This document shows positions 1-64,000 of a stretch of 64,000 bases of DNA, piece by piece. How positions within the stretch are numbered: the first letter of the stretch is position 1; the number at the start of each line of letters is the position of its first letter. The DNA is from Stylophora pistillata. Taxonomy: Eukaryota. The stretch spans positions 383,921-447,920 of the forward strand of contig NW_019217985.1 of NCBI RefSeq assembly GCF_002571385.2, in the 5' to 3' direction. A model generated the notes under the pieces. The model saw only the letters and a program-made list of their open reading frames with translations. It did not search any database and was not told the origin of the DNA. The position numbers were made by a program, and so were the translations under genes.

Positions 1-143
1 TACACATTGTCAGCGGTATCTACCATGACTACTGAATTATTCCCATAGATATTATTTATACTCATACACATTGTCAGCGGTATCTACCATGACTACTGAA
101 TTATTCCCATAGATATTATTTATACTCATACATATTGTCAGCG
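1..143. repeat. 64-bp tandem repeat, about 2.2 copies
   Basis: Unit TACACATTGTCAGCGGTATC...TTATACTCA starts at 1, 65 and 129 (partial). Confidence 0.9.
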
Positions 144-1250
144 AACCGGACAGTTAGGTGTCGCTAGTCATGCATCTCGTAAAAGCCTTCTACAAAGCCT
201 CAACGACGGTGATCAGTTAATTAACTGGGAAATGAAGTATAATTTTACCGTTGTCAGTTCCTTAAAGTTAGTTCCAATCGAGAGTGAGGCTGCTGACACT
301 AACTGCGCGTGTATCCAATACTGTGCAATACGGATTAAACATCACACCTGAAAATTGTTGATTGACCCTAATTGTACGTGAACAACAACTGAGAAAAGGA
401 TCTAAAATTAGAAAGGGTAAACATGACCTTTCAAAATTTCGCAAATTGCCAATCAAACCGGATACCCGCGGAAGTTCAAAGTTCCGAAACAAATGAATTC
501 AAGTTCTTTCCACAATTAAGCGGTTAACTTCCCTTTGCTTAAGAAATTTTGAGCCCGTTTTCTCTGAAACATCTAACAACATCTAACTTTAACCAAGCCA
601 ACTTAGGTGGAAATTCTGATGACAACTTTGAATGGTGCGCTAAACAAGATTTCAGACATAAACTCCCACGATCCAGTCGATTTGCTGTTTTGTTTCGCAA
701 TGTTCATCTCCCACGCCGTTTCGATTTGGGTTAATTGAAGGGTGAGAGTGCACTTGGCATGGGGAGACGGTAACGGTCTAGTGCATCAGTATCAAGGGAC
801 TGAAAATTTGATCAAATGTTGTATAATAGAGTTAAGAAGGGCACATGCTTTTGCTTTTACAATGATATTTTCATTCACCCACATTGGGATTATCGAGAGA
901 TAACGAGAAAACACGAGACCAAAAAAAAAATTGCGTCGCACGACTGTTAACCGCACAAATTACGCAACTAGTCGCGAAAGCTACAGTAGACTCTTTTGTG
1001 GCTATAGGTCACGCAATGTTTTTGCAACTCTGGATAATATATTTTCCTATTAATTTGCGAGACAGTGTCTGCAATAAGTCATCATTTTCCACACTAAATT
1101 GACAATCGACGTGTAGCAGTGAAATAGTGAATCAATTTCAGTCCATTCAGTTTTCGATCGTGAACGAACCAAACAAGAGTTAAGACCGGAGTAGACAAAT
1201 TGAGTCTCGCCAAACGATAAAAATAAACAAGTTAAACTTATACCACGTAT
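100..1250 (-). pseudogene. Internally deleted paralog of gene A: upstream region, part of intron 3 and the 3' end of exon 4, lacking coding exons 1-3
   Basis: Colinear blocks match the gene A locus: ~100-335 matches ~5840-6070 (TVLDTRA|gttagt vs TALDTRA|gtaagt); ~405-640 matches ~7135-7380; ~670-1040 matches ~9535-9880; ~1200-1245 matches ~10185-10225. Confidence 0.75.
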
Positions 1251-3536
1251 CAGTTAGCAAAAGTCATAAAAAATAGTTCACGTATCAAGGGCTGATAATT
1301 GGGCTCAAGCCTCACTTTGGGAATACACGAGAAGGTGCGAGAAATTTTCCACGATGTGATGAGGGGCATTTGAAAATAACTCTCACCTGAGAACGTTTTG
1401 AAAAAATTGCATCATAATCCAAACTTGTAACCGCCCGTTTTCATGTTTATCGCCGGGCTATTCTTAACTTTCATGTGAGAACCGTGTTTATCATTGTTTA
1501 ATCTTTTGCACTGCTGGATCGACTGAGAAAACTGTATTCGACCTGACTTCCGACATAACGCTAAATCATTAAAACAAAAATTACCAAATTTTTGCTTTCT
1601 TTCCGATCTGGGTCCTAGTTTCCACCAAAAGACAACACACTGAGAATACAAAAAATACGGGCCACATGCTTGTTTTACAATTTAACGAAGATAAAAATAA
1701 TGTTAGATATTGTTGGGAAACAAATTAAAACAATCGCGACTTATAAACAAACTTGATCCAATATTATAAACTATTTCATCGTTTCCATGATATATTTTTT
1801 CGCTTAGTAAAAGTTGGCTTCCTATAAATAAATAGAAACTGTCAACAACACTAGGTGGGATGAAGCGGCACAACAATCAGACAAGTCACGTTCATCTTAC
1901 CCAAGTATGGACTTGAAACATTGCAACGCTGCTGTGTTATCCCTTACATCGAAAACGGACACCGCATTCCCTCGTGTGGTATCAGTCCTTGGATAAGCGT
2001 TATTTTATCATGCAAGAAATTTCAACGGCAGACACAGTTTACATGTCACGGGGTAACCAATTGCTATAGATATAGATACAACCGTCAATAGCTATTATTA
2101 GATGGCAGTCCACGCAAGTCGACTAAGTCAGTTAAATGGATTGGTGTTGATAACAGATAAAAAATCGATAAAAACCACGTGTGACCTTCAAGTAATGCGG
2201 GCGTGCTGTCGTTTTGCAAAACTAATATTGAAATCGTGTAAAAAATTTGAACGGTTTGAAAGCATAGCAACTAGCTGACCTCCGGCAAATATAAGGTGAC
2301 ATCGCTATCAAAGAACTTGTTACTAAGTAACAAGTAACATCTGCAGCAAGAGCTCGAAACGCCGACTTCCGACGTTGATGTGTCGCCGGCATTGTAAGAC
2401 GCATGTGCTGGTATAATGGACTCCTAATCCTAAATATAAATCACTGAACTCGATGATTCCTCCCGCGGGGTTTAGCTTGCACAGCCTATCCCTTGCTACC
2501 GAATTTATTCTCTTTCTCTGTAATAAATATTTTTTTCTTGTTTCAAATATTTTTGAAGATCCGGGGGAATTCAGCTTTTTACCTGCACTAAATTTTCTAA
2601 AGTGTATCATGTATGTTACATGATATGTTCCCCGCTACTGGCGATTTTAGAGAATGTAAAACAAATCAATACACACCGAACTATCATCTGTTTTGTTTCT
2701 TCAAACATACCTGCGTTTTGAGGTTTTGGCTGTATTAGCATAGTAAGGTTTTCGTGACCAGCAGATGGAACATTTCGCAATCCGGAAATCATTTGTTACA
2801 TTGATACGCCCGATTTAGCTGCAACAAAGGTGGTATTCTCAAACTTGTCAAAAGCCACCCCATTGTTCAGGCTAGTATAACAGATCACTGATTCTGTCAT
2901 TATGATTTAATTTAGGAACCATTTTCCTCGATTAACAGACCTGAGGGCATTCTATGATGAAATCGAGGTATTCGATCCCGTGACAGGTAGCAAAAGTGAA
3001 GCATTTTCATCCACTGAGAATTTCAGAACCCTAGTAATCATTAATTTATAGAAAGATGACTTATGCTACTTTTGCCTCCCGAAAAACGAGTATAAACTGT
3101 TCCCTCACCTGAAATTTACTTACGCAAGTTTACAGAACTAATTCGTATTACTTCACATCAACCGCAAAAACTAGCCATTACATAACTTTTGAATAAACTA
3201 TAAGTCTATTTCAACTTCGATAAACTCACACTTAATCGCTCACAACGTTCACGATCAGCAACATTTCGAAAGAAATTGGAACAAAACCGAGCACGGGAAC
3301 TTTCTGACTATCAGTGGTGTCATCACCTTTTTGTAACTCTGAGAAACAGGTAGAAAAAAGTATGAATAAGAATTCTCCATGCTCTAAATCTACAAGATCA
3401 CGTGAATATATCGAGGAAACTATTACAGAATACAACAATCATGAGGCAAAAAAATGCTAGGAAAACGTAAATTGCCGGAGTTGAACTGATCATCGATCGT
3501 CCAATAAGGAATATTTTGACATGATACCTTTTGTTC

Positions 3537-3564
3537 GTTTGTTTGTTTGTTTGTTTGTTTGTTT
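3537..3564. repeat. (GTTT)n microsatellite
   Basis: Seven GTTT units. Confidence 0.9.
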
Positions 3565-4043
3565 TTTAATGCCAAGTTTAGTTCTCTTTCATTGTTGTCC
3601 ATTCGCCCCCTTAAAAAGACCCTAGACTGTCTCTTAAACAGCAATTTAACAAAGCCTGATTCGACTCTATTAATGTTGAGACGGTGCTTGATGATTAATA
3701 AGAAAAATAAAGTATATTCAACGCACTAAAAATCTGTAATAAAACAAGACATTATGGCTTGCACAGTAGTATTTGATGTATTTCGTTTTTCAATATTGTA
3801 AATCTCAAGTTACGTTTGCTAAATTACATGAAAAATATCTCTGCTATGTTACAATTTGAAGTTACCACAAGCGTTAAACATGCTGCCATAAAAAAGGTAT
3901 AAACAAAATGTCAATAAAAAAAAGTTATGATATACAAAATGTACAGTTTATGGTCAGGAGTGTAGACCACATATTTGCCACAAATCTTGAATCCCGTTTC
4001 CTGCCTTACTTTAAAAGGACTTCTGCTATGTTACAACTTGGTC

Positions 4044-4153
4044 CTTACAAAAAGTATTAAACATGTTGTCTAAAGAGGGTATTATATAAACAAAACTTAC
4101 AAAAAGTATTAAACATGTTGTCTAAAGAGGGTATTATATAAACAAAACTTACA
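4044..4153. repeat. 52-bp tandem duplication, probably in the gene A 3' UTR
   Basis: CTTACAAAAAGTATTAAACATG...CAAAA starts at 4044 and 4096. Confidence 0.85.
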
Positions 4154-4339
4154 GTTTATGATCAGATGAGTGGACCACAAATTTGGTACAAACTGGTGTC
4201 ACTTTTAACTTGAACCATTCTTCTGATACCGAGAAGTTCTTTTATACAATACTTACAATCAAGGCAGTATAAAATATATGAGTCAAACATTTCAAACATC
4301 AAAATCGGTGTTCACATTAAGATTCCCCGCAATTGGTCC

Positions 4340-7300
4340 TTAAACGGATAGAGAGGCTTTCCACGAATAATCATCAAACTCGCACTCTTCTAGGTCTCCA
4401 TGACTTAGCTGTCGTTTCATTTTCTTTTTATGTGGCGATTTGATTGCTAATGGCTTTTGGCAAACCCTCTGCATGATGTGAGCTTTTATAGTCGACTTCT
4501 TGCGACGTTCAAAGAAGCAATATCCGCAAGCCCACCAGAATTCACCTTCAATACTTTTGCGTCTTCTTCCTTTGCCGTGCGGGTGGATAAGTGTAGGTTT
4601 CTTTCTCACTAATTTCAACATACCAAGAGTGTCAACTTCCTCTACAACGTAGTCAATTTTTGGATTATGGCTATAATACGCGGTGACCTGAAACGAAATG
4701 AACTTAGCCATTAAGGGTATATATTTCGAAACATATTGAAATATTTTTCGCATCGCATGGAATTGCTACTGATTGGGATGAAATTGTAAAGGTAGTCTGA
4801 AATAGTTTTGTTTTTTTAAACACCACTAATTTGATGAATCGTGACTTTCACATAGGTTTTGGTTTTTTACTTTGAAATAGTTAAAAAAAAAGTGCCTAAT
4901 TATTTCCAAAAAGTTGTGATCATTTTTCTCACAAGAAAGACTATCCTTGCGAGACGAGAGCTCTGTAACTACCAGTTCTGCAACCCCATATTTCATCTCC
5001 AAATTGCAATCACTATGTCAAGATATGGTTTTCTAAAAGTGAATTTTCAAAAATAAAGTTAAAAAAAATCTCCCTATTCTTCAGTTTTACAGTTGATAAA
5101 ACAGTATTATATTTAATGATTTAAAGAGACTGAGCAATACAGGTTACTTCGCTGAGATGTTGCCAGTGTTAAATATCTGTGAAATGGAAATCACAGAGTC
5201 AGCTTATTGAAATATTTAGATACAGAAACCAAAGAAAGTGCACAGGAGTTCTACAAAAAATTTGAAGTTCATTACATCTGATAGAGGATTCGATTTTTTT
5301 AAGGTTAGAGACTCCAAGAGGAACATTAAGAGCAATAAAGAGCAAAGCTATCCAATATATTGAAGCGAAGGGTGGAAAACATGGACACAATAGTCAAACA
5401 AAAAATAATTAATGCCCTGCTTTAATATTCTAAATTTTAATCCAAACAATTTTGATTGTAGACTTACACATTAAAAAGATTATTCACTCCTATATGATCA
5501 TTAGAATCACCATTGAGAAACACAGCTTTAGGTATACATTGTGTATCAGTTCTGTTATGTGGAACTGAAATCTGGAAAAAAATTTCAGAATCAATTGAAT
5601 CTATCCAGGGGCGAGGGTAAAAGTGTCCATTCAGAACCGCAATCTTTCAGAGTAAAGTAAGAGCCCCAACCCATGCAATACTCGGTTACATTCTACTATC
5701 AATTCTCATCAACGCTGATAGAGCACTGTAATTCGTCAAATGGGAAGAGCTCCCTTAAAAAATGCCTGGATACATGTCACTAGTAGGAACCAAACTGAGA
5801 TGAGAAATAGTGGTATCTTTGATGGATGCTGCTTATACCACCATATAACTCCTATACATTTATACTCAGTAACATTTCCAGCAAACTAACTTCTGGGTTT
5901 GCAGATTATGCTTCAAAACAGGCCTTCTACAAAGCCGCAACGACAATGTTCAGTTAACATTTGACTGCTAAGGAATAATTCTACTTTCAGGGTGCCCTGT
6001 CAAGTAAACCAAAATATAGGTGAGGCAGCTCACACTTACCGCACGCGTATCTAAGGCTGTGTTGTTTCGGAGCAAGACCTTCGCAGTAGTAGTATGTCTT
6101 GATATATGGTTGGAATCCTGAGTCATAAATCTCTCAGCAAACGTGTGCTGTGTCGCAAAACCATCTTCGTCCTCTAGAGTAAATTGCACAAAATCCCGAT
6201 TCAAAGCTTCGCGATCTAGACATTCTGAGTGAAAATACATAAAACTCATTACTATTAAATCGGCTCTTATGAAGTCATTGTTACCACAGTTGGATGATTT
6301 TGAATTCTCTGCGACTTTTCCTTGACAAACGTAAAATGTCCTTAATCGACTGAACTAACAATTTTACAAACTAATCCTGATAATGGCATCCAACCATTAC
6401 TTTGTACTTTCAGAAGGTCACATATAGTGTATATAAATTGATAGTGCTCTAAGGTAACATGGTAAGAGAATTGATTCTTGGAAACCCTACATCAGCTAGT
6501 AGTTCAATTTCATTAAAAAATAACATTAATAAGGACTTTCATAGTGTAAATTGGCCACTGTAAAAAGCCCTTCGCTATGACGAATGGGGGAAAGCTCGAA
6601 AAGTCATCTTCAGAGAGTCTCTACGGTGCCAAATTTACATTATCAACCCCATTGTTAAAACCAAATTATCTCAAATGCTAAGCTGGTCAGATATCGGTCA
6701 CTGTACTTAAAAATTAGTATCATCGGCATCATAAAAAGGAAAGTGTCACCCTCTTTCATATCAAATAAATAGATATACAACTTCTTATTTACTTAAACTT
6801 CACTTTTCCCTGCTTTCTTTCAAATATGTAAACTTTCCCAGACTCGAAGTCAAATTCCCTGATTTTCCCTAAACTTAAAGAAATTCACTTTTCCCTGATC
6901 TTTTTTCTGACTTGTGGGATTCACGAAATAGGTAAATAAAAGACATAAGCACTTATAAAAGTCGTATAGAGACCGTTGATTGAGAGTTCGACGATAGCTA
7001 TACTTTGGCCCATTAAGTTGGGTCACTTTGATCAAACGGATTGAAAGGGATTACATATCGTACACCAATGTTAATACTATTATACACGTGTTTAAATTGA
7101 AAAAAAAAACCTTGATGAATTGTCAGACACTACGAAATTAGAAAAGGTAAACGTGACCTTTCAATGTTTCGCAATTGACCGGATACGAGCGGAGGTTCAA
7201 AGTTATGTAACAAATGAATTCTGATCAACATCTTTGCATAGATTAGTGCTTAACTTTCCTTTTCTTGCGAAATGTCTTATCTTTGTTTTCACCTGGAGTT

Positions 7301-9434
7301 CTTAAATAACTCATTTTTAAAATTAATCAAGCCATTCTTATACGGAAATTTCGCGACGGTGTTGAATGAATCGCTATTTCAGTTCTATTGACGACAGCCG
7401 TTACAAAATTCTACCATATTTAGTTTGACCCCATGCGATCATTTGCAGCAGTGTTTAAATTCTTAATAATAGATACTGAAGAGGTATGTATGCAGAATAA
7501 ACGAAGAGAAGAAAAGGCACTCCTAAAAGTTTAGTAAAGTGTTTATAGTACTTCAATCTGTGATGTTTATCAACTCTTGTCTGATTTCTTTTCACAATTT
7601 TTTGAAACATCTCACACAATTTTGACACTTATTTTTTAAATATTCTGACTTATCAAAAAGAAAATTCAAAACTCCTTGTAAACGCTGGTTACAAGGCATT
7701 CGACAACTAACCCTGTCTCATTCCACGATGCCTGGAATGCCTGCTTCTTGAAGACAACTCAGTTACATCGTTGATGTCAGACCACTTAAACTTTCGAATA
7801 ATCCGTTGCATGGTACCACTTTTAGGCAAACAATGACCTATGAGGGAAACCGTTACATCAAATAAAATAATGAACATCACCAGAAGCTTCCCATTACCTG
7901 GGATCGGAAGTTCCTTTTTGACTGATTTAGCTAATCCAAAAGCATACATAGCAAGAGAGCACTATTTTGACCTTACAAAGATTCTTCTTTTAAATAAAAT
8001 GGTGAAAATCTCTTAACAATTCTTCAAGAATAAAAAATAAAGCTTATTCTTGACGGCTGTAACAATCTAAAGCTCTTAGCTCGAAGTGGATAAAGTGTAA
8101 ACCGCCAACAAATGTACCTCATAAGTTAAATAATTACTAACCAACTCCATCCCTCTTCATTTTGAAGCTTGCCTTAGTTGTAACTCTGAATGGCCTTGAT
8201 TTCACCATTCCCCTCAAGCCTGACTTAAATTCCAGGGCTATCAACAGTTCCCATTTGTTTCGGTGAACGACGTCTGCCTTCTCTAGCCTATATACTGTAT
8301 CACCTTCTTGCGTTCTGTACACCGACCCAAGATCAACGGTTGCAAGGTGGTACTTTGCATCGCCTTGTGTAATATTTACTTCTAGCTCCACTGGACCTAT
8401 AGATTCAAACATTTGGCCAATAAGACGGGTGGAACAAGAACCAAATTAACTTCAACAGCGAAACATTGCATCGTCTTGCATAGTATCTACTTCAAATTTC
8501 ACTGAACCTACAGGCTCAAACAATTGCTCAATTTATCAGCGCTGGTTACCCAGTCGAGACTACAACTAAACTGTACATAAACAGTGACAATACCTATCCA
8601 TTCCGGCATTAACAGGATACAAATATCAGTGTTTTACGTATTTTGGGATGCTCGTCTTACCTGTAACATCGCGAGTCTTGATCGCAGCTTCAGCACACCT
8701 TTGAGTGTACGCCCTAAGACCTGTAATTTCATCAGATGCTCGAATCGTTAAGGACACTTTTGAGTCCTCCAAGGAATATTCTAAATGCCCCTTGTTGGTT
8801 TTCTTGGTCTTTTTGTCGTAAACATCTTTCAAATCCGTTATCTGAATTTCTGCTTCCACCTCAAAGGCTTGGCTTTCCATCTGAGTACTGGCCAGCAAGC
8901 TGGCTGGCTCTTCAAGAAATGAACCAAAATGAACAATTTCAAATATGACACGTTGCCCGAGAGAGAGTGATAAATAAGGCAATTGTCGTGTTTTTATGAC
9001 ACGTCAGCAAAGTGTTATCGACTGACTTCCTCATTTATTTTCGAAACATACGCTTGGACAAGGAATTGCGCCTAAGGATTGAGTGCTTCGGGTCAGCGTG
9101 CAAACCTAGAGGAAAAATGGCTGATAGCTAAGTAAATGACGAGAATAAAGATACCACATTTTCCAACTCGCTTAGAGTACGTTCACTAATTGCACTAACA
9201 TGCATCATCATCACAGCATAGTATACGATAGAAATTTATAAACTTATCTTTACCCGGCAAAGGTTCGAGGAGCACAGCATCAGGAGCACCAAGCGTAGAG
9301 CTCAGACTATGTACTTCTTCACCTATAAATGGTTCTGTGTCATTCAAGGGAGCAAATCCTAGTTCAGATTGAATGAACTCGTCAATATCATGTAGTCTTT
9401 CGTCTAAGAACATCTCCATATTGAGGTCGCTCAT
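4340..9434 (-). CDS. Gene A: uncharacterised putative transcription factor, ~405 aa (acidic N-terminus, putative Ig-fold DNA-binding domain, C-terminal C2HC zinc finger). Exons 9434-9254, 8909-8661, 8396-8142, 6224-6040, 4687-4340
   Basis: Five GT-AG exons with consistent phases (1,1,1,0) give an open 1218-nt CDS. It aligns exon-for-exon with gene B (DIDEFIQSELGF, LKDVYDKKTKKT, PFRVTTKAS, WWACGxCFFERRKKSTIKAH, SLSV*). Confidence 0.85.
6570..6670 (+). mobile_element. Degenerate Penelope-like element remnant with decayed minimal hammerhead motif
   Basis: TTCGCTATGACGAA...GCTCGAAAAGTCA followed by TACGGTGCCAAATTTACATTATCAAC; a related copy lies at ~50365-50520. Confidence 0.45.
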
Positions 9435-12434
9435 TGTGGGAAATACTAGCGTTTGAGACGTACTGGATAGTTTGTACTGTATCAAGACCTCGAATATTGT
9501 TCTCGTGTCTGTTAGATGTAAATATATTTATTCCGAACCGGTCGATTTGCGGTTTAGTTTTGCAATGATCATCGCCCACGCTTTCAAATTGAGTGGGCGA
9601 GAGTGCGCGTGACAAGGGGTAACAGTAACGGTCTACTGCTTCAACATTCAGAGAGTGAATGTTGTTCAAACGTTGCAATCAACTGTTAAGAAGAGAATTT
9701 ACTTCTGCTTTTTCCATCGACTGATTATTCCAAGCTCTTTTGGGCGGATGATCAATACATAAAGAGAAGATCGAGACTGAAATATGCGTAGTGCGGAGGC
9801 TGCAGTACAAATTTCGTAAGCGCTCGCGGAAGTAATAATAGATTCAATTATTGGTCACGCGACTTTTTGCAACTCTGGATGAAGAAATCTAGAATTCCAA
9901 ACTGAACTTTTAAAATGGCATAGAATTACAATCACTCGTTCAAAATTACTCTTAAAATTAAACGAATATTTGCAAATTCTTTTTTACTAGATTTGAAAAT
10001 TAAAAAATCGCAACCAAAATATTCTGTCCATTTCTGAACTGAAAATCAAACAATGGCTATCAAATGTTGAACTGAGTCCAGTTTTATTTAATTATGGTTC
10101 ATGCATAACTGCTACATGCATCTTTTGAAAAAGACGAGAAATAAACGGTCTTATGTACGACCGTCTGGGGAAGACAAAAAAAAGTTTGGCGAAACAATAA
10201 AAATAAAAGAATCAGAGTTATAACAATAATCGCCACAGGTCATCATTGAACACTTCATGTATCATTGAGTTTAGGCCTTTAATTGAGAAAACATGACAAT
10301 GAGGGTTAATTATTGCAAGGCTTGATAGCGTGCATTCTATACTAGTTAATCTCACATGCGCAGGACCAGAAGAGTTTCTAAACCCCATCAACCTCCTGAT
10401 TTAATGCCCAATGACCAAATGTTGTTAACTTTCCTGTAGAAGAAGATAACATCATTGTCCATACCTTGTGCGCCCTATAAATCCACCGAAAATAATTGCT
10501 TTCTACGTGACTACCGACCCGAAGGTTTATCATTGCAACATACAGTATCAGATTTGCTCAATTTCCGATGTCAGTTTCTCCCGCTCTAGAACAACACAAA
10601 GAATGGCACTCCTCCCATCATTCTTAGTATTTCGTGCCAACTCCTCCATAAAAAGAAAGTTCTGCGTATCCGCTTTGGGTCAAATTGCTTGAAAACACCA
10701 GCGCTAAAGAGGAAGACGGAGATGGCACGGCTGAATAGTACTCCTTCCTCCGCCCTTCATACCTAAACATTTGTTCATTGCATGCGACAGAAAAACTTCA
10801 TTGCTAAGCGTAGTCCCCACTGCAGAAAGTCCTCAGTAGAAAGTCAGAATGATACGTGAGGAGATTTAGAAAGGGGATCTTGCTTTGGGTGCTTTAATGG
10901 AGCGACAGTGTCAGTAAAGTCGCCCGGTTACGTGGACACCACTTCACTCATTTACTTCTTCCAGACGACGTATGCAAGTACATGTGGATAATACATGGTA
11001 ATGTGTTTACTTTTATGACTGAGCACTAAATATTTTTATCTCTTTAGAGATAGCAGTCGAAAACTAGTACAATCTTACAACTTGATCAAACAGAACCATG
11101 GAAATTATTAGAAAATCAATCTTCTGTTTGGATGACTACTGTTCTCTGTATTCTCTTTACAATGCATAACGATTAGTATGCACCGTTTTGATTCTTCGAT
11201 TCTTATTTTTGCAATCAATTTCATTGCAGGCAAAATAAAAATATATTTGAGTTGAAACTGCTAGTCTTCTAGTATATATTCTTAAGGCGTCCATGGAACT
11301 AGTCACATCATGTTTGCCCTTTGAATAGGATAAATAACGTTACCAAACAGCCAAAGATGATTGTTGGTTACTTTTTCCAAGTCCTTTAGCAGTTAAGTTA
11401 AAGGCGAAAAAAAAGATCTATTTGAAAAATAACTTTACTAAGTTATTCAACAGTTTTTTCTCCAGGATTCTTGGCCGGAGTTGTCACGTTGAGTGATCGC
11501 GTTACTTTGGTCTTTGGATGAAGGAAATCACGTTTTTCACGTCAATCGACGCGTGAATCGTGACCTAATGAAATTAGGAATGAAGTTTAATTTTCCACGA
11601 AGCTTTTGGAAAAAGAAACTCGATGAAATTGAAGGCTTTTGAAATACATGCAGCATTCTGAAGATATAAAAATTTCCTTGGGAAACACTGAATAGTTCTG
11701 AAAAAAGGATATGGATCTCCGGGTATAATTTTGATCCATGGGTTCACTTGTGCTTGACATTTGAAATTAGAGTTAAGACCTACCGCAGTTCCTATAGCAA
11801 CATGATAGTGCGCTTCCTTCTTTATCAGCAATAGAACGATTATCCTAAGATTTTATCGCTGAGAAGATTTCTCAATAACGTCATATGAGATATAATGTAA
11901 ACAGAAATTCAAGAAAAGCACGTACACTCATATCCAACGAAGACTTTCTGCAAACGAGGCAAATTTTTTTGAAAGAAATAACTCAGGCATTCCAGTGCAA
12001 TTTGTCGTTGGTTTTCATCGCCTTTTTATGCCACATATCACGCGTGTTCATTAGTCCTTTGATCTCTGGTGTAATGAATGGATTAGGCCTTGAATTTATT
12101 TGGGGCGTATTCGCAGCATAATAATAGTAAAACTCCTATGAATTCACTCTTCTAAAAGCATCTGAGACTCATAAAAGAATTTTTTAGACTTTATCCACCG
12201 TTTAAGACGACCCTTTCTATCTCTCAGATATATCCACAACACCATTACCTTCACCAATGATTCAGTTGTCAGCTCTACTCCGTAACCATGGTGACTGTTG
12301 ACCAGAGACGCCATAGCTCAGATTTGGGAGATGTTCTTTAAATTAACTTTACCTCCAGTCTAGCAGGTTAGCGAAGAGAAAATAACTCGAACTAGAAATT
12401 TTTCCATCTCCGAGAGTCGTCTCGAAGAGCTGGC

Positions 12435-12585
12435 ATCACGTGTGGGTTCAGTTTGTTGTTGGTTCTCATCCTTGGTTCAGTGGCTTTTCTCCAGGTCCTC
12501 CAGTTTTCCTCCCTTCCACAAAAACCAACATTACAAATTCCGATTCGACCAGGAAACAGTGGACAAGAAGAACCACGACATTGAA
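12435..12585 (+). mobile_element. 5'-truncated SINE-like fragment
   Basis: GTGGGTTCAGTTTGTTGTTGGTTCTC...TTTTCTCCAGGTCCTCCAGTTTTCCTCCCTTCCACAAAAACCAAC...AAATTCCGATTCGACC resembles a common cnidarian SINE body. Confidence 0.6.
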
Positions 12586-12620
12586 TAACCACTGTGTGAT
12601 CCACGTGATCCACGTGTGTC

Positions 12621-12854
12621 ATGGCGGTCGGTCGTCCATTTCGACGCTCCGTTCTCTCATGTTTTATATTGGGTTTACTTCTCCTATACTGCGGAATAGC
12701 GGCTGATTTAGGCCAATCTTCGTCGAGAATTAGTTATTATCCTAACTCCGTTGCAAGATATCAAATAATTCTTCTCCAGTTGAGCGGCGATATAAACCCG
12801 AATCCTGGTCCAAATGGTAACCAACAGCATAATGGAATAGTAAAACTCCTATGA
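12621..12854 (+). mobile_element. Non-LTR retrotransposon N-terminal fragment with a 2A-like motif (LLQLSGDINPNPGP)
   Basis: Short ORF with a hydrophobic leader followed by GDINPNPGP. 2A-like GD[IV]xxNPGP motifs are known in APE-type LINEs of marine invertebrates. Confidence 0.6.
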
Positions 12855-13698
12855 ATTCACTCTTCTAAAAGCATCTGAGACTCATAAAAGAATTTTTTAG
12901 ACTTTATCCACCGTTTAAGACGACCCTTTCTATCTCTCAGATATATCCACAACACCATTACCTTCACCAATGATTCAGTTGTCAGCTCTACTCCGTAACC
13001 ATGGTGACTGTTGACCAGAGACGCCATAGCTCAGATTTGGGAGATGTTCTTTAAATTAACTTTACCTCCAGTCTAGCAGGTTAGCGAAGAGAAAATAACT
13101 CGAACTAGAAATTTTTCCATCTCCGAGAGTCGTCTCATTCAACGAGTCAAATGGGCGAAAGAGTTTTTTCAAGCCCACAATTGTTGTTCAAGCGATCTAA
13201 AAGGAGTTTGTGCTGTTTTCTATTCTAACGGTTAAAGTTAATCACAGTTCGAAACAGTTCCGACCCGTTAAGATCGCTAAGAACTTACGACACCAGTTTC
13301 CCCTTCTTTCCCTGGCTTTAAGTTTAATTTCTCACAATCGCGAGAACCGTTTTACGAAATGGCTTGTTGGTTTCTGAAAAATTTCCTCGCGCTTATTTAT
13401 TCCAAATTGCACGAATTCGTGTGATTTCCTACAATCACATTTGATGCAGCTATTCATCAATAATAATTTACCCCGGCAGCATTGTTGTTCACTCGGGCAA
13501 TACTCCGCGGTTAGATTAAAGACAAAGTTAATCACGAGCAAACTCAAATAACATATGCAACTTAACGATATATGTCACGTGGCTGCATTAATATTCATAC
13601 AAGTTGTTCCATCTGATAGTTCGACTCTGTGCTTTAAGGCAAAAAATCCTCAAACTTTCAAAGCAAAGTCTTGGAATTCAACTGAAAAAGAAGCACTA

Positions 13699-15000
13699 AG
13701 GAGCTTAAGATCCGACGACGGCAGACATCTGGGACGGCAGACTTGGTCGAGGGGGCTTGGGGAGAGTTCGCCGTTGCAATCGCGCGAAAAATAGCCTTAA
13801 GATAGCGCGCGCGACCGCAGCTGTAGCGGCTTTGCTCTTCGAAGTTTAGGAAAAGCAATGGCCACCTTTAGAGGGGCTCGTGAATTGTTAATCGCAAGTT
13901 TCGATGATGGTGACATTTCAGAAGATTAATTTTTACTGTTTTACGATGCCAACACTTCAAAGAATCTCGACTATCCCTACCAGAATTGCGAACATTTTGA
14001 CCTGGAAGGACTCGACGAAAGTGAGTGCTGGGCAGAGTTTCGTTTCCGAAAAAGGGATATACCTATTCTCGCAGACGCAGTGGCGCTGCCTGATTCGTAT
14101 ACATGTGAACAAGGGACTGTATGTGATGGAATTGAAGGCCTTTGTCTTTTGTTGAGAAGATTAGCGTACCCTTGTAGGTACAGTGACCTAATCCATCGTT
14201 TTGGCCGCCCAGTACCAGAATTTTGTATGATCACTAATAATGTATTGGAAACTGTGTACTGCTTACATCATCACCGTCTGACAGCATGGAACCACACCTT
14301 AATGAGCCCCCCTCAACTTCAGAGTTATGCTGATGCCATACAAAGGAAAGGAAGTCCCCTGCCGAATTGCTTTGGCTTCATAGATGGTACAGTAAGACCC
14401 ATTTGCCGACCACAAGAAAACCAAGGAATTGTGTACAACGGACACAAAAGAGTCCACGGATTGAAATACCAATCTGTTGCATTTCCATGTGGTATAATAG
14501 CCAACATGTACGGGCCAGTAGGTAATGGAAATTATTCCTTTCAATTTTTAGTCACATGAGAACCATCTGTCAGACGGTAAATACAAACAGAGTGATAGAT
14601 AGGTGAAAGCAGTTTTAGGCGTGGAACATATCAAGTAGTATAAATAAAAGTTGTATTTCTTTTAAAAAGTACAGAACACAATTTTCAATCAAACTGTGCA
14701 TTTTCTTCCAGAGGGCCGCAAACATGATTTTGGCCTTTTGCGAGCCCCTGAACACCATGCTTTTTCTCCACTGGTAACCCCATGGCCTTATATGGTGACC
14801 CTGCTTACCCATTAAGAGTTCACCTTGCTGTGCCATATCGCGCTGCAGATATCACTCCCCAGATGGAAGAGTTTAACAAGTCGATGAGCAGTGTCCGCAT
14901 TTCAGTAGAGTGGGTTTTTGGGGATATTGTCAACTAATTTAAATTTGTGGATTTTAAGAAAACTCATGCAAAAGATATCATTGAGTGCGGTGGGAAAGGT
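13699..15000 (+). pseudogene. Defective PIF/Harbinger-type (ISL2EU-like, DDE_Tnp_4) transposase, spliced
   Basis: ATG at 13858; motifs LLRRLAYPCRYSDL..FGR, CFGFIDGT, YNGHKRVHGLKYQ; intron ~14522-14711; then EGRKHD, YGDPAYP, RISVEWVFG. In-frame stops near 13927 and 14935. Probable terminus AGGAGCTTAAGATCCGACGACGGC at ~13699. Confidence 0.9.
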
Positions 15001-15007
15001 ATACATT

Positions 15008-15315
15008 GGGGAGGCGCGGTGGCCTCATGGTTAGTGCGCTCGACTCCGGGTCGAGTGGTCCGGGTTCGTGTCCCGGCCGGGACATTGTGTTGTGTTCTTA
15101 GGCAAGAAGAAACTTTTCTCTCACAGTGCCTCTCTTCACCCAGGTGTATAAATGGGTACCGGCAATCTAATGCTGGGGGTAACCCTGCGATGGACTGGCA
15201 TCCCATCCGAGGGGGAGAAGAAATACTCCTGGTCGCTTCATGCTACAGAAACCGGAGTTAAGCACCGGCCTAATGGGCCACTAGGTTCGTAAACAGACTT
15301 TTATCTTTTACCTTA
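15008..15315 (+). mobile_element. Full-length tRNA-derived SINE
   Basis: A-box TGGCCTCATGG, B-box GGTTCGTGTCC, central CTCTCACAGTGCCTCTCTTCACCCAGGTGTATAAATGGGTACC, T-rich repeat tail; second copy at 32528-32820. Confidence 0.9.
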
Positions 15316-15949
15316 TGTCTGAGCTTTTTCTTACTTATTTAATGGCAGACATGTCTCATCAAGGAAGGCATGTATGTGCTCAAAACCAACTCGGAAAAAG
15401 GTTGCTTTGGCAAAAACTACATTTTTGATTATCTAATGTCAAAACAGATCAAGGCTATCAGTTTTCTTACCATGGCGTCCAGGGCACACACAAAATCCAA
15501 CTTCTAACGTACTTCTGCAATGTTCAAAGAGCCTTTGCAGTTAAACTCTCATTGAAAAGTAAGCGCGAGTCAGAAAAGAAAAGAGAGCTCCAGTCGGCAA
15601 TCGACATTATTACTCGTCATAACACTACTTAATACTATAAACATTCAGGCGCACCAACGCGTGCAAACTGTGGTAAACCGGGAGGCCGGCAAACCATGGT
15701 AGAATCCAGTCTTGTTGCTATTTTAATTAACGCTTTCATGAAGGACAACGAATAAATGCAATATCAGCTGGGGAAAAAAAGAGGAGAAACTTACCGAATT
15801 GACTCTGGTTTACGGCAAGGCGAAGTGAAGGCTCTTCAACACAGCGACCACACTATGTGATGATTTCGCGCCAGTCTTCACACTCGATGACGTCATGCCC
15901 CCCAGCAGATCGCTGTTCCATTTGCGGTTTGTATTTTTGGTGGTTTCGG

Positions 15950-16480
15950 CGAAATAGCGTAATGTAGAATGGTAGAGCGTACATACAAACAGTGTAGCGT
16001 TGCGTGAAATGGCACAGGGTAATGTCGCATGACACAGCGTACACACGTTTGGTGTAGCGTTACGTCGAATAGCTTTGCAGAACATCAGACGCTCTCTTTG
16101 AACATTAAATTGCTGAGCATTACATGAAATATTTCGATGTTGTGGCCAATCGTCGAGCTTGCTTGTGGCGTAACGTGAAGGCTGAGCTATATCACGCAAC
16201 GCTACACCGTTTGTGTGTACGATGTACCATTTGACATAACGCTGAGTCATTTGACATTACGCCGAGCCATTTCGCGCAACGCTACACCATTTGTGTGTAC
16301 GCTGTACCATTCCACATTACGCTGGGCCTTTTCACGCAAAGCTACACTGTTTCTACCTACGCTGTACCATTCGACATTACGCTGAGCCACTTCACGCAAC
16401 GCTACACCGTTTGTGCGTACGCTGTGCTACTCCAAATTACTATGAGTCATTTGACGCAACGCTACACCGTTTGTGCACTG
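15950..16480. repeat. Foldback-type array of ~60-bp units in inverted orientation
   Basis: Unit CACGCAACGCTACACCGTTTGTGTGTACGCTGTACCATTCGACATTACGCTGAGCCATTT repeats on + at ~16190-16480 and on - at ~15950-16070. Confidence 0.75.
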
Positions 16481-16762
16481 TATTGCAAATGAATGCTAGA
16501 CTATTCGCAATTTGGCTGGTCCATTTCACAATTTCATGTTCCAACTCGACATGGGAAACTAGACTGTTTATCATTTGGCTAAACTATTTATGTATAGGGT
16601 GTTCTGTTTCATGAAGGAAATCTAGACTGTCTATAATTTGGCCATACCATTCCTTTATATTAGCTACGCTATGCTGCAGCTGATCCTTAAACCATCTTTG
16701 TATTTACTGATCTATTTGACAGCCTTGTATTTTTGGTGGTGACGGCCGCCCATAGTTATCCT

Positions 16763-18068
16763 TGTATTCCCACGTATTCCCATGTGTTCCCATGTATTCC
16801 CACGTATTCCCATGTATTCCCACGTACTCCCAGGTATTCCCACGTATTCCCATGTATTCCCACGTATTCCCATGTATTCCCGTGTATTGCCACGTATTTC
16901 CATTTATTTCCACATATTTCCATGTATTACCATTTATTCCCATGTATTCCCACGTATTCCCATGTATTCCCGCGTATTCCCATGTATTCCCGCGTATTCC
17001 CATGTATTCTCACTATTCCCATGTATTCCCACGTATTCCCATGTATTCCCATCTATTCCCAATGTATTCCCATGTATTCCCACGTGAAATATCGCTAGTA
17101 TCGATATTTTTCGATCCGACCTCAGTATCGCTGGTATCGAATATTTGGTGTCGGTATCGGCCCATCCTTACTAGTTTTTCCCATCTAGACCGGCATCTAG
17201 ACCGATCTTATTGTACCAGTTGCCTAGCTTCAAAAAGTTACAAACAAAGAATACAAAAAAATTGGCTTGTTCATATTCATAACACTCAATGGAAGAATCA
17301 TTAAACCTTCACGGGGAAGCAGGTAAACAAAACGAGCAAGTAGAAGCAAATTTGAGTCCTACCGAAAAAGTTCCGAGGAAAGATGAAGTCGAAATTAAAA
17401 TTATTTATTTATTTGTTCCGTTGCTTTCCTGGGAATACATGGGAATACATAAGAATACATGGGAATACATGGGAAAAGGTGGGAATACATGGGAAAACTT
17501 GGAAATACGTGGGAATACATTGCAATACATGGAAATACACGGGAATACATGGGAATACGTGGGAATATACGGGAATACGTGGGAATACATGGGAATACGT
17601 GGGAATACATGGGAATACGTGGGAATACGTGAGAATACATGGGAATAGATGGGAATAGATGAGAATACATGGGAATACGTGGGAATACATGGGAATACGC
17701 GAGAATACATGGGAATACGTGGGAATACATGGGAATACGTGGGAATACATGGGAATACGTGGGAATACATGGGAATACGTGGGAATACGTGAGAATACAT
17801 GGGAATAGATAAGAATACATGGGAATAGATAGGAATACATGGGAATAGATGGGAATACATGGGAATAGATGGGAATACATAGGAATAGATGGGAATACAT
17901 GGGAATACGTGGGAATCCATGGGAATACGTGGGAATACATGGGAATACGTGAGAATATATGGGAATACGTGAGAATACATGGGAATACATGGGAATACGT
18001 GAGAATACATGGGAATACATGGGAATACGTGAGAATACATGGGAATACATGGGAATACGTGGGAATAC
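16763..18068. repeat. Inverted 10-bp minisatellite arms, (TATTCCCAYG)n at 16763-17085 and (GGGAATACRT)n at 17430-18068
   Basis: Directly visible arrays facing each other across a ~345-bp spacer; the right arm runs into an N gap. Confidence 0.9.
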
Positions 18069-18081
18069 NNNNNNNNNNNNN

Positions 18082-18358
18082 AGAAGCTAGAGTCGCTCTC
18101 GGCTATCGCCTCGAGCGACTCTTACCCTTCTGTCGTGCTTAGCAACCTCCCGCGTGCATCTATAACTCAATAGTGTACGCTGTGGTGTTTACCATTTGTT
18201 AAATTGAGTCCTGGATGTACTTGGGAGGTTTGCGAAGCACTCAAGAGGCTAGAGTCGCTTTCGGCTATCGCCTCGCGCGACTCTTACGTGCTTAGCAACA
18301 TCCCGTGTGCACCATAATTCAATAGTGTACGCTGTGGTGTTTACCATTTGTTAAATTG
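18082..18358 (-). mobile_element. Partial tandem copies of the hairpin element also found at 36829-37220
   Basis: GAGTCGCTCTCGGCTATCGCCTCGAGCGACTC core and GTGTACGCTGTGGTGTTTACCATTTGTTAAATTG arm, present twice. Confidence 0.8.
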
Positions 18359-19681
18359 GGGGCTCTTAGGCTCAACCTGTTGCATTGATAAGTATATGTC
18401 ATGTATCATAAATGTTTTTATATATCAGCTTGATATTCAAGGTACTTAGAGAAAAATTGTCACTTTAGCCATTTTTTTTCCAAATTTCGAGCTTAGACAT
18501 CTTGAACAAATGCGTAGTTACCATCAATTTTCTCGTTGGTTTTTAGTAGCCCTTTTAGAGATCTATGTTTCTCACACAATGATCCGCCTGGAAATAATAT
18601 CGCCATTATATTCCTACGGGCGCTATCCTTGAACTGAAAATTTTTTTTTGTATTACCTCGACAGGGAAAAGTAAGTAAACCTTTTTAATTAAGGGGGGAC
18701 ATATAATATCCTCCACCAGATTTTACCGAAGGTTACAAAATTCTGGAAGAAAGGCAGGAGACTCATCGAATGATAGGAGAATTTTAAATGAATTAAAATG
18801 TCATAGTTTCCTTCAATTATCGGACCAACTTTAGGACAAGATGTGACTGAAAACGAGCTAGACTGGTGATCTAAATTTCAATACTGATGGATAGTTTAAT
18901 GAGGTATACCCTACTGCCCCTTTATATGAACTCCTACGAGTTAGAGAAAAAAAAAGCTGTATTTTTGTAAAGAGTGGAATATTTATTTGTAGTTTGTGTA
19001 ACTCGTGGACCAACCACGAGATCCAGTTACAAAACGTTGTTTAGATCGTCTTTTATGTTATGTAACGTTTCATTACTGATAGCTTAACTTACACCGCGTT
19101 ACAGTTTAGATAGGCAAGGAATATTCCACAGCTGTGTGATTTATTACCAAGTATTAATACAATAACTAAGTTTGGAGTGTACTTAGAATAATAGAAACGA
19201 CCAATCAGTTAGCTTGAAAAAGACAATTTCAAGTATGGAAAGAGGCAAGGTTTCTAGCAACAGATTCTAACCTGCCTTCTGGTTAGAGGCTTGAGCAACC
19301 GACTATGCAATGGATTATTAACCTCCTCTTTCAAATAATATTCAATTTTAAATCCGCATTCCAGGCGGATTAGGACAAAAGTTGATAACAAAATGTCATG
19401 CTCAAAATCATAAAATATCATTTTTACAAAATTCATAAAATAGATCAATTTGGAAAAGAACCTCATAACTTAGAACGCTAATATTTTAAATTTTATATAC
19501 ACCAATATGAAACGATATATACACCACAAAGAATTATATAATTAGAGAACAATTAATATACACCTATGTAACAACGCGTTGGCATAGTTTACGTTATTTT
19601 TAATACACAAAATACATTCCTTTTTTACTTTACTTTCAAAAAGTGTCAAACCATTAATATGCCTAAATAGTACTACATAAC

Positions 19682-22600
19682 TCAAACAGAAAGAGAGTCC
19701 GTCCATGTATAACCAAGAAAATGAGGTTCCACCAAGTCACTTTCGCTATTTTGGCGGCTTGTTAATTTTCTTTTGGACAATTTATTTTCAATCGACTTTT
19801 GACAAACCCTCTGAGTTACATGCGCTTTTATGGTTGATTTCTTGCGACGTTCGAAGAAACAGTGCCCACAGGCCCACCAGAAATCCTCTTCGGCGCTCTT
19901 GTGTCCATTTGCTTTACGGCGAGTGCTACTAGCCATACATCTCTTCCCAACCAACTTTAGAAGACCCGGATGCTCGGGTTGCTCCACAATATGGTGAATT
20001 GATGTTTTGCTATTGTAATACTTTGAAACCTAAGAAGAGGACATTAATTAATATCCTTTCCTTGGCAAACAAACACCGATGGTATTGCTTAAAAAACACA
20101 ATGCAATTGATTGGGTCAGTTGCTGATAGTAATATGTCTACCCTGAGATGAGTGGTTGGGTTCGGAGCACAAGGTAGTATTTAACAATGGCTTGATGTCG
20201 GGTGGAGAGATAGAATGAAGGCAGTACGGCTCTGTTTTAATGCCGAGCTGATCATACCATGTTTTGTCAAAAAATGTAAACGCAAGCCAAGACGTACCAG
20301 ACACAACGTTACAAAACACTTACCACGTTTCTATCTAAGACGGTGTGATCATGAAACAAAATTTTCCTGACAGCCAAGGATTCTGAACCAGGTTCGGAGT
20401 CGGTCTCAAAACTGTCAACAGAAAAGTGTTCCGATGTATTGTCTTCCTCATTTGTAAAAGAGAAGGCGTTTAATTGTCCACTCAAAGAACATGCCACTTG
20501 ATTTGAAAATTCTGTGAAAGGATACAATGGCTGTAAGTTAAAATGCCTATTTACTGATCTAATACTTTGAAAGTATTTTCAAAACAAGCCAAGAAGACAC
20601 ATTGAAGTCAATAGGGTACTCCTTCGAAAAACTTAGCGTAAATAAATCGGATCAGTTGTTAATCCAGGGGACCAATGGGTACCACTGACGCAGAGGAACA
20701 CCTTATGCTCACTGGAAGCTCATTACAAATTAAACTTCTGAATAAAAGCAAAGCTAAAAATCAAGCTAAGCAATGACGAATTTGCATAAGATTGGAGGCG
20801 CCTAAGGCCATGGGTTCCCCGAATATGCTTTTGTCCTACTCTATCTCTTCTGATACTCACGATATTTCAGTTTCGAATTAAGACTTTGACCGAAAGCCCG
20901 AACTGAAATTACTTAAAAACTCGATTGCCAATCTTTGCGTGATTCTTTTCGTTGGTTGCCTTGATTCATTCAGTGAAATAAAGAAACAGTGGAAGGGCAA
21001 CTTCTCCCATCATCAATTTTATTTTTAATAAGACCCAGAGAGTTCCAAAAAAAACCCGTGAATATCGATTATCGTTGCTGAAGGAAATCATTCCACCGTA
21101 TAATCAATCGATCAAATTTATTTCAATTTCTTACATCCCATTCGTCATTACCCATTCCTCACTTTCCATTTTTTCTTCACCCAACTCATTCCACATTGTT
21201 CAAATATAAAATGAGTAGGCACATGCGGACCAGTTCAAGTTGTTGGCGGAGACTCACTCCCTCCTTCTTACATACATGAAAACGTAGTGGCTAAAGCACC
21301 ATGCAGTGTATTAGCCATAAAAAGGTAATGCGTAACGCCTACATTTTCACACAGGGTCTCACAAAACAAAATTAGATTAATCACGAAATTCAAACAGCAG
21401 CTGCTGACACAAAGAATGCTCGCAAATCAACCTCACTTCAATTAAGACAGTTATATTCTTAAGTTTATCCCAAAGTGAAAAACACGTTATCAACGTACTG
21501 AACATATTTTCCAGCATCTATTTGGCAATATATTTGGGACGCTAAATTGTGAAACTGACCCTATCGGTTTTCTGAAGTTGGGAATCGAACCGAAACCGTC
21601 ACATGTCCTAAGAGAAAACGGATAAACATTTCTCTTCTTCTCTTTTCGCAGAGTGCTTAGAAGCAAAATAACTAAGTTATCAACAGCAAAGCCATCTTTC
21701 TTCTGTATTCTGTTACAAATGGAATATTTCAGGGGAAGGAAAGGTTCGAAAATGTTGAAGCCATTTCTGCGGTTCTCCAACGAAGTTGGAAAGCTTGCTA
21801 GCTACTGACTTAGGAAAGGATGTGCCCAAGTGTTTTTTGTTTATTTCTGTTCAATGTTTTGCTCATGCTCACAGCGTTTGTGTTTTCGTCCTTTTCCTAT
21901 TTTTATTCTTTACCTCCAGTTTTCTTGATATTTTACTTGACGTTTGTAATTTGAAACAAGAAGATAACCCTGGTGGAGACTTCAAAACGAACCGAATTAC
22001 AGAATTGAAAGAAAAAAGGAAGAAGAAAGGAGGTTTAAGAAAAATATTGTACAATAAAAATCAAGAAAAGTAACTGAAAACAATAAGGTCACCACAAGGG
22101 GACAAAATTTCTTGGAATGAATTGTGGAGCTCCTCATAGTTACTCATTATCTCTCCTTTTGCTCTCAATTCATGTAAATGACATTACATCAGCCATGAAA
22201 CGATAATTCAGCCTCAGTTCTAGATGACACCAACATATCTAATAAAAAAAATTAATCTTAAACAGTTGATTAACACTAACAACCACTTAAGTAGCTCGTC
22301 TTCATGGTTCAAGGCTAAAGGGTTGAATGATCGTTTCAGCCATGAAACGATAATTCAGACTTTATAGATGACACCAACATATTTAATAAAAAAAAATTAA
22401 CCTAAAACAGTTAATTAACACTAACAACCACTTAAGTAGCTCGTCTTCATGGTTCAAGGCTAAAGGGTTATCAAAAATAAACAAATAAAAAGGGAAAACG
22501 AAAAAAGAAGGAAATTTACTGAACGGGTAGAGCAATATAACTTTTTAGGAGCAGTGATTGATGAAAATTAAACTGGGATAGCAACAGATATACATCTGAT

Positions 22601-25263
22601 AACCTCAAATATTTCCAAGAACATTGGGGTCATGCAAAACCTTAGCTTTTTACTTGTTCACAAAAGCTATTGATAGGTTATAATTTTTTATGCCGCTTAA
22701 GTTCACAGAGAAATAAGAAAGCCCATTGCTAATGTTACAAGTTATCCCAGGCTGTGCTTCTGATCACCATTGAGAAAAAAAAGGGAGAGTTTGCAAATGT
22801 CAATACCACACTATTAGGAGCAGCCTTATAAAACCACTCTTACATTGCAATAATGAATTATGGTTCCATCTTCTATTTGCACAGTTTGAGAGATTTTCCA
22901 CGGAGACTTACATTCTGATAAAGGAAGGTGACTATCTACACATACTCAGAATTCAAACAAACACAACATTTAGCCAACCTTGTTTTATTCCATTAAAGGA
23001 CCTTTCAGGAACATCACTGCTATCGCTGGGCCGGCTGAATTTTCGAAATAACCTTTGAACATTTCCACAGCTAGGCAAATCTTCAAGAGAAATCGTTGGT
23101 TGACATTAATTATAAAAAAATAGTAGGATATGACCGATATCCTACACAAATTTAATTTATCTCCTCCAGTTCCTTTAAGCAAGTATCAGTACTCCATTTT
23201 CAACAGAAAATGTTGAGCTGATGACCAGAACGAGTCCGTGATCAACAAAGTTGCTATTTTTGACCTCACATTTGTATCATCAATCGATACGGAGCGCTAA
23301 TATTGAACTCTGAAAACACAGAGGGTTTGCAAGCTGTTGTGAAAGTAAACCACACCAAACGAAGTCAGACAAGGATAATTAGTCATACATGTGTTTGCAG
23401 CGCTCTTGTGTAGAAAAGATAACTACTAGGATTTGAAGCAGAGACCTTGAAATCATTATAGTAACACCCTGAGATTTCTTGATATTTGGTCCGCATTTTG
23501 CGTGCACATCAACAATCCTATTTCACAGACAAGAGTCAGTTGGCTGTTCATCTTCCCTGCATTCATTGATGATATAAAAATACCAACCTCCTTTCTTCCT
23601 CATCTTGTAACTTGCTTTGGTTGTAACTCTGAATGGCTCTGACTTAACTGCTTCTTTCAAGTCTGAACCAAACTCCATTTCTATTATCATTTCCCATTTG
23701 TTTCTTTCAATGACTTCGGCCTTCTCTAGCCAGTAGACTGGATCACCTCCTTGTGTCTTGTACACCGACCCCAGGTCTACTACAACGACTCGGAATCTGG
23801 CCTCACTCTGAACAACCTTTACATCTAGTTCCACTGGACCTAAAAAAGACACAAATACTGATATCTCAAAATGCCGCGTTTCTAAGTGAAGCACAGCTTG
23901 TCAAATGATGCCTTAAGAAGTTACAAAGGCACTTAAAGAATCTATGAAAAGATGCATAGAATACCAATTGTGTCGTGAGTCCTCCTCGCAGCCTCGTGAC
24001 ACCTTTGAGTGTAAGCTCGAATACTGGAGATCTCATCAGAAGCTTGGACAATCACAGTTACTTCTGAGTCGTCCAGGCGATATTCAAATCCTTCTTTAGT
24101 TTTCTTCGTCTTTTTGTCGTAGACGTCTTTGAGACCCACGATCTGAACTTCCACTTCAACTTCATAAGCCTTCTTTGGGACACTGTTTGTCTCTTGCTCT
24201 AAAAGATTTCAGTTGAGATATTTTCGACCAATGATATTTATTAACTTGTTTTTAAACTAATAACCCATTCACACCAAAGCTGAAACACGTTATAAAGCTG
24301 TTTTCTTCAACACGTTTTGTAATTTCTTTCGTTACAGAAATTCCTTAAACTTATGTTTTTATTCTTCTCGGATAAGGACGATAAACCATAGGCCTCTTCT
24401 CCTACATCTTATCTGGTTATTGGTTAGCAGGGTACGTGAAAGAACTTACGCACTTCTCGCAAAGAGTAGGACGTAGCTTCCACTGTCGCGGTCAGGCCTC
24501 ATTTCCGAAAAGTTGGGGTACATGTCAAAATCTCCTGTCAAACAAAAACTGTTAACTGCTCATCGCAGCCTAGCTACAGTTGTTGTAAGAGCATATTCCT
24601 GTGGAGATTGCACTATATAAATGCCACATCACCATGTTCGTCGACTGCGAATTTAGCCGAATAGTAAAAATACAAGTTAGTCGGTTAAATTGAGCCCTTA
24701 GTTAAATTTTTTATTTTCTTTCGCTGATCTCCAATCATTTAAGCCTAGTTTTCGTAACCACACGTTCTACTGTGTGGGTGGACTGCTCAAGTTGGAAATG
24801 GCGCTGTTTTGACTGAAATATTGATAAGTATCATGTATATTTAAGACAGAGTCTAATTAGCACAGAGTGTTGTTTGAGATCCGAATTTTAGCTTCTGACT
24901 TCTCATAAAAAGAATCGCTATAGCAAAAATCAGATAACGAAGGTAAAATCCGCTAAAATCAGGTAAAAAGAGAAACTAAAGGCGGCGGGCTTAAACGTGT
25001 AAATCGATCATTCCTTAAACCGCCTGCTGGTGACTAACAATGCCTTCGATACCCGCGCCTACAACTGTGACACCCAAGTAAAGTTTCGGCTCACCTAATA
25101 ACTCGTCCCCCGCTTCACGAAACAAGGAGCTTATGCTGTAAAGTTCTTCGACTGTAACTGACTCTGAAATATGACTCACTGGAGGGAATCCTAGTTCGGA
25201 CTGGATAAATTCGTCAATATCGCTGAGTCTATCTTCCAAGGTTGCATCGATCTTCCGATCCAT
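19682..25263 (-). CDS. Gene B: paralog of gene A, ~396 aa (acidic N-terminus, putative Ig-fold DNA-binding domain, C2HC zinc finger). Exons 25263-25095, 24198-23965, 23839-23588, 20511-20324, 20029-19682
   Basis: GT-AG exons with phases 1,1,1,0 give an open 1191-nt CDS. Intron positions match gene A and the last exon has the same 348-nt coding length. Confidence 0.85.
22188..22468. repeat. ~140-bp tandem duplication in gene B intron 3
   Basis: TCAGCCATGAAACGATAATTCAG...TTCAAGGCTAAAGGG occurs at ~22188 and ~22336. Confidence 0.85.
22520..22650 (+). mobile_element. Degenerate LINE (CR1/L2-like) reverse-transcriptase C-terminal fragment
   Basis: Translates as ERVEQYNFLGAVIDEN*...HLITSNISKNIGVM, matching the FLG..ID..L.W..HI..I..KIS..IG pattern. 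Confidence 0.55.
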
Positions 25264-28200
25264 TTGGCAAAACTGGATGCTCCTGTTGTTCTTGCAATAC
25301 AGCAATGATACGATTTAAGAGCAAATTCAACTGAACTTCCTGTAGAAACTTTTAAGTAAGGCATCTAGACAGAGGAAGTCACGCCGAACCAATAGTAAAC
25401 ACGCTTTACTTCCGATTCGAGGGGGGGCGGGTATTAACTTTTCAATTGGCCTCTTACGCAAACTTTGTTGCGGAAGAAAAAGAAAACCCGCCGACGACAG
25501 GCGATTTTACACTACAATACTAGACGTGTGCATACGTTCACACGCACTTTTTTAAGTTACGAGAGCTACGTGACGACAAGTTACGATGCAGGACAATACA
25601 TTTGTTTCTGATACTCAGCAAAGTAATTCAAACCGACTTTTTAAATAGAATATTCATATTTGCATTCGGTGTAACGAAAACTGTGTTCACTGCCACGTAC
25701 ATTAAAGGAGTCTTGCACGCACAAAGGAAAAAAATGGTAAGAACCAAGGAGCTACAGTCTAGGACCTTAATTATCCTATGTTCCTAATGACCCGTCGGAG
25801 AACCTATGAGGTATAACTACTAAGCGTTCGAAAATATTGTTAGGGAGACCATTTGGAAGGGTACTCTAGCATTATTCTTGTATAGACGGAACTGAAATTA
25901 TACTATCGTCTTGGTCGAAAGGAAAATCCGGCTCTTTCTTCTTTTCGCTCGTCTCATGAATCTCCAGATTATTTAACAGGAACTCTAAAGTGAAAAAGTG
26001 GTATTCTGAACGACAGTTTCATCAATTTCAGGAAATGTGTATTGCGAAATTTAACATTCACATGATTCTTGTTTAGAAAGCGTTGACCCGCGATTGTGCA
26101 ATCACAGAGAGGAAGTTTAAGGTCACGCGACTCCTCGGCCGGAAACAGTGAATGTTGTCACGATAGCTCTTGGCTAAGTAATGTACGTTATCACATTTGA
26201 TTTCTCTCGAAGATGTCACTGAAATTTTAGCGGCCTTCTTTTTAAGATACGCATAAAGATCGCAAGCAAAGCAATTGCCATTTTTGCTTAAAAGCCGGTT
26301 TGTCTTAACGAAAAGATGGAACCACGACTAGGAAAATATGGATCGATATCTTCATATCAAGCGATGCCTCGAACGAAAAAAAGCCACACGACCAAAAAAA
26401 TAAACTTTGTCTATGCACTTAAACCGATTATCATCAACACTGTTTATTTGTGTCTGTTCTATTCTCGTCTCCTAATCCAAAGACGCCAAACCGCTCTGAT
26501 GTGTCAAATTTCATTTATTTTTACCTTCACGATTATCACCATTCAACTAATATTTCCTTTAAACCATAGATAACCATCGATCGTCTGAGTATCACATAAT
26601 ATCATTCGCAATCAACGAAGACCTACCTCACCAGCATTTCGAAATATTCTTGAGGAAGATTGGTTTTAAAAGTTTGCGCTTTGTTTGGATGGGCGAGTAG
26701 GAACAAGCGCTAGAAGCCTTCACAAAAGGGGGTAGTTTTTTAACAATGTTTACGTTTGAGAGTGGAGATGCAAGTGCCGAGATGTTGCTCAGAAGCCTAT
26801 GGCTTTGACTCACTGGTACCTATCTCATTCTAAAATCTTCGCGCTTAACAATCTTCGTAAGCTGTTATTTGTACACCCTCTTCAAATAAAGTTGACTTCA
26901 AATTTGCGTATGTAACTTTGTAGTTATTTCTTAGATTCAAGTCTGGTTTGCTTATCATCGAGATTGTCCCAGTCTTTCAAAATACAGGCTCAAACGAGGC
27001 TCAATATCACTATGGACCCCGGGACGATCGGGAACACAACGATCATACGGATAGAACTGAGTTTGTGCATTAGTCCGAGCCTCCATAGGATCGCCCAGAT
27101 CCTCACAATCGTCACGAAAACTACGGCGATCTACAGAAATTGAGTCGCTAAATAAGAATTTATCTCCCAATAGTCTTTTCCTATTGACTTTCAAGCCAAT
27201 AAGTCTACATGAATACTCTTGGTATTATCAAAAACACAAAAACAAATGCTTCAAATGCTTACGAATATAAATATCGTAATTAAGAGTCCGGAAATCGTAA
27301 TTTAAAAGATCACAAGACAAACGAGTCGTACGCCGAGGGTTATAGTTTTAGCTCGCACACATTATTGATAAGTCTCAAAACTCAAGTTTCCTGAAAACCA
27401 TAATTTTTTAAAGTTTATTTAAAACAATTGAAAGCAACTTCTCCGAAAAGAGTTAATGGTATCGACCAACAATTGTCTTTGATCAACGTCAGTTGAAATA
27501 TAGATAATATACTTCTAGATGTCACGTACTAAAATCCATATGCGACTTTGGCCTTATGCCAACACACAACACGGGACCTTTACAGCCCATTGAACCTTTT
27601 ATTGAACCTTTCATTGAACCCTATATCCGTCTCTCGAATTTCTCTGTGATTTCCGAACTTCCTATCAGCAAAAATGTGCAAAGTCAAAAAGCACATTACG
27701 TGAGATCTTGCAGCAAAGGTATTTCGTGGTGTGCAAGTTAAAGAATAAACCAGATTGGGGAGAAATAATAGGTGAATCCTTGAAGCCCTAACATGATAGA
27801 TTAATTTATAGAAATTAATCAGCAGTTGCCAGTGAATGAATGTCAAAGTTATAACTAAGGCAACATCAAGTTCGACGCCTTGTCACGTTCAGGGGAGGGT
27901 ATTGCAAAAACTGTCATAGTTTCGGAATAAGTGGAGACCCTGCTTCACAAACTGACACCACTAAAAACACAAATATTTTGAAACACAGCCGTAGCTGGAG
28001 GAAAAACAGGTAAAGAAAGAAACCGTTACTAGCATCCTCCGCCAATGAAAGTGAAAGGTCCTTCATCGTTTCGAAAAGGTTGACAGCCTACCTTTCCAGG
28101 TTTCGGCACGTTTTTTTGGCACTGTTTTTCTTCTTGTTTTATTGAATACAACTCGTCCCAATATTTACAGTCGCAACAACTTTCTTGAACGAGATGTGCA

Positions 28201-28478
28201 AGGTGTATAAAGAAAGCTTATTTAGCCATTTGAAAAAAAACATATATCCCTTTACGCGGAATACTAACAAGAGGGTTACAGTTGACAGAATAAGAGTGAA
28301 GTTCAATGATATTGAAAGTTAATAAACACATTTTCGACCGGGCGTTTGATTGTTAGGTCAAGTCCAAAATGTTAAAAAAAACCATAAACAAAGTAATTAC
28401 GTAAGTACAAGAATTATTTTGGACATACAAACCATACTACTTCAATAACAAAAGCAACATGGATAATTCCAGAACTAG

Positions 28479-28962
28479 CACAGGCAGGCCAAGCTCTCTT
28501 TGAGAACCACACAAGGAACACAATTTGCATATCGATTTATAAGGATTTGTATGGGATTTTCTACAAGACAGCCATAGAGATAGTTAAAAGTGAAAATATT
28601 AAATAAAAATGGCTTACTTTATTCCATACGTGTATTGCTTGCTCCTGATGTCGTTATTTTACCGATTTCACTTGATTTAAGCGGTTTTTTTTAATCCTGG
28701 TATTCTCTTCTTAAAGAGAAGACTTTTTAAGAAGAGAAAACCAGGATTAAAAAAAACCGCTTAAATCCATTGAAATCGGTAAAATAACGACACCAGGAGC
28801 AAGCAACACACGTATGGAATAAAGTAAGCCATTTTTATTTAATATTTTCACTTTTAACTATCTCTATGGCTATCTTGTAGAAAATCCCATACAAATCCTT
28901 ACAAATCGATATGCAAATTGTGTTCCTTGTGTGGTTCTCAATGAGAGCTTGGGCCGCCTGTG
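28479..28962. mobile_element. Fully palindromic MITE, probably P-element superfamily
   Basis: ~235-bp near-perfect inverted arms starting CACAGG and ending CCTGTG; 7-bp target-site duplication GAACTAG at 28472-28478 and 28963-28969. Confidence 0.85.
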
Positions 28963-30036
28963 GAACTAGCTGTTATTGGGTTGATTTTAGCCTCTCCTCT
29001 TCTGCTCGATATAAATTTTAAGTTACGCCTTTCAGGACAGCTCACACCTATCGTAGATAAGAAAAATTATGGCAAACCTTATTTACTAACAGTTCAAATC
29101 CGTCAATGTTTACGCCTGGCGGCCAAGTTTTAAGCCGAAAGGATAACCCCATTGAAATCCCTTGAGACAGACAGTCTGGATGAATTTAAACTTAGAAATA
29201 ATAGGTGAATCGCTTTTCTGGCTAAATAAGGCTACACTCTCAGTTGTTTAGCTAGAAATTTTGTGTTAACGTATTATAAACGAGAATCAAGATAATGAAA
29301 CTTCACTAACAGAAAAATAACAGCATAAAGGCAGTCGCTGTCACAGAAAATGACACTGGTGTGTATAATGTGACCAAACACTTAAAAGCATTGAGTAAAA
29401 TCAGTGTCCGAGAAAGGGAAGTTGACACTTGACAAAAATAGAAACACTTTGTGACACTTTAGAGACAACTCGGCGTCACGCGGTGTAATTGACACGTGAA
29501 ATACGTAAACACTATCGGGAGAACACGTGCCCTTAACAAGCTTCACCATGGGTTCAAACAATCCGTCTGGGCACACGAAGCACCATAGAATCCACAGCAG
29601 TTTGGATGCTATTTACTGCGGCACCTGGACAATTTTAGCCCAAAATGAACTCCTCAAGACCCATTTCCGAAAAAAATTATCCATCCGCGCTCCTCTTTCT
29701 CTACCCCATGTGTCTCTCTCGCTTTGTTCTCCGATTTCATTACGTGCGAAGTTAAGATTTCGCTTTCATTTCAACAAAACTAAAGCGGAAGTAAACAAAG
29801 GTACTTTCCCAGAAAATAAACCAAAAAGATGCAAGTCAGAGACCTCTGCCCGCTGACAAAATTTCGCTTTCAACAAGGGTACCTTGACGATTTTCTTAGC
29901 TTCACTTAAGTTAAACCTGATCACCGAGAAACATTGGCATTTTCGAAACTCAGCCGAACCATACGTCGTTCAAAGAAGTTTTTTTCTCAGGCTTCGACAG
30001 GAATTTTACATTCAAATATCCTGGTCGCGAGATACA

Positions 30037-33000
30037 ATGAGTTCTGATTTAGAAGGTTGTTTCTTAGAAGCAGTTCTCAACGGCGACCAAGGTAAGCATT
30101 TGACTCAGATATAAAATTTATCGCTCAGTCCATTGCTTACTTAACATAATAAAATTAAGCCTTTCCCTTACACTATGTAAACGATCGTCAACAACCGAGT
30201 ATTTTGAAATGGTGGGGAGCGTTTTTCAACCATAGCAGAGCAAAGACCTCACAGGTTATTCCACAGGTTATACAGTCATCAAAATATTAGCAACACTGAT
30301 AAAGAAGTAATTCCGAGAACTGCTTTTGAAACACGTCGTCTAGAAGTGAGTTGGCCAACCGAAAAATCTCTTTCACTCAAAGCGCACGAAAAGTGCTAGA
30401 TATGGATACTTCCGTCTTCAGACTTCTCTCACTTACATCACACGCTGTCCTGCAGAACTTGAGTTTTAGTTATTTCTCTTTCTAAAATACTTGAGGTTTA
30501 CTTTTTGAATTACAGTGCTCTTTTAAAAGAACATGCCCGACATGTTCAAAATTGCAAATTTTATACAGCAAACGATGGTAATAAAGATACATGTGTGATA
30601 TTGATTTAATCATAACTGATCGGTACAAAGGTAAAGAAAGCCAACGTGTATTAAGGAAATATATCAAAATGCCTCCACGTGATTCTCAAGTTATTCATCA
30701 CTGAATTCACGTCAATGGTTACATGTCCTATCCCATCTAGAAAATGCACCCAGTGATGTCTACGAGCCACTACTGCCTGATTACTTCGCAATCAGCCAAC
30801 AAGAATTACCTGATATTCAAGTTAAGTTGTCTGACCTGAAAGATATCTATGACAAAGTTCAGAAAAAGGTGGCACATACATCAGAACAGCGTATAGAAAA
30901 AGGATGGGTAAATGGTGTTGCCTGGTCAACTGGTCAAATAAAGAGTATCACAGTAATAGTTCAGCGCACTCCTGAGGCAGCAGCAAGAGTCAATGATACA
31001 GTAGGTTGGTAACTGCAAGAATAGCAAATTCCATTCATGAATATAGCATAGGTTTGTTTGACACTCGAGGTAAATATATGGAAGCTTTCTTCCATAAATC
31101 AGCAATGGGATGCAATTGGAAAAAGCCCTATCAGTTGCTTGTGCACCGGGAATATCGCTAAAGGCAAATTTATCAGTAAATCAAGTCACTTGGGACTTTA
31201 TTCTAAGTAAAAACAATTATGAAGGCTTTTATACACCTGTATATTTTTTCTCTGGCTTTTTAAGTGATATATAAATTCTTACATCAAAAATCAATTACAT
31301 AGACTTTCTAAATGCCAATATCACTAAACCAGAAGGCAGATATGACACGAATGGTGCATTAAGAGTTGATATTTTGAAACTGTATTACTGAACATTTGGA
31401 TTAATAATTTACTCTCCCACATGGGATACATAATTGCCTATCATGGCCTAGAGAACAGAAAAAAGATAAATATATATAAAACCCTTGTATCTTTAACTGA
31501 CTACCACAAATTGGTTAAATTTCAACAGGGCCTGTGGAGCTTAAAGTTATTTACAAGGAGTATGGAATACACTCTGTAAATTTTTCTTTTGACCTGGACT
31601 CTGCTTACAAGAATTCAAATGGAGACCTTGTCTACGAGCTTGCCAGGGTTGAAATGGATCTAAGAAATGTATGGCAGCTTATCGTCACTGTACATCTAAT
31701 TGATGGCTCACAGAGAAATTTTACTTGGAAAGGGTTTCGCATCAGAACAAAACCAAAACCATCAAAATGTACTGCAGGTACTAGCTCAAAGTAAAGAGAG
31801 GTGGTTAATGTTTCCAGCTTTAAAGCAAATGACATAACAAGAGAACAACATAACATGAATTAATACTAAGACAGTTATACTAATTTTGAGAAAGATGATT
31901 GTTTTCTGTCTAGTTACAATAATGGAATTTACCATCTTTCTTATTCTGTTTTTGTACTGATTTTATGATTTTATTTGCAAGTTTTTTCATTTTAAAGCAC
32001 TTCAGTTAAAAGGATTTAAAAATTCACATATAATAGCTATATATGGTACATGCATAATACATCCACTACAAATTAAAAGCAAATTAATTTTGTCTACTCT
32101 ATAGTGTAACATGGCAACATGGCTTCATTTACATTTTCAGAAATGTAAATAGCACAATTATGTAACAGGCATAAAGGAGTCTAATTATTACAATATTGTC
32201 TGTTGTGCAGTTATATCACAGTTAAGCACATTTTATTTTTTTAGATGGTAGAAGAGATGTTGAGAATACCAATAAAAGGAAGAGATTGGAGCCAGGTACA
32301 TTTAAGCTAATAAGCTAATAACTATGGCAAAGAACTACATAATAATTGTTAAATGTTTATCTTGGATAGATCATTCCTCACAAGCTTTTCCCTAATAGAA
32401 TTGATTTTTTTTTAAATTTGAATCACACCAACATTTAGAATTTATATCTAGACAATTATATCGTGTATGTCATCCATACCTGGGACATTATAGTCGGTCA
32501 GTGCAGCCAACTGGGTTTTTGGACAATGGTAAAGTCTGTTTATGAGCCTAGTGGCCCATTAGGCCAGTGCTTAACTCCAGTTTCTGTAGCATGAAGCGAC
32601 TAGGAGTATTTCTACTCCCCCCTGGATGGGATGCCAGTCCATCACAGGGTTACCCCCAGCATTAAATTGCCGATACCCATTTATACACCTGGGTGAAGAG
32701 AGGCACTGTGAGAGTAAAGTGTCTTGCCTAAGAACACAACCCAATGTCCCGGCTGGGCACGAACCTGGACCACTCGATCTGGAGTCGAGCACACTAACCA
32801 TGAGGCCACTGCGCCTCCACTTTTTTTTTTTTGGACAATACATAGCCAATTTTATCTTTAGTTACAAATGCAGTATTTATTTCACACAGAAAAAAAAAGT
32901 ATATATTACAAAATTAAAAGAAAGTTTTAGCATACAGTATTCACCCTCAAATATTAACTCAGCAGGAAAGGAAAACTGTACACTCAAGACAAACACGATC

Positions 33001-36000
33001 ACAACTTGTTTTGTAAGTCTGACCATGATGCCCTATCCAATATACCACACAAACCTCCAAATATGAGTGCTTGTGAAACCACTGCCCACTGAACCATCAC
33101 ACAAACTCTGCAGCCCACAGATAGATAAATGGGTTCTAGCTGCACTTTTAAGGAAGAAGAGAGAAGAAGGAAAGAAGAATTAAGGTGCCTCCCTTACCTC
33201 CCCCCCTATCATTCCTCACCACCCCATCATAATTAAGAAAGTCTCCCGTGTATAGCATGCATAGCTTGCCTATGTTCTTCATGTAAATTCCTTTGTTTAC
33301 ACCTTCAGATCAATTTTTAAGTGGTTCAGCTGCAAGTCCTTCTACTGATTCACTAAATTCAGGTACTGCAAGTCACACTGTATGGCACCTAAGTTACCTT
33401 TAGTTTGTAATATGGACTCACTTTAACGAGTTTTTATTCAAGCATGAGTAGTGTTAAGAGCCAAGTTAAAGTGTATTTATTTAGCATTTGAGACCATATG
33501 CAGCCTTGCTTGACAGACGACCTTTAAAAAAAAACTTTTTAATGGTCTTCACCAACTCAAATAGATGTAATGCTTCATTTCCTTTTGTTGTGGCACAGGT
33601 AGGAGCGTAAAGCATGAAATAAGGTGACTTGTTCCTTTTTTCCCAATTTGTATAGCTAAGTGATCCAGTTCCTTAAATACTTATTACCAAATTATTACTA
33701 TATTAATTTATCAGATGCTGACAGCTTCCCTGGTAAACTGACAGCTCAAATGGACAAAAATAGTAAGTACAATGGCTTTAATTTCATTCTTGTATGTTTC
33801 AAGACTTAATAAAAACGAACAGCTAGACCAACAGCAACTGAGTTTGTGTTCTAGTCTGTCATATAGAAATAGTATCATAAAAAGTAAATATAAAAAGACA
33901 AAAATTGGAGAGACATCGGTTTACACACCCTGAAAATATTATAAAAGATTGATTTTGATGTGAAGGACAATGTTAGGGACAGTGAGAATCTTTTCTCAGC
34001 TGAAAAGGGCTTTACAACCTTCTGGAAATCAAGTACTTAACAAGGGTGAGAATTAATGAAAATAAATTTATCCAATGAAGGAAAAAAACTGTTCATTACC
34101 TTCAAAGAGGTTTCTCAGCAGCAGTAAGGGCTGGCAGGCATGTTCAAATCTTTATTCAGAGTGTCCGAAGATCAGCTTGTCACCTTTATTTCACTATAAT
34201 CAACACCACACAAAAGTGTCTAACTTTTAAAGCATATAGATCCCATGTGTTTCTGTTCTGAAAGGCACAGCTGAGCACATCACTCAAGTTCTTACCACAG
34301 TTTGATGTCTTCTGTGTCTATTACTGTACAGACCCAATTAAAGTAACATATAATGGTTTTGTTTTTCTTTTATTCAAAAGCAAAAGGTTGTTAATGGTGA
34401 TGTCATCTATGTCTCTGACCCCTACTGGATCATAAGAACCAATCAAAATGTGTGCATTACTCATCTTATCATAAAATATCATACTCACTGAGTTTGAAGA
34501 AAATATTATCAAGTTAACTGACTTAGTACAATTTCATGACTAAGTTGTTACGCCAGCTGTGTTGTTACCAAATTTGGATGAGTTAATGTTTGGTCTAAAA
34601 AATATCACAAAAATGTCACAGTGTCACCCTTTTTATAAAATCAGTTTTGGGTATTTCAATCACCTACACCCCTAGAAGACAAGTAAAGGGTTAATACAGC
34701 AAGGATTATGACTTAATCCTTAGTCATTCAGCATCATCTCTGCAATCTTCTACACAATGTGTGTATTGTTTATGTACTGCCTTGAGTTTCTGACTCAAAT
34801 AACCAGTTCTGTAAATCTTTGAATCCTATTTCCAGCATAGGTTTTCAACTAAAATGAAGGTGAATAATCATTCAAAATATTCTCTCTCGTTTCAATAATT
34901 ATTCTCTCTTTGGTCGAAGGATGCAAACTATTTACAATGATTATTCCTAAGTGATCTACTGTGAAGAACAAATATTGTGAACTCCTTGTTATTTGTGAAA
35001 CCAATAAGTCTCTAGAATTTTTGCTGGTTCTATTCAAATCATGTCGAAATTTATAAAGATACATTTGGCATAACTTTGCGCTCAGTCAAGGATACAAAGC
35101 ACGGAAAGGCTACAAAGTCAAAGCTCCATATTTGTGTGAAACGTACTTGAATTCAGTTTTTCGTATTTCATTATGCATTAATGGCAAAGACAATATTGAT
35201 TGCCTTTGGGACTCATAACGGCTTTGTTAATTGTATGGAATTATTAAGGAAATCGTTCCCTTTCTCAAATAGCAAGAAGGTCATAAGCTTATGTTGGCGC
35301 GCCGAGAAAACGTTTGCGTTCATATTTCAGCACTGAGATAACCTTCCTTTGCCGCCAGAGGGTCTCTTGTGTTTTCGATCTCTTTTTCGACGTGAACTCA
35401 ACCTTGTGTGGTTCGACCTTGGATATCATACCTGAGGTCATGTTTTGAATATGTTTAAGACTGTCTTATTTGACCGTCGCCTCAGGAATATCGTCTTTAC
35501 CCCAATTAACCTAGTTTTCACGTTTAAAAGAGAGAAAAATAGAAAAGAGATGATATTTGTGGATGTATTCATTGCAAACGTATACTGACAGGTGTACTTC
35601 CGACGTATTAACAGACGGCCTGTCAAGAGCTGTGCACAGAGAGCTGAGTAGCAACCGCGTCAAGGTTGCCAATTTTCCCCCACTTTTAGCACCGTAGTTA
35701 CTAAAACAAGGAATGACCTATAATGACCTACAATGATCTACAATGACCTACAGTGAGCTACAATGGGCTACAATGAGCTACAATGAGTTACCGTGGGAAC
35801 GAGGAATGACCTAAAATGACCCACAATGACCTACAATNNNNNNNNNNNNNNNNNNNNNNNNNNNNNNNNNNNNNNNNNNNNNNNNNNNNNNNNNNNNNNN
35901 NNNNNNNNNNNNNNNNNNNNNNNNNNNNNNNNNNNNNNNNNNNNNNNNNNNNNNNNNNNNNNNNNNNNNNNNNNNNNNNNNNNNNNNNNNNNNNNNNNNN

Positions 36001-39000
36001 NNNNNNNNNNNNNNNNNNNNNNNNNNNNNNNNNNNNNNNNNNNNNNNNNNNNNNNNNNNNNNNNNNNNNNNNNNNNNNNNNNNNNNNNNNNNNNNNNNNN
36101 NNNNNNNNNNNNNNNNNNNNNNNNNNNNNNNNNNNNNNNNNNNNNNNNNNNNNNNNNNNNNNNNNNNNNNNNNNNNNNNNNNNNNNNNNNNNNNNNNNNN
36201 NNNNNNNNNNNNNNNNNNNNNNNNNNNNNNNNNNNNNNNNNNNNNNNNNNNNNNNNNNNNNNNNNNNNNNNNNNNNNNNNNNNNNNNNNNNNNNNNNNNN
36301 NNNNNNNNNNNNNNNNNNNNNNNNNNNNNNNNNNNNNNNNNNNNNNNNNNNNNNNNNNNNNNNNNNNNNNNNNNNNNNNNNNNNNNNNNNNNNNNNNNNN
36401 NNNNNNNNNNNNNNNNNNNNNNNNNNNNNNNNNNNNNNNNNNNNNNNNNNNNNNNNNNNNNNNNNNNNNNNNNNNNNNNNNNNNNNNNNNNNNNNNNNNN
36501 NNNNNNNNNNNNNNNNNNNNNNNNNNNNNNNNNNNNNNNNNNNNNNNNNNNNNNNNNNNNNNNNNNNNNNNNNNNNNNNNNNNNNNNNNNNNNNNNNNNN
36601 NNNNNNNNNNNNNNNNNNNNNNNNNNNNNNNNNNNNNNNNNNNNNNNNNNNNNNNNNNNNNNNNNNNNNNNNNNNNNNNNNNNNNNNNNNNNNNNNNNNN
36701 NNNNNNNNNNNNNNNNNNNNNNNNNNNNNNNNNNNNNNNNNNNNNNNNNNNNNNNNNNNNNNNNNNNNNNNNNNNNNNNNNNNNNNNNNNNNNNNNNNNN
36801 NNNNNNNNNNNNNNNNNNNNNNNNNNNNTCAATTTAACAAATGGTAAACACCACAGCGTACACTATTGAGTTATGGATGCACGCGGGAGGTTGCTAAGCA
36901 CGAAAGAAGCGTAAGAGTCGCTCGAGGCGATAGCCGAGAGCGACTCTAGCTTCTTGAGTGCTTAGCAAACCTCCCAAGTGCATCCATAACTCAATAGTGT
37001 ACGCTGTGGTGTTTACCATTTGTTTTATAACATAACATTGATACATTGTAGCTAAAGAGTTCCCGTTTATTTAACAAATCTTACGCGACCAGAAAAAACA
37101 AGCGCGCGCGGAAAAATAGTCTTTGCATTTGCTCACGTCAGCAGCGTACACCCATGGGCAAATGGGGAACGCTAAATTGACCAATCAGAGCGCGCGCTTT
37201 ACTTTGGTTATGTTACAAATTCTGTTATCATTTGGCCTGTTATTCAGTGGACAAAAAGCAAACACGTTACGTTAATGCACACATGTCTCAGTCACGGTCC
37301 TGTTTTTTTTTTTCTTTGCCTTTTTTCTAAAATCTTCATTTCCTTCATCACAGGGATCTTACAGTAGCTCATTGTAGGTCATTGTAGGTCATTGTAGCTC
37401 ATTGTAGGTCATTGTAGCTCATTGTAGGTCATTGTAGGTCATTCCGTGTTTTAGTAACTACGCTTTTAGCGCACGGTGATGGCATTGCAAGTAACGCAGG
37501 GGAAAGAAGCGTTCACTCACTGACCATAAAATCATCATGGAAAAATTGACCTGATAAAAAAAAAATTAATGAGAGTTCAAAGACACTGTTTTGCAGTCAA
37601 TCGAATATCCGCATCAACTAAGGAAATGCTCGGCAGTTATCTTTAAAGGTGTATTCTGCGATGAGAAACTCCTAATAATCATTTGTTTTAAAATCACAGT
37701 TAAAGATTTAGGGAGTTTACACCTTTTCCCTATTTCTTGTTCCTCAAGCCCATTGAATTTCATCAGCTCCTGCAGTGTACTTAAAGCCAAATTTTTGGAA
37801 ATTTTACACCTTTGGATCAGTATTCCAGTGCAATTTCGTTTCAATATCGTATCAAACTAGAATGAAATCTGGGGGAAGTAACTACGTACAGTGCATAGTT
37901 TGTGCACAGCTAGATACAATAGATCCTTTCAGCCTCAAAGATATAATAATTGTAGAAATCATTTAGTGATTAAACTATTTTCCTCTATTTTGCTTAGTTT
38001 TGACCGATTATCTGGAAGCACAGAGGGCTCGCATCAACGATTTGAGGGTCGCGAAGTGGACAACAGAAGGCGCAGACATCGCATATCATCTGAATCTTAC
38101 AGAATCTTCAAAAAGACGGCCTGATCTGGAGGAGGGAGATGTGATTGCCTTTTTGACCAACCCCAACGCAGGAAACACGGAAATAGAGAAACTATCACAA
38201 GAGAATTCATCGCGAGCCGTTTTGGCAGGTGTCATCAGTCGATCAGCTTACATATATGCGCATGCACCTCGTTACGGCAGCGAGAAAGGTAGGTTGTGCA
38301 ATATTTCAAAATAACGGCAAATTACTGAGCATGCTCAGCTTGTTGGTCAGGAAACGAATTTGAGGTTTTCGTGTAACCCGCCCAGTTTTCAAATTATAAG
38401 CTTTACCAGTAAGATTACTATTTTTTTTATACCGCGCGATAGACTTCGCTGAAATGGAGGAACTGCTCGTAGTCTACTTATCAATAGACATCTTACTTGA
38501 TCAAGCTCATCTGAAGTGTGTCTCATCCATGATAAGACGGCTTACAAAACGTTTGTTTTCTTCTTTTTTCTTATTTCTTAATTGAACTTTGGACTGAAAA
38601 GCAGAAAACACTGCATCACTCGCAGACCCGTCCCCATAAAGCTGAAAGGCCTCATATAGCAAGTAACTAGTTCTTGTAACTTCCTGAAGCCCACCATTTC
38701 ATAGTCGGACGAACAAGAGGTTCAGGGGCTCGTTTCTCGAAAGTCCCGGTAACTTTACGGGCCCTTAACTACGGTTTTAAAATCAAAATTTAAAGGATAG
38801 GAAAGCAGGTTCTGGCACCCAAACCAGCCCTTTTTGTTTCTTTAGCTGATAGTTTTATTACATCATTTCAAAACTTTTGAAATCCCCATCTTGAATGAAA
38901 ACAGAACAGCTTTACGGGCCCGTTAAGTTACCGGGACTTTCGAGAAATGGACCCCAGGGCAGGTAATAGGGGTAAAACATTCTTTCTGAAACACCAGGCA

Positions 39001-41923
39001 GGAAACTTATAAGTTTCCAGTTCATGAGGAGTTATAAACATCTCGAGAGATTTGAGATCGTGAGACTACTCTGGATTGTTCCACCTTTTAGGTAGCACTG
39101 AGACTGTTTGTGTTATCGGCTTGGTCAAAGTTAAAGTCCTTGGGACCGTTCAGAATGGGGAGCGTATATATGTTGCACTGCATCAACCGGGTGTTGCCAT
39201 TCCAGAGACGCAGATTCCGTTACGACCTATGGCCGACCGCCGCCCGGTTTTGCTGGGTCAGGCGCTTGAGAGCAAACCGAGTAACTCTCAAGACAATGTT
39301 TAATTGGTCCAGTGCTTTGTTTCTATAGTGCTCGGTATTCAATCTGGTCAGATTAACGCTGCCATAGAAGACCTTCAGGAGAAGATGCAGCGCAAGTTTG
39401 AAGATGTCGTGGTCAAAGACAGATCAAAGTGGCTCAGAGGTGATGTTTTGTCTTTTTCAGAGTATTTCTAGAGCAAGGAACTGCATCGCCGGCTTCATTT
39501 GCTTCAAATGGTTAGTTTTATCAAGCTTAGGGTTCCGGAGCTGCCCTTTTCTACCTTCAAGTTTAAAATCGGTGCCTGCTGGGTAGAGGCACCCTGCTCC
39601 CTGATAATTCGCGGGGAGAATTTGTTCGCAGCAGACAATCTAAACTACGAACTGAGGACTGGAGGTTCTAACCTGCATCGTTGACGTCACCTTAGCCTGT
39701 TACGGACTGAGAATCACGACTGCGAGTACGCTTGTAACAGCGCCAGTTACAAGGATCCGATGAGACATTCTTTCATTCGCAGTATCGTGATAAATGTCTG
39801 ACTCACAAAACACCGGAGCACCAAGCAAATGAGGCCAAAAATTACAATGACGAGGGCAGGATGATAAGAATAGCGTTAAGTTATTAGTTATTATTTACTT
39901 ATTCATTTATTTCTTTATTTTGTGTTTCTAAACAGGCACTTTACTATTTCTTTTTCGTAACTAGGTCTGAGATGGAAAATTTTCATTCTCCTTATCATTT
40001 TCGGACTGCTTTCTGGTTTATTGTACGAGTTAATTGCCCCAGGAACTTGGTTCCAGTATCAGATGTGTAAACGTGGGTGCATTAAGGGTCACACAGCTAC
40101 CTTTAAATTTACAACACATGATTATCAAGTAAGTGTCTGAGCTAAGAATTATTTCCCTCGAATCGCAAGTCACATATAACGTGTCAAAGTCTTCTCAATT
40201 CAACTATTTCGTTGTTTCGAATATCCTAATTATCTTTTGGTTCACCAAAAGAAAGTGATGGGACAAAAAGGGAGAATCAGGACGTAGGATATTTCTACCA
40301 AAGTAAATTGACAATATGATTATGAGCTAGAGATGTTTTTCGCGTGATACTTGATTTGGGTGAAGCTTACATCAAGTATCAAGCATAGAAATCGATCACA
40401 GGAATAAGCTGAATGTTTCCTCGTAATCTACTCGTTATTAAGACCCAACCACTGTTAGGCTACTCATATAACTCACTACGTAGCCAACCAGATTCCAGCA
40501 ACTGTGATAGAACGCTGTGCACTAAGAATAATTACCAAATATCCATTTTATCTCTTACTTCAGTATATCAAAGTGAACGGGCTGGAATTAACGTGGGAGA
40601 AATTGAAGAAGAAAAAAGAGCTGGATCTTGGAGATTGCCAACCGTTTAACGCTACAGCTGGTGAGAACTAGTGTATCATTTGTTCTTTAATCCCCTTAAT
40701 TCTAGTACAGTCGAACCTCGATTAACGGCCGGACCTCGATTATCCGGACTTTTTTCTCTGGTCCCAATTTTTTTCATGAATATTAATTAGTTGTGATCTT
40801 GAAAACTCAGAGTTGCAGAAAGCCCAATAATCCTTTCAAAAGACAGTTGAAACAGCGTATTATCCTGTGCGCTTTTCAAAATTCGTAAGTGCGACGAGAC
40901 AAAGAAATATTCTGTTGCGTTATTTGCAAATACATACGGGCTGTGCAGATATCACAATTAAAATGATGTTTTCTTTGCTGTATACCTTTTGTTTACATTT
41001 CTATCTCATTAATATTCATATTTTCGATTATCCGGACTCTCGATTATCCGGACTATTTGCCGAGGTCCCGACGAGTCCGGATAATCCAGGTTCGACTGTA
41101 CTCAGTTTTTCAGCTTATTTATCCATAATTAAGTGTATCTTTGCATGCACTTGATTGGTCCGCCTCGACTAGATCTGCAAACTGCGGATCAACGCATTCT
41201 CAAATTTTGTCATGATATTAATAAAGTTAGTCAAGATATTGCCCTTCTCTAGGTGCAAATAATCAGCTCCAACACTTATCAGAGGAAAGGTTAAATTTAC
41301 TATATGAATCTCCTCCCGTTTCTTGTCCTTAGGATTACACCGACCCATTTCCCTTGAATCTTTGTTAATTAAGCTTTATGTTTATCGTTTGAAACACAGT
41401 GGAGTGGGACCGGTCATTAATTATCGACGGGGATGAGGGGAAGGGGGGTCGGAGATCCCCCATAAGGCTTTGTAATATTTTTACGACCCCCTCCTCATTG
41501 GCGCTTTCTATAGTCCCCCCTTTATACTCTTTTGGCGAAGACTGATCTCCCTTCCTTCCCCCTGAAAACCACTTGACCTTCCCCAAAGTCCCACCCCCCT
41601 TAGCCGCAAAGGCAGTCGGTATATGCGCCTTTCTGTGATGCAATGTTTATTAATTTTGACTGGAGTTTTGATTTCAGACAAACAAGGTTTCTTCTTCACT
41701 TGTCATTTCTTATTTTCCTTTCCCCTAAGGCTATCGTTATTACCTTAACTTGGATCGCTGTGCATATGGCGAGCGGATCGTGTTGGACCACAAGCCACAG
41801 ATACGCGGACCAACGGTTTTTGCCATCAACTCCACTTGCTCTGGTGTTTATTACGTGAACAAAGACAAATGGCAAGGGTACACTTCGGCAGAACACATCG
41901 AGCGTGAGCCACCTTGCACCTAA
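30037..41923 (+). CDS. Gene C: putative membrane-tethered transcription factor, ~604 aa if the internal TAA at 39301 is ignored (putative DNA-binding domain, NLS, Peptidase_G2-like chaperone, coiled coil, TM, luminal domain). Exons 30037-30091, 30741-31004, 31529-31777, 32245-32295, 33309-33362, 33715-33762, 37998-38288, 39092-39439, 39965-40128, 40564-40660, 41730-41923
   Basis: Eleven phase-consistent GT-AG exons total 1815 nt and are colinear with gene D (DIAYH, LEEGD, AGVISRSAY, VCVIGxVxVKVLG, LLGQxLE, TM+PGT, YYLNLDRCAYG). One in-frame stop means this may be a null allele or pseudogene in this assembly. Confidence 0.8.
32528..32820 (-). mobile_element. Full-length tRNA-derived SINE, same family as 15008-15315, in gene C intron 4
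   Basis: Reverse complement aligns end-to-end with the 15008 copy. Confidence 0.9.
35838..36828. other. Assembly gap (run of N)
   Basis: About 990 N; the poly-X ORFs here are artefacts. Confidence 1.
36829..37220 (+). mobile_element. Hairpin-plus-tail non-autonomous element nested in the TIR element
   Basis: ~90-bp inverted arms around CTCGAGGCGATAGCCGAG, then a tail containing TTGACCAATCAGAG. Confidence 0.7.
38726..38954. mobile_element. Harbinger-type MITE in gene C intron 7
   Basis: TIRs GGGCTCGTTTCTCGAAAGTCCCGGTAACTT / AAGTTACCGGGACTTTCGAGAAATGGACCC; CAG TSD. Confidence 0.8.
40708..41098. mobile_element. Tc1/mariner (pogo/Tigger-like) MITE in gene C intron 10
   Basis: TA|CAGTCGAACCTCGATTA ... 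TAATCCAGGTTCGACTG|TA. Confidence 0.85.
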
Positions 41924-42968
41924 ACCGTGCTAAACTCCCTTCTTTCATGGTCATTTTGGCAATGAATTGACACCTGATTTCAAGTTTAACGTAAACCGTG
42001 GTACTCAGACAATCGATTGACTCTAAGTACAATCAGTTTGTTATTATACCCAACTGCATTTACGTTTTCATTCATAGATTTCTTTAATCGAAAGTTGCTT
42101 CGATAAGAAAGCCGTGCATTTTGGTAAGAAGCAGTAAGTTCAAAAGGTAGTTATTTAAAGATGAAAAGATATAATAATTATTCCCCAATAACATAGATAG
42201 TAGGGATACAATGAAAACGTGTTTCTATTGCCACTTTATTTATAAATTTTTAAGCTTCAACAACAGCAGAATCAGTGCAGGAGAATAATGAGCGCTAGCC
42301 TCGATTAAGCGCCCTCCCTCCAAAATGCACCCATTCATTCCCCCCACCCCACCCCTCTTTTAACCGAAATTTTGACATAAGCGTCCGGGCGCTTATTCAA
42401 GGAATACGGTTATACCTAAAGCGATTTGGAAAGAAAGTACGTTCAAAGGTTAGTTGTCTAAAGCTGTGTTGACAATATGATTGTTCAAACAATTGATGCG
42501 TATTTAGCTGGGCAATAAAAATATATATTTATAATTAAAGCGTTAAAGGACCCTTCTGAGCATGCCATCAGGAGCTTTGCGCCTGAAAAAANTTTTTATG
42601 CAAATAAGCTGGCTGCACACTCAATGTGCAGCCAGTCATTTGCATAAGTAATTCAAACCAAGGTTTGACACCCCTCAGTAGCATGAGGTGTTCGCTGAAC
42701 ACTCCAGGACATTCGATAATCGCCACAAAAATGTAATTAAAGCTCTCCTCGACTAAAATGAAAAAAACCGCAGCTTCCGATAATTACATTTTAAATAATT
42801 TTCCAGACACAACACTAATTTAGTTACATATTGTCCAGAGAAAATAGTCAAGGGAAATTTCGTAAGAAACCTTTGCGGACCTTATTCGAAATAGCCCGAA
42901 GAGCGGTTCACTAAGCTTATTCTCTTTGTAGAAACAATGTCTTAAGCGAAACAAAGAGTAATTCGTTA

Positions 42969-45875
42969 ACACAGTGTCCAGAAATAATCCAGGCCAAATG
43001 TCACTGCAAAATATAACAGGGACAATCACTTCCATGATCAACGGCCTATTTAAGGCTAACTCCGAAAACTCCTTCTTAGCACAAAGCTTATTTTGAACTT
43101 TAAAGGTCCATAAACTGCATTGATTAGATAAGCCAAAAAATACACATCGCTTTGAACGGACGATTTCCGTTCCGTCTACACGCTCTACTCTTATTGTGAC
43201 CTTTTAACTGCGACGATTTTAAAACGGCAGTACCATTATTTATACCGGAACACAATCTTACATTTCGTAAAAAAATACATCTACAGCCGGATTTGCGCTC
43301 ACAAACCGCGCGATAAAGCGTCCAGGAAGCGGGAAGAAAAATATGCAAAGCGGAAATATTTCATGCGTGACATAACTATTTTGAAATAGGGTTATGTCAC
43401 GCATAAATACGTTCAGGTTAAGACTATTTTCCTTCGACATTGATAACCTGTACCTCAACCCATTTATGATCCCTAATCCATACACCACGTCGTTTGCCTT
43501 TTCCTCCGTCTACTATGAAAGAAAAAAGTAACTCAGCAGTGTACACAATCCAAGAGGGTATAGAAAAGATTACAAGTAACCCTCCGGAAAACACTACCCA
43601 GGAGGGTAAAGAAAATATTTTAAAAGTAACTCTCAGGTATACACTACCCAAGAGGGTAGAGAAGAGATTAAAAGTAACCCTCAGATATACACTACCCAAG
43701 GGGGTAGAAAAGAGATTATAAGTAATGCTCAGGTATACACTACCCAGGAGGGTAAAGAAGAGATTAAAAGTAACCCTTTGGTGTACACTCCTCAAGAGGG
43801 TAAAGAAAAGCTTAAAAGTAACCCTCAGCTATACACTACCCAAGAGGGTAGAGAAGAGATTAAAAGTAATCCTCAGGTATACACTACCCAGGAGGTTAAA
43901 GAAGAGATTAAAAGTAACCCTCAGGTATACACTACCCAAGAGGGTAGAGAAAAGATTAAAAGTAACCCTCAGGTGTAGAGTACCTAAGAGGGTAGAGAAA
44001 AGATTAAAAGTAACCCTCAGGTATATACTCCCCAAGAGGATAGAGAAGAGATTAAAAGTAACCCTCAGGTATACACTACCCAAGAGGGTAAAGAAGAGAA
44101 TAAAAGTAACCCTCAGGTATACACTACCCAAGAGGGTAGAGAAAAGATTAAAAGTAACCCATCTAAGGTATACACTACCCAGGAGAGTAAAGAAAAGATT
44201 AAAAGTAACCCTCAGGTATACACTACCCAAGAGGGTAGAGAAAAGATTAAAAGTAACCCTCAGGTTANACACAGTGTCCAGAAATAATCCAGGCCAAATG
44301 TCACTGCAAAATATAACAGGGACAATCACTTCCATGATCAACGGCCTATTTAAGGCTAACTCCGAAAATTCCTTCTTTGCACAGTGCTTATTTTGAACTT
44401 TAAAGGTCCATAAACTGCATTGATTAGATAAGCCAAAAAATACACATCGCTTCGAACGGACGATTTCCGTTCCGTCTACACGCTCTACTCTTATTGTGAC
44501 CTTCTAACTGCGACGATTTTAAAACGGCAGTACTATTATTTATACCGGAACACAATCTTACATTACGTAAAAAAATACATCTACGGCCGGATTTGCGCTC
44601 ACAAACCGCGCGATAAAGCGTCCAGGAAGCGGGAAGAAAAATATGCAAAGTGAGATATATTTCATGCGTGACATAACTATTTTGAAATAGGGTTATGTCA
44701 TGCATAAACACGTTCAGGTTAAGACTATTTTCCTTCGACATTGATAAGCTGTACCTCAACCCATTTATGATCCCTAATCCATGCACCACGTCGTTTGCCT
44801 TTTCCTCCGTCTACTATGAAAGAAAAAAGTAACTCAGCAGTGTACACAATCCAAGAGGGTATACAAAAGATTACAAGTAACCCTCCGGAAAACACTACCC
44901 AGGAGGGTAAAGAAAAATATTTTAAAAGTAACTCTCAGGTATACACTACCCAAGAGGGTAGAGAAGAGATTAAAAGTAACCCTCAGATGTACACTACCCA
45001 AGGGGGTAGAAAAGAGATTATAAGTAACCCTCAGGTATACACTACCCAGGAGGGTAAAGAAGAGATTAAAAGTAACCCTCAGGTGTACACTCCTCAAGAG
45101 GGTAAAGAAAAGCTTAAAAGTAACCCTCAGCTATACACCACCCAAGAGGGTAGAGAACAGAATAAAAGTAATCCTCAGGTATACACTACCCAGGAGGTTA
45201 AAGAAGAGATTAAAAGTAACCCTCAGGTATACACTACCCAAGAAGGTAGAGAAAAGATTAAAAGTAACCCTCAGGTGTAGAGTAGCTAAGAGGGTAAAGA
45301 AAAGATTAAAAGTAACCCTCAGGTATATACTCCCCAAGAGGGTAAAGAAAAGATTAAAAGTAACCCTCAGGTATATACTCCCCAAGAGGGTAGAGAAGAG
45401 ATTAAAAGTAACCCTCAGGTATACACTACCCATGCGGGTAAAGAAGAGATTAAAAGTAACCCTCAGTTATACCCTATCCAAGAGGGTAGAGAAGAGATTA
45501 AAAGTAATCTTCCGGTATACACTACCCAAGAGGGTATAGGAAAGATTAAAAGTAACCCACTGGTATACACTACCCAGGAGGGTATAGAAAAGATTAAAAG
45601 TAACCCTTAGGTATACACTACCCAGGAGGGTAAAAAAAAAGATTAAAAGTAACCCTGAGGTATACACTACCCAAGAGGATAGAGAAGAGATTAAAAGTAA
45701 CCCTCAGGTATACACTACCCAAGAGGGTAAAGAAGAGAATAAAAGTAACCCTCAGGTATACACTACCCAAGAGGGTAGAGAAAAGATTAAAAGTAACCCA
45801 TCTAAGGTATACACTACCCAGGAGAGTAAAGAAAAGATTAAAAGTAACCCTCAGGTATACACTACCCAAGAGGGT
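42969..45875. repeat. ~1.3-kb tandem duplication, each copy ending in a 48-bp minisatellite (arrays ~43590-44265 and ~44890-45875)
   Basis: ACACAGTGTCCAGAAATAATCC restarts at 44269 after a single N; unit AGGTATACACTACCCAAGAGGGTAGAGAAGAGATTAAAAGTAACCCTC. Confidence 0.9.
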
Positions 45876-47084
45876 AATGTCGGAACGCTGAACGGTGTTT
45901 TGGAAAAGGTGCGGCCAGGAGTGACACACCCTGCCTCGCTCCAATCTCTTCTCCACCTGAGCCCTCTCTTAAAGTCGGGAGAAACCAGACTATCAGGAGT
46001 ACAGCTTAGTGTAAGTAGAAAAATGTAAGCAGCATAAATATCGATTGCATCATAAGAGTACTGTTAAGTACCATAATGTAAGTACTGTAACGCAAGGTAC
46101 GAAGAGAATTCCGTGTATGCATCCTTAATGCAGTCAAGGATACGGTACACCTTCGCAAAAAAAAATTTAACACGCCATTTGAAGCAGAAATTATTTCGTA
46201 TTAGCTTGATCAAATGGTAAAAACTGAATGGAGCGGAACAATCCGAAATGGACAATGTTTCTTTGAGCGTATTAATCGCATATCAAATCACACCACACAA
46301 ATAAAACTTCTGCACAATTTCAATCTTGAGGGGCTGGTTTTAAAAACCGTGTGGGAATATTTGGATATTCTCGTTGGTTGCATTGTTATTTATCTGTCAA
46401 CTGAGTTTGCTGGTAAAGATTTTAACGACACGCATTACGTCGATGGCTATTGTGGGAGATCATTTTGAAAAACGGATTTCCCCCACACAGATATTGTTTG
46501 ATCAAACCAAATTCACAGGGATTTAAACAAAGAGATATATTGAAGACAGTAAAAGAATTGATGGTAAAATCCTGGGAGTGAAAAGATTAAGGTGGATAAC
46601 ATTCATAAACCGATTTGGCAGATACGCGTCATTAAGCCGGCGGTCCGTTGGGGCGCCCTGATTTCAGTGTGTATTGCTATCCGCCTTTGAACAACCAAAG
46701 TCTACCCTGGAGTTCGCAAATGTGGGCATCTGATAATCATGAAAACTGTTTTGTTATTCAACAAAGATTCTATGAATGCCAAAAGATCTGGTAAAACAAA
46801 GTGTTAAGTGAAAATCAAATAGCAATTAATATTTTCAACTATCTAACGAACAAGTAACATACATACATACATGTTATTCGAAGACAACGGTTGTCTAGTC
46901 TTAAAACAAGATAATGAATAACCATTTTGTGAATAACTCTTTACATTATCATGGTTAAATTTCTCCTAAAAGATTTACAATAGATTTCTGAAGACCAGCC
47001 TTTCCCTATAGCAGCAAGAAGGAATTTTAATTAAGCCAGTGATTGTGTAATCATGATCCGGTCAGCCAGCTTAGCAAATGAGTA

Positions 47085-47102
47085 TAGGTAATCGCATGGG
47101 AC

Positions 47103-47138
<36 letters not shown>

Positions 47139-47195
47139 GGAAGTTGCTGAAATTGCCCGAGTCGCGCAGCGGCGAGGGCAATTTCTGCAACTTCC

Positions 47196-47228
<33 letters not shown>

Positions 47229-47475
47229 GAGGAACCATATGATCACTTGTTTATAATATAAGGGGCAAAATGTTTTCTTACTGATCTCGCGCAAAACGGG
47301 ACGCCATTGTTACAAAACAAACAGAATTTTCTTTACCTTGGCAGCCGTTGCTAAGCGATTTTCAGCCAATCATTTTCAAGTAATTTTGCCCCTTATAATT
47401 ACAAAAATTAAGAAAAAATGCCCTCTGTCTTGACCAATCACAATTCAGTAATTTTGCCCCTTATATGATAACAAT
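47085..47475 (+). mobile_element. Hairpin-plus-tail non-autonomous element
   Basis: Inverted arms ~47105-47230 around CCCGAGTCGCGCAGCGGCGAGGG; tail with TTGACCAATCAC. Confidence 0.7.
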
Positions 47476-48596
47476 CAGGAAATCTTAACTCTAATTGTAA
47501 TTTTTGCAGCCCTTTTCCAGCTAGACGGCCCTATCTACGAACCCAATCAGCTGTACTCAAAGTACGAATTGAATGCCTACAAACAACGGATAATACTAAG
47601 AGCGCAATTTTCAATCGAGTGTCGAAAGTTAACCGTTGTCACACTGTTTTTGTTTAACTTCGCCCTGTGAATGATCAAGAAAAACTCGCGCCACCCTTTC
47701 AGCCAATCACATGAACTTGCTACGAAGGCCATTCGCTACCAGGTCACTCGCGTTTTCCTACGCCAATTTGCATGTTTTCACTTAAAGTTCTCATTGGTTC
47801 TTCGTAATATTTTCCTTCTTTCTGATTGGCTTTTGTTATTAATTTAGTTTTGGTTTTTGAGACGTTCAATCAAAAAATGTACGGAGCAATGCGATGAAGG
47901 GGCTTCCTCTCCCTCAGGCTGTCCTTAAAATTTTTTTTTTTTTTTCTGGTTTTGTAAATCATTCTCGTTGAGAGAAGTTCGTTTTTAAGATGCAAAGATG
48001 TTTTTAAAGAGGTTTCTATGACGTAGGTTATTATAACGCATGGCACCGAGGATAAAAAATCTTCACAGGTAATGAACAAATGGAAAATTATGGAGAAAAT
48101 TCTAGTTCAATTTTTCTTAATCTAATATTAATTTGATAATGATGGCAATCATTATAATGAGAAAAATACTAACCACAGTAACAGTAAAACAATTCTAACT
48201 AAATTAACATCAAAACGACTATCAAAGACCATCGAACGGTCAAACAAATTCAATACATAACTGATTGACCAAGCCTCTTGGTCAAATAGTCAAAGTCTGT
48301 ACATTTTGAATAAACCTTTTCAACTAGTTTACATGGACCAGCCATGTGGTGCGTACTCCGCAATCCTCTCATCTTCGGCAAATGCCATCCAGCACTTAAA
48401 TTATTGAACTGTCTATGTTGAGCTGTTCTTTCATCTGCTTAAATATATTCGTTTTTCTAACAAAGCCTCGTTTTCCAGACCTTCACGTCTACAGCGGAAT
48501 TCAGCGACCATCAAAGTGAATTTAACTTCCATTGACGCTAAAATTCCCATCAAAAAGGAAATTCTCCACGGGATAATGCACACCTGGAGATTCCTG

Positions 48597-50466
48597 CTAG
48601 TCGTTTTCCTTCAGCTCTGGTTTCGTAGGATGTGTATTACACACGATATCCCTGCCGGATTCGTATGGGGTCCATACCTCCGAATGAAAATATACAGTGG
48701 TGCAGTTGTGATCAACTGCTACTACTTCTGCACCCCGCACCATTTCTTTGTTGTCTAAATGCGACCGAACATGTCGGATTCCGCCATAAGCACATCTGTC
48801 CAGATTCAGATAATAATGTGCGTCTGTAAGAGAAAGAAAACGAGCTCATTAACAGGGGTAAGGCATGATTATTGAGTTTATGTACGTCTTGAAATCACTT
48901 AACCCCAAAAGTTTTCGATTGGTCATTTAAAATGCGTGTCAGGCTGCTCCAATCTTAACCAAGCTGGTTCCGTTGTGAGATTTATCACAGTAATTCTCTA
49001 TATAATTTACTTCCCTTTTCTTGGTTTACCTAAAATTTAGGGAACCTGTTATTATTTATCGCCTGGGCGGACAATAATTTTGGTTGTATCACAGAAGGGA
49101 ATAAAGCTCTGGATTATTCTAATTAATTCCCCCCTAAATGGCAGTCAATTTTCTATCGTACCCCTTTAATACCCTGTTAGCGACGATTAATTCCCACCTC
49201 CGCTACCCCTGAAAACCATTCCTCCATTAGTCAATTTGTAAAAATATGTGTTATGTAGAAGTCTATAGCCTCTATGACTCTAACTTTACCTGTGTAGTTT
49301 ATTCTGCCAAAGTTCAAACCCATTTTTTCCTTCAACTTGTCGAAAGTAAACTCAATACAGTGTACGCGAGGAATCTGTGTACGGAAAAAGAGGACACTAT
49401 CAATGAAGGGGTAAAAACAACACGCTACTCACTATGTTGTGCATCTTATGTGGCAGAAAAAAAAGCAATTTCAAAGGAACCCTTTTTTTTTCTTCCAACA
49501 AAACCTATTCCCGGTAGTTTGGGTAACAGGAGAAAACAAATACTGTTTAGTTCAAAACAAAGAAAATAGCGACAACTGTCGATAATCCATTGAACAAATC
49601 CTCAGTGTTATTTCTTAGCCATGGAAAGTATTTTTTTTGCGGATCAATTCCAAACCATACCCAGTACAGCTAACTCTCTATTTTTAAGTAGAGAAGGTGT
49701 GGTAATACCTGGAAGTCTGTGGTGGTAAATGTGAACCACAGCTCACTGCCTTCGATGGAGCCCTGACGACACCTGTAATAACGAAGCGCGGTGCCTGGGA
49801 CGAACAACTGGTATAACAAAACTCCTAATAACACAGCTAGAATGAAGCCTGCGAACAACCAGCGGCGAAGCCCTATAGAAACGTGCAAACATGTATTAAC
49901 GAATGAGATAAATTCACCCACTATGAAAAGAGGCGATTAATACAGTGAATTTCATTTTTGATTCTTAGCTATTATAAGAGTAAAAGAGTAGCGATAGTAA
50001 TTGTCAATTGATCTTGTGATATCAGACCTAGACTTTCACTCAACAAAACGAGCACTGTGATTGGCTGATTCTTGTTCACGTGTTTCCTGATCAAATTCAA
50101 ATGCATCCTGAATACAACAGTATGTTTTTGCCATCTGAATGTTTAAGGGAAAGTCAAAATATATAACAAAGCACCTAATGTATGGTCCCTCGGGAAACTA
50201 GTCAGTTTTATTTTCCCTCGAGTCTTGATGTTTCCCGAGATGAAGTCGAGGGAAACATCAGAACTCTCAGGAAAACAAAACTAACGGTTTCCCTCGGGAC
50301 CATACATTAAGTGTATAATGTTCACCTTTAATTAATTTCTATATTCGCCTTACCTTACCTACGTCAGAGCAAAGGGCTAACGCTAGAAACGTCAGCTTTT
50401 TAACTCTTTACGGTGGCCAATTTACAATTTCAACTTAGTTGATGTAACCAAATTACCTTGCTACCG

Positions 50467-50500
<34 letters not shown>

Positions 50501-53500
50501 TTCATCCTTTATTCATTTACCTAACGAACAGGCGTACACTTTTTAAGTTTTTCAGGCGAGCAGACGCTCAACGCGAACGCGAAGGTCGAGTCACGTGAAT
50601 GATAAGGAACGCGGGGGTCGAGTTACGCGCGAGAGAAGGAGCGCGAGGGGTGAGTTACGTTCGTGAAAGGATCGTGAAGATTCAGCAACGTGCGTTTGAG
50701 GAAGCACGAAAATCGTACCACGCATAAGAGGAGGAACTTGATGGTCGAGTCAGGAGAGGAGGTACAAGTACGATTCGGCCTTTGCACTCGCCCCAAAAAA
50801 AGCATACTAGAAGACCTCGTGTATAATGAAAAACGTCAAATGATCCAAAAAATTCAAAGATAGGCGACATAATTACCTGAAAAACATTTCTTCTTCATCT
50901 TATTCACTTCAGTTTTGACATCTTCTCTGACGTGCTTCCGCAAGTCGTCGCTCGCAGCCTCGGCCATGTGACTGGATGTAATACTTAGGAGAATCGAAAC
51001 GAACGACTGTACCAAATTAACATCGTTTTCTTCAGCGTCCCGTCTTTCTAGTGTTTGGCCGAGTAGAAAGGCATCACTGGCCATGCGACCGTTCAAACGG
51101 CTCTGAGGTATAGCAACTCCTGAGTGTTCCAATGAGGCAAAAATTCGCTCGCCGTTTTTCACTGGACCCAGTACTTTGACGTTCACCATGCCAATCACAC
51201 ACACGAGATCGTCTAAACCTGACACAGAACAGCCAGAAAACTCACTTAAACTTGTTAAAAAAATATTCATAAGTTTGGACAAATTACAGTAAGATCTCCA
51301 TTCGGGGAGAAGACCTCGAGATTTGAATAAAAAGAACCCAGCATTCGTTCTTATGAGTCTTTCAGTACAACTTTGGACAAATCACAGTAAGATCTCTATT
51401 CAGGGAACAACAAACTCAGGAGTAGAAAAAGAGTCCCTCCGATAGGGCGCTGCTGTCCCTTTGATAAAAGAGACACACTGATTACAAGCGCATTTTTTCA
51501 GTTGTGACCAAAGTTTGCATACTTTATATTGAGGTGCTCCTATGTAAGAGAAAAGGGGAAAAAGACCTCCAAATACGAAAGGAAACCTTGGTTATAGGGT
51601 TGACGAGTAACAATAAACTGATAACCTTCTCTCACTGTTACCTTTTTCTTCGCCATCTGCTGGTGTCCTGGCCTCTAAATACGCGGATCTACTGATCACT
51701 CCCGCCATCTTAGCTTTAGACGCATTAAATTGGGTCAACTTCTCTATGTGGGTGTTGCCACTGGAACTTTCAAAGAACCCAATGATATCACCCTCTTCGA
51801 GAGGAAGGTCGAGTTCGGTTTTGTTCAGTTTGAAATGATAAGCAATGTCTCCTTTCTGTGTAAGAATAGGCTTCTTAACTCGCAGTTCATTAATTAGGGC
51901 AGATTGAGCGTCGAGGCGGTTTGTAATTATCTCTGCGGCATTGATACCTGGAAATAAGAGAGCAATTCATAAACCAAATAATACGTTGTTAACAGACAAA
52001 AAACTGGGCTCTTCAAATCGTCTGGGTCATCTCCCGAGGCATGAGGGATCAGTGCCAGGCCGATAACACGAACCAAGTCCTTGCTCTGCTGCAAAACTCG
52101 AATCAAACTGTTTCACTCATCTGCAAAACGGCTTGTTTTCTATAAGTAACACGTTTTAACTGGAAGTAGTAGAACTTTTGTCTGTGAGTATGACACGACC
52201 GAAACAGGAAAAAGAAGAGGATCGAGCGATCTGTACATGTTGCACAGGTGACACTTTACTGGTGACTTGTGATTAAGTCAAGAAAGATGCCAGGCGTGTC
52301 TTAGTTGATGCTCCGTCAGGTCCACTAAGTAACAGGAAAAGTCCTAGTTAAGGCAGTGACTTACAATCGCTGTTCATGCCACTGCTCCAACTTCCACTGG
52401 GACTGGTATCCAATGCCAACACTACAAGAAGAGAGAAAGAAATGAGCTGACAACAAACAAAATACGACTGCTTTTGTCAGCGGTTACACGCCAGACAAGA
52501 GAGATTTTCCCCAACAATCAACGTGAAAACAGAAAGATTTAGAACCACGTATACTGCAGATGCGGACGGCAAACACTAAACTCTGATTCTGCTTACTTTT
52601 CTTCCAATACTCAACTAAATTAACAGTAAAGTAGAAGAATTACAAAGCAAACAGAAAAGTTCAACTCTCCTGAGTTGACGCTCGCGTAATCATGGTTCAA
52701 AATTTCTTTCTTGTTATCGCTCATGAACAGAGATGTCAGTTAAAATTTACAGCGACAACTGTAATACATCGACGTGTCGAATGAAATACGTGAAGCATCC
52801 TCTGGTCCACAGTTAAAACTATTGGGTGAAATATAATTTGAGTGACTTTTCTTCCCACAAGGAGCAAGCATCTTCAAATTGCTCAATCGCAGTGTCTGAA
52901 ATGGGAGAAAATTTACCTACCTGAGATTAGCCTTTTCCGGGCGAAATAGAAAGAAGAGGTTATAATTTTGAGTGGGGTCGCGTACAAACGAAACCTCTCT
53001 CCTTTGCACAACCCGACCCAAGCCTCTCTCGGCCGCGATCGCTCCGTTTACAACAGTTTTTTCGTTCCATTTTACTAACTGAACGCCCAGAACAGGCTAC
53101 CCCGTGATTAAAACGTCCACAACTTACTTTTTCGCTTTTTTCTGTTATTTTCCGGACTTGGTGTTCCACAATATCCATTATCCACGCTTACCAAATCCTC
53201 TTCTGTGAAATGCAGCAGACAAAAAAGACTCAGATCATTGCTGTATGTATCACCACAAGAGTGTGGTACAAGAGCAAGGGAAACATTCTTCGGGTTCAAT
53301 GCGGCGATTCTGAATTTTCTAGTTATCATATTTAGCGTTTACAATCTTCATCTTCATTCACCAAATGAAACTAGGAAATTTGAAGAGGCCGAGAAGGGTC
53401 TGGACAACCTTGCTCAACAAAATTTGGTTCCCGATTATCTGAGAAATTTTCATGGATGTACTGAGGGCTCTTCGCAGTTTGCAATCTTAATCTACAGGGA

Positions 53501-56500
53501 CGCGGCGCCCCTCTCCCAATACAATAACCTGGCCAGGTTATCGTATAGTGCCCTTGTGCAAAACACTTTACTCTCTCCAGTGCCTCTCTCCAGGAGTATA
53601 ACTGGGCAACGACGAATTGTCAAGGAAGCCTGATGGAATGCTGAGAGGTAACCTCACGATGAACTAGCATCCCATCCAGGGGGGAGGGGGGGTAGTATTT
53701 CTCTTAGCTGCTTCATGCTGTGGAAACTAGAATAAGCTCTGGCTGAGTGACCAAGCCACTTGGCTCACGTAGAGACTTTGCTTCTTACCCACAAGGTCAT
53801 CGTGAGTACGAGTGCTGTGAACATTGTGCTATATGAATTATTCCCCGTCCAGTTTACCTGATTCCTGTTTCGCGTTTTTTCTGCTTTGCACTTGGAAGCT
53901 TTTACTGATGAATTCCTTCGTCGTTCCATCCGCAAAATGAAGCACAACAATCACGCGGAAGATGTTTCTTTCCTCTCCTTTAACGCGTGAAAGTTCATAT
54001 ACTTTAATGCCATTGTTACTATAAACTGAATCGAGGTTGACGGCAAAATTCGCCACAAACAAATCCTTTTTACTGTACACCAAGTTCAAAGAAACTCGCC
54101 CATTCATGTCCTGAAGAATTCTGGCAGCCTCTGGACATCTTTCCACGTATGCACGCACATCCTGGGAAAAACGTAACAAGACGACATTAGGAGACAGAAG
54201 CGACGTACATTACGAATACAGTCGACTCCCGAGAACTCATATCCTCTCTAACTCAAACCAAAATCGATTTCTCTTACACCTTCCCCCTCAGGGGGCGGGT
54301 GAGGGGAGGGTGCACCTCCTAGTAAGAGGCTAGTAGGAATGTGCCGCTGAATAGGGTCGCATATTGCACGACTGGGTCAACTATGTTGGAGTTTCGTCTA
54401 GATTGGGGTCGTACATTTTCGGGATTTTTTTAGGTAAGAAAATTCTGGTAAAGCTTTAACTAAGGTAGATGCTTAAACAGAAAGTGACTAAATTGGAATC
54501 GCGAAAATTACATTTACCCCAAAGTGACTGAGATAGGGTCTATAGTTGGCCACAATAGACTAGTGGTTCTGAGAGGCCAGCAGCACATACACAGCAAAAA
54601 TTGACCAAAGTAGCCCCCTTCCACCTAGGACCATTCCGTTCATGCGAAAATCACATTACGATTCATAATAAAATATGACAGCTGTGCATAATGTTAAATA
54701 AATTAGTAATGTTCTTAATCTTTTTCGCAAAGGGTCCTTGAATAGAGACCATATTTTAAAATGAAGTTTTAACTTAAACTTAACTTAACTTAACTTAACT
54801 TAACTAAACATAATCAACCACTACCCACAAATAGCATAGCTAGTCGCGGCGGGCAGTGTGTGGACGCTAAAACATCTTACATAAATTTCGGTTCAACAAA
54901 AGATTCAATAAATATACAAGAAACAGAAATTAAATATTAAATCATTAATTTAAAAGCAGAAATGACAGTATGAGATAAAAATACAGAAATAGAAACACAT
55001 GACAATAAATAGAAGAATACATAAGTTATAGGCTACTATTAACTGGATTTAACTTTTGACACATCATTGATTATCCGTTCTACGTCAACATAACTATCTT
55101 GAACTTGAAGATTTTGAAATAATAATGTTGTTAGCTGTTCATTCGAGGCTGAAAAGAAGCGAAGCCCGATCTCAAGAGGAAAAAGTTAATTTATTCAATT
55201 AGTTGATTCCTTCAAGTTTGTCTTCATTTAGGATAAACGCGAATTAAAAAAATCTAATTACCTGAATTGGTTTTTGTGAAGTTGCCATGAGGTGTACCTC
55301 TGCATCCAAGAGCCTTTGTTCTGAGTTTGCATTTCGTCGCATCTGTCCTTTCTCGTAGACATCTTTCAAATCCAGAATGGTCACATTAGCCTTCGTATCT
55401 TCCGTATAGGTCACGTCGAATGAAGGAAACACTAATAAAAGTGAAAATCAAAGTCAAAGACTTATTCAAAGAGAATTGCCTCTCGCATAAAGCAAGCATT
55501 AACCTTTAAGTCACCTGAGTGACCAAGATAGAATTTCTCAATCCAATATCAATACAATATCAATCAGACAAGAGAATAAAGAAAAATATCCATCAGGCTC
55601 CGGTTGTTCAAAGGGCGGATAACGCTATCCAACGGATAAATCGCTATCCAGCGGATAAGTGTTACCAAAACGTACTGCACTAACCACTGGATAGAGATTA
55701 ATCCAGTGTATAGCGTTATCCATCCTTCCAGCGGATAAGTGTTACCAAAACATACTGCGCTATCCACCGGATAGAGATTTATCCAGTGTATAGCGTTATC
55801 CATTCTTTGAACAACCGGGCCCAGCAGATTATTAGTTGATTCAGTGCCAAATTCTCTAAACTCACACTATTAAAACTGTTCGGCACACAGTAAGGAGAGT
55901 TACAAATGAGATCTTAGTGGGGAATGCGTTAAAAGCTAATTTCCCGCTTACTAAATGGAGGTATCTCTGACAAGTCCGTTCACGCAATCGAATTAGCACT
56001 GACTTTGGGTGAACTAGCGATATGAAATAAAACGTGGTTACGTTTCTGGGAACTTTTAGGGTCAAAAACGATATTTGTGAAAGGAGCAAATTAAAACCAA
56101 TTTCACGCTTAGGTCTAAGACTTGCTTTTTGGACGCAAGGCGCGATCCTTCTTACTGTGTAACTTGAATTAAAACTCACAGATGAAAAACTAAATATAAC
56201 TTGATCTATGCTTTAATATGTAAGGATACTTTAGAGCTAGATTATTCCTTTATTTTACCTAACCAGCTATCTAGGTGGGGGCCACACGTTTCAATTTTCC
56301 AGGTGGGACGAAGGGGAGATCAGTCGTCGCTAAGAGCCTCATAGAATAAAGGGGGACTATAGAAAATTGAATGGCAAGGAGAGGGGAACTTAGGGAAGAT
56401 CAGGTAAATATTCTTGGGACAAAAATTAAGTCCTCCGACCTCCCCCACCCCCCCTTCCCACCCAACACCCCCTTCCCCTTCACCCATGCAATAAATAATG

Positions 56501-59143
56501 ACCTCCTCGACCAAAATAATTGTTATCGAAAAGAGAAAGACCAGAGAGAAGATTTACATCACGTGGGCCGTACGGTTTTTTGATACGATTATTCATCTTC
56601 CGCCATAAAACGTGACAGCAACAAATCTGACTAAACGAAAAAATGCGCACGTGCATAACCTCCTCGTCTCCTACCGACTAAAGTGGCATTTTAATAAAGA
56701 ATTTTGCTACTAGGGCTCCACAGTTCTCTGTGCATTTCACACATAAAATGCACTGAAATTTGACGCATGTAGCCAGTTGCATCGCTCGCGATAAAGTTTC
56801 AAAGAGCGCAGTTGTACTCTCTAGATATAGGTGAAGATTTTGAGCAAATGTGAGGCGTTTCACTTGGACAAAAAAAATTGAAATCGCTGTTCAGAATTTA
56901 GCAGTCGACGCAGGAGGATGCACGGCAGGTTAAAACGTGACTTGTGCCATTCTTTTTTACAAGTACATGTGTGCATGTGCACGTTGCATCTTTATCCTTA
57001 GTAAAATTCAATCTTATAATCACAATGAACACTTGACAGCGCATATTTACGATCAACACCGACTTATTGTGGCAGAGCGTCAGTAATTGCGCACAGGTAC
57101 ACCAAATCCTGCTTTACCATTGTAAAAGAGGTGCAACTGCTTGTAGGATAGAGAGTAAAGATTTAAGTGAAGAAAATGAACCCACGACTTTGCTTCTATC
57201 ACCCATCATCCGAGACGTGCTTCATGAAGAACGTGACAAAAGAACAAACTAGAAAAGGAGTTTTTACTCCAATTTACAATTCTATAACTTAGACGGTTTT
57301 GCAATTGACTCGCTGAAGTTTATTTATTCGCTACGGATTTTAATTTCTCTACACTATGTAAAGATATTTTCATTACACACCCCAAAAACCTGAATATCAT
57401 TCAATAAATATTTCACAACTTTTCCTAAGGATATATCAGGCAATACAGGGACTAGAACCCCACTAAGGGACTCTATTGTCTGACTTAGATACGCTTTACG
57501 CTCGTCAAATTTCGAACAGCTATGTAGCTTTGAGTGGGTTTTACTGTTGTCTTTTTTTTTTTTTTTTTTACAGACCTAACCAATAATCGCTGAGATTTTT
57601 CTAGTCATTAGGTCATGTCACAAAATCGCCCAAAATTGCGTGACGCAGTTCATGCATGTATGAAAACGTGACGAGAATTTCAAATGAATTCACCTAGCAC
57701 AATCGCGCGCTGATTACATGCAAGATGATTGATTCGAGTTTGGCCATTAAAAAGAAGGGAAAAAGTTAAAAATAAAATTCGTTTACTCTTAATCCTCAGG
57801 CATGACTTGACGAACTAGTTTTCATCGAGAATTTTAGGAACTATGAAACCTACGCACGCGTGGAACGTGACCTTGCCATACTGACATTTTTAACGTCTGA
57901 CACGTTCAAAACCTCTTATTACAGCGAGTGCACGTTCAAACTTATCTAATGCACTCTTTTCACAATTAACTCTTCGTTTCATCGGTTCAGCAAGATAAGT
58001 TTGTTAAGTCTGTTAAAACGGCCAACATGCAAGAAACTTTAATTTAAAGATTCAACGCATTGTCGGAAATTACATGTCAAATTAAGAAGTCAAATTTTAA
58101 CAAAATGCAACTAGTGCTTTTAACTATTAGTTGTATTTTATTATTATTTAGCCTGTTCAGCAGTTTAAAACTACTAAAAGCATAGTAATCAAGAAGACGA
58201 TACGATCAGTAAGGGTTTTGTGTAATGCGCGACATTTATTTCCTTGCGCAAATTTCGCTTGTTGAGTGATATCCTTTGTAAATAATATAAGGCCTTTAAA
58301 TTCGTTCCAATATCAATCCCAGACAAAAGCTTAACCAGAACAATAATATATACAACCTCAAAAGACAACAATGTGCACTACCATGCAAATGGCAACCTTG
58401 AAGGCTAGCCAAGGTCAACACTGAAGTATTATCGATCGAGAGTAAAAATTATCGACAGAAATTTACTGCATTTTGCTAACTGAGCCATTGTCAGCTAACG
58501 TTGATATAAATGAAATCAATTTACATAAAAGGTAGGGTTGTAATCACCTGTCAAAAGCTAAAAATCTGACGAAGGCAGGCCGCGCGTGCAAACAAAATGA
58601 CTTTTCATTCTTGAGTTAGTTGAACAGGGAGTTATAATTGAACTTGCATAATCTATGGTAACGAATAAATATATCGTTAAAGTATTACGTTCGAAAATTT
58701 AGGCAGGTCTCAAGTCAGTTACTTGGAACAAAAACTCAGTCATCGTTGGGAGTCTGTGACAGTCAATTACTGGCAGAGAAATACAACATTTGAAACTTCA
58801 CAGACCGTATTATAACTTAATGGAAAACGATGAAAGTACAGTATATCATTCACCATTTTCCCAATCATATCATGACTACATTACGGACGCACTGTGCGAT
58901 AGACTAACAGTTAAGCAATTAAAAATACTATTGAGCGCTGCATGAATTTTTTTCATAATTATTTTACCTATCCTTTGTACGTTTATTTCATGTCATAAGT
59001 ATCCTACCTGTGATTGGCTTACCTGGATCACAACTCTGAAGAAAAGCTGGGTTGAAATACAAACTGGTGTCTTCCAGAATTTCATCCAAAGTGATCGGCT
59101 GTCCGTCGATATTTAGTACATGGTCATTGCAAGGGTCGCTCAT
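48597..59143 (-). CDS. Gene D: intact putative membrane-tethered transcription factor, ~616 aa (acidic N-terminus, putative Ig-fold DNA-binding domain, NLS RKKRK, beta-helix-like stalk, Peptidase_G2-like chaperone, coiled coil, TM, luminal domain). Exons 59143-59023, 55431-55262, 54161-53858, 53202-53128, 52421-52365, 51947-51642, 51218-50877, 49872-49709, 49374-49290, 48823-48597
   Basis: Ten phase-consistent GT-AG exons give an open 1851-nt CDS. It is homologous to gene C over its length and to genes A/B in the N-terminal domain. TM segment WLFAGFILAVLLGVLLYQLFV. Confidence 0.85.
50020..50320 (-). mobile_element. Hairpin-plus-tail non-autonomous element in a gene D intron
   Basis: Inverted arms ~50172-50313 around CCCGAGATGAAGTCGAGGG; tail contains GTGATTGGCT. 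Confidence 0.65.
50365..50520 (+). mobile_element. Penelope-like element remnant with decayed hammerhead motif
   Basis: AAGGGCTAACGCTAGAAACGTCAGC...TACGGTGGCCAATTTACA...CACCGACGCAGCACCACAGTTTCTTTAGAAAC; related to 6570-6670. Confidence 0.55.
53550..53770 (+). mobile_element. Diverged 5'-truncated SINE related to the 15008 family
   Basis: CACTTTACTCTC...CAGTGCCTCTC...GCATCCCATCCAGGGGG...GCTTCATGCT...GAAAC...TAAGC. Confidence 0.7.
54771..54806. repeat. (AACTT)n microsatellite
   Basis: About 7 units. Confidence 0.85.
55597..55821. mobile_element. Harbinger-type MITE nested in an older TTAA-flanked element (~55499-55933)
   Basis: TIRs GCTCCGGTTGTTCAAAG / CTTTGAACAACCGGGCC, CAG TSD, internal ATCCA..GGATA repeats. 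Confidence 0.8.
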
Positions 59144-61159
59144 TTCCAAACTTACGTTGCCCTCCAGTTTGACGAAGTTGAAGAAATGCTGGAATCAGTA
59201 ATTCCTGCACAAGAAAAGAGAAAATTCGAAGAGGCTGGCACCAGCTTACAGCTTGAAATACGATCGCCAAGAGTGTCCTTGTTGTCTGAAATCCGCGCAC
59301 AGGTATTACCCAATATATTCTGTCCTTTTGTTTGTAAGATGCACTAAAATGTGATGTTGTCGACCGAGATGGTTGATGAACTCTTGTTCAAAGTCTACTC
59401 GATACAATCAGTACTTCTCTATGTTCGCGAATGACTCGACTGAAAACAAGAAGTTTCCACGAGCAACGATAGACCTTTTTATCTGTCAAAATGGAATCAA
59501 CAAAAAATTCCTTTCCTTTAGTGTACAGATTATAACGATTTGTCCAATCAACCGTGAAACTTCCGGAGGTGGGACACGGAAATCAATTTTTGCTTTGAGG
59601 GCTTCAAATTGTTCAGGCCTCTCAATTTTTCGTTTTTATCCAACTAAGAGAAAATCTGCCGTGAACTTAGTAAATTTAAAGCAGAAGATGTCTGTTTTAG
59701 GACATAACAATATACACGGAGCACACGGAACAACTGTTGAGTGAACCTAACGTGACGCAAGTATGCCATATAAGGATAGAGGAGGAAATTATTTGAACGT
59801 AATCGCATTATATTTCAACATCACCTGACTTTATAAACTACTACCGACACTCCGACACTCAAAGAAGTGTCCTTAGTATTGGTAATGTGCCAAGTAGGGG
59901 GGACTCAAAGCTTGAGCGCGGTAATCGAAACGTGACACACGCCTGGAACTAATTGACTTGTGAATTTTTGTGTCCATGACATAAAAGATTGAAGCAAACA
60001 TCTCGGACTAGTGAGATAAGGACAGCACACTGGATCATGACTGGATCTTGCGCGTGTATGATAAACAGCACGCGAAAATGCACCGTGTCGCGTCGCATGA
60101 AGACGTCTATTACGTCATTACATTGACAGCAACATATAAAAAAACAAAATTACTCTCTGATAAGGGAGGGCTTATCGCTGACTAGACAAATCTAATTTCA
60201 ATGTTTTTTCTCGTTCTGCTGACTGTACAAATACTCTATTTTTCAATGCCCTATTAATCTTAAGAGGTACGCGAGCTTTGGCTGAATAAAAAGGCAATAG
60301 ACAGTGACTTGAGGCTCCTTAGATCGCTTGCGACTAATATTTATTATAAGTGCTCTGTGTTTTCGATATTTCACGTCTGTTTCATCGACATAAAAAAAGT
60401 TAAAAAAAGAAAACAATTCTGGTTTCCCACAAAAAGCATAATTAAGACTGTAAAAAACTCTAATTACTTCTCTATGATCCATCAGCCTCTCAATCATCTG
60501 AAATCTTCAGTCCCATCTAACAAACAGATGTTCGCCCTCGATTGATTCTGTCACTTTACAGAATGTTACCGAAGGAAACCTAGGTCATGCAACAATTTCG
60601 GTGAAAAGTCAAGGGTCAGTCTAGCAAGTTCACTTGAATATCATGGATTGTATCCCTTTGTCAGAAATAATTTCATTTTCAACAGGGATTCAACCACGCA
60701 AACTAAATCGTATTTCCTGAATAAGTTCTCAGAAAACTGTATGGGATATTGGAATTTAACACATCAAAACACGGATGGAAAACATTCGAGTATCGGCGAT
60801 ATATATAAGCTATTTTAAAGTTGTTCACAACACACGAAGCCTTTCAGCTAGTTGTCTATGCATTTGTTTCGAAGAAAGTTAGAACGGTACTTTTCAAAAA
60901 AAGCTTCCTAGAAACTGTAGTCGGAGTGAATATCAGGAAAAAGTAGACGTGGTTGTTTGGAGATTGACTAAGCAATTCTTTAACGTTGAGGATCAAGGCA
61001 AATGTCACGTTATGTTTCTAAATGGACACGTACGAAGCTTAAGATGAGACCAAATGTAGGAAAATCCATCTGAATTTTAAAGGCGCAATGAGTTAGGTTG
61101 CGAGGTTTGTTACCGGTCGGACATTCCACATACAAGAACAAGTTACCTTCATACGTGAC
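56609..61159. promoter_or_regulatory. Homotypic cluster of AACGTGAC / xxCGTGAC sites around gene D exon 1
   Basis: AACGTGAC at 56609, 56934, 57230, 57665, 57864, 59749, 59929 and its reverse complement at 61004; TTGCGTGAC at 57636; TACGTGAC at 61152. Confidence 0.5.
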
Positions 61160-62720
61160 TCACAAAGTGAATTCTTGGAAACTATGCAGGAACAAGAATC
61201 TAAAACCACGTGCGTCACGCATCGATTCTCATTCGGCAGTGATAATACGCAGCGCGTGAACTGTTTCCTTTTCCCGGTCGTTTATATAACGCTGTCATCA
61301 AGATTTCCGAACTACTTTTTAAAGAGAGAAATGGATTACTTGACATTCCACATATTAACCACAAAAAGGAGTGACGTGATGAAGCTGAAGCCGTACACTT
61401 TAAGTGCATCCAAAACAAGTTGACTTAAGACAGGTCTTGTTTAGAATTACGTCTGGAAAATAAGTTTATTTCAAAGCAGCATCCCTCTCGAACTTCAACC
61501 TAACCCTGGTCTTATCTTAAGCCCTTAGCTTTTCTTCCCTTTCTTCCCATTTTTAACCCAAATCGCATAAATATATTCTCAAGTCCGTCTCAATCACTGT
61601 CTATGAATTCATCACTGTCTGTAATCTTGTTCTCTCAGTTTTTTCTGACTGAAACCGGAAACACGTCATGCAGAATTATTTTTAACACTTCCCAAATAGG
61701 AAAAAATTGTCCTCGTGTTTCAAATGGGCGTTGCAATGGCAACCTGGGATCTAACCAAGACTTTTAGAAGCACGAAACTTAGAGCAAAAGTGTTGTAGAA
61801 AGAAGAAAAACAAAACATCCGCCAGACGAGAAGAGTAACAACTAAGTGTAATCCAACCACTCTGAAACACATCAAAAGTAACATGTTACAATATTTTAAT
61901 TATAGCCATGTTATCATTGCCCACGTGTAATTCACACAGACATCCCCGTCCTTTCACAGCACGTCTAAAATACTAACTACTTCTGTAAACTTGATGCCAC
62001 ATCTCATCCGAGGTTTACTTTTAACGAATTACAAATATTTTATTTTGTGAAAGATATTACAGAATTCTCAATGCACGACAAGCTAGTAGGTTACGTGGCA
62101 CTACGGTAAACCAAATTGAAATGGTGGTATTAAGAGCTTACCACAAAACGGGAACAAGAAGAAAAACACAAGTTAGCCGTGTGCTTATGGTTAGTTTGAA
62201 TGGAACTGGAAGGGTGGAGCGGAAATTTAGATAGCATTGGTTGGCTGTAATTATCATTTAGCAATGATACTACGAATCGTCATGAAATATTTATTTTTTT
62301 TCGAAATCTGTTGAATGAAGATGGTCTTGCATCAACCCATTAAACCCTACGAGTGACTGGCATCTATTCTCTCCTTACAATAACACTCTTGGATCAAACA
62401 CCAAGGTCTCGAGAGTAAAGGAAATGATCACCGACGACTCTTGTTTGTTAAACAAATTCTCCTTGTCAGTACCTCAGGAAATGTACAGAGAACAGTATAG
62501 AGAAAATGCATACTGATTTTAGGGTGTAAAGAGTTAGATACAAGACCATACACTTTCTGTTTTCACGTTTCATCGAACCGCTTTCCACAACTGATTTCCA
62601 GCCCTATGCCTCTTAGCTTCCCTTCTACTATCCTTTGTTTAGTTGCTGGTTATTGCAATTTAAGAGAGAAACACGCATCGTACAAAGAGCTTATGTTCCA
62701 AATTATTCGCACTTTTCATT

Positions 62721-63342
62721 TTAAAATTCCTCCTCGCTCTCCTTGATTCGTTCCTTGGAGAGATAAGCAAACTTTTCAAGCACTTCGTCGACCGTCTTCT
62801 CTCCGTGAACTTTATTGTCGCGGGTACGGACATTGACCGTGTTCGAATTTTCTTCCTTTTCACCCACAACTGAAAGAGAACACAAAGGAAGAGTTTTTAA
62901 CGCTGAAGGACTTACATCTGTCGGATATAAGGGACCTTAAGCAAACCGCAACAGCAAGAGCAACGACTAGGAAATAATAGCTCAACGCGTCCTTTTTATA
63001 ATTCTGTACATTTTCCAACCAACAAAGTGACATCGCCAAATTAGGCGTGGTTTAAGAGCGACAACCCAGACGACAAAATAGTTACGTTTCTCATTGAAAC
63101 TCAACTCTGTTCACAAAAGTCATGCTGAAGCTGAAGTGTAGCTCCGTGAGAGACTGTTCAGACATTTAGCCGTTCGTCAAATCCTTAAGAATAGAAATCA
63201 ATGTTATTCTTAAGAATTTCGCATTACCAAATATGAAGTTGTACTGGGCAAGCTGTGCGTTCCTGATCTTCTTGTTCAGTGTAGTGCCATGGTCAAGGTC
63301 AACATCGGCCTGATACCCTGCACTGAAAACGGTCTTCTTCAC
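62721..63342 (-). CDS. TARS1: Threonyl-tRNA synthetase (cytoplasmic), last two exons 63342-63228 and 62869-62721; the gene continues beyond the window
   Basis: Anticodon-binding domain: VDLDHGTTLNKKIRNAQLAQYNFIF|VVGEKEENSNTVNVRTRDNKVHGE...KESEEEF*; canonical splice sites. Confidence 0.95.
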
Positions 63343-64000
63343 CTGCAAAACAAAATACGACACCAATATAACACAATTTCTGATTTTAAATCCTCACTTT
63401 TGACTGTAAGAGAAATTTGAGATCAAGTGTCCAACGTAATCAGCAGGGTTTTCAATGACTTTTCTCTATAAATGGCAGTTACCGATGTTGTAACAGGCGG
63501 TGAAACCGTAAGGGGAAACCCAAACATGAGAGCTTGCTCAATGGCGGCGGACCCTTACACGCACATAAAACTTGTCGACACTGTGGAAGAGTTTTCATTA
63601 AGTCCTTGTAAAATGCAAGGAATGGGAAGATCCCCGCAAGTTACTTAAATCTTTCCTACTGGGAAGCTTGGATCCACGTCCAGATATAATACTTCCTTTC
63701 TAAGAAGTAAATTACGGCCGCTAGCAAACCCGATGAGAACTATCGGCACGAGACTCTGAGCGCTTGGGTAGCAGTCACCCAGTAAAGATATAAGGTCGTG
63801 AACATTTATCGTGATGAAATAGTCAGCATTGATGGCGGAGTTTCGTCTCCACACATATACATCGATTAGCGACCATTGTGAAGTGTGGTCATACACACTA
63901 CTAGACATGCTCTAACGAGGAATGGCGCCACAAGTAGGCATGGAATAACATTTAAATATATTCACAGACCTTGATTGCATAGTCTTCGTACTTAGGAGAA

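What the first reader, a model, noticed from the sequence alone, without database searches (positions are those of the whole stretch)
4340..59143. Four-gene cluster sharing one unnamed putative DNA-binding domain in two architectures (soluble zinc-finger vs membrane-anchored)
Seen: A, B, C and D share LKD[VI]Y[DE]K, E[YQ][RS][LI], QR/ER-[CT]-x-EAA, [DN]LxS[VA]Y, VYxL, and a terminal strand SRPFRVTTK / SEPFRVTTK / WKGFRIRTK / SKSFQVQSR followed by basic residues. In all four the domain ends at a phase-1 intron, after which A/B and C/D diverge completely. B and C are head-to-head; C and D are tail-to-tail. Established: Ig-fold (p53/Ndt80/Velvet/STAT-like) DNA-binding domains often end in an S-x-P-[FI]-x-V strand leading into a basic DNA-contacting tail. 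Inference: a new Ig-fold transcription-factor family diversified by exon shuffling, in which soluble A/B may act at the same DNA sites as the released C/D fragments.
Basis: partly seen in the sequence, partly recalled or inferred. Interest (0 to 1): 0.85.

Follow-up and report, generated by a model that had tools for sequence, protein, structure and literature searches.

The report
Cnidarian Ig-like domain gene family
Four neighbouring coral genes share a previously unnamed Ig-like domain. Two carry it on a membrane-anchored protein built like the transcription factor MYRF, with a phage tail-fibre module, and two on a soluble zinc-finger protein, so they look like a new cnidarian family of probable gene regulators, though DNA binding is unproven.

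Summary
Genes A, B, C and D (Stylophora pistillata; all "uncharacterized") share a ~145-residue module with every quoted motif. In all four it ends at a phase-1 intron, and the stated orientations are right. Neither assembly gap touches coding sequence.

- **Fold:** AlphaFold2 gives a confident all-beta Ig-like sandwich (pLDDT >90).
- **Sequence novelty:** there is no Pfam or PDB sequence match.
- **C/D architecture:** the domain is followed by a KRKR-type basic stretch, a module with the fold of the phage phi29 gp12 auto-chaperone, a coiled coil, one TM helix and a Cys-rich tail. That layout mirrors MYRF. The module is predicted to trimerise (0.92 against control 0.00).
- **A/B architecture:** these end in an invariant C-x2-C-x12-H-x5-C finger.
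- **Origin of A/B:** a domain tree puts A/B as one coral-only clade nested beside the C lineage, which fits exon shuffling.
- **Range:** the family is found across Cnidaria. This genome has 15 copies of the exon, 14 of them on this contig.
- **DNA binding:** untested and only circumstantial.

The scan already noted the MYRF-like reading and an in-frame TAA in gene C on this window. No laid run reads the assembly's T at that position, so the stop is unsupported.

The parts
8661..8880 (-). Gene A (LOC111332757, P0148), domain exon 1. It ends in phase 1.
   Evidence: spliced exons translate to P0148 with 0 mismatches
8142..8396 (-). Gene A, domain exon 2 (...SRPFRVTTK...). It ends in a phase-1 intron.
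9254..9434 (-). Probable unannotated first exon of gene A, carrying the acidic motif ERLHDIDEFIQSELGF. The 3' boundary is uncertain.
   Evidence: 46% identity to B residues 2-57; in-frame GT/AG joins exist. No RNA check was made.
4343..4687 (-). Gene A last exon, with the C2HC finger (WWACGYCFFERRKKSTIKAHIMQRVC) and C-terminal ...SLSV.
25095..25263 (-). Gene B (AWC38_SpisGene11837, P0002) exon 1, with the acidic motif EDRLSDIDEFIQSELGF. It ends in phase 1.
23965..24198 (-). Gene B, domain exon 1. It ends in phase 1.
   Evidence: 0 mismatches to P0002
23588..23839 (-). Gene B, domain exon 2 (...SEPFRVTTK...). It ends in a phase-1 intron.
19685..20029 (-). Gene B last exon, with the C2HC finger and ...SLSV terminus.
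30037..30091 (+). Gene C (P0003; partial NCBI model SpisGene11838) exon 1. It ends in phase 1.
30741..31004 (+). Gene C, domain exon 1. It ends in phase 1.
31529..31777 (+). Gene C, domain exon 2 (...WKGFRIRTK...). It ends in a phase-1 intron.
37998..39439 (+). Gene C exons 7-8 (37998-38288 and 39092-39439): the stalk plus the phi29 gp12-like auto-chaperone module. The assembly's TAA at 39301-39303 is not seen in any run laid.
39965..41920 (+). Gene C exons 9-11 (39965-40128, 40564-40660, 41730-41920): coiled coil, TM helix and Cys-rich C-terminal domain.
   Evidence: the spliced RNA contig joins all of them
59023..59143 (-). Gene D (LOC111332759, P0183) exon 1. It ends in phase 1.
55262..55431 (-). 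Gene D, domain exon 1. It ends in phase 0, at an intron position different from A/B/C.
53858..54161 (-). Gene D, domain exon 2 (...SKSFQVQSR...). It ends in a phase-1 intron.
48600..53202 (-). Gene D exons 4-10: basic linker, stalk plus gp12-like module (51947-51642 and 51218-50877), TM exon (49872-49709) and Cys-rich tail.

Best explanation
What is shown:
- A, B, C and D are paralogues in a family whose named members are all cnidarian. Their common ~145-residue module is a new Ig-like beta-sandwich domain, encoded as a cassette bounded by phase-1 introns.
- The older architecture is that of C and D, seen in anthozoans, a scyphozoan and a hydrozoan. From the N-terminus it runs: acidic N-terminus, Ig-like domain, basic KRKR-type stretch, a stalk plus a module with the fold of the phage phi29 gp12 C-terminal auto-chaperone, coiled coil, one TM helix, and a Cys-rich tail with a conserved N-x-T.
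- The gp12-like module is predicted to form a homotrimer.
- A/B-type genes, found only in stony corals, form one clade beside the C lineage. They keep the acidic motif and the Ig-like domain, but continue after the phase-1 intron into unrelated exons that end in an invariant C2HC zinc finger.

What is inferred:
- C and D are type-II membrane proteins that trimerise. By analogy with MYRF, they would release an N-terminal fragment that enters the nucleus, where the Ig-like domain binds DNA or chromatin partners.
- A and B would be constitutively soluble nuclear versions of the same effector domain.
For: - **Paralogy and gene models:**
  - Phage preneck-appendage and tail-fibre models in BFVD match at E down to 7e-8.
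  - 12 of 32 members give a sub-threshold PF22758 hit.
- **Trimer:** a homotrimer of C 236-425 scores ipSAE 0.92 against a best control of 0.00. Contacts agree in >=93% and pLDDT is >=86.
- **Cytosolic/nuclear N-terminal side:**
  - Conserved KRKR-like stretch after the domain.
  - Basic residues before the TM helix.
  - Conserved Cys and N-x-T after the TM helix.
- **Transactivation-like motif:** an acidic amphipathic N-terminal motif (L-x-D-I-D-E-F-I) is shared by A/B and the C lineage.
- **Zinc finger:** C335-x2-C338-x12-H351-x5-C357 is invariant in 30 of 30 A/B proteins and is predicted beta-beta-alpha.
- **Tree:** A/B is one clade (SH-aLRT 100), joined with the C lineage (96).
- **Expression:** RNA contigs and raw reads splice C exons 7-11 as modelled.
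- **Language-model neighbours:** for both the B and C domains these are Ig-fold DNA-binding families (COE1_DBD 0.87 and 0.85, LAG1-DNAbind, SPT23_MGA2_DBD). These are leads only.
Against: - No DNA-binding evidence of any kind was obtainable here.
- Structural matches are a flat list of generic Ig-like domains. p53-family rows are weak and absent from the VIA top 50.
- Atlas scores are below 0.9, and the tool itself says the best-named family is probably wrong.
- The domain is not uniformly basic. Mean net charge is about 0 in A/B (gene B -6, pI 5.1) and +3.4 in C/D.
- Self-cleavage is unproven.
  - Residues 267-271 are D-I-A-Y-H at the point that aligns with the first residue (692) of the cleaved gp12 fragment.
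I could not verify the gp12 catalytic residues.
- Large tandem clusters also fit fast-evolving immune or sensor families.
Confidence: 0.55

Rival explanations
1. The shared Ig-like domain is a protein- or ligand-binding module, not a DNA binder. C and D would be trimeric membrane-anchored sensors or scaffolds, possibly with a stress or immune role given the tandem expansion. Any DNA contact in A and B would come from the C2HC finger.
For: - Fold matches are generic Ig-like or E-set domains, most of which bind proteins or carbohydrates.
- There is no sequence or profile link to any DNA-binding family.
- The domain is acidic in the gene B lineage.
- 14 copies sit in 240 kb, a pattern common in fast-evolving response genes.
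Against: - A conserved NLS-like stretch lies directly after the domain.
- There is an acidic N-terminal motif, and the layout matches MYRF point for point.
- Basic residues are conserved within an otherwise variable domain.
- Atlas neighbours are all Ig-fold DNA binders.
Confidence: 0.3
2. C and D are domesticated viral or phage fibre-like proteins that display the Ig-like domain as a trimeric head on a surface, for adhesion or virus interference. The domain would then be extracellular.
For: The stalk plus chaperone module is of phage tail-fibre type and is predicted to be trimeric. Phage fibres often carry Ig-like domains.
Against: - There is no N-terminal signal peptide.
- Basic residues precede the TM helix, while conserved Cys and N-x-T sequons follow it, so the Ig-like side should be cytosolic.
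- About 65 residues of low-confidence linker carrying KRKR separate the domain from the stalk.
- The soluble A/B forms lack any secretion signal.
Confidence: 0.08
3. The genes are decaying duplicates or annotation artefacts with no function.
For: The assembly shows TAA in gene C at 39301-39303. Some other copies on the contig carry stops.
Against: - No run laid shows the T (DNA A, RNA G).
- C is transcribed and spliced.
- A, B and D are open and match database proteins exactly.
- Orthologues are conserved across corals, anemones, a jellyfish and a hydroid.
Confidence: 0.02

Closest known systems
MYRF / MrfA (myelin regulatory factor family)
   Same: - Order of parts: N-terminal activation-like region, Ig-fold domain, NLS, phage-derived trimerising stalk plus chaperone module, TM helix, luminal tail.
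- MYRF is described as a type-II ER membrane protein that trimerises, cleaves itself and sends the N-terminal trimer to the nucleus (PMC3742443, PMC8326128, PMC6117317).
   Different: - There is no NDT80/PhoG domain, no Peptidase_S74 ICA and no MRF_C2 domain by Pfam.
- The chaperone-like module has the phi29 gp12 fold, not the endosialidase-type fold.
- MYRF's Ser-Lys dyad has no evident counterpart.
- Cleavage and DNA binding are untested.
Phage phi29 gp12 C-terminal auto-chaperone (PDB 3gqh; MEROPS G2 / Pfam Peptidase_G2) and phage cement proteins (PF22758)
   Same: - Invariant D267 aligns with residue 692, the first residue after the gp12 cleavage point. Mature gp12* ends at 691 (PMC6542822).
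- The module is predicted to be a trimer.
   Different: - It sits in an animal membrane protein.
- It has no Pfam Peptidase_G2 match.
- The local motif is D-I-A-Y-H, and its catalytic competence is unknown.
p53-like / Rel / IPT-TIG Ig-fold DNA-binding domains (p53, NDT80, CSL/LAG1, COE/EBF, SPT23/MGA2)
   Same: - It is an intracellular beta-sandwich next to an NLS.
- There are weak Foldseek rows to the p53, p63 and p73 cores.
- Atlas feature neighbours are COE1_DBD, LAG1-DNAbind and SPT23_MGA2_DBD.
- From my own knowledge, SPT23/MGA2 are also membrane-tethered.
   Different: - There is no sequence or profile match.
- There is no zinc site as in p53 or COE.
- It is no closer structurally than to ICAM, filamin, SoxZ or glycosidase Ig-like domains.
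Classical C2H2-type zinc fingers (C2HC variants)
   Same: A/B carry C-x2-C-x12-H-x5-C, with a predicted beta-hairpin plus helix and a basic R-R-K-K-S-T stretch.
   Different: - It is a single finger.
- The last ligand is Cys.
- There is no Pfam zinc-finger hit.

Membership tests
p53-like / Ndt80 / Rel-type Ig-fold DNA-binding domains | Ig-like beta-sandwich fold | tested here: met
   [not shown]
p53-like / Ndt80 / Rel-type Ig-fold DNA-binding domains | Sequence or profile match to a member family (P53, NDT80_PhoG, RHD, LAG1, COE1_DBD...) | tested here: not met
   No Pfam family was found for the exons or for full-length homologues. No PDB sequence hit appeared up to E=10.
p53-like / Ndt80 / Rel-type Ig-fold DNA-binding domains | Structural likeness that stands above generic Ig domains | tested here: not met
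   [not shown]
p53-like / Ndt80 / Rel-type Ig-fold DNA-binding domains | Sequence-specific DNA binding | not testable with these tools
   This needs PBM, SELEX, DAP-seq or a protein-DNA structure prediction.
MYRF family | NDT80/PhoG DNA-binding domain | tested here: not met
   No PF05224 hit in any of the family members scanned: 10 and all 32 rows of A3.
MYRF family | Peptidase_S74 (endosialidase-type) ICA domain with a Ser-Lys dyad | tested here: not met
   No Pfam hit. The best structural match is the gp12 C-terminal fragment and phage cement proteins instead.
MYRF family | Single TM helix after the chaperone module, with a type-II layout | tested here: met
   The alignment shows a basic stretch, then a hydrophobic segment, then conserved Cys and N-x-T. 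AF2 gives a long helix at 423-477. The topology itself is inferred.
MYRF family | Homotrimerisation through the stalk plus chaperone module | tested here: met
   Prediction only: ipSAE 0.92 against a best control of 0.00.
Peptidase_G2 / phi29 gp12 auto-chaperone | Fold of the gp12 C-terminal fragment | tested here: met
   [not shown]
Peptidase_G2 / phi29 gp12 auto-chaperone | Pfam PF11962 profile match | tested here: not met
   Not among the families hit by any of the 32 members at E<=1. PF22758 Phage_cement was hit by 12 of 32, below its cut-off.
Peptidase_G2 / phi29 gp12 auto-chaperone | Catalytic residues at the cleavage point, and actual self-cleavage | tested here: inconclusive
   D267 is invariant and I268, A269, Y270 and H271 are invariant or nearly so. 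The VIA alignment starts at D267 against gp12 residue 692. I could not read the gp12 catalytic residues from a held paper.
Classical zinc finger (C2HC variant) in A/B | C-x2-C-x12-H-x3-5-[HC] ligand spacing with a beta-beta-alpha structure | tested here: met
   C335, C338, H351 and C357 are each present in 30 of 30 sequences. AF2 gives strands 331-335 and 338-342 and a helix at 345-353.
Classical zinc finger (C2HC variant) in A/B | Pfam zinc-finger profile match | tested here: not met
   No family was found for the last exons (E<=1) or for full-length proteins (E<=0.1).

The most novel reading that the evidence does not exclude
Cnidarians would have built a second MYRF-like system independently.
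- It is a membrane-tethered, self-trimerising and possibly self-cleaving transcription factor.
- It was assembled from a different phage tail-fibre chaperone (gp12 type rather than endosialidase type).
- It uses a previously unknown Ig-fold DNA-binding domain.

Stony corals would then have freed that domain from the membrane by exon shuffling onto a zinc finger. That gives soluble paralogues that share or compete for the same sites as the released fragments.
Probability: 0.35. Interest if true: 0.85.

Novelty: new variant of a known kind. Interest (0 to 1): 0.66.

Why it matters
MYRF was long treated as a one-off case in which an animal transcription factor uses a phage tail-spike chaperone to trimerise and free itself from the ER.

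This family has the same layout built from different parts. It is conserved across Cnidaria and amplified to about 14 copies in a reef coral. That would show that capturing phage fibre modules for membrane-to-nucleus signalling happened more than once.

It would also add a new DNA-binding domain family to the animal repertoire. The soluble zinc-finger offshoot is a clean, datable example of exon shuffling at symmetric phase-1 introns.

All members are currently annotated as uncharacterized, so naming the domain would improve the annotation of every cnidarian genome. If the domain does not bind DNA, it is still a lineage-specific Ig-like family with an unusual phage-derived partner.

Tried and rejected
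- **Pfam on the exons.** Scans of all eight domain exons and eight flanking exons found nothing credible.
- **Pfam on full-length homologues.** The only recurring hit was sub-threshold Phage_cement in the middle module.
- **PDB sequence searches.** Profiles of both family alignments gave nothing. A3 searched to E=1 returned one spurious ribosomal row, and A2 searched to E=10 returned no rows.
- **p53, Ndt80 or Rel kinship.** Rejected as unsupported. Foldseek rows are weak and VIA does not rank them.
- **COE/EBF kinship from the Atlas.** Scores are 0.85-0.87 with 160-170 shared features, and the tool flags the family as probably wrong, so I kept it as a lead only.
- **Net charge as a proxy for DNA binding.** Inconclusive: C/D are mildly basic and A/B are neutral to acidic.
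- **Non-cnidarian homologues.** None with a name was found. Two divergent metatranscriptome proteins, P0082 and P0100, have no organism on record.
- **Literature by gene identifiers and by concept.** I found no paper on this family.
- **The phi29 gp12 structure paper.** It is not held, so I could not check the catalytic residues.
- **The in-frame TAA of gene C as a real truncation.** Rejected. DNA runs read A and RNA runs read G at 39301.
- **Joined spliced sequences.** No typed or joined spliced sequence was sent to any search tool.
  - Searches used exon references or database protein ids.
  - Exons were joined only inside scripts, to check them against those database proteins or, to test candidate exon joins for gene A.

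Full report
**Source and gene models**

The window is contig C202:383921-447920 of a Stylophora pistillata assembly.

I fixed the gene models by laying database proteins on the window and refining GT..AG junctions.

| Gene | Database protein | Length | Strand | Fit to window exons |
|---|---|---|---|---|
| A | P0148 (LOC111332757) | 377 aa | - | exact |
| B | P0002 (AWC38_SpisGene11837) | 396 aa | - | exact |
| C | P0003 (transcript-derived) | 604 aa | + | 4 substitutions |
| D | P0183 (LOC111332759) | 616 aa | - | exact |

The NCBI model of C, P0168, is partial.

Searches used exon references or these protein ids. Exons were joined only inside scripts to check the models.

**Gaps**

- The 13-N gap at 18069-18081 lies in an intergenic tandem repeat between A and B.
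- The 991-N gap at 35838-36828 lies in intron 6 of C. Residues 240 and 241 of P0003 join across it with a phase-1 GT..AG junction, so no coding sequence is missing.

- The exon-2 alignment has ten invariant columns among the four genes.
- Cross-paralogue tblastn E-values run from 1e-7 to 1e-16.
- The domain ends in a phase-1 intron in all four genes.
- It is also preceded by a phase-1 intron in B, C and D, so it is a symmetric 1-1 cassette.
- A, B and C share an internal phase-1 intron (...DT[IV]|G|PVEL). D instead has a phase-0 intron 27 codons earlier.
- Nearly every downstream exon of C and D is also 1-1.
- B and C are divergent, and C and D are convergent, as stated.

**The cluster is larger than four genes**

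- A profile of exon 2 finds 15 matches in this genome. Fourteen lie on this contig between 199 and 438 kb.
- The zinc-finger exon has 4 copies.
- The chaperone-module exon has 5 copies, some carrying stops.

**What the domain is**

- Sequence searches find no known family.
  - No Pfam family matches the exons or full-length homologues.
  - No PDB chain matches either family profile, even at E=10.
- AlphaFold2, with family alignments, gives an all-beta domain with pLDDT >90 in both B (residues 70-212) and C (44-180).
  - ICAM and SYG-2
  - filamin and SoxZ
  - glycosidase C-terminal domains
  - alpha-2-macroglobulin MG domains
- Foldseek lists many p53, p63 and p73 cores, but only at E ~1e-3 with TM 0.12-0.27. 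None reaches the VIA top 50.

A specific tie to p53, Ndt80, Velvet or STAT is not supported.

The protein-language-model Atlas returns the same named neighbours for the B and C domains: COE1_DBD, LAG1-DNAbind and SPT23_MGA2_DBD. All scores are below 0.9, so these are leads and not evidence.

**Context in C and D**

The family alignment shows these parts after the domain:

1. A basic KRKR-type stretch.
2. A conserved DHLEAQRA...GDIAYH...EGDVIGF...AGVISRSAY...VCVIGxVxVKVxGxVxxGERIY module.
3. A long helix.
4. A hydrophobic segment preceded by basic residues.
5. A tail with conserved Cys and a nearly invariant N-x-T.

For the conserved module:

- In BFVD, 41 viral models match at E<=1e-3. Phage tail-fibre and preneck-appendage proteins lead the list.
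- Mature gp12* ends at residue 691 (PMC6542822). The invariant D267 therefore aligns with the first residue of the released phage chaperone.
- Three copies of C 236-425 are predicted to form a homotrimer. ipSAE is 0.92 against a best control of 0.00, the runs share >=93% of contacts, and pLDDT is >=86. In the tool's calibration, the mark was reached by 21 of 30 solved homo-pairs and by 0 of 23 single chains. The tool warns that eukaryotic passes may come from memory.

This is MYRF's layout point for point (PMC3742443, PMC8326128), but with a different Ig-fold domain and a different phage chaperone family.

**Context in A and B**

- An N-terminal acidic amphipathic motif (L-E-x-x-L-x-D-I-D-E-F-I-x-S-E-L-G) is conserved in A/B. 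A related motif (L-x-D-L-D-E-I-L) is present in the C lineage.
- Gene A probably has an unannotated first exon carrying this motif.
- After the phase-1 intron, A/B continue into unrelated exons. These end in W-W-A-C-G-x-C-F-F-E-R-R-K-K-S-T-x-K-A-H-x-x-Q-x-V-C.
- In that stretch C335, C338, H351 and C357 are invariant in 30 of 30 sequences. The predicted structure is beta-beta-alpha. This is a single C2HC finger with classical spacing.

**Evolution**

- All named homologues are cnidarian.
  - C/D-type: stony corals, sea anemones, Rhopilema and Hydractinia.
  - A/B-type: stony corals only.
- I built a domain tree of 49 sequences and rooted it on the medusozoan rows.
  - A/B form one clade (SH-aLRT 100).
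  - That clade is joined with the C lineage (96).
  - D, LOC111332743 and other lineages pair with Nematostella orthologues.
- The membrane form is therefore ancestral. The soluble form arose once from a C-like gene, which fits exon shuffling at the phase-1 boundary.

**Expression and the TAA in gene C**

I laid reads on 37998-41920.

- Spliced RNA joints appear at 38286>39090, 39437>39963, 40128>40564 and 40659>41729. They are seen in a 2182-nt RNA contig and in raw reads, with strandedness that fits a + strand gene.
- At 39301 the assembly has T, which creates TAA at codon 408. Two DNA runs read A (Lys) and two RNA runs read G (Glu). None reads T.
- Gene C is therefore intact and membrane-anchored.

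**Assessment**

Shown:
- paralogy
- Ig-like fold
- family novelty at the sequence level
- two architectures that diverge at a phase-1 intron
- a phage gp12-like module predicted to be trimeric
- a range limited to Cnidaria among named homologues
- expression of C

Inferred:
- type-II topology
- self-cleavage
- nuclear import
- DNA binding by the Ig-like domain

Evidence against a DNA-binding role:
- the structural matches are generic
- the domain has neutral to acidic net charge in A/B (gene B -6)

I put the MYRF-like transcription-factor reading at about 0.55. A non-DNA-binding Ig-like interaction module gets about 0.3.

Noticed in passing
window 39301-39303: The assembly's in-frame TAA in gene C (codon 408) is not supported by any run laid. 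DNA runs X1 and X3 read AAA, and RNA runs X14 and X23 read GAA. The partial NCBI model SpisGene11838 skips 39092-39327, probably because of this base.
   Followed up: yes
G000 contig C202:199191-377048 (upstream of the window) and C179:288992-289138: Eleven further copies of the domain's second exon, ten on the same contig and one on C179. They include a near-duplicate pair at 291806 and 298610, a copy with a TAG, another A/B-type gene (LOC111332745, domain at 374346, finger at 376776) and more C/D-type genes. The family is a tandem array of about 240 kb.
   Followed up: partly
window 9254-9434 (-): Probable unannotated first exon of gene A (MSDLNMEMFLDERLHDIDEFIQSELGF...), homologous to exon 1 of gene B. 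The NCBI model of A starts at an internal Met.
   Followed up: partly
window 4343-4360 and 19685-19702 (-): A/B-type proteins end in a conserved W-x-x-S-L-S-V-COOH (S395 in 26 of 30, V396 in 24 of 30). This could be a PDZ-type C-terminal ligand.
   Followed up: no
window 38653-39045 and 40618-41141: Intronic stretches of gene C with word depths in the thousands to hundreds of thousands in DNA runs, against about 30-170 beside them. They also show many strand-switch joints, so they are high-copy interspersed repeats.
   Followed up: no
window 14080-14559 (+): An ORF with ...FGFIDGTVRPICRP...YNGHKRVHGLKYQSV..., which looks like a Harbinger/PIF-type DDE transposase fragment between genes A and B. 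This is from memory and was not scanned.
   Followed up: no
window 16700-18100 and 43400-46000: Long tandem repeats, open in several frames (GNTWEYMGIH... and KVTLRYTLPKRVEKRL...). The first abuts the 13-N gap. The second holds the single Ns at 44268 and, nearby, 42592, and shows strong AT skew.
   Followed up: no
   Followed up: no
genes C and D, whole length: Almost all internal exons of C and D are symmetric phase 1-1: 7 of C's 9 internal exons (2-8) and 4 of D's 8 (4-7). This is an unusually modular gene structure.
   Followed up: partly

What the first reader, a model, noticed from the sequence alone, without database searches (positions are those of the whole stretch)
48597..59143. MYRF-like membrane-tethered transcription factor built with a phage Peptidase_G2-type chaperone (genes D and C)
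Seen: spliced D and C both read acidic N-terminus, shared ~140-aa domain, basic NLS (RKKRK / KRKR), Ser-rich linker, periodic stalk, then a domain G(A)DIAYH...LEEGD[IV]I...AGVISRSAY...VCVIGxVxVKVLGxVxNGERI...GVAIP...LLGQxLE...LVQxFV, coiled coil, one TM helix and a small C-terminal domain. Established: phage and bacterial tailspike intramolecular chaperones of the Peptidase_G2 type (phi29 gp12 C-terminal domain and relatives) follow the pattern AD[YF]AE...GDVV...GVVS...GxVxVKV...GDxL...GxA...GKALE. They trimerise an upstream beta-helix and self-cleave. MYRF uses the same logic (Ig-fold DNA-binding domain, beta-helical stalk, phage chaperone, coiled coil, TM, luminal domain) but with the unrelated Peptidase_S74 chaperone. 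Inference: this is an independently assembled analog of MYRF, a trimeric membrane-anchored transcription factor using a second phage-derived module. I know of no described animal family like this.
Basis: partly seen in the sequence, partly recalled or inferred. Interest (0 to 1): 0.95.

Follow-up and report, generated by a model that had tools for sequence, protein, structure and literature searches.

The report
Coral membrane proteins with phage chaperone domain
Two neighbouring coral genes encode membrane-anchored proteins whose juxtamembrane part is a true relative of the trimer-forming "self-chaperone" at the end of phage tail fibres. The layout matches that of the animal transcription factor MYRF but uses a different phage module, and whether it cuts itself loose and acts in the nucleus is still untested.

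Summary
RNA-seq contigs join the exons of gene D (minus strand, 59143-48597) into one transcript with an open 616-codon frame. Gene C (plus strand, 30037-41923) is a paralogue.

- An unbiased search of 48,161 PDB chains put the phi29 gp12 C-terminal autochaperone first (Z 10.9, 21% identity).
- Profile-profile comparison links the coral domain to a large family of phage tail-fibre C-termini, some annotated Peptidase_G2 (98.2%, E 2.9e-14).
- A homotrimer of stalk, domain and coiled coil is predicted (0.91 against 0.02 for controls).
- The invariant Asp that opens the domain aligns with Asp692, the residue just after the phi29 cleavage site.

Three things are not shown: self-cleavage, nuclear entry and DNA binding.
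- The Glu that is invariant three residues after that Asp in 239 phage sequences is Tyr in all 38 cnidarian proteins.
- The N-terminal domain matches only generic Ig-like folds.
- Pfam's Peptidase_G2 model does not hit.

The family is named only from Cnidaria, carries no annotation, and I found no paper on it. Verdict: a real, undescribed animal family built on a second phage chaperone, laid out like MYRF, with its mechanism open.

The parts
48597..59143 (-). Gene D: 10 coding exons, 616 codons, ATG at 59143, stop codon at 48597-48599
   Evidence: RNA contig joints; loose ends mapped; GT..AG at every junction; open frame
59023..59143 (-). D exon 1: acidic N-terminus
   Evidence: Translation; the loose end of the X1 and X8 contigs maps to 59025-59052
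55262..55431 (-). D exon 2: first third of the N-domain
   Evidence: N-domain HMM positions 3-51, 50 bits; joint 54160|55261
53858..54161 (-). D exon 3: rest of the N-domain (Ig-like beta-sandwich)
   Evidence: N-domain HMM positions 47-149, 117 bits. In the model of paralogue C, residues 40-185 have pLDDT about 90. Only generic Ig-like matches
53128..53202 (-). D exon 4: linker with the basic cluster RKKRK (NLS-like)
   Evidence: Joints 52421|53128 and 53202|53858; translation. A KRKR-type cluster is found in 27 of 38 family members
52365..52421 (-). D exon 5: Ser-rich linker
   Evidence: Joints; translation
51642..51947 (-). D exon 6: about 30-residue trimeric stalk, the G|DIAYH junction (Asp codon 51847-51849), and the first half of the G2-like domain
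   Evidence: Family HMM 128.6 bits. Asp is invariant in 38/38 and aligns with phi29 Asp692
50877..51218 (-). D exon 7: second half of the G2-like domain (VCVIGMVNVKV...GERI...GVAIP...LLGQTLE...LVQSFV) and the start of the coiled coil
   Evidence: 58 database hits; hhalign to phage tail-fibre C-termini
49709..49872 (-). D exon 8: transmembrane helix and the start of the lumenal domain
   Evidence: Joint 49871|50876. Hydrophobic 19-mer, with more positive charge on the N-terminal side across the family
49290..49374 (-). D exon 9: lumenal domain, with the N-Y-T sequon spanning the junction to exon 10
   Evidence: The contig loose end maps to 49347-49374. The donor site was chosen by frame and homology
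48597..48823 (-). D exon 10: lumenal Cys-containing domain (HYYLNLDRCAYGG...) and the stop codon
   Evidence: C-domain HMM 83 bits. The acceptor site is inferred, not seen in reads
30037..41923 (+). Gene C: paralogue with 11 coding exons. An assembly gap (35838-36828) lies in an intron
   Evidence: tblastn of P0015 and P0069 at 90-100% identity per exon; gap positions
37997..38290 (+). C: stalk, the A|DIAYH junction and the first half of the G2-like domain
39091..39441 (+). C: second half of the G2-like domain. It carries an in-frame TAA at 39301-39303 in this assembly
   Evidence: Transcript-derived P0015 has Lys at that position

Best explanation
D and C belong to a cnidarian family of single-pass type II membrane proteins, with the N-terminus in the cytosol and the C-terminal Cys/N-glycan domain in the lumen or outside the cell.

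**The module.** The cytosolic, juxtamembrane part is a domesticated relative of the C-terminal intramolecular chaperone of phage tail fibres and tailspikes (the phi29 gp12 / Peptidase_G2 fold). Together with about 30 residues of upstream beta-stalk and a downstream coiled coil, it forms a homotrimer.

**Most likely working (inferred).** It works like MYRF. Trimerisation at the ER membrane is followed by a cut at or near the invariant [G/A]|D-I-[A/G]-Y junction. That frees a trimeric N-terminal piece (acidic tail, Ig-like domain, KRKR-type basic cluster), which goes to the nucleus.

**My odds, step by step**
- Homology to the phage module: about 0.9.
- Homotrimer: about 0.8.
- N-in / C-out topology: about 0.8.
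- Release of the N-terminal part: about 0.4.
- The released part binds DNA: about 0.3.
For: **Gene structure and expression**
- One spliced transcript spans the N-domain through the TM exons.
- The frame is open for 616 codons.

**Fold**
- Best of 48,161 PDB chains: 3gqh_A, the phi29 gp12 C-terminal fragment. Z 10.9, rmsd 3.4 A, 118 residues aligned, 21% identity, model 267-415 against chain 692-854.
- Uncleaved gp12 (3suc): Z 10.9, model 261-415 against chain 686-854. This places coral Asp267 on phi29 Asp692.
- Foldseek against predicted structures of viral proteins (BFVD): 47 hits at E <= 1e-3, best 3.3e-9, many named as phage tail-fibre-like and 'preneck appendage' proteins.

**Sequence**
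- Family alignment against PA5oct gp359 (a virion protein encoded next to the long tail fibre gene): 95.7%, E 8.8e-9, 131 columns, including ADIAYH against ADLAERYE.
- Coral domain against 120 gp359-like C-termini: 98.2%, E 2.9e-14.
- Five of those 120 carry PF11962.
- A protein language-model search gave a PF11962 set for 18 of 30 hits.

**Trimer**
- ipSAE 0.91, 0.90 and 0.91 in three runs, against 0.02 for the best control. At least 96% of contacts agree between runs, and the partner's pLDDT is 85.
- The interface covers residues 237-266, patches of the domain, and 415-444.
- The tool's calibration: the mark was reached by 21 of 30 proteins solved as pairs of one chain and by 0 of 23 solved as single chains. 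It was set on two copies of microbial proteins, so the counts hold only roughly here; on animals 7 of 16 reached it.

**Topology and nuclear signal**
- A strongly hydrophobic helix, scoring above 2 on the Kyte-Doolittle scale in 33 of 38 members.
- Net charge of +3 to +8 before the helix in 37 of 38, against 0 to +4 after it.
- 4-8 Cys in 37 of 38 and 1-3 N-x-S/T sites in 37 of 38 C-terminal domains.
- A KRKR-type cluster in 27 of 38.

**Soluble paralogues**
- Genes A and B carry the N-domain without any tether.
Against: - The Glu three residues after the junction Asp is invariant in both phage sets (119/119 and 120/120). It is Tyr in all 38 cnidarian proteins. If that Glu is the catalytic residue of family G2 (my memory of MEROPS and Xiang 2009, which I could not read here), the phage chemistry is gone.
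- Pfam PF11962 hits no member at E <= 1, nor the coral genome.
- The direct profile link to phi29-like sequences is weak: P 0.0012 over 31 columns. The bridge from gp359-like to phi29-like sequences is 45.9%, P 2e-4.
- Non-cleaving capsid cement proteins share the fold at Z 8.2-10.0. PF22758 matches 12 of 38 members below threshold.
- The N-domain shows no likeness to NDT80, p53, Rel or other DNA-binding folds at Z >= 7.
- No data here bear on protein cleavage or localisation.
- The trimer pass may partly reflect the model's memory of the solved gp12 trimer.
Confidence: 0.45

Rival explanations
1. A trimeric membrane protein that does not cut itself. The phage-derived domain serves only as a trimerisation clamp, as in capsid cement or decoration proteins. 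The Ig-like N-domain then acts at the membrane as a cytosolic adaptor or binding module, or in the nucleoplasm if the protein sits in the inner nuclear membrane, which would also explain the basic cluster.
For: - The phage-invariant Glu at +3 is replaced by Tyr in 38/38.
- Cement proteins share the fold at Z 8.2-10.0, and PF22758 is the only Pfam family that recurs, in 12 of 38 members.
- The N-domain resembles generic Ig-like/E-set domains, not transcription factors.
- In the trimer model Tyr270 packs against residues 346-348 of a neighbouring chain, which looks like a structural role.
Against: - The junction Asp is invariant, is preceded by a small residue in 36 of 38 members (His in two), and lies exactly where phi29 is cut.
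- The best sequence relatives are tail-fibre C-termini with the D-L-A-E motif, not cement proteins.
- An NLS-like cluster and a long disordered linker lie upstream of the module.
- The overall order of parts matches MYRF.
Confidence: 0.4
2. A membrane-tethered nuclear factor that is released by a host protease rather than by itself, for example by regulated intramembrane or juxtamembrane proteolysis as for SREBP and ATF6. The phage module only makes the trimer.
For: - The Glu at +3 is lost.
- The architecture has an NLS-like cluster and a single TM helix.
- A conserved lumenal domain of unidentified fold could act as a sensor.
Against: No protease site or sensor motif was identified. This reading does not explain why the junction Asp is invariant. 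Nothing here tests it.
Confidence: 0.12
3. Not a working animal gene: a viral insertion, contamination, or a decaying pseudogene cluster.
For: - Gene C has an in-frame TAA in this assembly.
- One further copy of the G2-like exon and several copies of the N-domain exon on the same contig carry stop codons.
Against: - Gene D has nine GT..AG introns and is present, spliced, in poly(A) RNA-seq contigs from several studies.
- Orthologues with the same architecture occur in at least ten named cnidarian genera, including Nematostella and Hydractinia.
- The family alignment has 17 invariant columns.
- Transcripts of gene C read Lys where the assembly has the stop.
Confidence: 0.03

Closest known systems
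MYRF (myelin regulatory factor; MrfA in Dictyostelium)
   Same: The order of parts is the same: N-terminal activation-like tail, beta-sandwich domain, NLS, short trimeric beta-stalk, phage-derived intramolecular chaperone, helix, single TM, lumenal C-terminal domain. MYRF trimerises through the phage module and then cuts itself (PMC3742443, PMC3742440, PMC8326128).
   Different: None of MYRF's families is present: no NDT80/PhoG domain, no Peptidase_S74 with its Ser-Lys dyad, no MRF_C1 or MRF_C2. The phage module has a different fold and family (G2-type). Cleavage, nuclear entry and DNA binding are unproven here. Peptidase_S74 occurs at 10 other places in this genome.
phi29 gp12 C-terminal autochaperone (Peptidase_G2, PF11962; PDB 3gqh, 3suc)
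   Same: Best structural match: Z 10.9, 118-124 residues aligned, 19-21% identity. It follows a trimeric beta-structure and forms a trimer. The domain starts with an Asp aligned to Asp692, followed by a hydrophobic residue and then Ala or Gly. The GVIS motif and the G-x-V-x-V-[KR]-[VI]...G motif are shared.
   Different: - The Pfam model does not match.
- The roughly 50-residue phi29 insertion is absent.
- Glu695 corresponds to an invariant Tyr.
- The domain is internal, followed by a coiled coil, a TM helix and a lumenal domain, not at the chain end.
- Autoproteolysis and ATP-dependent release are unknown here.
C-terminal domain of PA5oct gp359-like phage tail-fibre or virion proteins
   Same: The closest relatives by sequence: 31-32% identity over 119-131 columns, hhalign 95.7-98.2%. 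It is a large family, with at least 1,858 proteins at E <= 0.001.
   Different: In phage the domain ends the protein and carries Y-A-D-L-A-E-R-Y-E with an invariant Glu. Only 5 of the 120 listed members are annotated PF11962.
Phage capsid cement or decoration proteins (Pam3 gp6, E217 gp24, HFTV1, TW1; PF22758)
   Same: Same fold, Z 8.2-10.0. Sub-threshold PF22758 matches in 12 of 38 members, best E 5.8e-4.
   Different: These are small stand-alone capsid proteins that are not cleaved. Identity is lower (11-18%). No score reaches the Pfam threshold.

Membership tests
Peptidase_G2 (PF11962 / phi29 gp12 C-terminal autochaperone) | Fold of gp12 residues 692-854 | tested here: met
   3gqh_A is first of 48,161 chains: Z 10.9, rmsd 3.4 A, 118 aligned, 21% identity. 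3suc gives Z 10.9.
Peptidase_G2 (PF11962 / phi29 gp12 C-terminal autochaperone) | Match to the Pfam model at or above its cut-off | tested here: not met
   0 of 38 members at E <= 1. No exon hit. No hit in the coral genome. The same model scores 293.9 bits on gp12.
Peptidase_G2 (PF11962 / phi29 gp12 C-terminal autochaperone) | Sequence homology to phage tail-fibre or tailspike C-terminal domains of this type | tested here: met
   hhalign 98.2%, E 2.9e-14 against gp359-like C-termini, 5 of 120 of which are annotated PF11962. The direct link to phi29-like sequences is only P 0.0012, and the bridge is 45.9%.
Peptidase_G2 (PF11962 / phi29 gp12 C-terminal autochaperone) | Homotrimer formed together with an upstream trimeric beta-structure | tested here: met
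   Prediction only: ipSAE 0.91 against 0.02 for the best control, and the interface includes residues 237-266.
Peptidase_G2 (PF11962 / phi29 gp12 C-terminal autochaperone) | Asp at the first position of the released domain (the residue just after the cut) | tested here: met
   Asp in 38 of 38 members, aligned to Asp692.
Peptidase_G2 (PF11962 / phi29 gp12 C-terminal autochaperone) | Invariant Glu at +3 (D-x-A-E). I take it to be catalytic from memory of MEROPS family G2, which I could not verify here | tested here: not met
   Glu in 119/119 phi29-like and 120/120 gp359-like sequences; Tyr in 38/38 cnidarian proteins.
Peptidase_G2 (PF11962 / phi29 gp12 C-terminal autochaperone) | Autoproteolytic release after trimerisation | not testable with these tools
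   Needs protein expression and a cleavage assay.
MYRF family | NDT80/PhoG DNA-binding domain | tested here: not met
   No Pfam hit in 38 members. No NDT80- or p53-like structure at Z >= 7.
MYRF family | Peptidase_S74 chaperone domain with a Ser-Lys dyad | tested here: not met
   No PF13884 hit in any member. PF13884 is found at 10 other places in the genome.
MYRF family | Single TM helix followed by the MRF_C2 lumenal domain | tested here: not met
   A TM helix and a lumenal Cys domain are present. There is no MRF_C2 Pfam hit, and the domain finds no structural match.
Phage_cement (PF22758) | Match to the Pfam model at or above 27 bits | tested here: not met
   12 of 38 members match, but all below the cut-off (best E 5.8e-4; 19.8 bits for P0033). 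No match in the genome scan, though its control genomes did not ring either.
Phage_cement (PF22758) | Small stand-alone capsid protein | tested here: not met
   The domain is internal in intron-containing animal membrane proteins of about 490-940 aa.

The most novel reading that the evidence does not exclude
Cnidarians built a second, independent MYRF-type switch: a membrane-tethered nuclear factor whose release depends on trimerisation and self-cleavage by a domesticated G2-type phage tail-fibre chaperone, using altered chemistry (Tyr where phage has Glu). On this reading the family expanded in tandem clusters next to untethered paralogues with the same N-domain. The module would have entered from a virus or microbe carrying the same D-V-A-Y variant, as seen in the intron-less Tara Oceans protein P0055.
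Probability: 0.3. Interest if true: 0.92.

Novelty: new variant of a known kind. Interest (0 to 1): 0.8.

Why it matters
MYRF was the first report of a phage tailspike chaperone mediating self-cleavage of a eukaryotic protein (PMC3742440), and I found no other animal case. A second animal family with the same layout around an unrelated phage chaperone would show that this design was reached twice. It would also give a natural comparison for how trimerisation is coupled to release.

Even if the domain no longer cuts, this is a clear case of a phage tail-fibre module domesticated in an animal membrane protein family. The family has no Pfam domain and no annotation, and it sits in model cnidarians (Nematostella, Hydractinia) where it can be tested directly.

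Tried and rejected
- **Pfam on single exons:** nothing.
- **Single-sequence and family-profile searches of PDB sequences:** nothing.
- **Foldseek of the whole 604-residue model against PDB:** no hit at E <= 1e-3. Weak rows for Pam3 cement, p63/p53 and CSL. The p53 and CSL rows did not hold up on re-alignment, with Z below 7.
- **PF11962 and PF22758 scans of the coral genome:** none.
- **Pattern scan of IMG/VR with the family alignment:** 54 pattern matches, none confirmed.
- **hhalign of the coral domain against phi29-like G2 sequences alone:** only a 31-column local match, P 0.0012; global mode failed.
- **Xiang et al. 2009 (the gp12 mechanism paper):** not available. Searches for the G2 catalytic residues found nothing.
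- **C-terminal lumenal domain:** modelled at pLDDT about 90, but the long helix filled the structural search list and Foldseek's best E was 0.085. Its fold is unidentified, and I do not claim it is new.
- **Origin of P0055's contig:** neighbouring ORFs carry no informative Pfam family.
- **Zinc-finger-like exon of genes A and B:** no Pfam hit.
- **Earlier notes of this scan:** none found.
- **Joined gene D model:** not sent to any search or folding tool. I searched its exons by reference and used the database protein P0015 to stand for gene C. The joined frame was translated only inside scripts, to check that it is open.

Full report
**What is there**

The window is Stylophora pistillata. The annotated protein SpisGene11838 matches gene C at 90-100% identity per exon, most exons at 100%.

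Gene D lies on the minus strand.
- Contigs from three coral RNA-seq runs give seven joints inside 49550-55500 that match this model, all GT..AG after the stated cut shifts.
- One 2,540-nt contig carries the exons from 55433 down to 49709. Its loose ends map to 59025-59052 and 49347-49374.
- With the last junction chosen by frame and homology, the coding sequence has ten exons and 616 codons, from the ATG at 59143 to the stop at 48597-48599.
Its two 'chaperone' exons are exact to the base.

Gene C (plus strand, 30037-41923, 11 coding exons, assembly gap 35838-36828 in an intron) is represented by the transcript-derived protein P0015, 604 aa.

I did not send the joined gene D model to any search or folding tool. 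Its exons were searched by reference and P0015 stood in for the family. The joined frame was translated only inside scripts, to check that it is open.

**The family**

- The second chaperone exon finds 58 proteins among 1.84 billion.
- Every hit that carries a source name and shows this architecture is an 'uncharacterized' or 'hypothetical' cnidarian protein. The only other named hit is a weak plant match at E 3e-5. The genera are Stylophora, Pocillopora, Porites, Acropora, Montipora, Orbicella, Oculina, Nematostella, Actinia, Actinostola and Hydractinia.
- None of the 32 relatives listed with precomputed Pfam annotation carries a domain, and my own scans found none above threshold.
- A 38-sequence alignment (A1) has 17 invariant columns.
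- In this coral, the five copies of the G2-like exon and at least nine further N-domain exon copies all lie on one contig, within about 240 kb. Several carry stop codons.

**The domain**

*Structure.* AlphaFold2 on A1 gave three confident parts for P0015: residues 40-185 (pLDDT about 90), 265-415 (about 75) and 480-600 (about 85). A long helix runs from 423 to 477.
- An exhaustive structural comparison with 48,161 PDB chains put the C-terminal fragment of phi29 gp12 first: 3gqh_A, Z 10.9, rmsd 3.4 A, 118 aligned, 21% identity, model 267-415 against chain 692-854. Phage capsid cement and decoration proteins followed at Z 8.2-10.0.
- Uncleaved gp12 (3suc) aligns residues 686-854 to model 261-415. 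Coral Asp267 therefore falls on Asp692, the residue after the phi29 cut (TWS|DFAEYFES).
- Foldseek against predicted viral structures gave 47 hits at E <= 1e-3, best 3.3e-9. Most are C-terminal parts of tail-fibre-like proteins, two are named 'preneck appendage protein', and a few come from giant viruses.

*Sequence.*
- tblastn found the C-terminus of PA5oct gp359, a virion protein encoded next to the long tail fibre gene.
- hhalign of A1 against gp359 gave 95.7%, E 8.8e-9, over 131 columns at 31% identity. It pairs TEGADIAYHLN with SKYADLAERYE.
- gp359-like C-termini form a large family of at least 1,858 proteins, and 5 of the 120 listed carry PF11962.
- Profile against profile, the coral domain matches that family at 98.2%, E 2.9e-14. 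That family matches phi29-like G2 sequences at 45.9%, P 2e-4.
- Two protein language-model searches pointed the same way.

I conclude that the domain is a true relative of the phage tail-fibre or tailspike C-terminal chaperone of the gp12 kind. It lies at the edge of, or just outside, what Pfam calls Peptidase_G2.

**Trimer**

Three copies of P0015 residues 236-455 were predicted to form a homotrimer. ipSAE was 0.91, 0.90 and 0.91, against 0.02 for the best of three controls. At least 96% of contacts agreed between runs, and the partner's pLDDT was 85.

The tool's calibration: its mark was reached by 21 of 30 proteins solved as pairs of one chain and by 0 of 23 solved as single chains. It was set on two copies of microbial proteins, and on animals 7 of 16 reached the mark, so the counts hold only roughly here. 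The pass may also partly be the model's memory of the solved gp12 trimer.

The segment 324-330 of one chain lies on 261-266 of its neighbour, so the junction sits in the trimer interface.

**What speaks for and against a MYRF-like mechanism**

*For:*
- The order of parts is the same.
- The junction Asp is invariant and is preceded by a small residue in 36 of 38 members.
- A KRKR-type cluster occurs in 27 of 38 members, upstream of a disordered Ser-rich linker.
- The topology is N-in, with net charge +3 to +8 before the TM helix in 37 of 38 members. The C-terminal domain has 4-8 Cys in 37 of 38 and 1-3 N-glycosylation sequons in 37 of 38.
- Untethered paralogues A and B have the same N-domain.

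*Against:*
- In both phage sets the residue three places after the Asp is Glu without exception (119/119 and 120/120). In all 38 cnidarian proteins it is Tyr.
- From memory, family G2 is classed as a glutamic peptidase, so this Glu is probably catalytic. I could not read the primary paper, so this step is unverified.
- The N-domain gives only generic Ig-like/E-set matches: the C-terminal domains of sulfite oxidase and sulfite dehydrogenase, ICAM, and the Ig-like domain of a peptidylarginine deiminase, at Z <= 9.0. No DNA-binding fold reaches Z 7.
- Capsid cement proteins, which are not cleaved, share the fold. PF22758 is the only Pfam family that recurs in the family, below threshold.

The trimeric, membrane-anchored, phage-derived module is therefore well supported. 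Release and transcription-factor activity are inference.

**Comparison and novelty**

This is not a member of the MYRF family. NDT80, Peptidase_S74 and MRF_C2 are all absent, although S74 occurs elsewhere in this genome. It is an analogue in layout.

It passes the G2 tests for fold, homology, trimer and junction Asp. It fails those for the Pfam model and for the Glu.

I found no paper describing it. A 2025 screen for membrane-bound transcription factors worked from Pfam domain pairs and could not have seen a family without Pfam domains.

I rate it a new variant of a known kind.

**A possible source**

P0055 (494 aa) is encoded as one uninterrupted ORF on Tara Oceans metagenome scaffolds with 55-61% GC. 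It matches the cnidarian domain profile at 140 bits, against 23 bits for the gp359-like profile.
- It has the D-V-A-Y variant and a following coiled coil.
- It did not match the N-domain or lumenal-domain profiles, and I did not test it for a TM helix.
- The Tyr variant therefore also exists outside Cnidaria, in an unplaced marine microbe or virus.

Noticed in passing
window 39301-39303 (+), gene C: An in-frame TAA sits inside the G2-like exon of gene C in this assembly. Transcript-derived P0015 reads Lys there, and the NCBI model P0069 skips the region. It is either a null allele or an assembly error.
   Followed up: partly
window ~9527-4343 (-) and ~25314-19685 (-): Two further genes (A and B) carry the same N-domain in two exons: 8629-9003 plus 8140-8445, and 23945-24208 plus 23526-23900. 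They have no G2-like, TM or lumenal exons. Each ends in an exon with a C-x2-C-x12-H-x6-C motif (FWWACG[YH]CFFERRKKSTIKAH..QRVC) flanked by basic clusters, which looks like a zinc finger. There is no Pfam hit.
   Followed up: partly
genome contig C202, about 199-438 kb (the window is C202:383921-447920): A tandem cluster. Five copies of the G2-like exon (two with stop codons) and at least nine copies of the N-domain exon (several with stop codons) all lie on this one contig.
   Followed up: partly
L012:1792-3276 (Tara Oceans scaffold; protein P0055): An intron-less 494-aa ORF from a marine metagenome carries the cnidarian-type domain (140 bits, D-V-A-Y-Y-H) and a coiled coil. It did not match the N-domain or lumenal-domain profiles. 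It is a possible donor lineage, but the organism is unknown.
   Followed up: partly
window 50346-50544: A stretch in the intron between D exons 7 and 8 has contig depth in the hundreds to tens of thousands in all four RNA runs, with many loose ends. It is probably a dispersed repeat or part of an abundant unrelated transcript.
   Followed up: no
window 53111-53338 and 51930-52112 (-): Two intronic ORFs share an 'AL[VI]PH[SA][CS]GD...LFCLL' repeat. Apart from the 75 bases of exon 4 (53128-53202), they are not part of the D transcript. They are probably a repeat element.
   Followed up: no
window 15013-15084 (+): A tRNA match to Rfam RF00005 (33.5 bits).
   Followed up: no
genome contigs C85, C742, C244, C40 and others: Ten Peptidase_S74 matches elsewhere in the coral genome. 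Some lie in very long open frames of 2,308 and 2,316 aa without stops.
   Followed up: no

What the first reader, a model, noticed from the sequence alone, without database searches (positions are those of the whole stretch)
51830..51947. Beta-helix-like stalk directly before the chaperone, but the catalytic Glu of DxAE is replaced (DIAYH) in both paralogs
Seen: D has INAAEIITNRLDAQSALINELRVKK...GDIAYHF and C (33715-33762 plus 37998-38100) has KNILTDYLEAQRARINDLRVAK...GADIAYHL. The ~5-residue hydrophobic periodicity resembles triple beta-helix segments of phage fibres. Established: G2 chaperones need the Glu of D[YF]AE for autocleavage just before the Asp. Inference: either the module is kept only for trimerisation, or the conserved Tyr-His provides a different or regulated cleavage chemistry.
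Basis: partly seen in the sequence, partly recalled or inferred. Interest (0 to 1): 0.75.

Follow-up and report, generated by a model that had tools for sequence, protein, structure and literature searches.

The report
Phage-type self-cutting domain, catalytic residue swapped
A coral membrane protein family carries the fold of a bacteriophage tail-spike's self-cutting, trimer-forming domain, but the glutamate that the phage needs for cutting is a tyrosine in nearly every family member, so whether these proteins still cut themselves is open and testable.

Summary
Exon 51947-51642 (minus strand) of gene D encodes about 32 residues, then GDIAYHF; gene C has ADIAYHL. RNA contigs confirm that D is spliced.

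The domain that starts at this Asp is a relative of the phi29 gp12 C-terminal autochaperone (Peptidase_G2, tandem beta-tulip). That chain was the top match of 48,161 in two independent models (Z 9.9 and 11.9), and each alignment starts at the Asp, opposite gp12 Asp692. Profile comparison, protein-language features and a viral fold library agree. Pfam does not detect it.

All 120 phage and bacterial G2 proteins examined have D-x-[AG]-E. The cnidarian and choanoflagellate family has D in 122 of 122 and Tyr in 122 of 123, with no Glu and no Phe. His follows in only 98 of 123. The conserved pair is therefore Asp-Tyr, not Tyr-His.

PDB 3SUC, the uncleaved gp12, carries E695Q, which supports the Glu requirement.

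The "beta-helix-like stalk" is not supported. There is no 5-residue periodicity, and the two models disagree (weak helix versus weak strands).

Best reading: a trimerising module without the canonical Glu chemistry. A retained Asp/Tyr self-cleavage remains possible (about 35%).

The scan had already noted this family elsewhere in this genome (s1-791419).

The parts
51850..51947 (-). Gene D 'stalk': the first 32 codons of exon X1 (INAAEIITNRLDAQSALINELRVKKPILTQKG) plus the split first codon. Its secondary structure is unresolved.
   Evidence: A weak helix in the gene C model and weak strands in P0105.
51835..51849 (-). Gene D DIAYH codons (GAC ATT GCT TAT CAT). The Asp matches gp12 Asp692 (P1' of the phage cleavage site). 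The Tyr takes the place of the catalytic Glu695.
51642..51947 (-). Gene D exon X1: the stalk plus the first half of the G2/D4-like beta-tulip domain (through GVISRSAY).
   Evidence: Splice joints in RNA contigs. Profile search gave 142 relatives.
50876..51218 (-). Gene D exon X2: the second half of the G2/D4-like domain (VCVIGMVNVKVLGPVKNGE...) and the start of the long helix.
   Evidence: intron 51219-51641, 423 nt.
49709..49871 (-). Gene D exon with the transmembrane helix (FAGFILAVLLGVLLYQLF).
49290..49374 (-). Gene D exon, part of the luminal C-terminal domain.
48597..48823 (-). Gene D last coding stretch: the Cys-containing C-terminal domain (YYLNLDRCAYGG...).
   Evidence: The lower bound 48597 is read off the open frame (which runs down to 48600) and matches the gene D start in note s1-783817. 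No stop codon was read directly.
52365..52421 (-). Gene D small linker exon upstream of X1.
   Evidence: Joints 51944>52362 (cut +3) and 52421>53128.
53128..53202 (-). Gene D linker exon. An open frame over it reads ...PENNRKKRK, which looks like a nuclear localisation signal. Which frame the exon uses was not checked.
53858..54164 (-). Gene D exon encoding the C-terminal half of the N-terminal Ig-like domain.
   Evidence: Fold of the gene C homolog.
33714..33762 (+). Gene C small exon ending ...TAQMDKN with a split Ile codon. It lies just upstream of, and runs into, the start of the stalk.
   Evidence: It matches P0003.
37998..38288 (+). Gene C exon X1 (LTDYLEAQRARINDLRVAKWTTEGADIAYHL...SRSAYIYAHAPRYGSEK).
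38075..38089 (+). Gene C DIAYH codons (GAC ATC GCA TAT CAT).
39097..39411 (+). Gene C exon X2 stretch (matched part), with an in-frame TAA at 39301-39303.
   Evidence: P0003 has Lys at that codon.

Best explanation
The stretch encodes the last ~30 residues before, and the first strand of, a domain descended from the C-terminal autochaperone 'D4' of phage tail spikes such as phi29 gp12 (Pfam Peptidase_G2, a tandem beta-tulip that trimerises).

In corals and other cnidarians this domain sits in the cytosolic part of a type II membrane protein. The order is: a low-complexity N-terminus, an Ig-like domain, a basic linker, a short 'stalk', the G2-like domain, a long helix, a transmembrane helix, and a Cys-containing luminal domain.

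The Asp that opens the domain is the counterpart of the phage P1' Asp692. The phage's catalytic Glu695 is a Tyr throughout the family, and the second acidic residue of the phage motif (Glu698) is mostly Lys, Pro or Arg.

Shown here: the homology, the residue correspondence, the family-wide Asp-Tyr constraint, and expression with splicing.

Inferred: the domain trimerises the cytosolic portion next to the membrane, as D4 does for tail spikes. The canonical Glu-dependent G2 cleavage is not available. The Asp-Tyr pair is kept for a specific hydrogen-bonded role at the former active site, not for the phage chemistry. If the N-terminal part is released at all, another protease would do it. I put this non-self-cleaving reading at about 50%. 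The homology and the Glu-to-Tyr swap themselves I put at about 90%.
For: Fold. The top hit of 48,161 PDB chains is the gp12 C-terminal fragment 3gqh_A. For the gene C model P0003: Z 9.9, rmsd 3.5, 117 aligned, 20% identity, model 267-415 against chain 692-854. For the independent member P0105: Z 11.9, rmsd 3.1, 117 aligned, 22% identity, model 66-205 against 692-854. The remaining high hits are beta-tulip cement, decoration and triplex proteins. The viral fold library BFVD gave 38 hits at E<=1e-3, including 'Preneck appendage protein' at 1.8e-9 and 4.9e-9.

Sequence. hhalign of the family domain against a G2 domain profile gave P 1.7e-4. In its extended alignment gDIAYhf lies opposite aDyAEYFE. 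ESM features: 17 of 30 nearest clusters carry PF11962, score 0.93 for the best such cluster.

Motif. G2 proteins have D-x-[AG]-E in 120 of 120. The family has D in 122 of 122 and Y in 122 of 123, with 0 Glu and 0 Phe. D and Y are the only invariant non-Gly, non-Leu residues after Met1 in 24 full-length proteins.

Glu requirement. 3SUC, the uncleaved precursor, has Q at 695. 3GQH starts at D692 and 3GQ7 ends at S691.

D4 trimerises and acts as an autochaperone (passages read in bioRxiv 10.1101/216911 and PMC13317679).

The architecture comes from the models and expression from RNA contigs.
Against: Pfam does not detect Peptidase_G2 in any of the 24 full-length members even at E<=10. The only recurring weak family is Phage_cement (3 of 24, best E 8.9e-4, below its cut-off). 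PDB sequence searches with family profiles found nothing.

Against 'no self-cleavage': the Asp is kept as strictly as in cleaving phage proteins. Tyr is never replaced by Phe, which argues that its hydroxyl matters. The layout (NLS-like linker N-terminal of the site, membrane anchor C-terminal of it) parallels MYRF, where the phage domain does cleave (PMC8326128).

No trimer model and no atomic coordinates were available, so the neighbours of Asp and Tyr (for example the conserved E+18, R+53 and S+54) are unknown. The role of Glu695 rests on the 3SUC sequence plus my recollection of Xiang et al. 2009, which is not held.
Confidence: 0.5

Rival explanations
1. The domain still cuts its own chain at the G/A|Asp bond after trimerisation, using a variant of the G2 site. 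The invariant Asp would act as the intramolecular base or nucleophile, and the invariant Tyr hydroxyl (perhaps with conserved E+18, R+53 or S+54 from the same or a neighbouring subunit) would replace Glu. This would release the N-terminal Ig-like domain with its basic linker from the membrane, as the S74 domain does for MYRF. The cleavage might be slower or conditional.
For: Asp is present in 122 of 122 and Tyr in 122 of 123, with no Phe. That is catalytic-grade conservation, and these are the only invariant polar residues in the whole protein. The conservation spans Anthozoa, Hydrozoa, Scyphozoa and a choanoflagellate. NLS-like K/R runs lie upstream of the site, in an open frame over D exon 53202-53128 and in P0003, P0014 and P0002. 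The layout is the same as in MYRF, whose phage-derived domain self-cleaves only as a trimer (PMC8326128, passages).
Against: All 120 G2 proteins keep Glu. The near-isosteric E695Q is what the uncleaved gp12 crystal carries, so a hydrogen-bond donor alone seems insufficient. I know of no precedent for Asp/Tyr cleavage N-terminal to Asp (from recall). His at +4 is not conserved (98 of 123). Type II membrane proteins can be released by site-1/site-2-type proteases without self-cleavage (established knowledge).
Confidence: 0.35
2. The domain is not specifically G2-derived. It would be a generic beta-tulip cement or decoration-type domain, or a convergent fold. The D-x-A match to the G2 motif would then be coincidence, and 'Glu replaced' would be a meaningless comparison.
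For: The only Pfam signal is Phage_cement, weak and in 3 of 24 members. Cement proteins score Z 8-10, close behind gp12. HMMER finds no G2 similarity.
Against: gp12 D4 is the top hit in both models and has the highest identity (20-22% against 9-17%). Both alignments start exactly at Asp opposite Asp692. hhalign P is 1.7e-4, and it places DIAY on DYAE; stalk plus motif alone gives P 0.0033. ESM neighbours carry PF11962. BFVD top hits include preneck appendage proteins. Shared GVIS and V-G-x-V-x-V...G[DE] segments are visible by eye.
Confidence: 0.08
3. One reading: the ~30 residues before the Asp form a triple beta-helix stalk like that of endosialidase or MYRF.
For: In the P0105 subfamily the segment is T/Q/G-rich with alternating hydrophobics and is predicted as short strands. 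Residues from -12 to +7 alternate in beta fashion. Cement-protein N-terminal arms align to it (ranges from residue 40).
Against: It is only about 27 residues long and has no 5- or 6-residue repeat. It is predicted helical in the gene C model, with pLDDT block means of 38-62. pLDDT is also only 55-64 in the other model. It shows no similarity to the G2 pre-cleavage segment (P 0.27). The -26/-22/-15/-12 spacing fits a short coiled coil equally well.
Confidence: 0.2

Closest known systems
phi29 gp12 C-terminal autochaperone D4 (Pfam PF11962 Peptidase_G2; MEROPS family G2 as I recall it)
   Same: Same tandem beta-tulip fold (Z 9.9 and 11.9). The domain starts at an invariant Asp. The D-[hydrophobic]-[AG] start, the GVIS strand and the V-G-x-V-x-V...G-[DE] strand are shared. 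D4 is a trimerising module.
   Different: The catalytic Glu is Tyr, and the second Glu of the motif is mostly Lys, Pro or Arg. The ~55-residue insert of gp12 is missing. The domain is internal and followed by a helix, a TM segment and a luminal domain, not at the C-terminus of a beta-helical tail spike. The host is an animal. It falls below Pfam detection.
MYRF: NDT80-type DNA-binding domain, beta-helical stalk, Peptidase_S74 ICA domain, TM segment
   Same: The overall logic is the same: a cytosolic N-terminal domain and basic linker, a phage tail-spike autochaperone domain, a helix, a single TM segment and a luminal C-terminal domain. Both use a phage trimerisation module next to the membrane.
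   Different: It uses a different phage domain (G2/D4 beta-tulip, not S74) and has no Ser-Lys dyad. No NDT80 signature was found by Pfam, and the N-terminal domain matches only generic Ig-like folds. The stalk is not shown to be a beta-helix, and cleavage is unproven.
Phage cement/decoration beta-tulip proteins (PF22758; Pam3 gp6, E217 gp24, HFTV1, XM1)
   Same: Same fold class (Z 8-10). There are weak Pfam hits in 3 of 24 members. These proteins are non-cleaving trimer formers.
   Different: They have no Asp-x-A-Tyr/Glu start motif aligned, lower identity, a capsid context and no membrane anchor.

Membership tests
Peptidase_G2 / gp12 D4 autochaperone | Match to Pfam PF11962 above its gathering score | tested here: not met
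   No PF11962 hit for the 4 exon translations of D and C at E<=1. None for 18 full-length relatives at E<=0.01. None appears among the 25 families shown for the 24 members at E<=10; 37 families matched and 12 were not shown. gp12 itself scores E 9e-88.
Peptidase_G2 / gp12 D4 autochaperone | D4 tandem beta-tulip fold | tested here: met
   3gqh_A is the top hit of 48,161 chains in two models: Z 9.9 and 11.9, 117 residues aligned, 20-22% identity. BFVD preneck appendage proteins match at E 1.8e-9.
Peptidase_G2 / gp12 D4 autochaperone | Invariant Asp as the first residue of the domain (P1' of the cleavage site) | tested here: met
   D in 122 of 122. It aligns to Asp692, which is the first residue of PDB 3GQH.
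Peptidase_G2 / gp12 D4 autochaperone | Catalytic Glu three residues after the Asp (D-x-[AG]-E) | tested here: not met
   Tyr in 122 of 123, His in 1, Glu in 0. G2 proteins have Glu in 120 of 120.
Peptidase_G2 / gp12 D4 autochaperone | Located at the extreme C-terminus of a beta-helical tail spike or fibre | tested here: not met
   The domain is internal. It is followed by a long helix that includes the TM segment and by a ~100-residue domain, and preceded by an Ig-like domain and a disordered linker. No PF12708 hit.
Peptidase_G2 / gp12 D4 autochaperone | Self-cleavage after trimerisation; ATP-dependent release | not testable with these tools
   This needs protein expression. The ATP-site residues of gp12 were not available to me (Xiang 2009 is not held).
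MYRF-type membrane-bound factor (Peptidase_S74 ICA) | S74 ICA domain with a Ser-Lys dyad | tested here: not met
   No S74 hit in Pfam scans. The fold is a beta-tulip, not ICA.
MYRF-type membrane-bound factor (Peptidase_S74 ICA) | NDT80/PhoG-type DNA-binding domain | tested here: not met
   No Pfam hit. The N-terminal domain (P0003 42-181) matches only generic Ig-like domains such as ICAM-1 D3-D5 (Z 8.9); no transcription factor is among the 50 rows shown. A distant relationship is not excluded.
MYRF-type membrane-bound factor (Peptidase_S74 ICA) | Layout: N-terminal domain, phage chaperone domain, single TM segment, luminal C-terminal domain | tested here: met
   Domain order in the two models. 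Gene D exons match the family over the whole length, exon by exon. Membrane topology is inferred from the lack of a signal peptide and from flanking charges.
Triple beta-helix stalk | Short repeats with regularly spaced core hydrophobics that form an intertwined trimeric beta-helix | tested here: inconclusive
   No regular period. Monomer models disagree and have low confidence. No trimer modelling tool was available.
Phage cement protein (PF22758) | Pfam match above its cut-off and a capsid context | tested here: not met
   Best score 19.8 bits against a cut-off of 27, in 3 of 24 members. The family is an animal membrane protein.

The most novel reading that the evidence does not exclude
Cnidarians (and at least one choanoflagellate) domesticated a second, different phage tail-spike autochaperone (G2/D4 instead of MYRF's S74). 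They rewired its active site from Asp/Glu to Asp/Tyr and still use it for trimerisation-dependent self-cleavage, which frees a membrane-tethered N-terminal factor. That would be a new self-processing chemistry and an independent, convergent invention of MYRF-type signalling.
Probability: 0.35. Interest if true: 0.85.

Novelty: new variant of a known kind. Interest (0 to 1): 0.62.

Why it matters
MYRF is the one textbook case of an animal protein that borrowed a phage tail-spike chaperone to cut itself off a membrane. Here a different phage chaperone domain sits in the same place in a pan-cnidarian gene family whose members are all labelled 'uncharacterized protein'.

The swap of the one residue the phage needs for cutting, held as Tyr across hundreds of millions of years together with the Asp, gives a sharp and cheap experiment. 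If the protein cleaves, that is a new autoproteolytic chemistry and a convergent signalling design. If it does not, it shows how a self-cleaving module is converted into a permanent trimerisation device.

My searches of the held library found no paper on a G2-type domain in eukaryotic cellular proteins. 'Peptidase_G2' gave 0 papers. 'peptidase G2 / PF11962 / G2 autoproteolytic' gave 14 papers; by their titles and abstract starts these concern phage or Bacillus proteins or other unrelated subjects such as carboxypeptidase G2.

Tried and rejected
Steps that found nothing or did not help:
- Pfam on single exons of D and C and on the upstream open frames found nothing.
- PDB sequence searches with the exon profiles A1 and A2 and the full-length profile A3 gave only chance hits at E > 0.8.
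- hhalign of A3 against the single gp12 sequence was weak (E 0.076). It became useful only against a G2 profile.
- Foldseek of the 604-residue model against PDB gave no hit at E<=1e-3, only Ig-like and phage decoration proteins at E 3e-3 to 2e-2. VIA-align was needed.
- A scan of viral contigs with A1 found no relative.
- PHROGs gave nothing significant (best E 0.0037, a family of unknown function).
- I rejected my own impression that the stalk resembles the G2 pre-cleavage segment (LDSLNGRIK against LEAQRARIN): hhalign P 0.27.
- The 52112-51930 and 53338-53111 open frames are not exons of D as I first guessed. RNA shows 52421-52365 and 53202-53128 instead.
- My first X2 boundary (51219) was corrected to 51218.

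Literature:
- Xiang et al. 2009 is not held.
- Searches for the gp12 catalytic residues found nothing relevant.
- The role of Glu695 therefore rests and recall.
- Supplementary figures S1 and S2 of PMC13317679, which concern D4 cleavage, were not seen.

- No trimer could be modelled.
Gene D was searched exon by exon. Full-length analyses used database proteins returned by the tools (P0003, the gene C product, and others).
Full report
WHAT IS THERE. The window is animal DNA with introns. Earlier scan notes call it a stony coral. The 90%-identity cluster of gene C's product contains a Stylophora pistillata RefSeq protein named 'uncharacterized protein'.

On the minus strand, 51945-51643 translates to INAAEIITNRLDAQSALINELRVKKPILTQKGDIAYHFKLNKTELDLPLEEGDIIGFF...AGVISRSAYLEARTPADGEEK. 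The DIAYH codons are at 51849-51835. The next exon reads GLDDLVCVIGMVNVKVLGPVKNGERIF.... Gene C, on the plus strand, has ...DKN|ILTDYLEAQRARINDLRVAKWTTEGADIAYHL..., split between 33714-33762 and 37998-38288.

EXPRESSION AND EXON STRUCTURE.
- Of 24 runs listed, 20 hold the stretch and 5 of those are on record as RNA.
- I laid four RNA runs from three studies on 48400-54300.
- Contigs of three polyA runs (X3 and X4 of one study, X7 of another) show GT..AG joints. These define gene D exons 54164-53858, 53202-53128, 52421-52365, 51947-51642 (X1), 51218-50876 (X2), 49871-49709, 49374-49290 and 48823 downwards.
- One 2,540-nt contig carries pieces of at least five of these exons (the printed rows place pieces of it on five), and all eight joints are seen in its run (X7).
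- The fourth run (X2, metatranscriptomic) showed only unspliced pieces.
- No difference from the window is listed inside the DIAYH codons; 7 rows of that table were not shown.
Separate translations of its coding stretches match family members over the whole protein length.

A GENE FAMILY.
- The genome holds six copies of exon X1, five on the window's contig and one on another. Their motifs are GDIAYHF, ADIAYHL, GDIAYHL, HDIAYYI and ADIGYHF twice.
- A profile of the six exons, searched against 1.84 billion representative proteins, found 142 proteins at E<=1e-3 and 113 at E<=1e-10.
- Named members come from Nematostella (several loci), Acropora, Hydra, Hydractinia, the jellyfish Rhopilema and the choanoflagellate Salpingoeca infusionum. 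Every NCBI or UniProt name shown is 'uncharacterized' or 'predicted protein', and two members carry only database gene labels.
- P0003 (604 aa) is the gene C product, assembled from 2.3-2.9 kb contigs and therefore from transcripts.

WHAT THE DOMAIN IS. Pfam sees nothing convincing: no Peptidase_G2, no S74 and no NDT80. The only recurring signal is a weak Phage_cement match in 3 of 24 full-length members.

Structure settles the question.
- An AlphaFold model of P0003 built on 24 sequences has these parts:
  - an Ig-like domain (44-180);
  - a disordered linker;
  - a low-confidence helix (234-251);
  - a beta domain (268-415);
  - a 56-residue helix that includes the TM segment;
  - a C-terminal domain.
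- Against 48,161 PDB chains the best match is the released C-terminal fragment of phi29 gp12, 3gqh_A. The figures are Z 9.9, rmsd 3.5 and 117 residues aligned at 20% identity, with model 267-415 on chain 692-854.
- A second model, of the unrelated member P0105 built on 136 sequences, gives the same top hit at Z 11.9, rmsd 3.1 and 22% identity, with model 66-205 on 692-854.
- Below gp12 come only beta-tulip proteins: phage cement and decoration proteins, herpesvirus triplex proteins, lambda gpD and MoeA. That is the class a preprint assigns to gp12 D4 (10.1101/216911, passages read).
- Foldseek against predicted viral structures gives 38 hits at E<=1e-3. The top is E 7.9e-11, and two 'Preneck appendage protein' entries score about 1e-9.
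- Independent of structure, hhalign of the family domain against a profile of 24 G2 domains gives P 1.7e-4.
- 17 of the 30 nearest ESM-Atlas clusters carry PF11962.

THE MOTIF.
- gp12 reads ...GGNTWS|DFAEYFESLDG....
- PDB sequences show that the mature protein 3GQ7 ends at Ser691 and the fragment 3GQH begins at Asp692. The only uncleaved precursor, 3SUC, has DFAQYFE, which is E695Q.
The mechanism itself I know only from recall of Xiang et al. 2009, which is not held.
- In 120 of 120 phage and bacterial G2 proteins the motif is D-[YFLVI]-[AG]-E-[YLMH].
- Both fold alignments start at the family's Asp opposite Asp692. hhalign puts gDIAYhf on aDyAEYFE. Tyr therefore takes the place of Glu695.
- Of the 142 relatives, 140 realigned and 122 cover the full motif. 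Asp is present in 122 of 122. Position +3 is Tyr in 122 of 123 and His in one, with no Glu and no Phe. Position +4 is His in 98, Tyr 12, Arg 4, Thr 4, Ser 3 and Phe 2.
- Among 24 full-length proteins the invariant residues are Met1, Asp267, Tyr270, three glycines and one leucine.
- Other well-kept polar positions in the domain are Glu+18, Asn+41, Arg+53 and Ser+54.
- After the Asp, positions +1, +3, +5 and +7 (I, Y, F, L) alternate as in a strand, so Tyr shares a face with the hydrophobic residues and His lies on the other face.
- The conserved pair is therefore Asp-Tyr, not Tyr-His.

THE 'STALK'.
- Conserved large hydrophobic columns lie at -27, -26, -22, -15, -12, -10 and -6, with Ala at -20 and -17 and Thr at -4. 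This is not a 5-residue period.
- The first part fits two heptads and the last part alternates.
- The P0003 model makes it a helix, with 10-residue pLDDT block means of 38-62. The P0105 model makes two three-residue strands, pLDDT 55-64.
- It shows no profile similarity to the segment before the G2 cleavage site (P 0.27). With the motif included, P is 0.0033.
- A beta-helix is therefore not shown. A short trimeric neck of either kind remains possible. The segment is about 27 residues long, much less than a tail-spike stalk.

HOW IT MOST LIKELY WORKS.
- Shown: a gp12-D4-type domain, expressed and under strong constraint, lies between an Ig-like domain with a basic linker and a helix with a membrane anchor.
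- Established for D4: it trimerises on its own and chaperones trimer assembly (PMC13317679 and 10.1101/216911, passages).
- Inferred: in this family it trimerises the cytosolic part at the membrane.
- Because the Glu is absent in every member, the phage chemistry cannot operate.
- I consider it slightly more likely (about 50%) that the module no longer cuts itself and that Asp-Tyr form a fixed hydrogen-bonded feature of the former site.
- The rival (about 35%) is a rewired Asp/Tyr self-cleavage. Its support is the catalytic-grade conservation of both residues, the absence of Phe, and the MYRF-like layout. MYRF cleaves through a Ser-Lys dyad only as a trimer (PMC8326128, passages).
- A generic cement-like or convergent domain is unlikely (about 8%).

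COMPARISON AND NOVELTY. It works like, and descends from, the G2/D4 autochaperone, but it fails two defining features of the family as a peptidase: the Glu and the C-terminal tail-spike context. It resembles MYRF in layout only. I found no paper on such a domain in eukaryotic cellular proteins. The scan had already noted the family on other DNA of this genome (s1-791419) and on this window (s1-783817). What this report adds is the residue-level result, the family-wide tally, the 3SUC evidence and the verdict on the stalk.

Noticed in passing
window 39301-39303: Gene C has an in-frame TAA here, but the transcript-derived protein P0003 (604 aa, with two further 604-aa members in its 90%-identity cluster) has Lys at that codon. 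This could be an allele, an assembly error or a copy broken in this individual. The RefSeq model of the gene is only 407 aa.
   Followed up: partly
window 48597-48823 and 49290-49374 (gene D); P0105 residues 283-395: The luminal C-terminal domain, with conserved Cys551, Cys577, Cys603 and Trp588 in P0003 numbering, has no structural match (best Z 3.2 among 48,161 chains). Its fold is unassigned.
   Followed up: partly
window 50370-50566: This lies in the intron between D exon X2 and the TM exon. All four RNA runs pile up extreme depth here (about 665 to 43,000 against tens elsewhere), with many loose ends. It is probably a repeat or an abundant small transcript shared with other loci.
   Followed up: no
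G000 contig C202 around 283-311 kb (L003, L005, L006), window genes C and D, and contig C179 (L004): The family has six copies in this genome, five of them on one contig. One further copy (L011) shows a TGA inside exon X2.
   Followed up: partly
DNA binding is not supported by anything I ran.
   Followed up: partly
PDB 8h2i chain cU; BFVD A0A481YT87: gp12 D4 matches a 1,343-residue capsid-entry chain named 'P22' at E 8.8e-6. I recall 8H2I as the chlorovirus PBCV-1 capsid, which is unverified. The coral-family model matches a Marseillevirus protein at E 2.8e-5. G2/beta-tulip domains in giant viruses of eukaryotes could be the route into animals.
   Followed up: no
window 51897: All four RNA runs read T where the window has G. 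On the minus strand this is CTA to ATA, Leu to Ile, at residue 17 of the stalk. It is a conservative polymorphism outside the motif.
   Followed up: no
window 35831-36832: An N-masked stretch lies inside gene C's long intron (33763-37997). It was left as it is.
   Followed up: no
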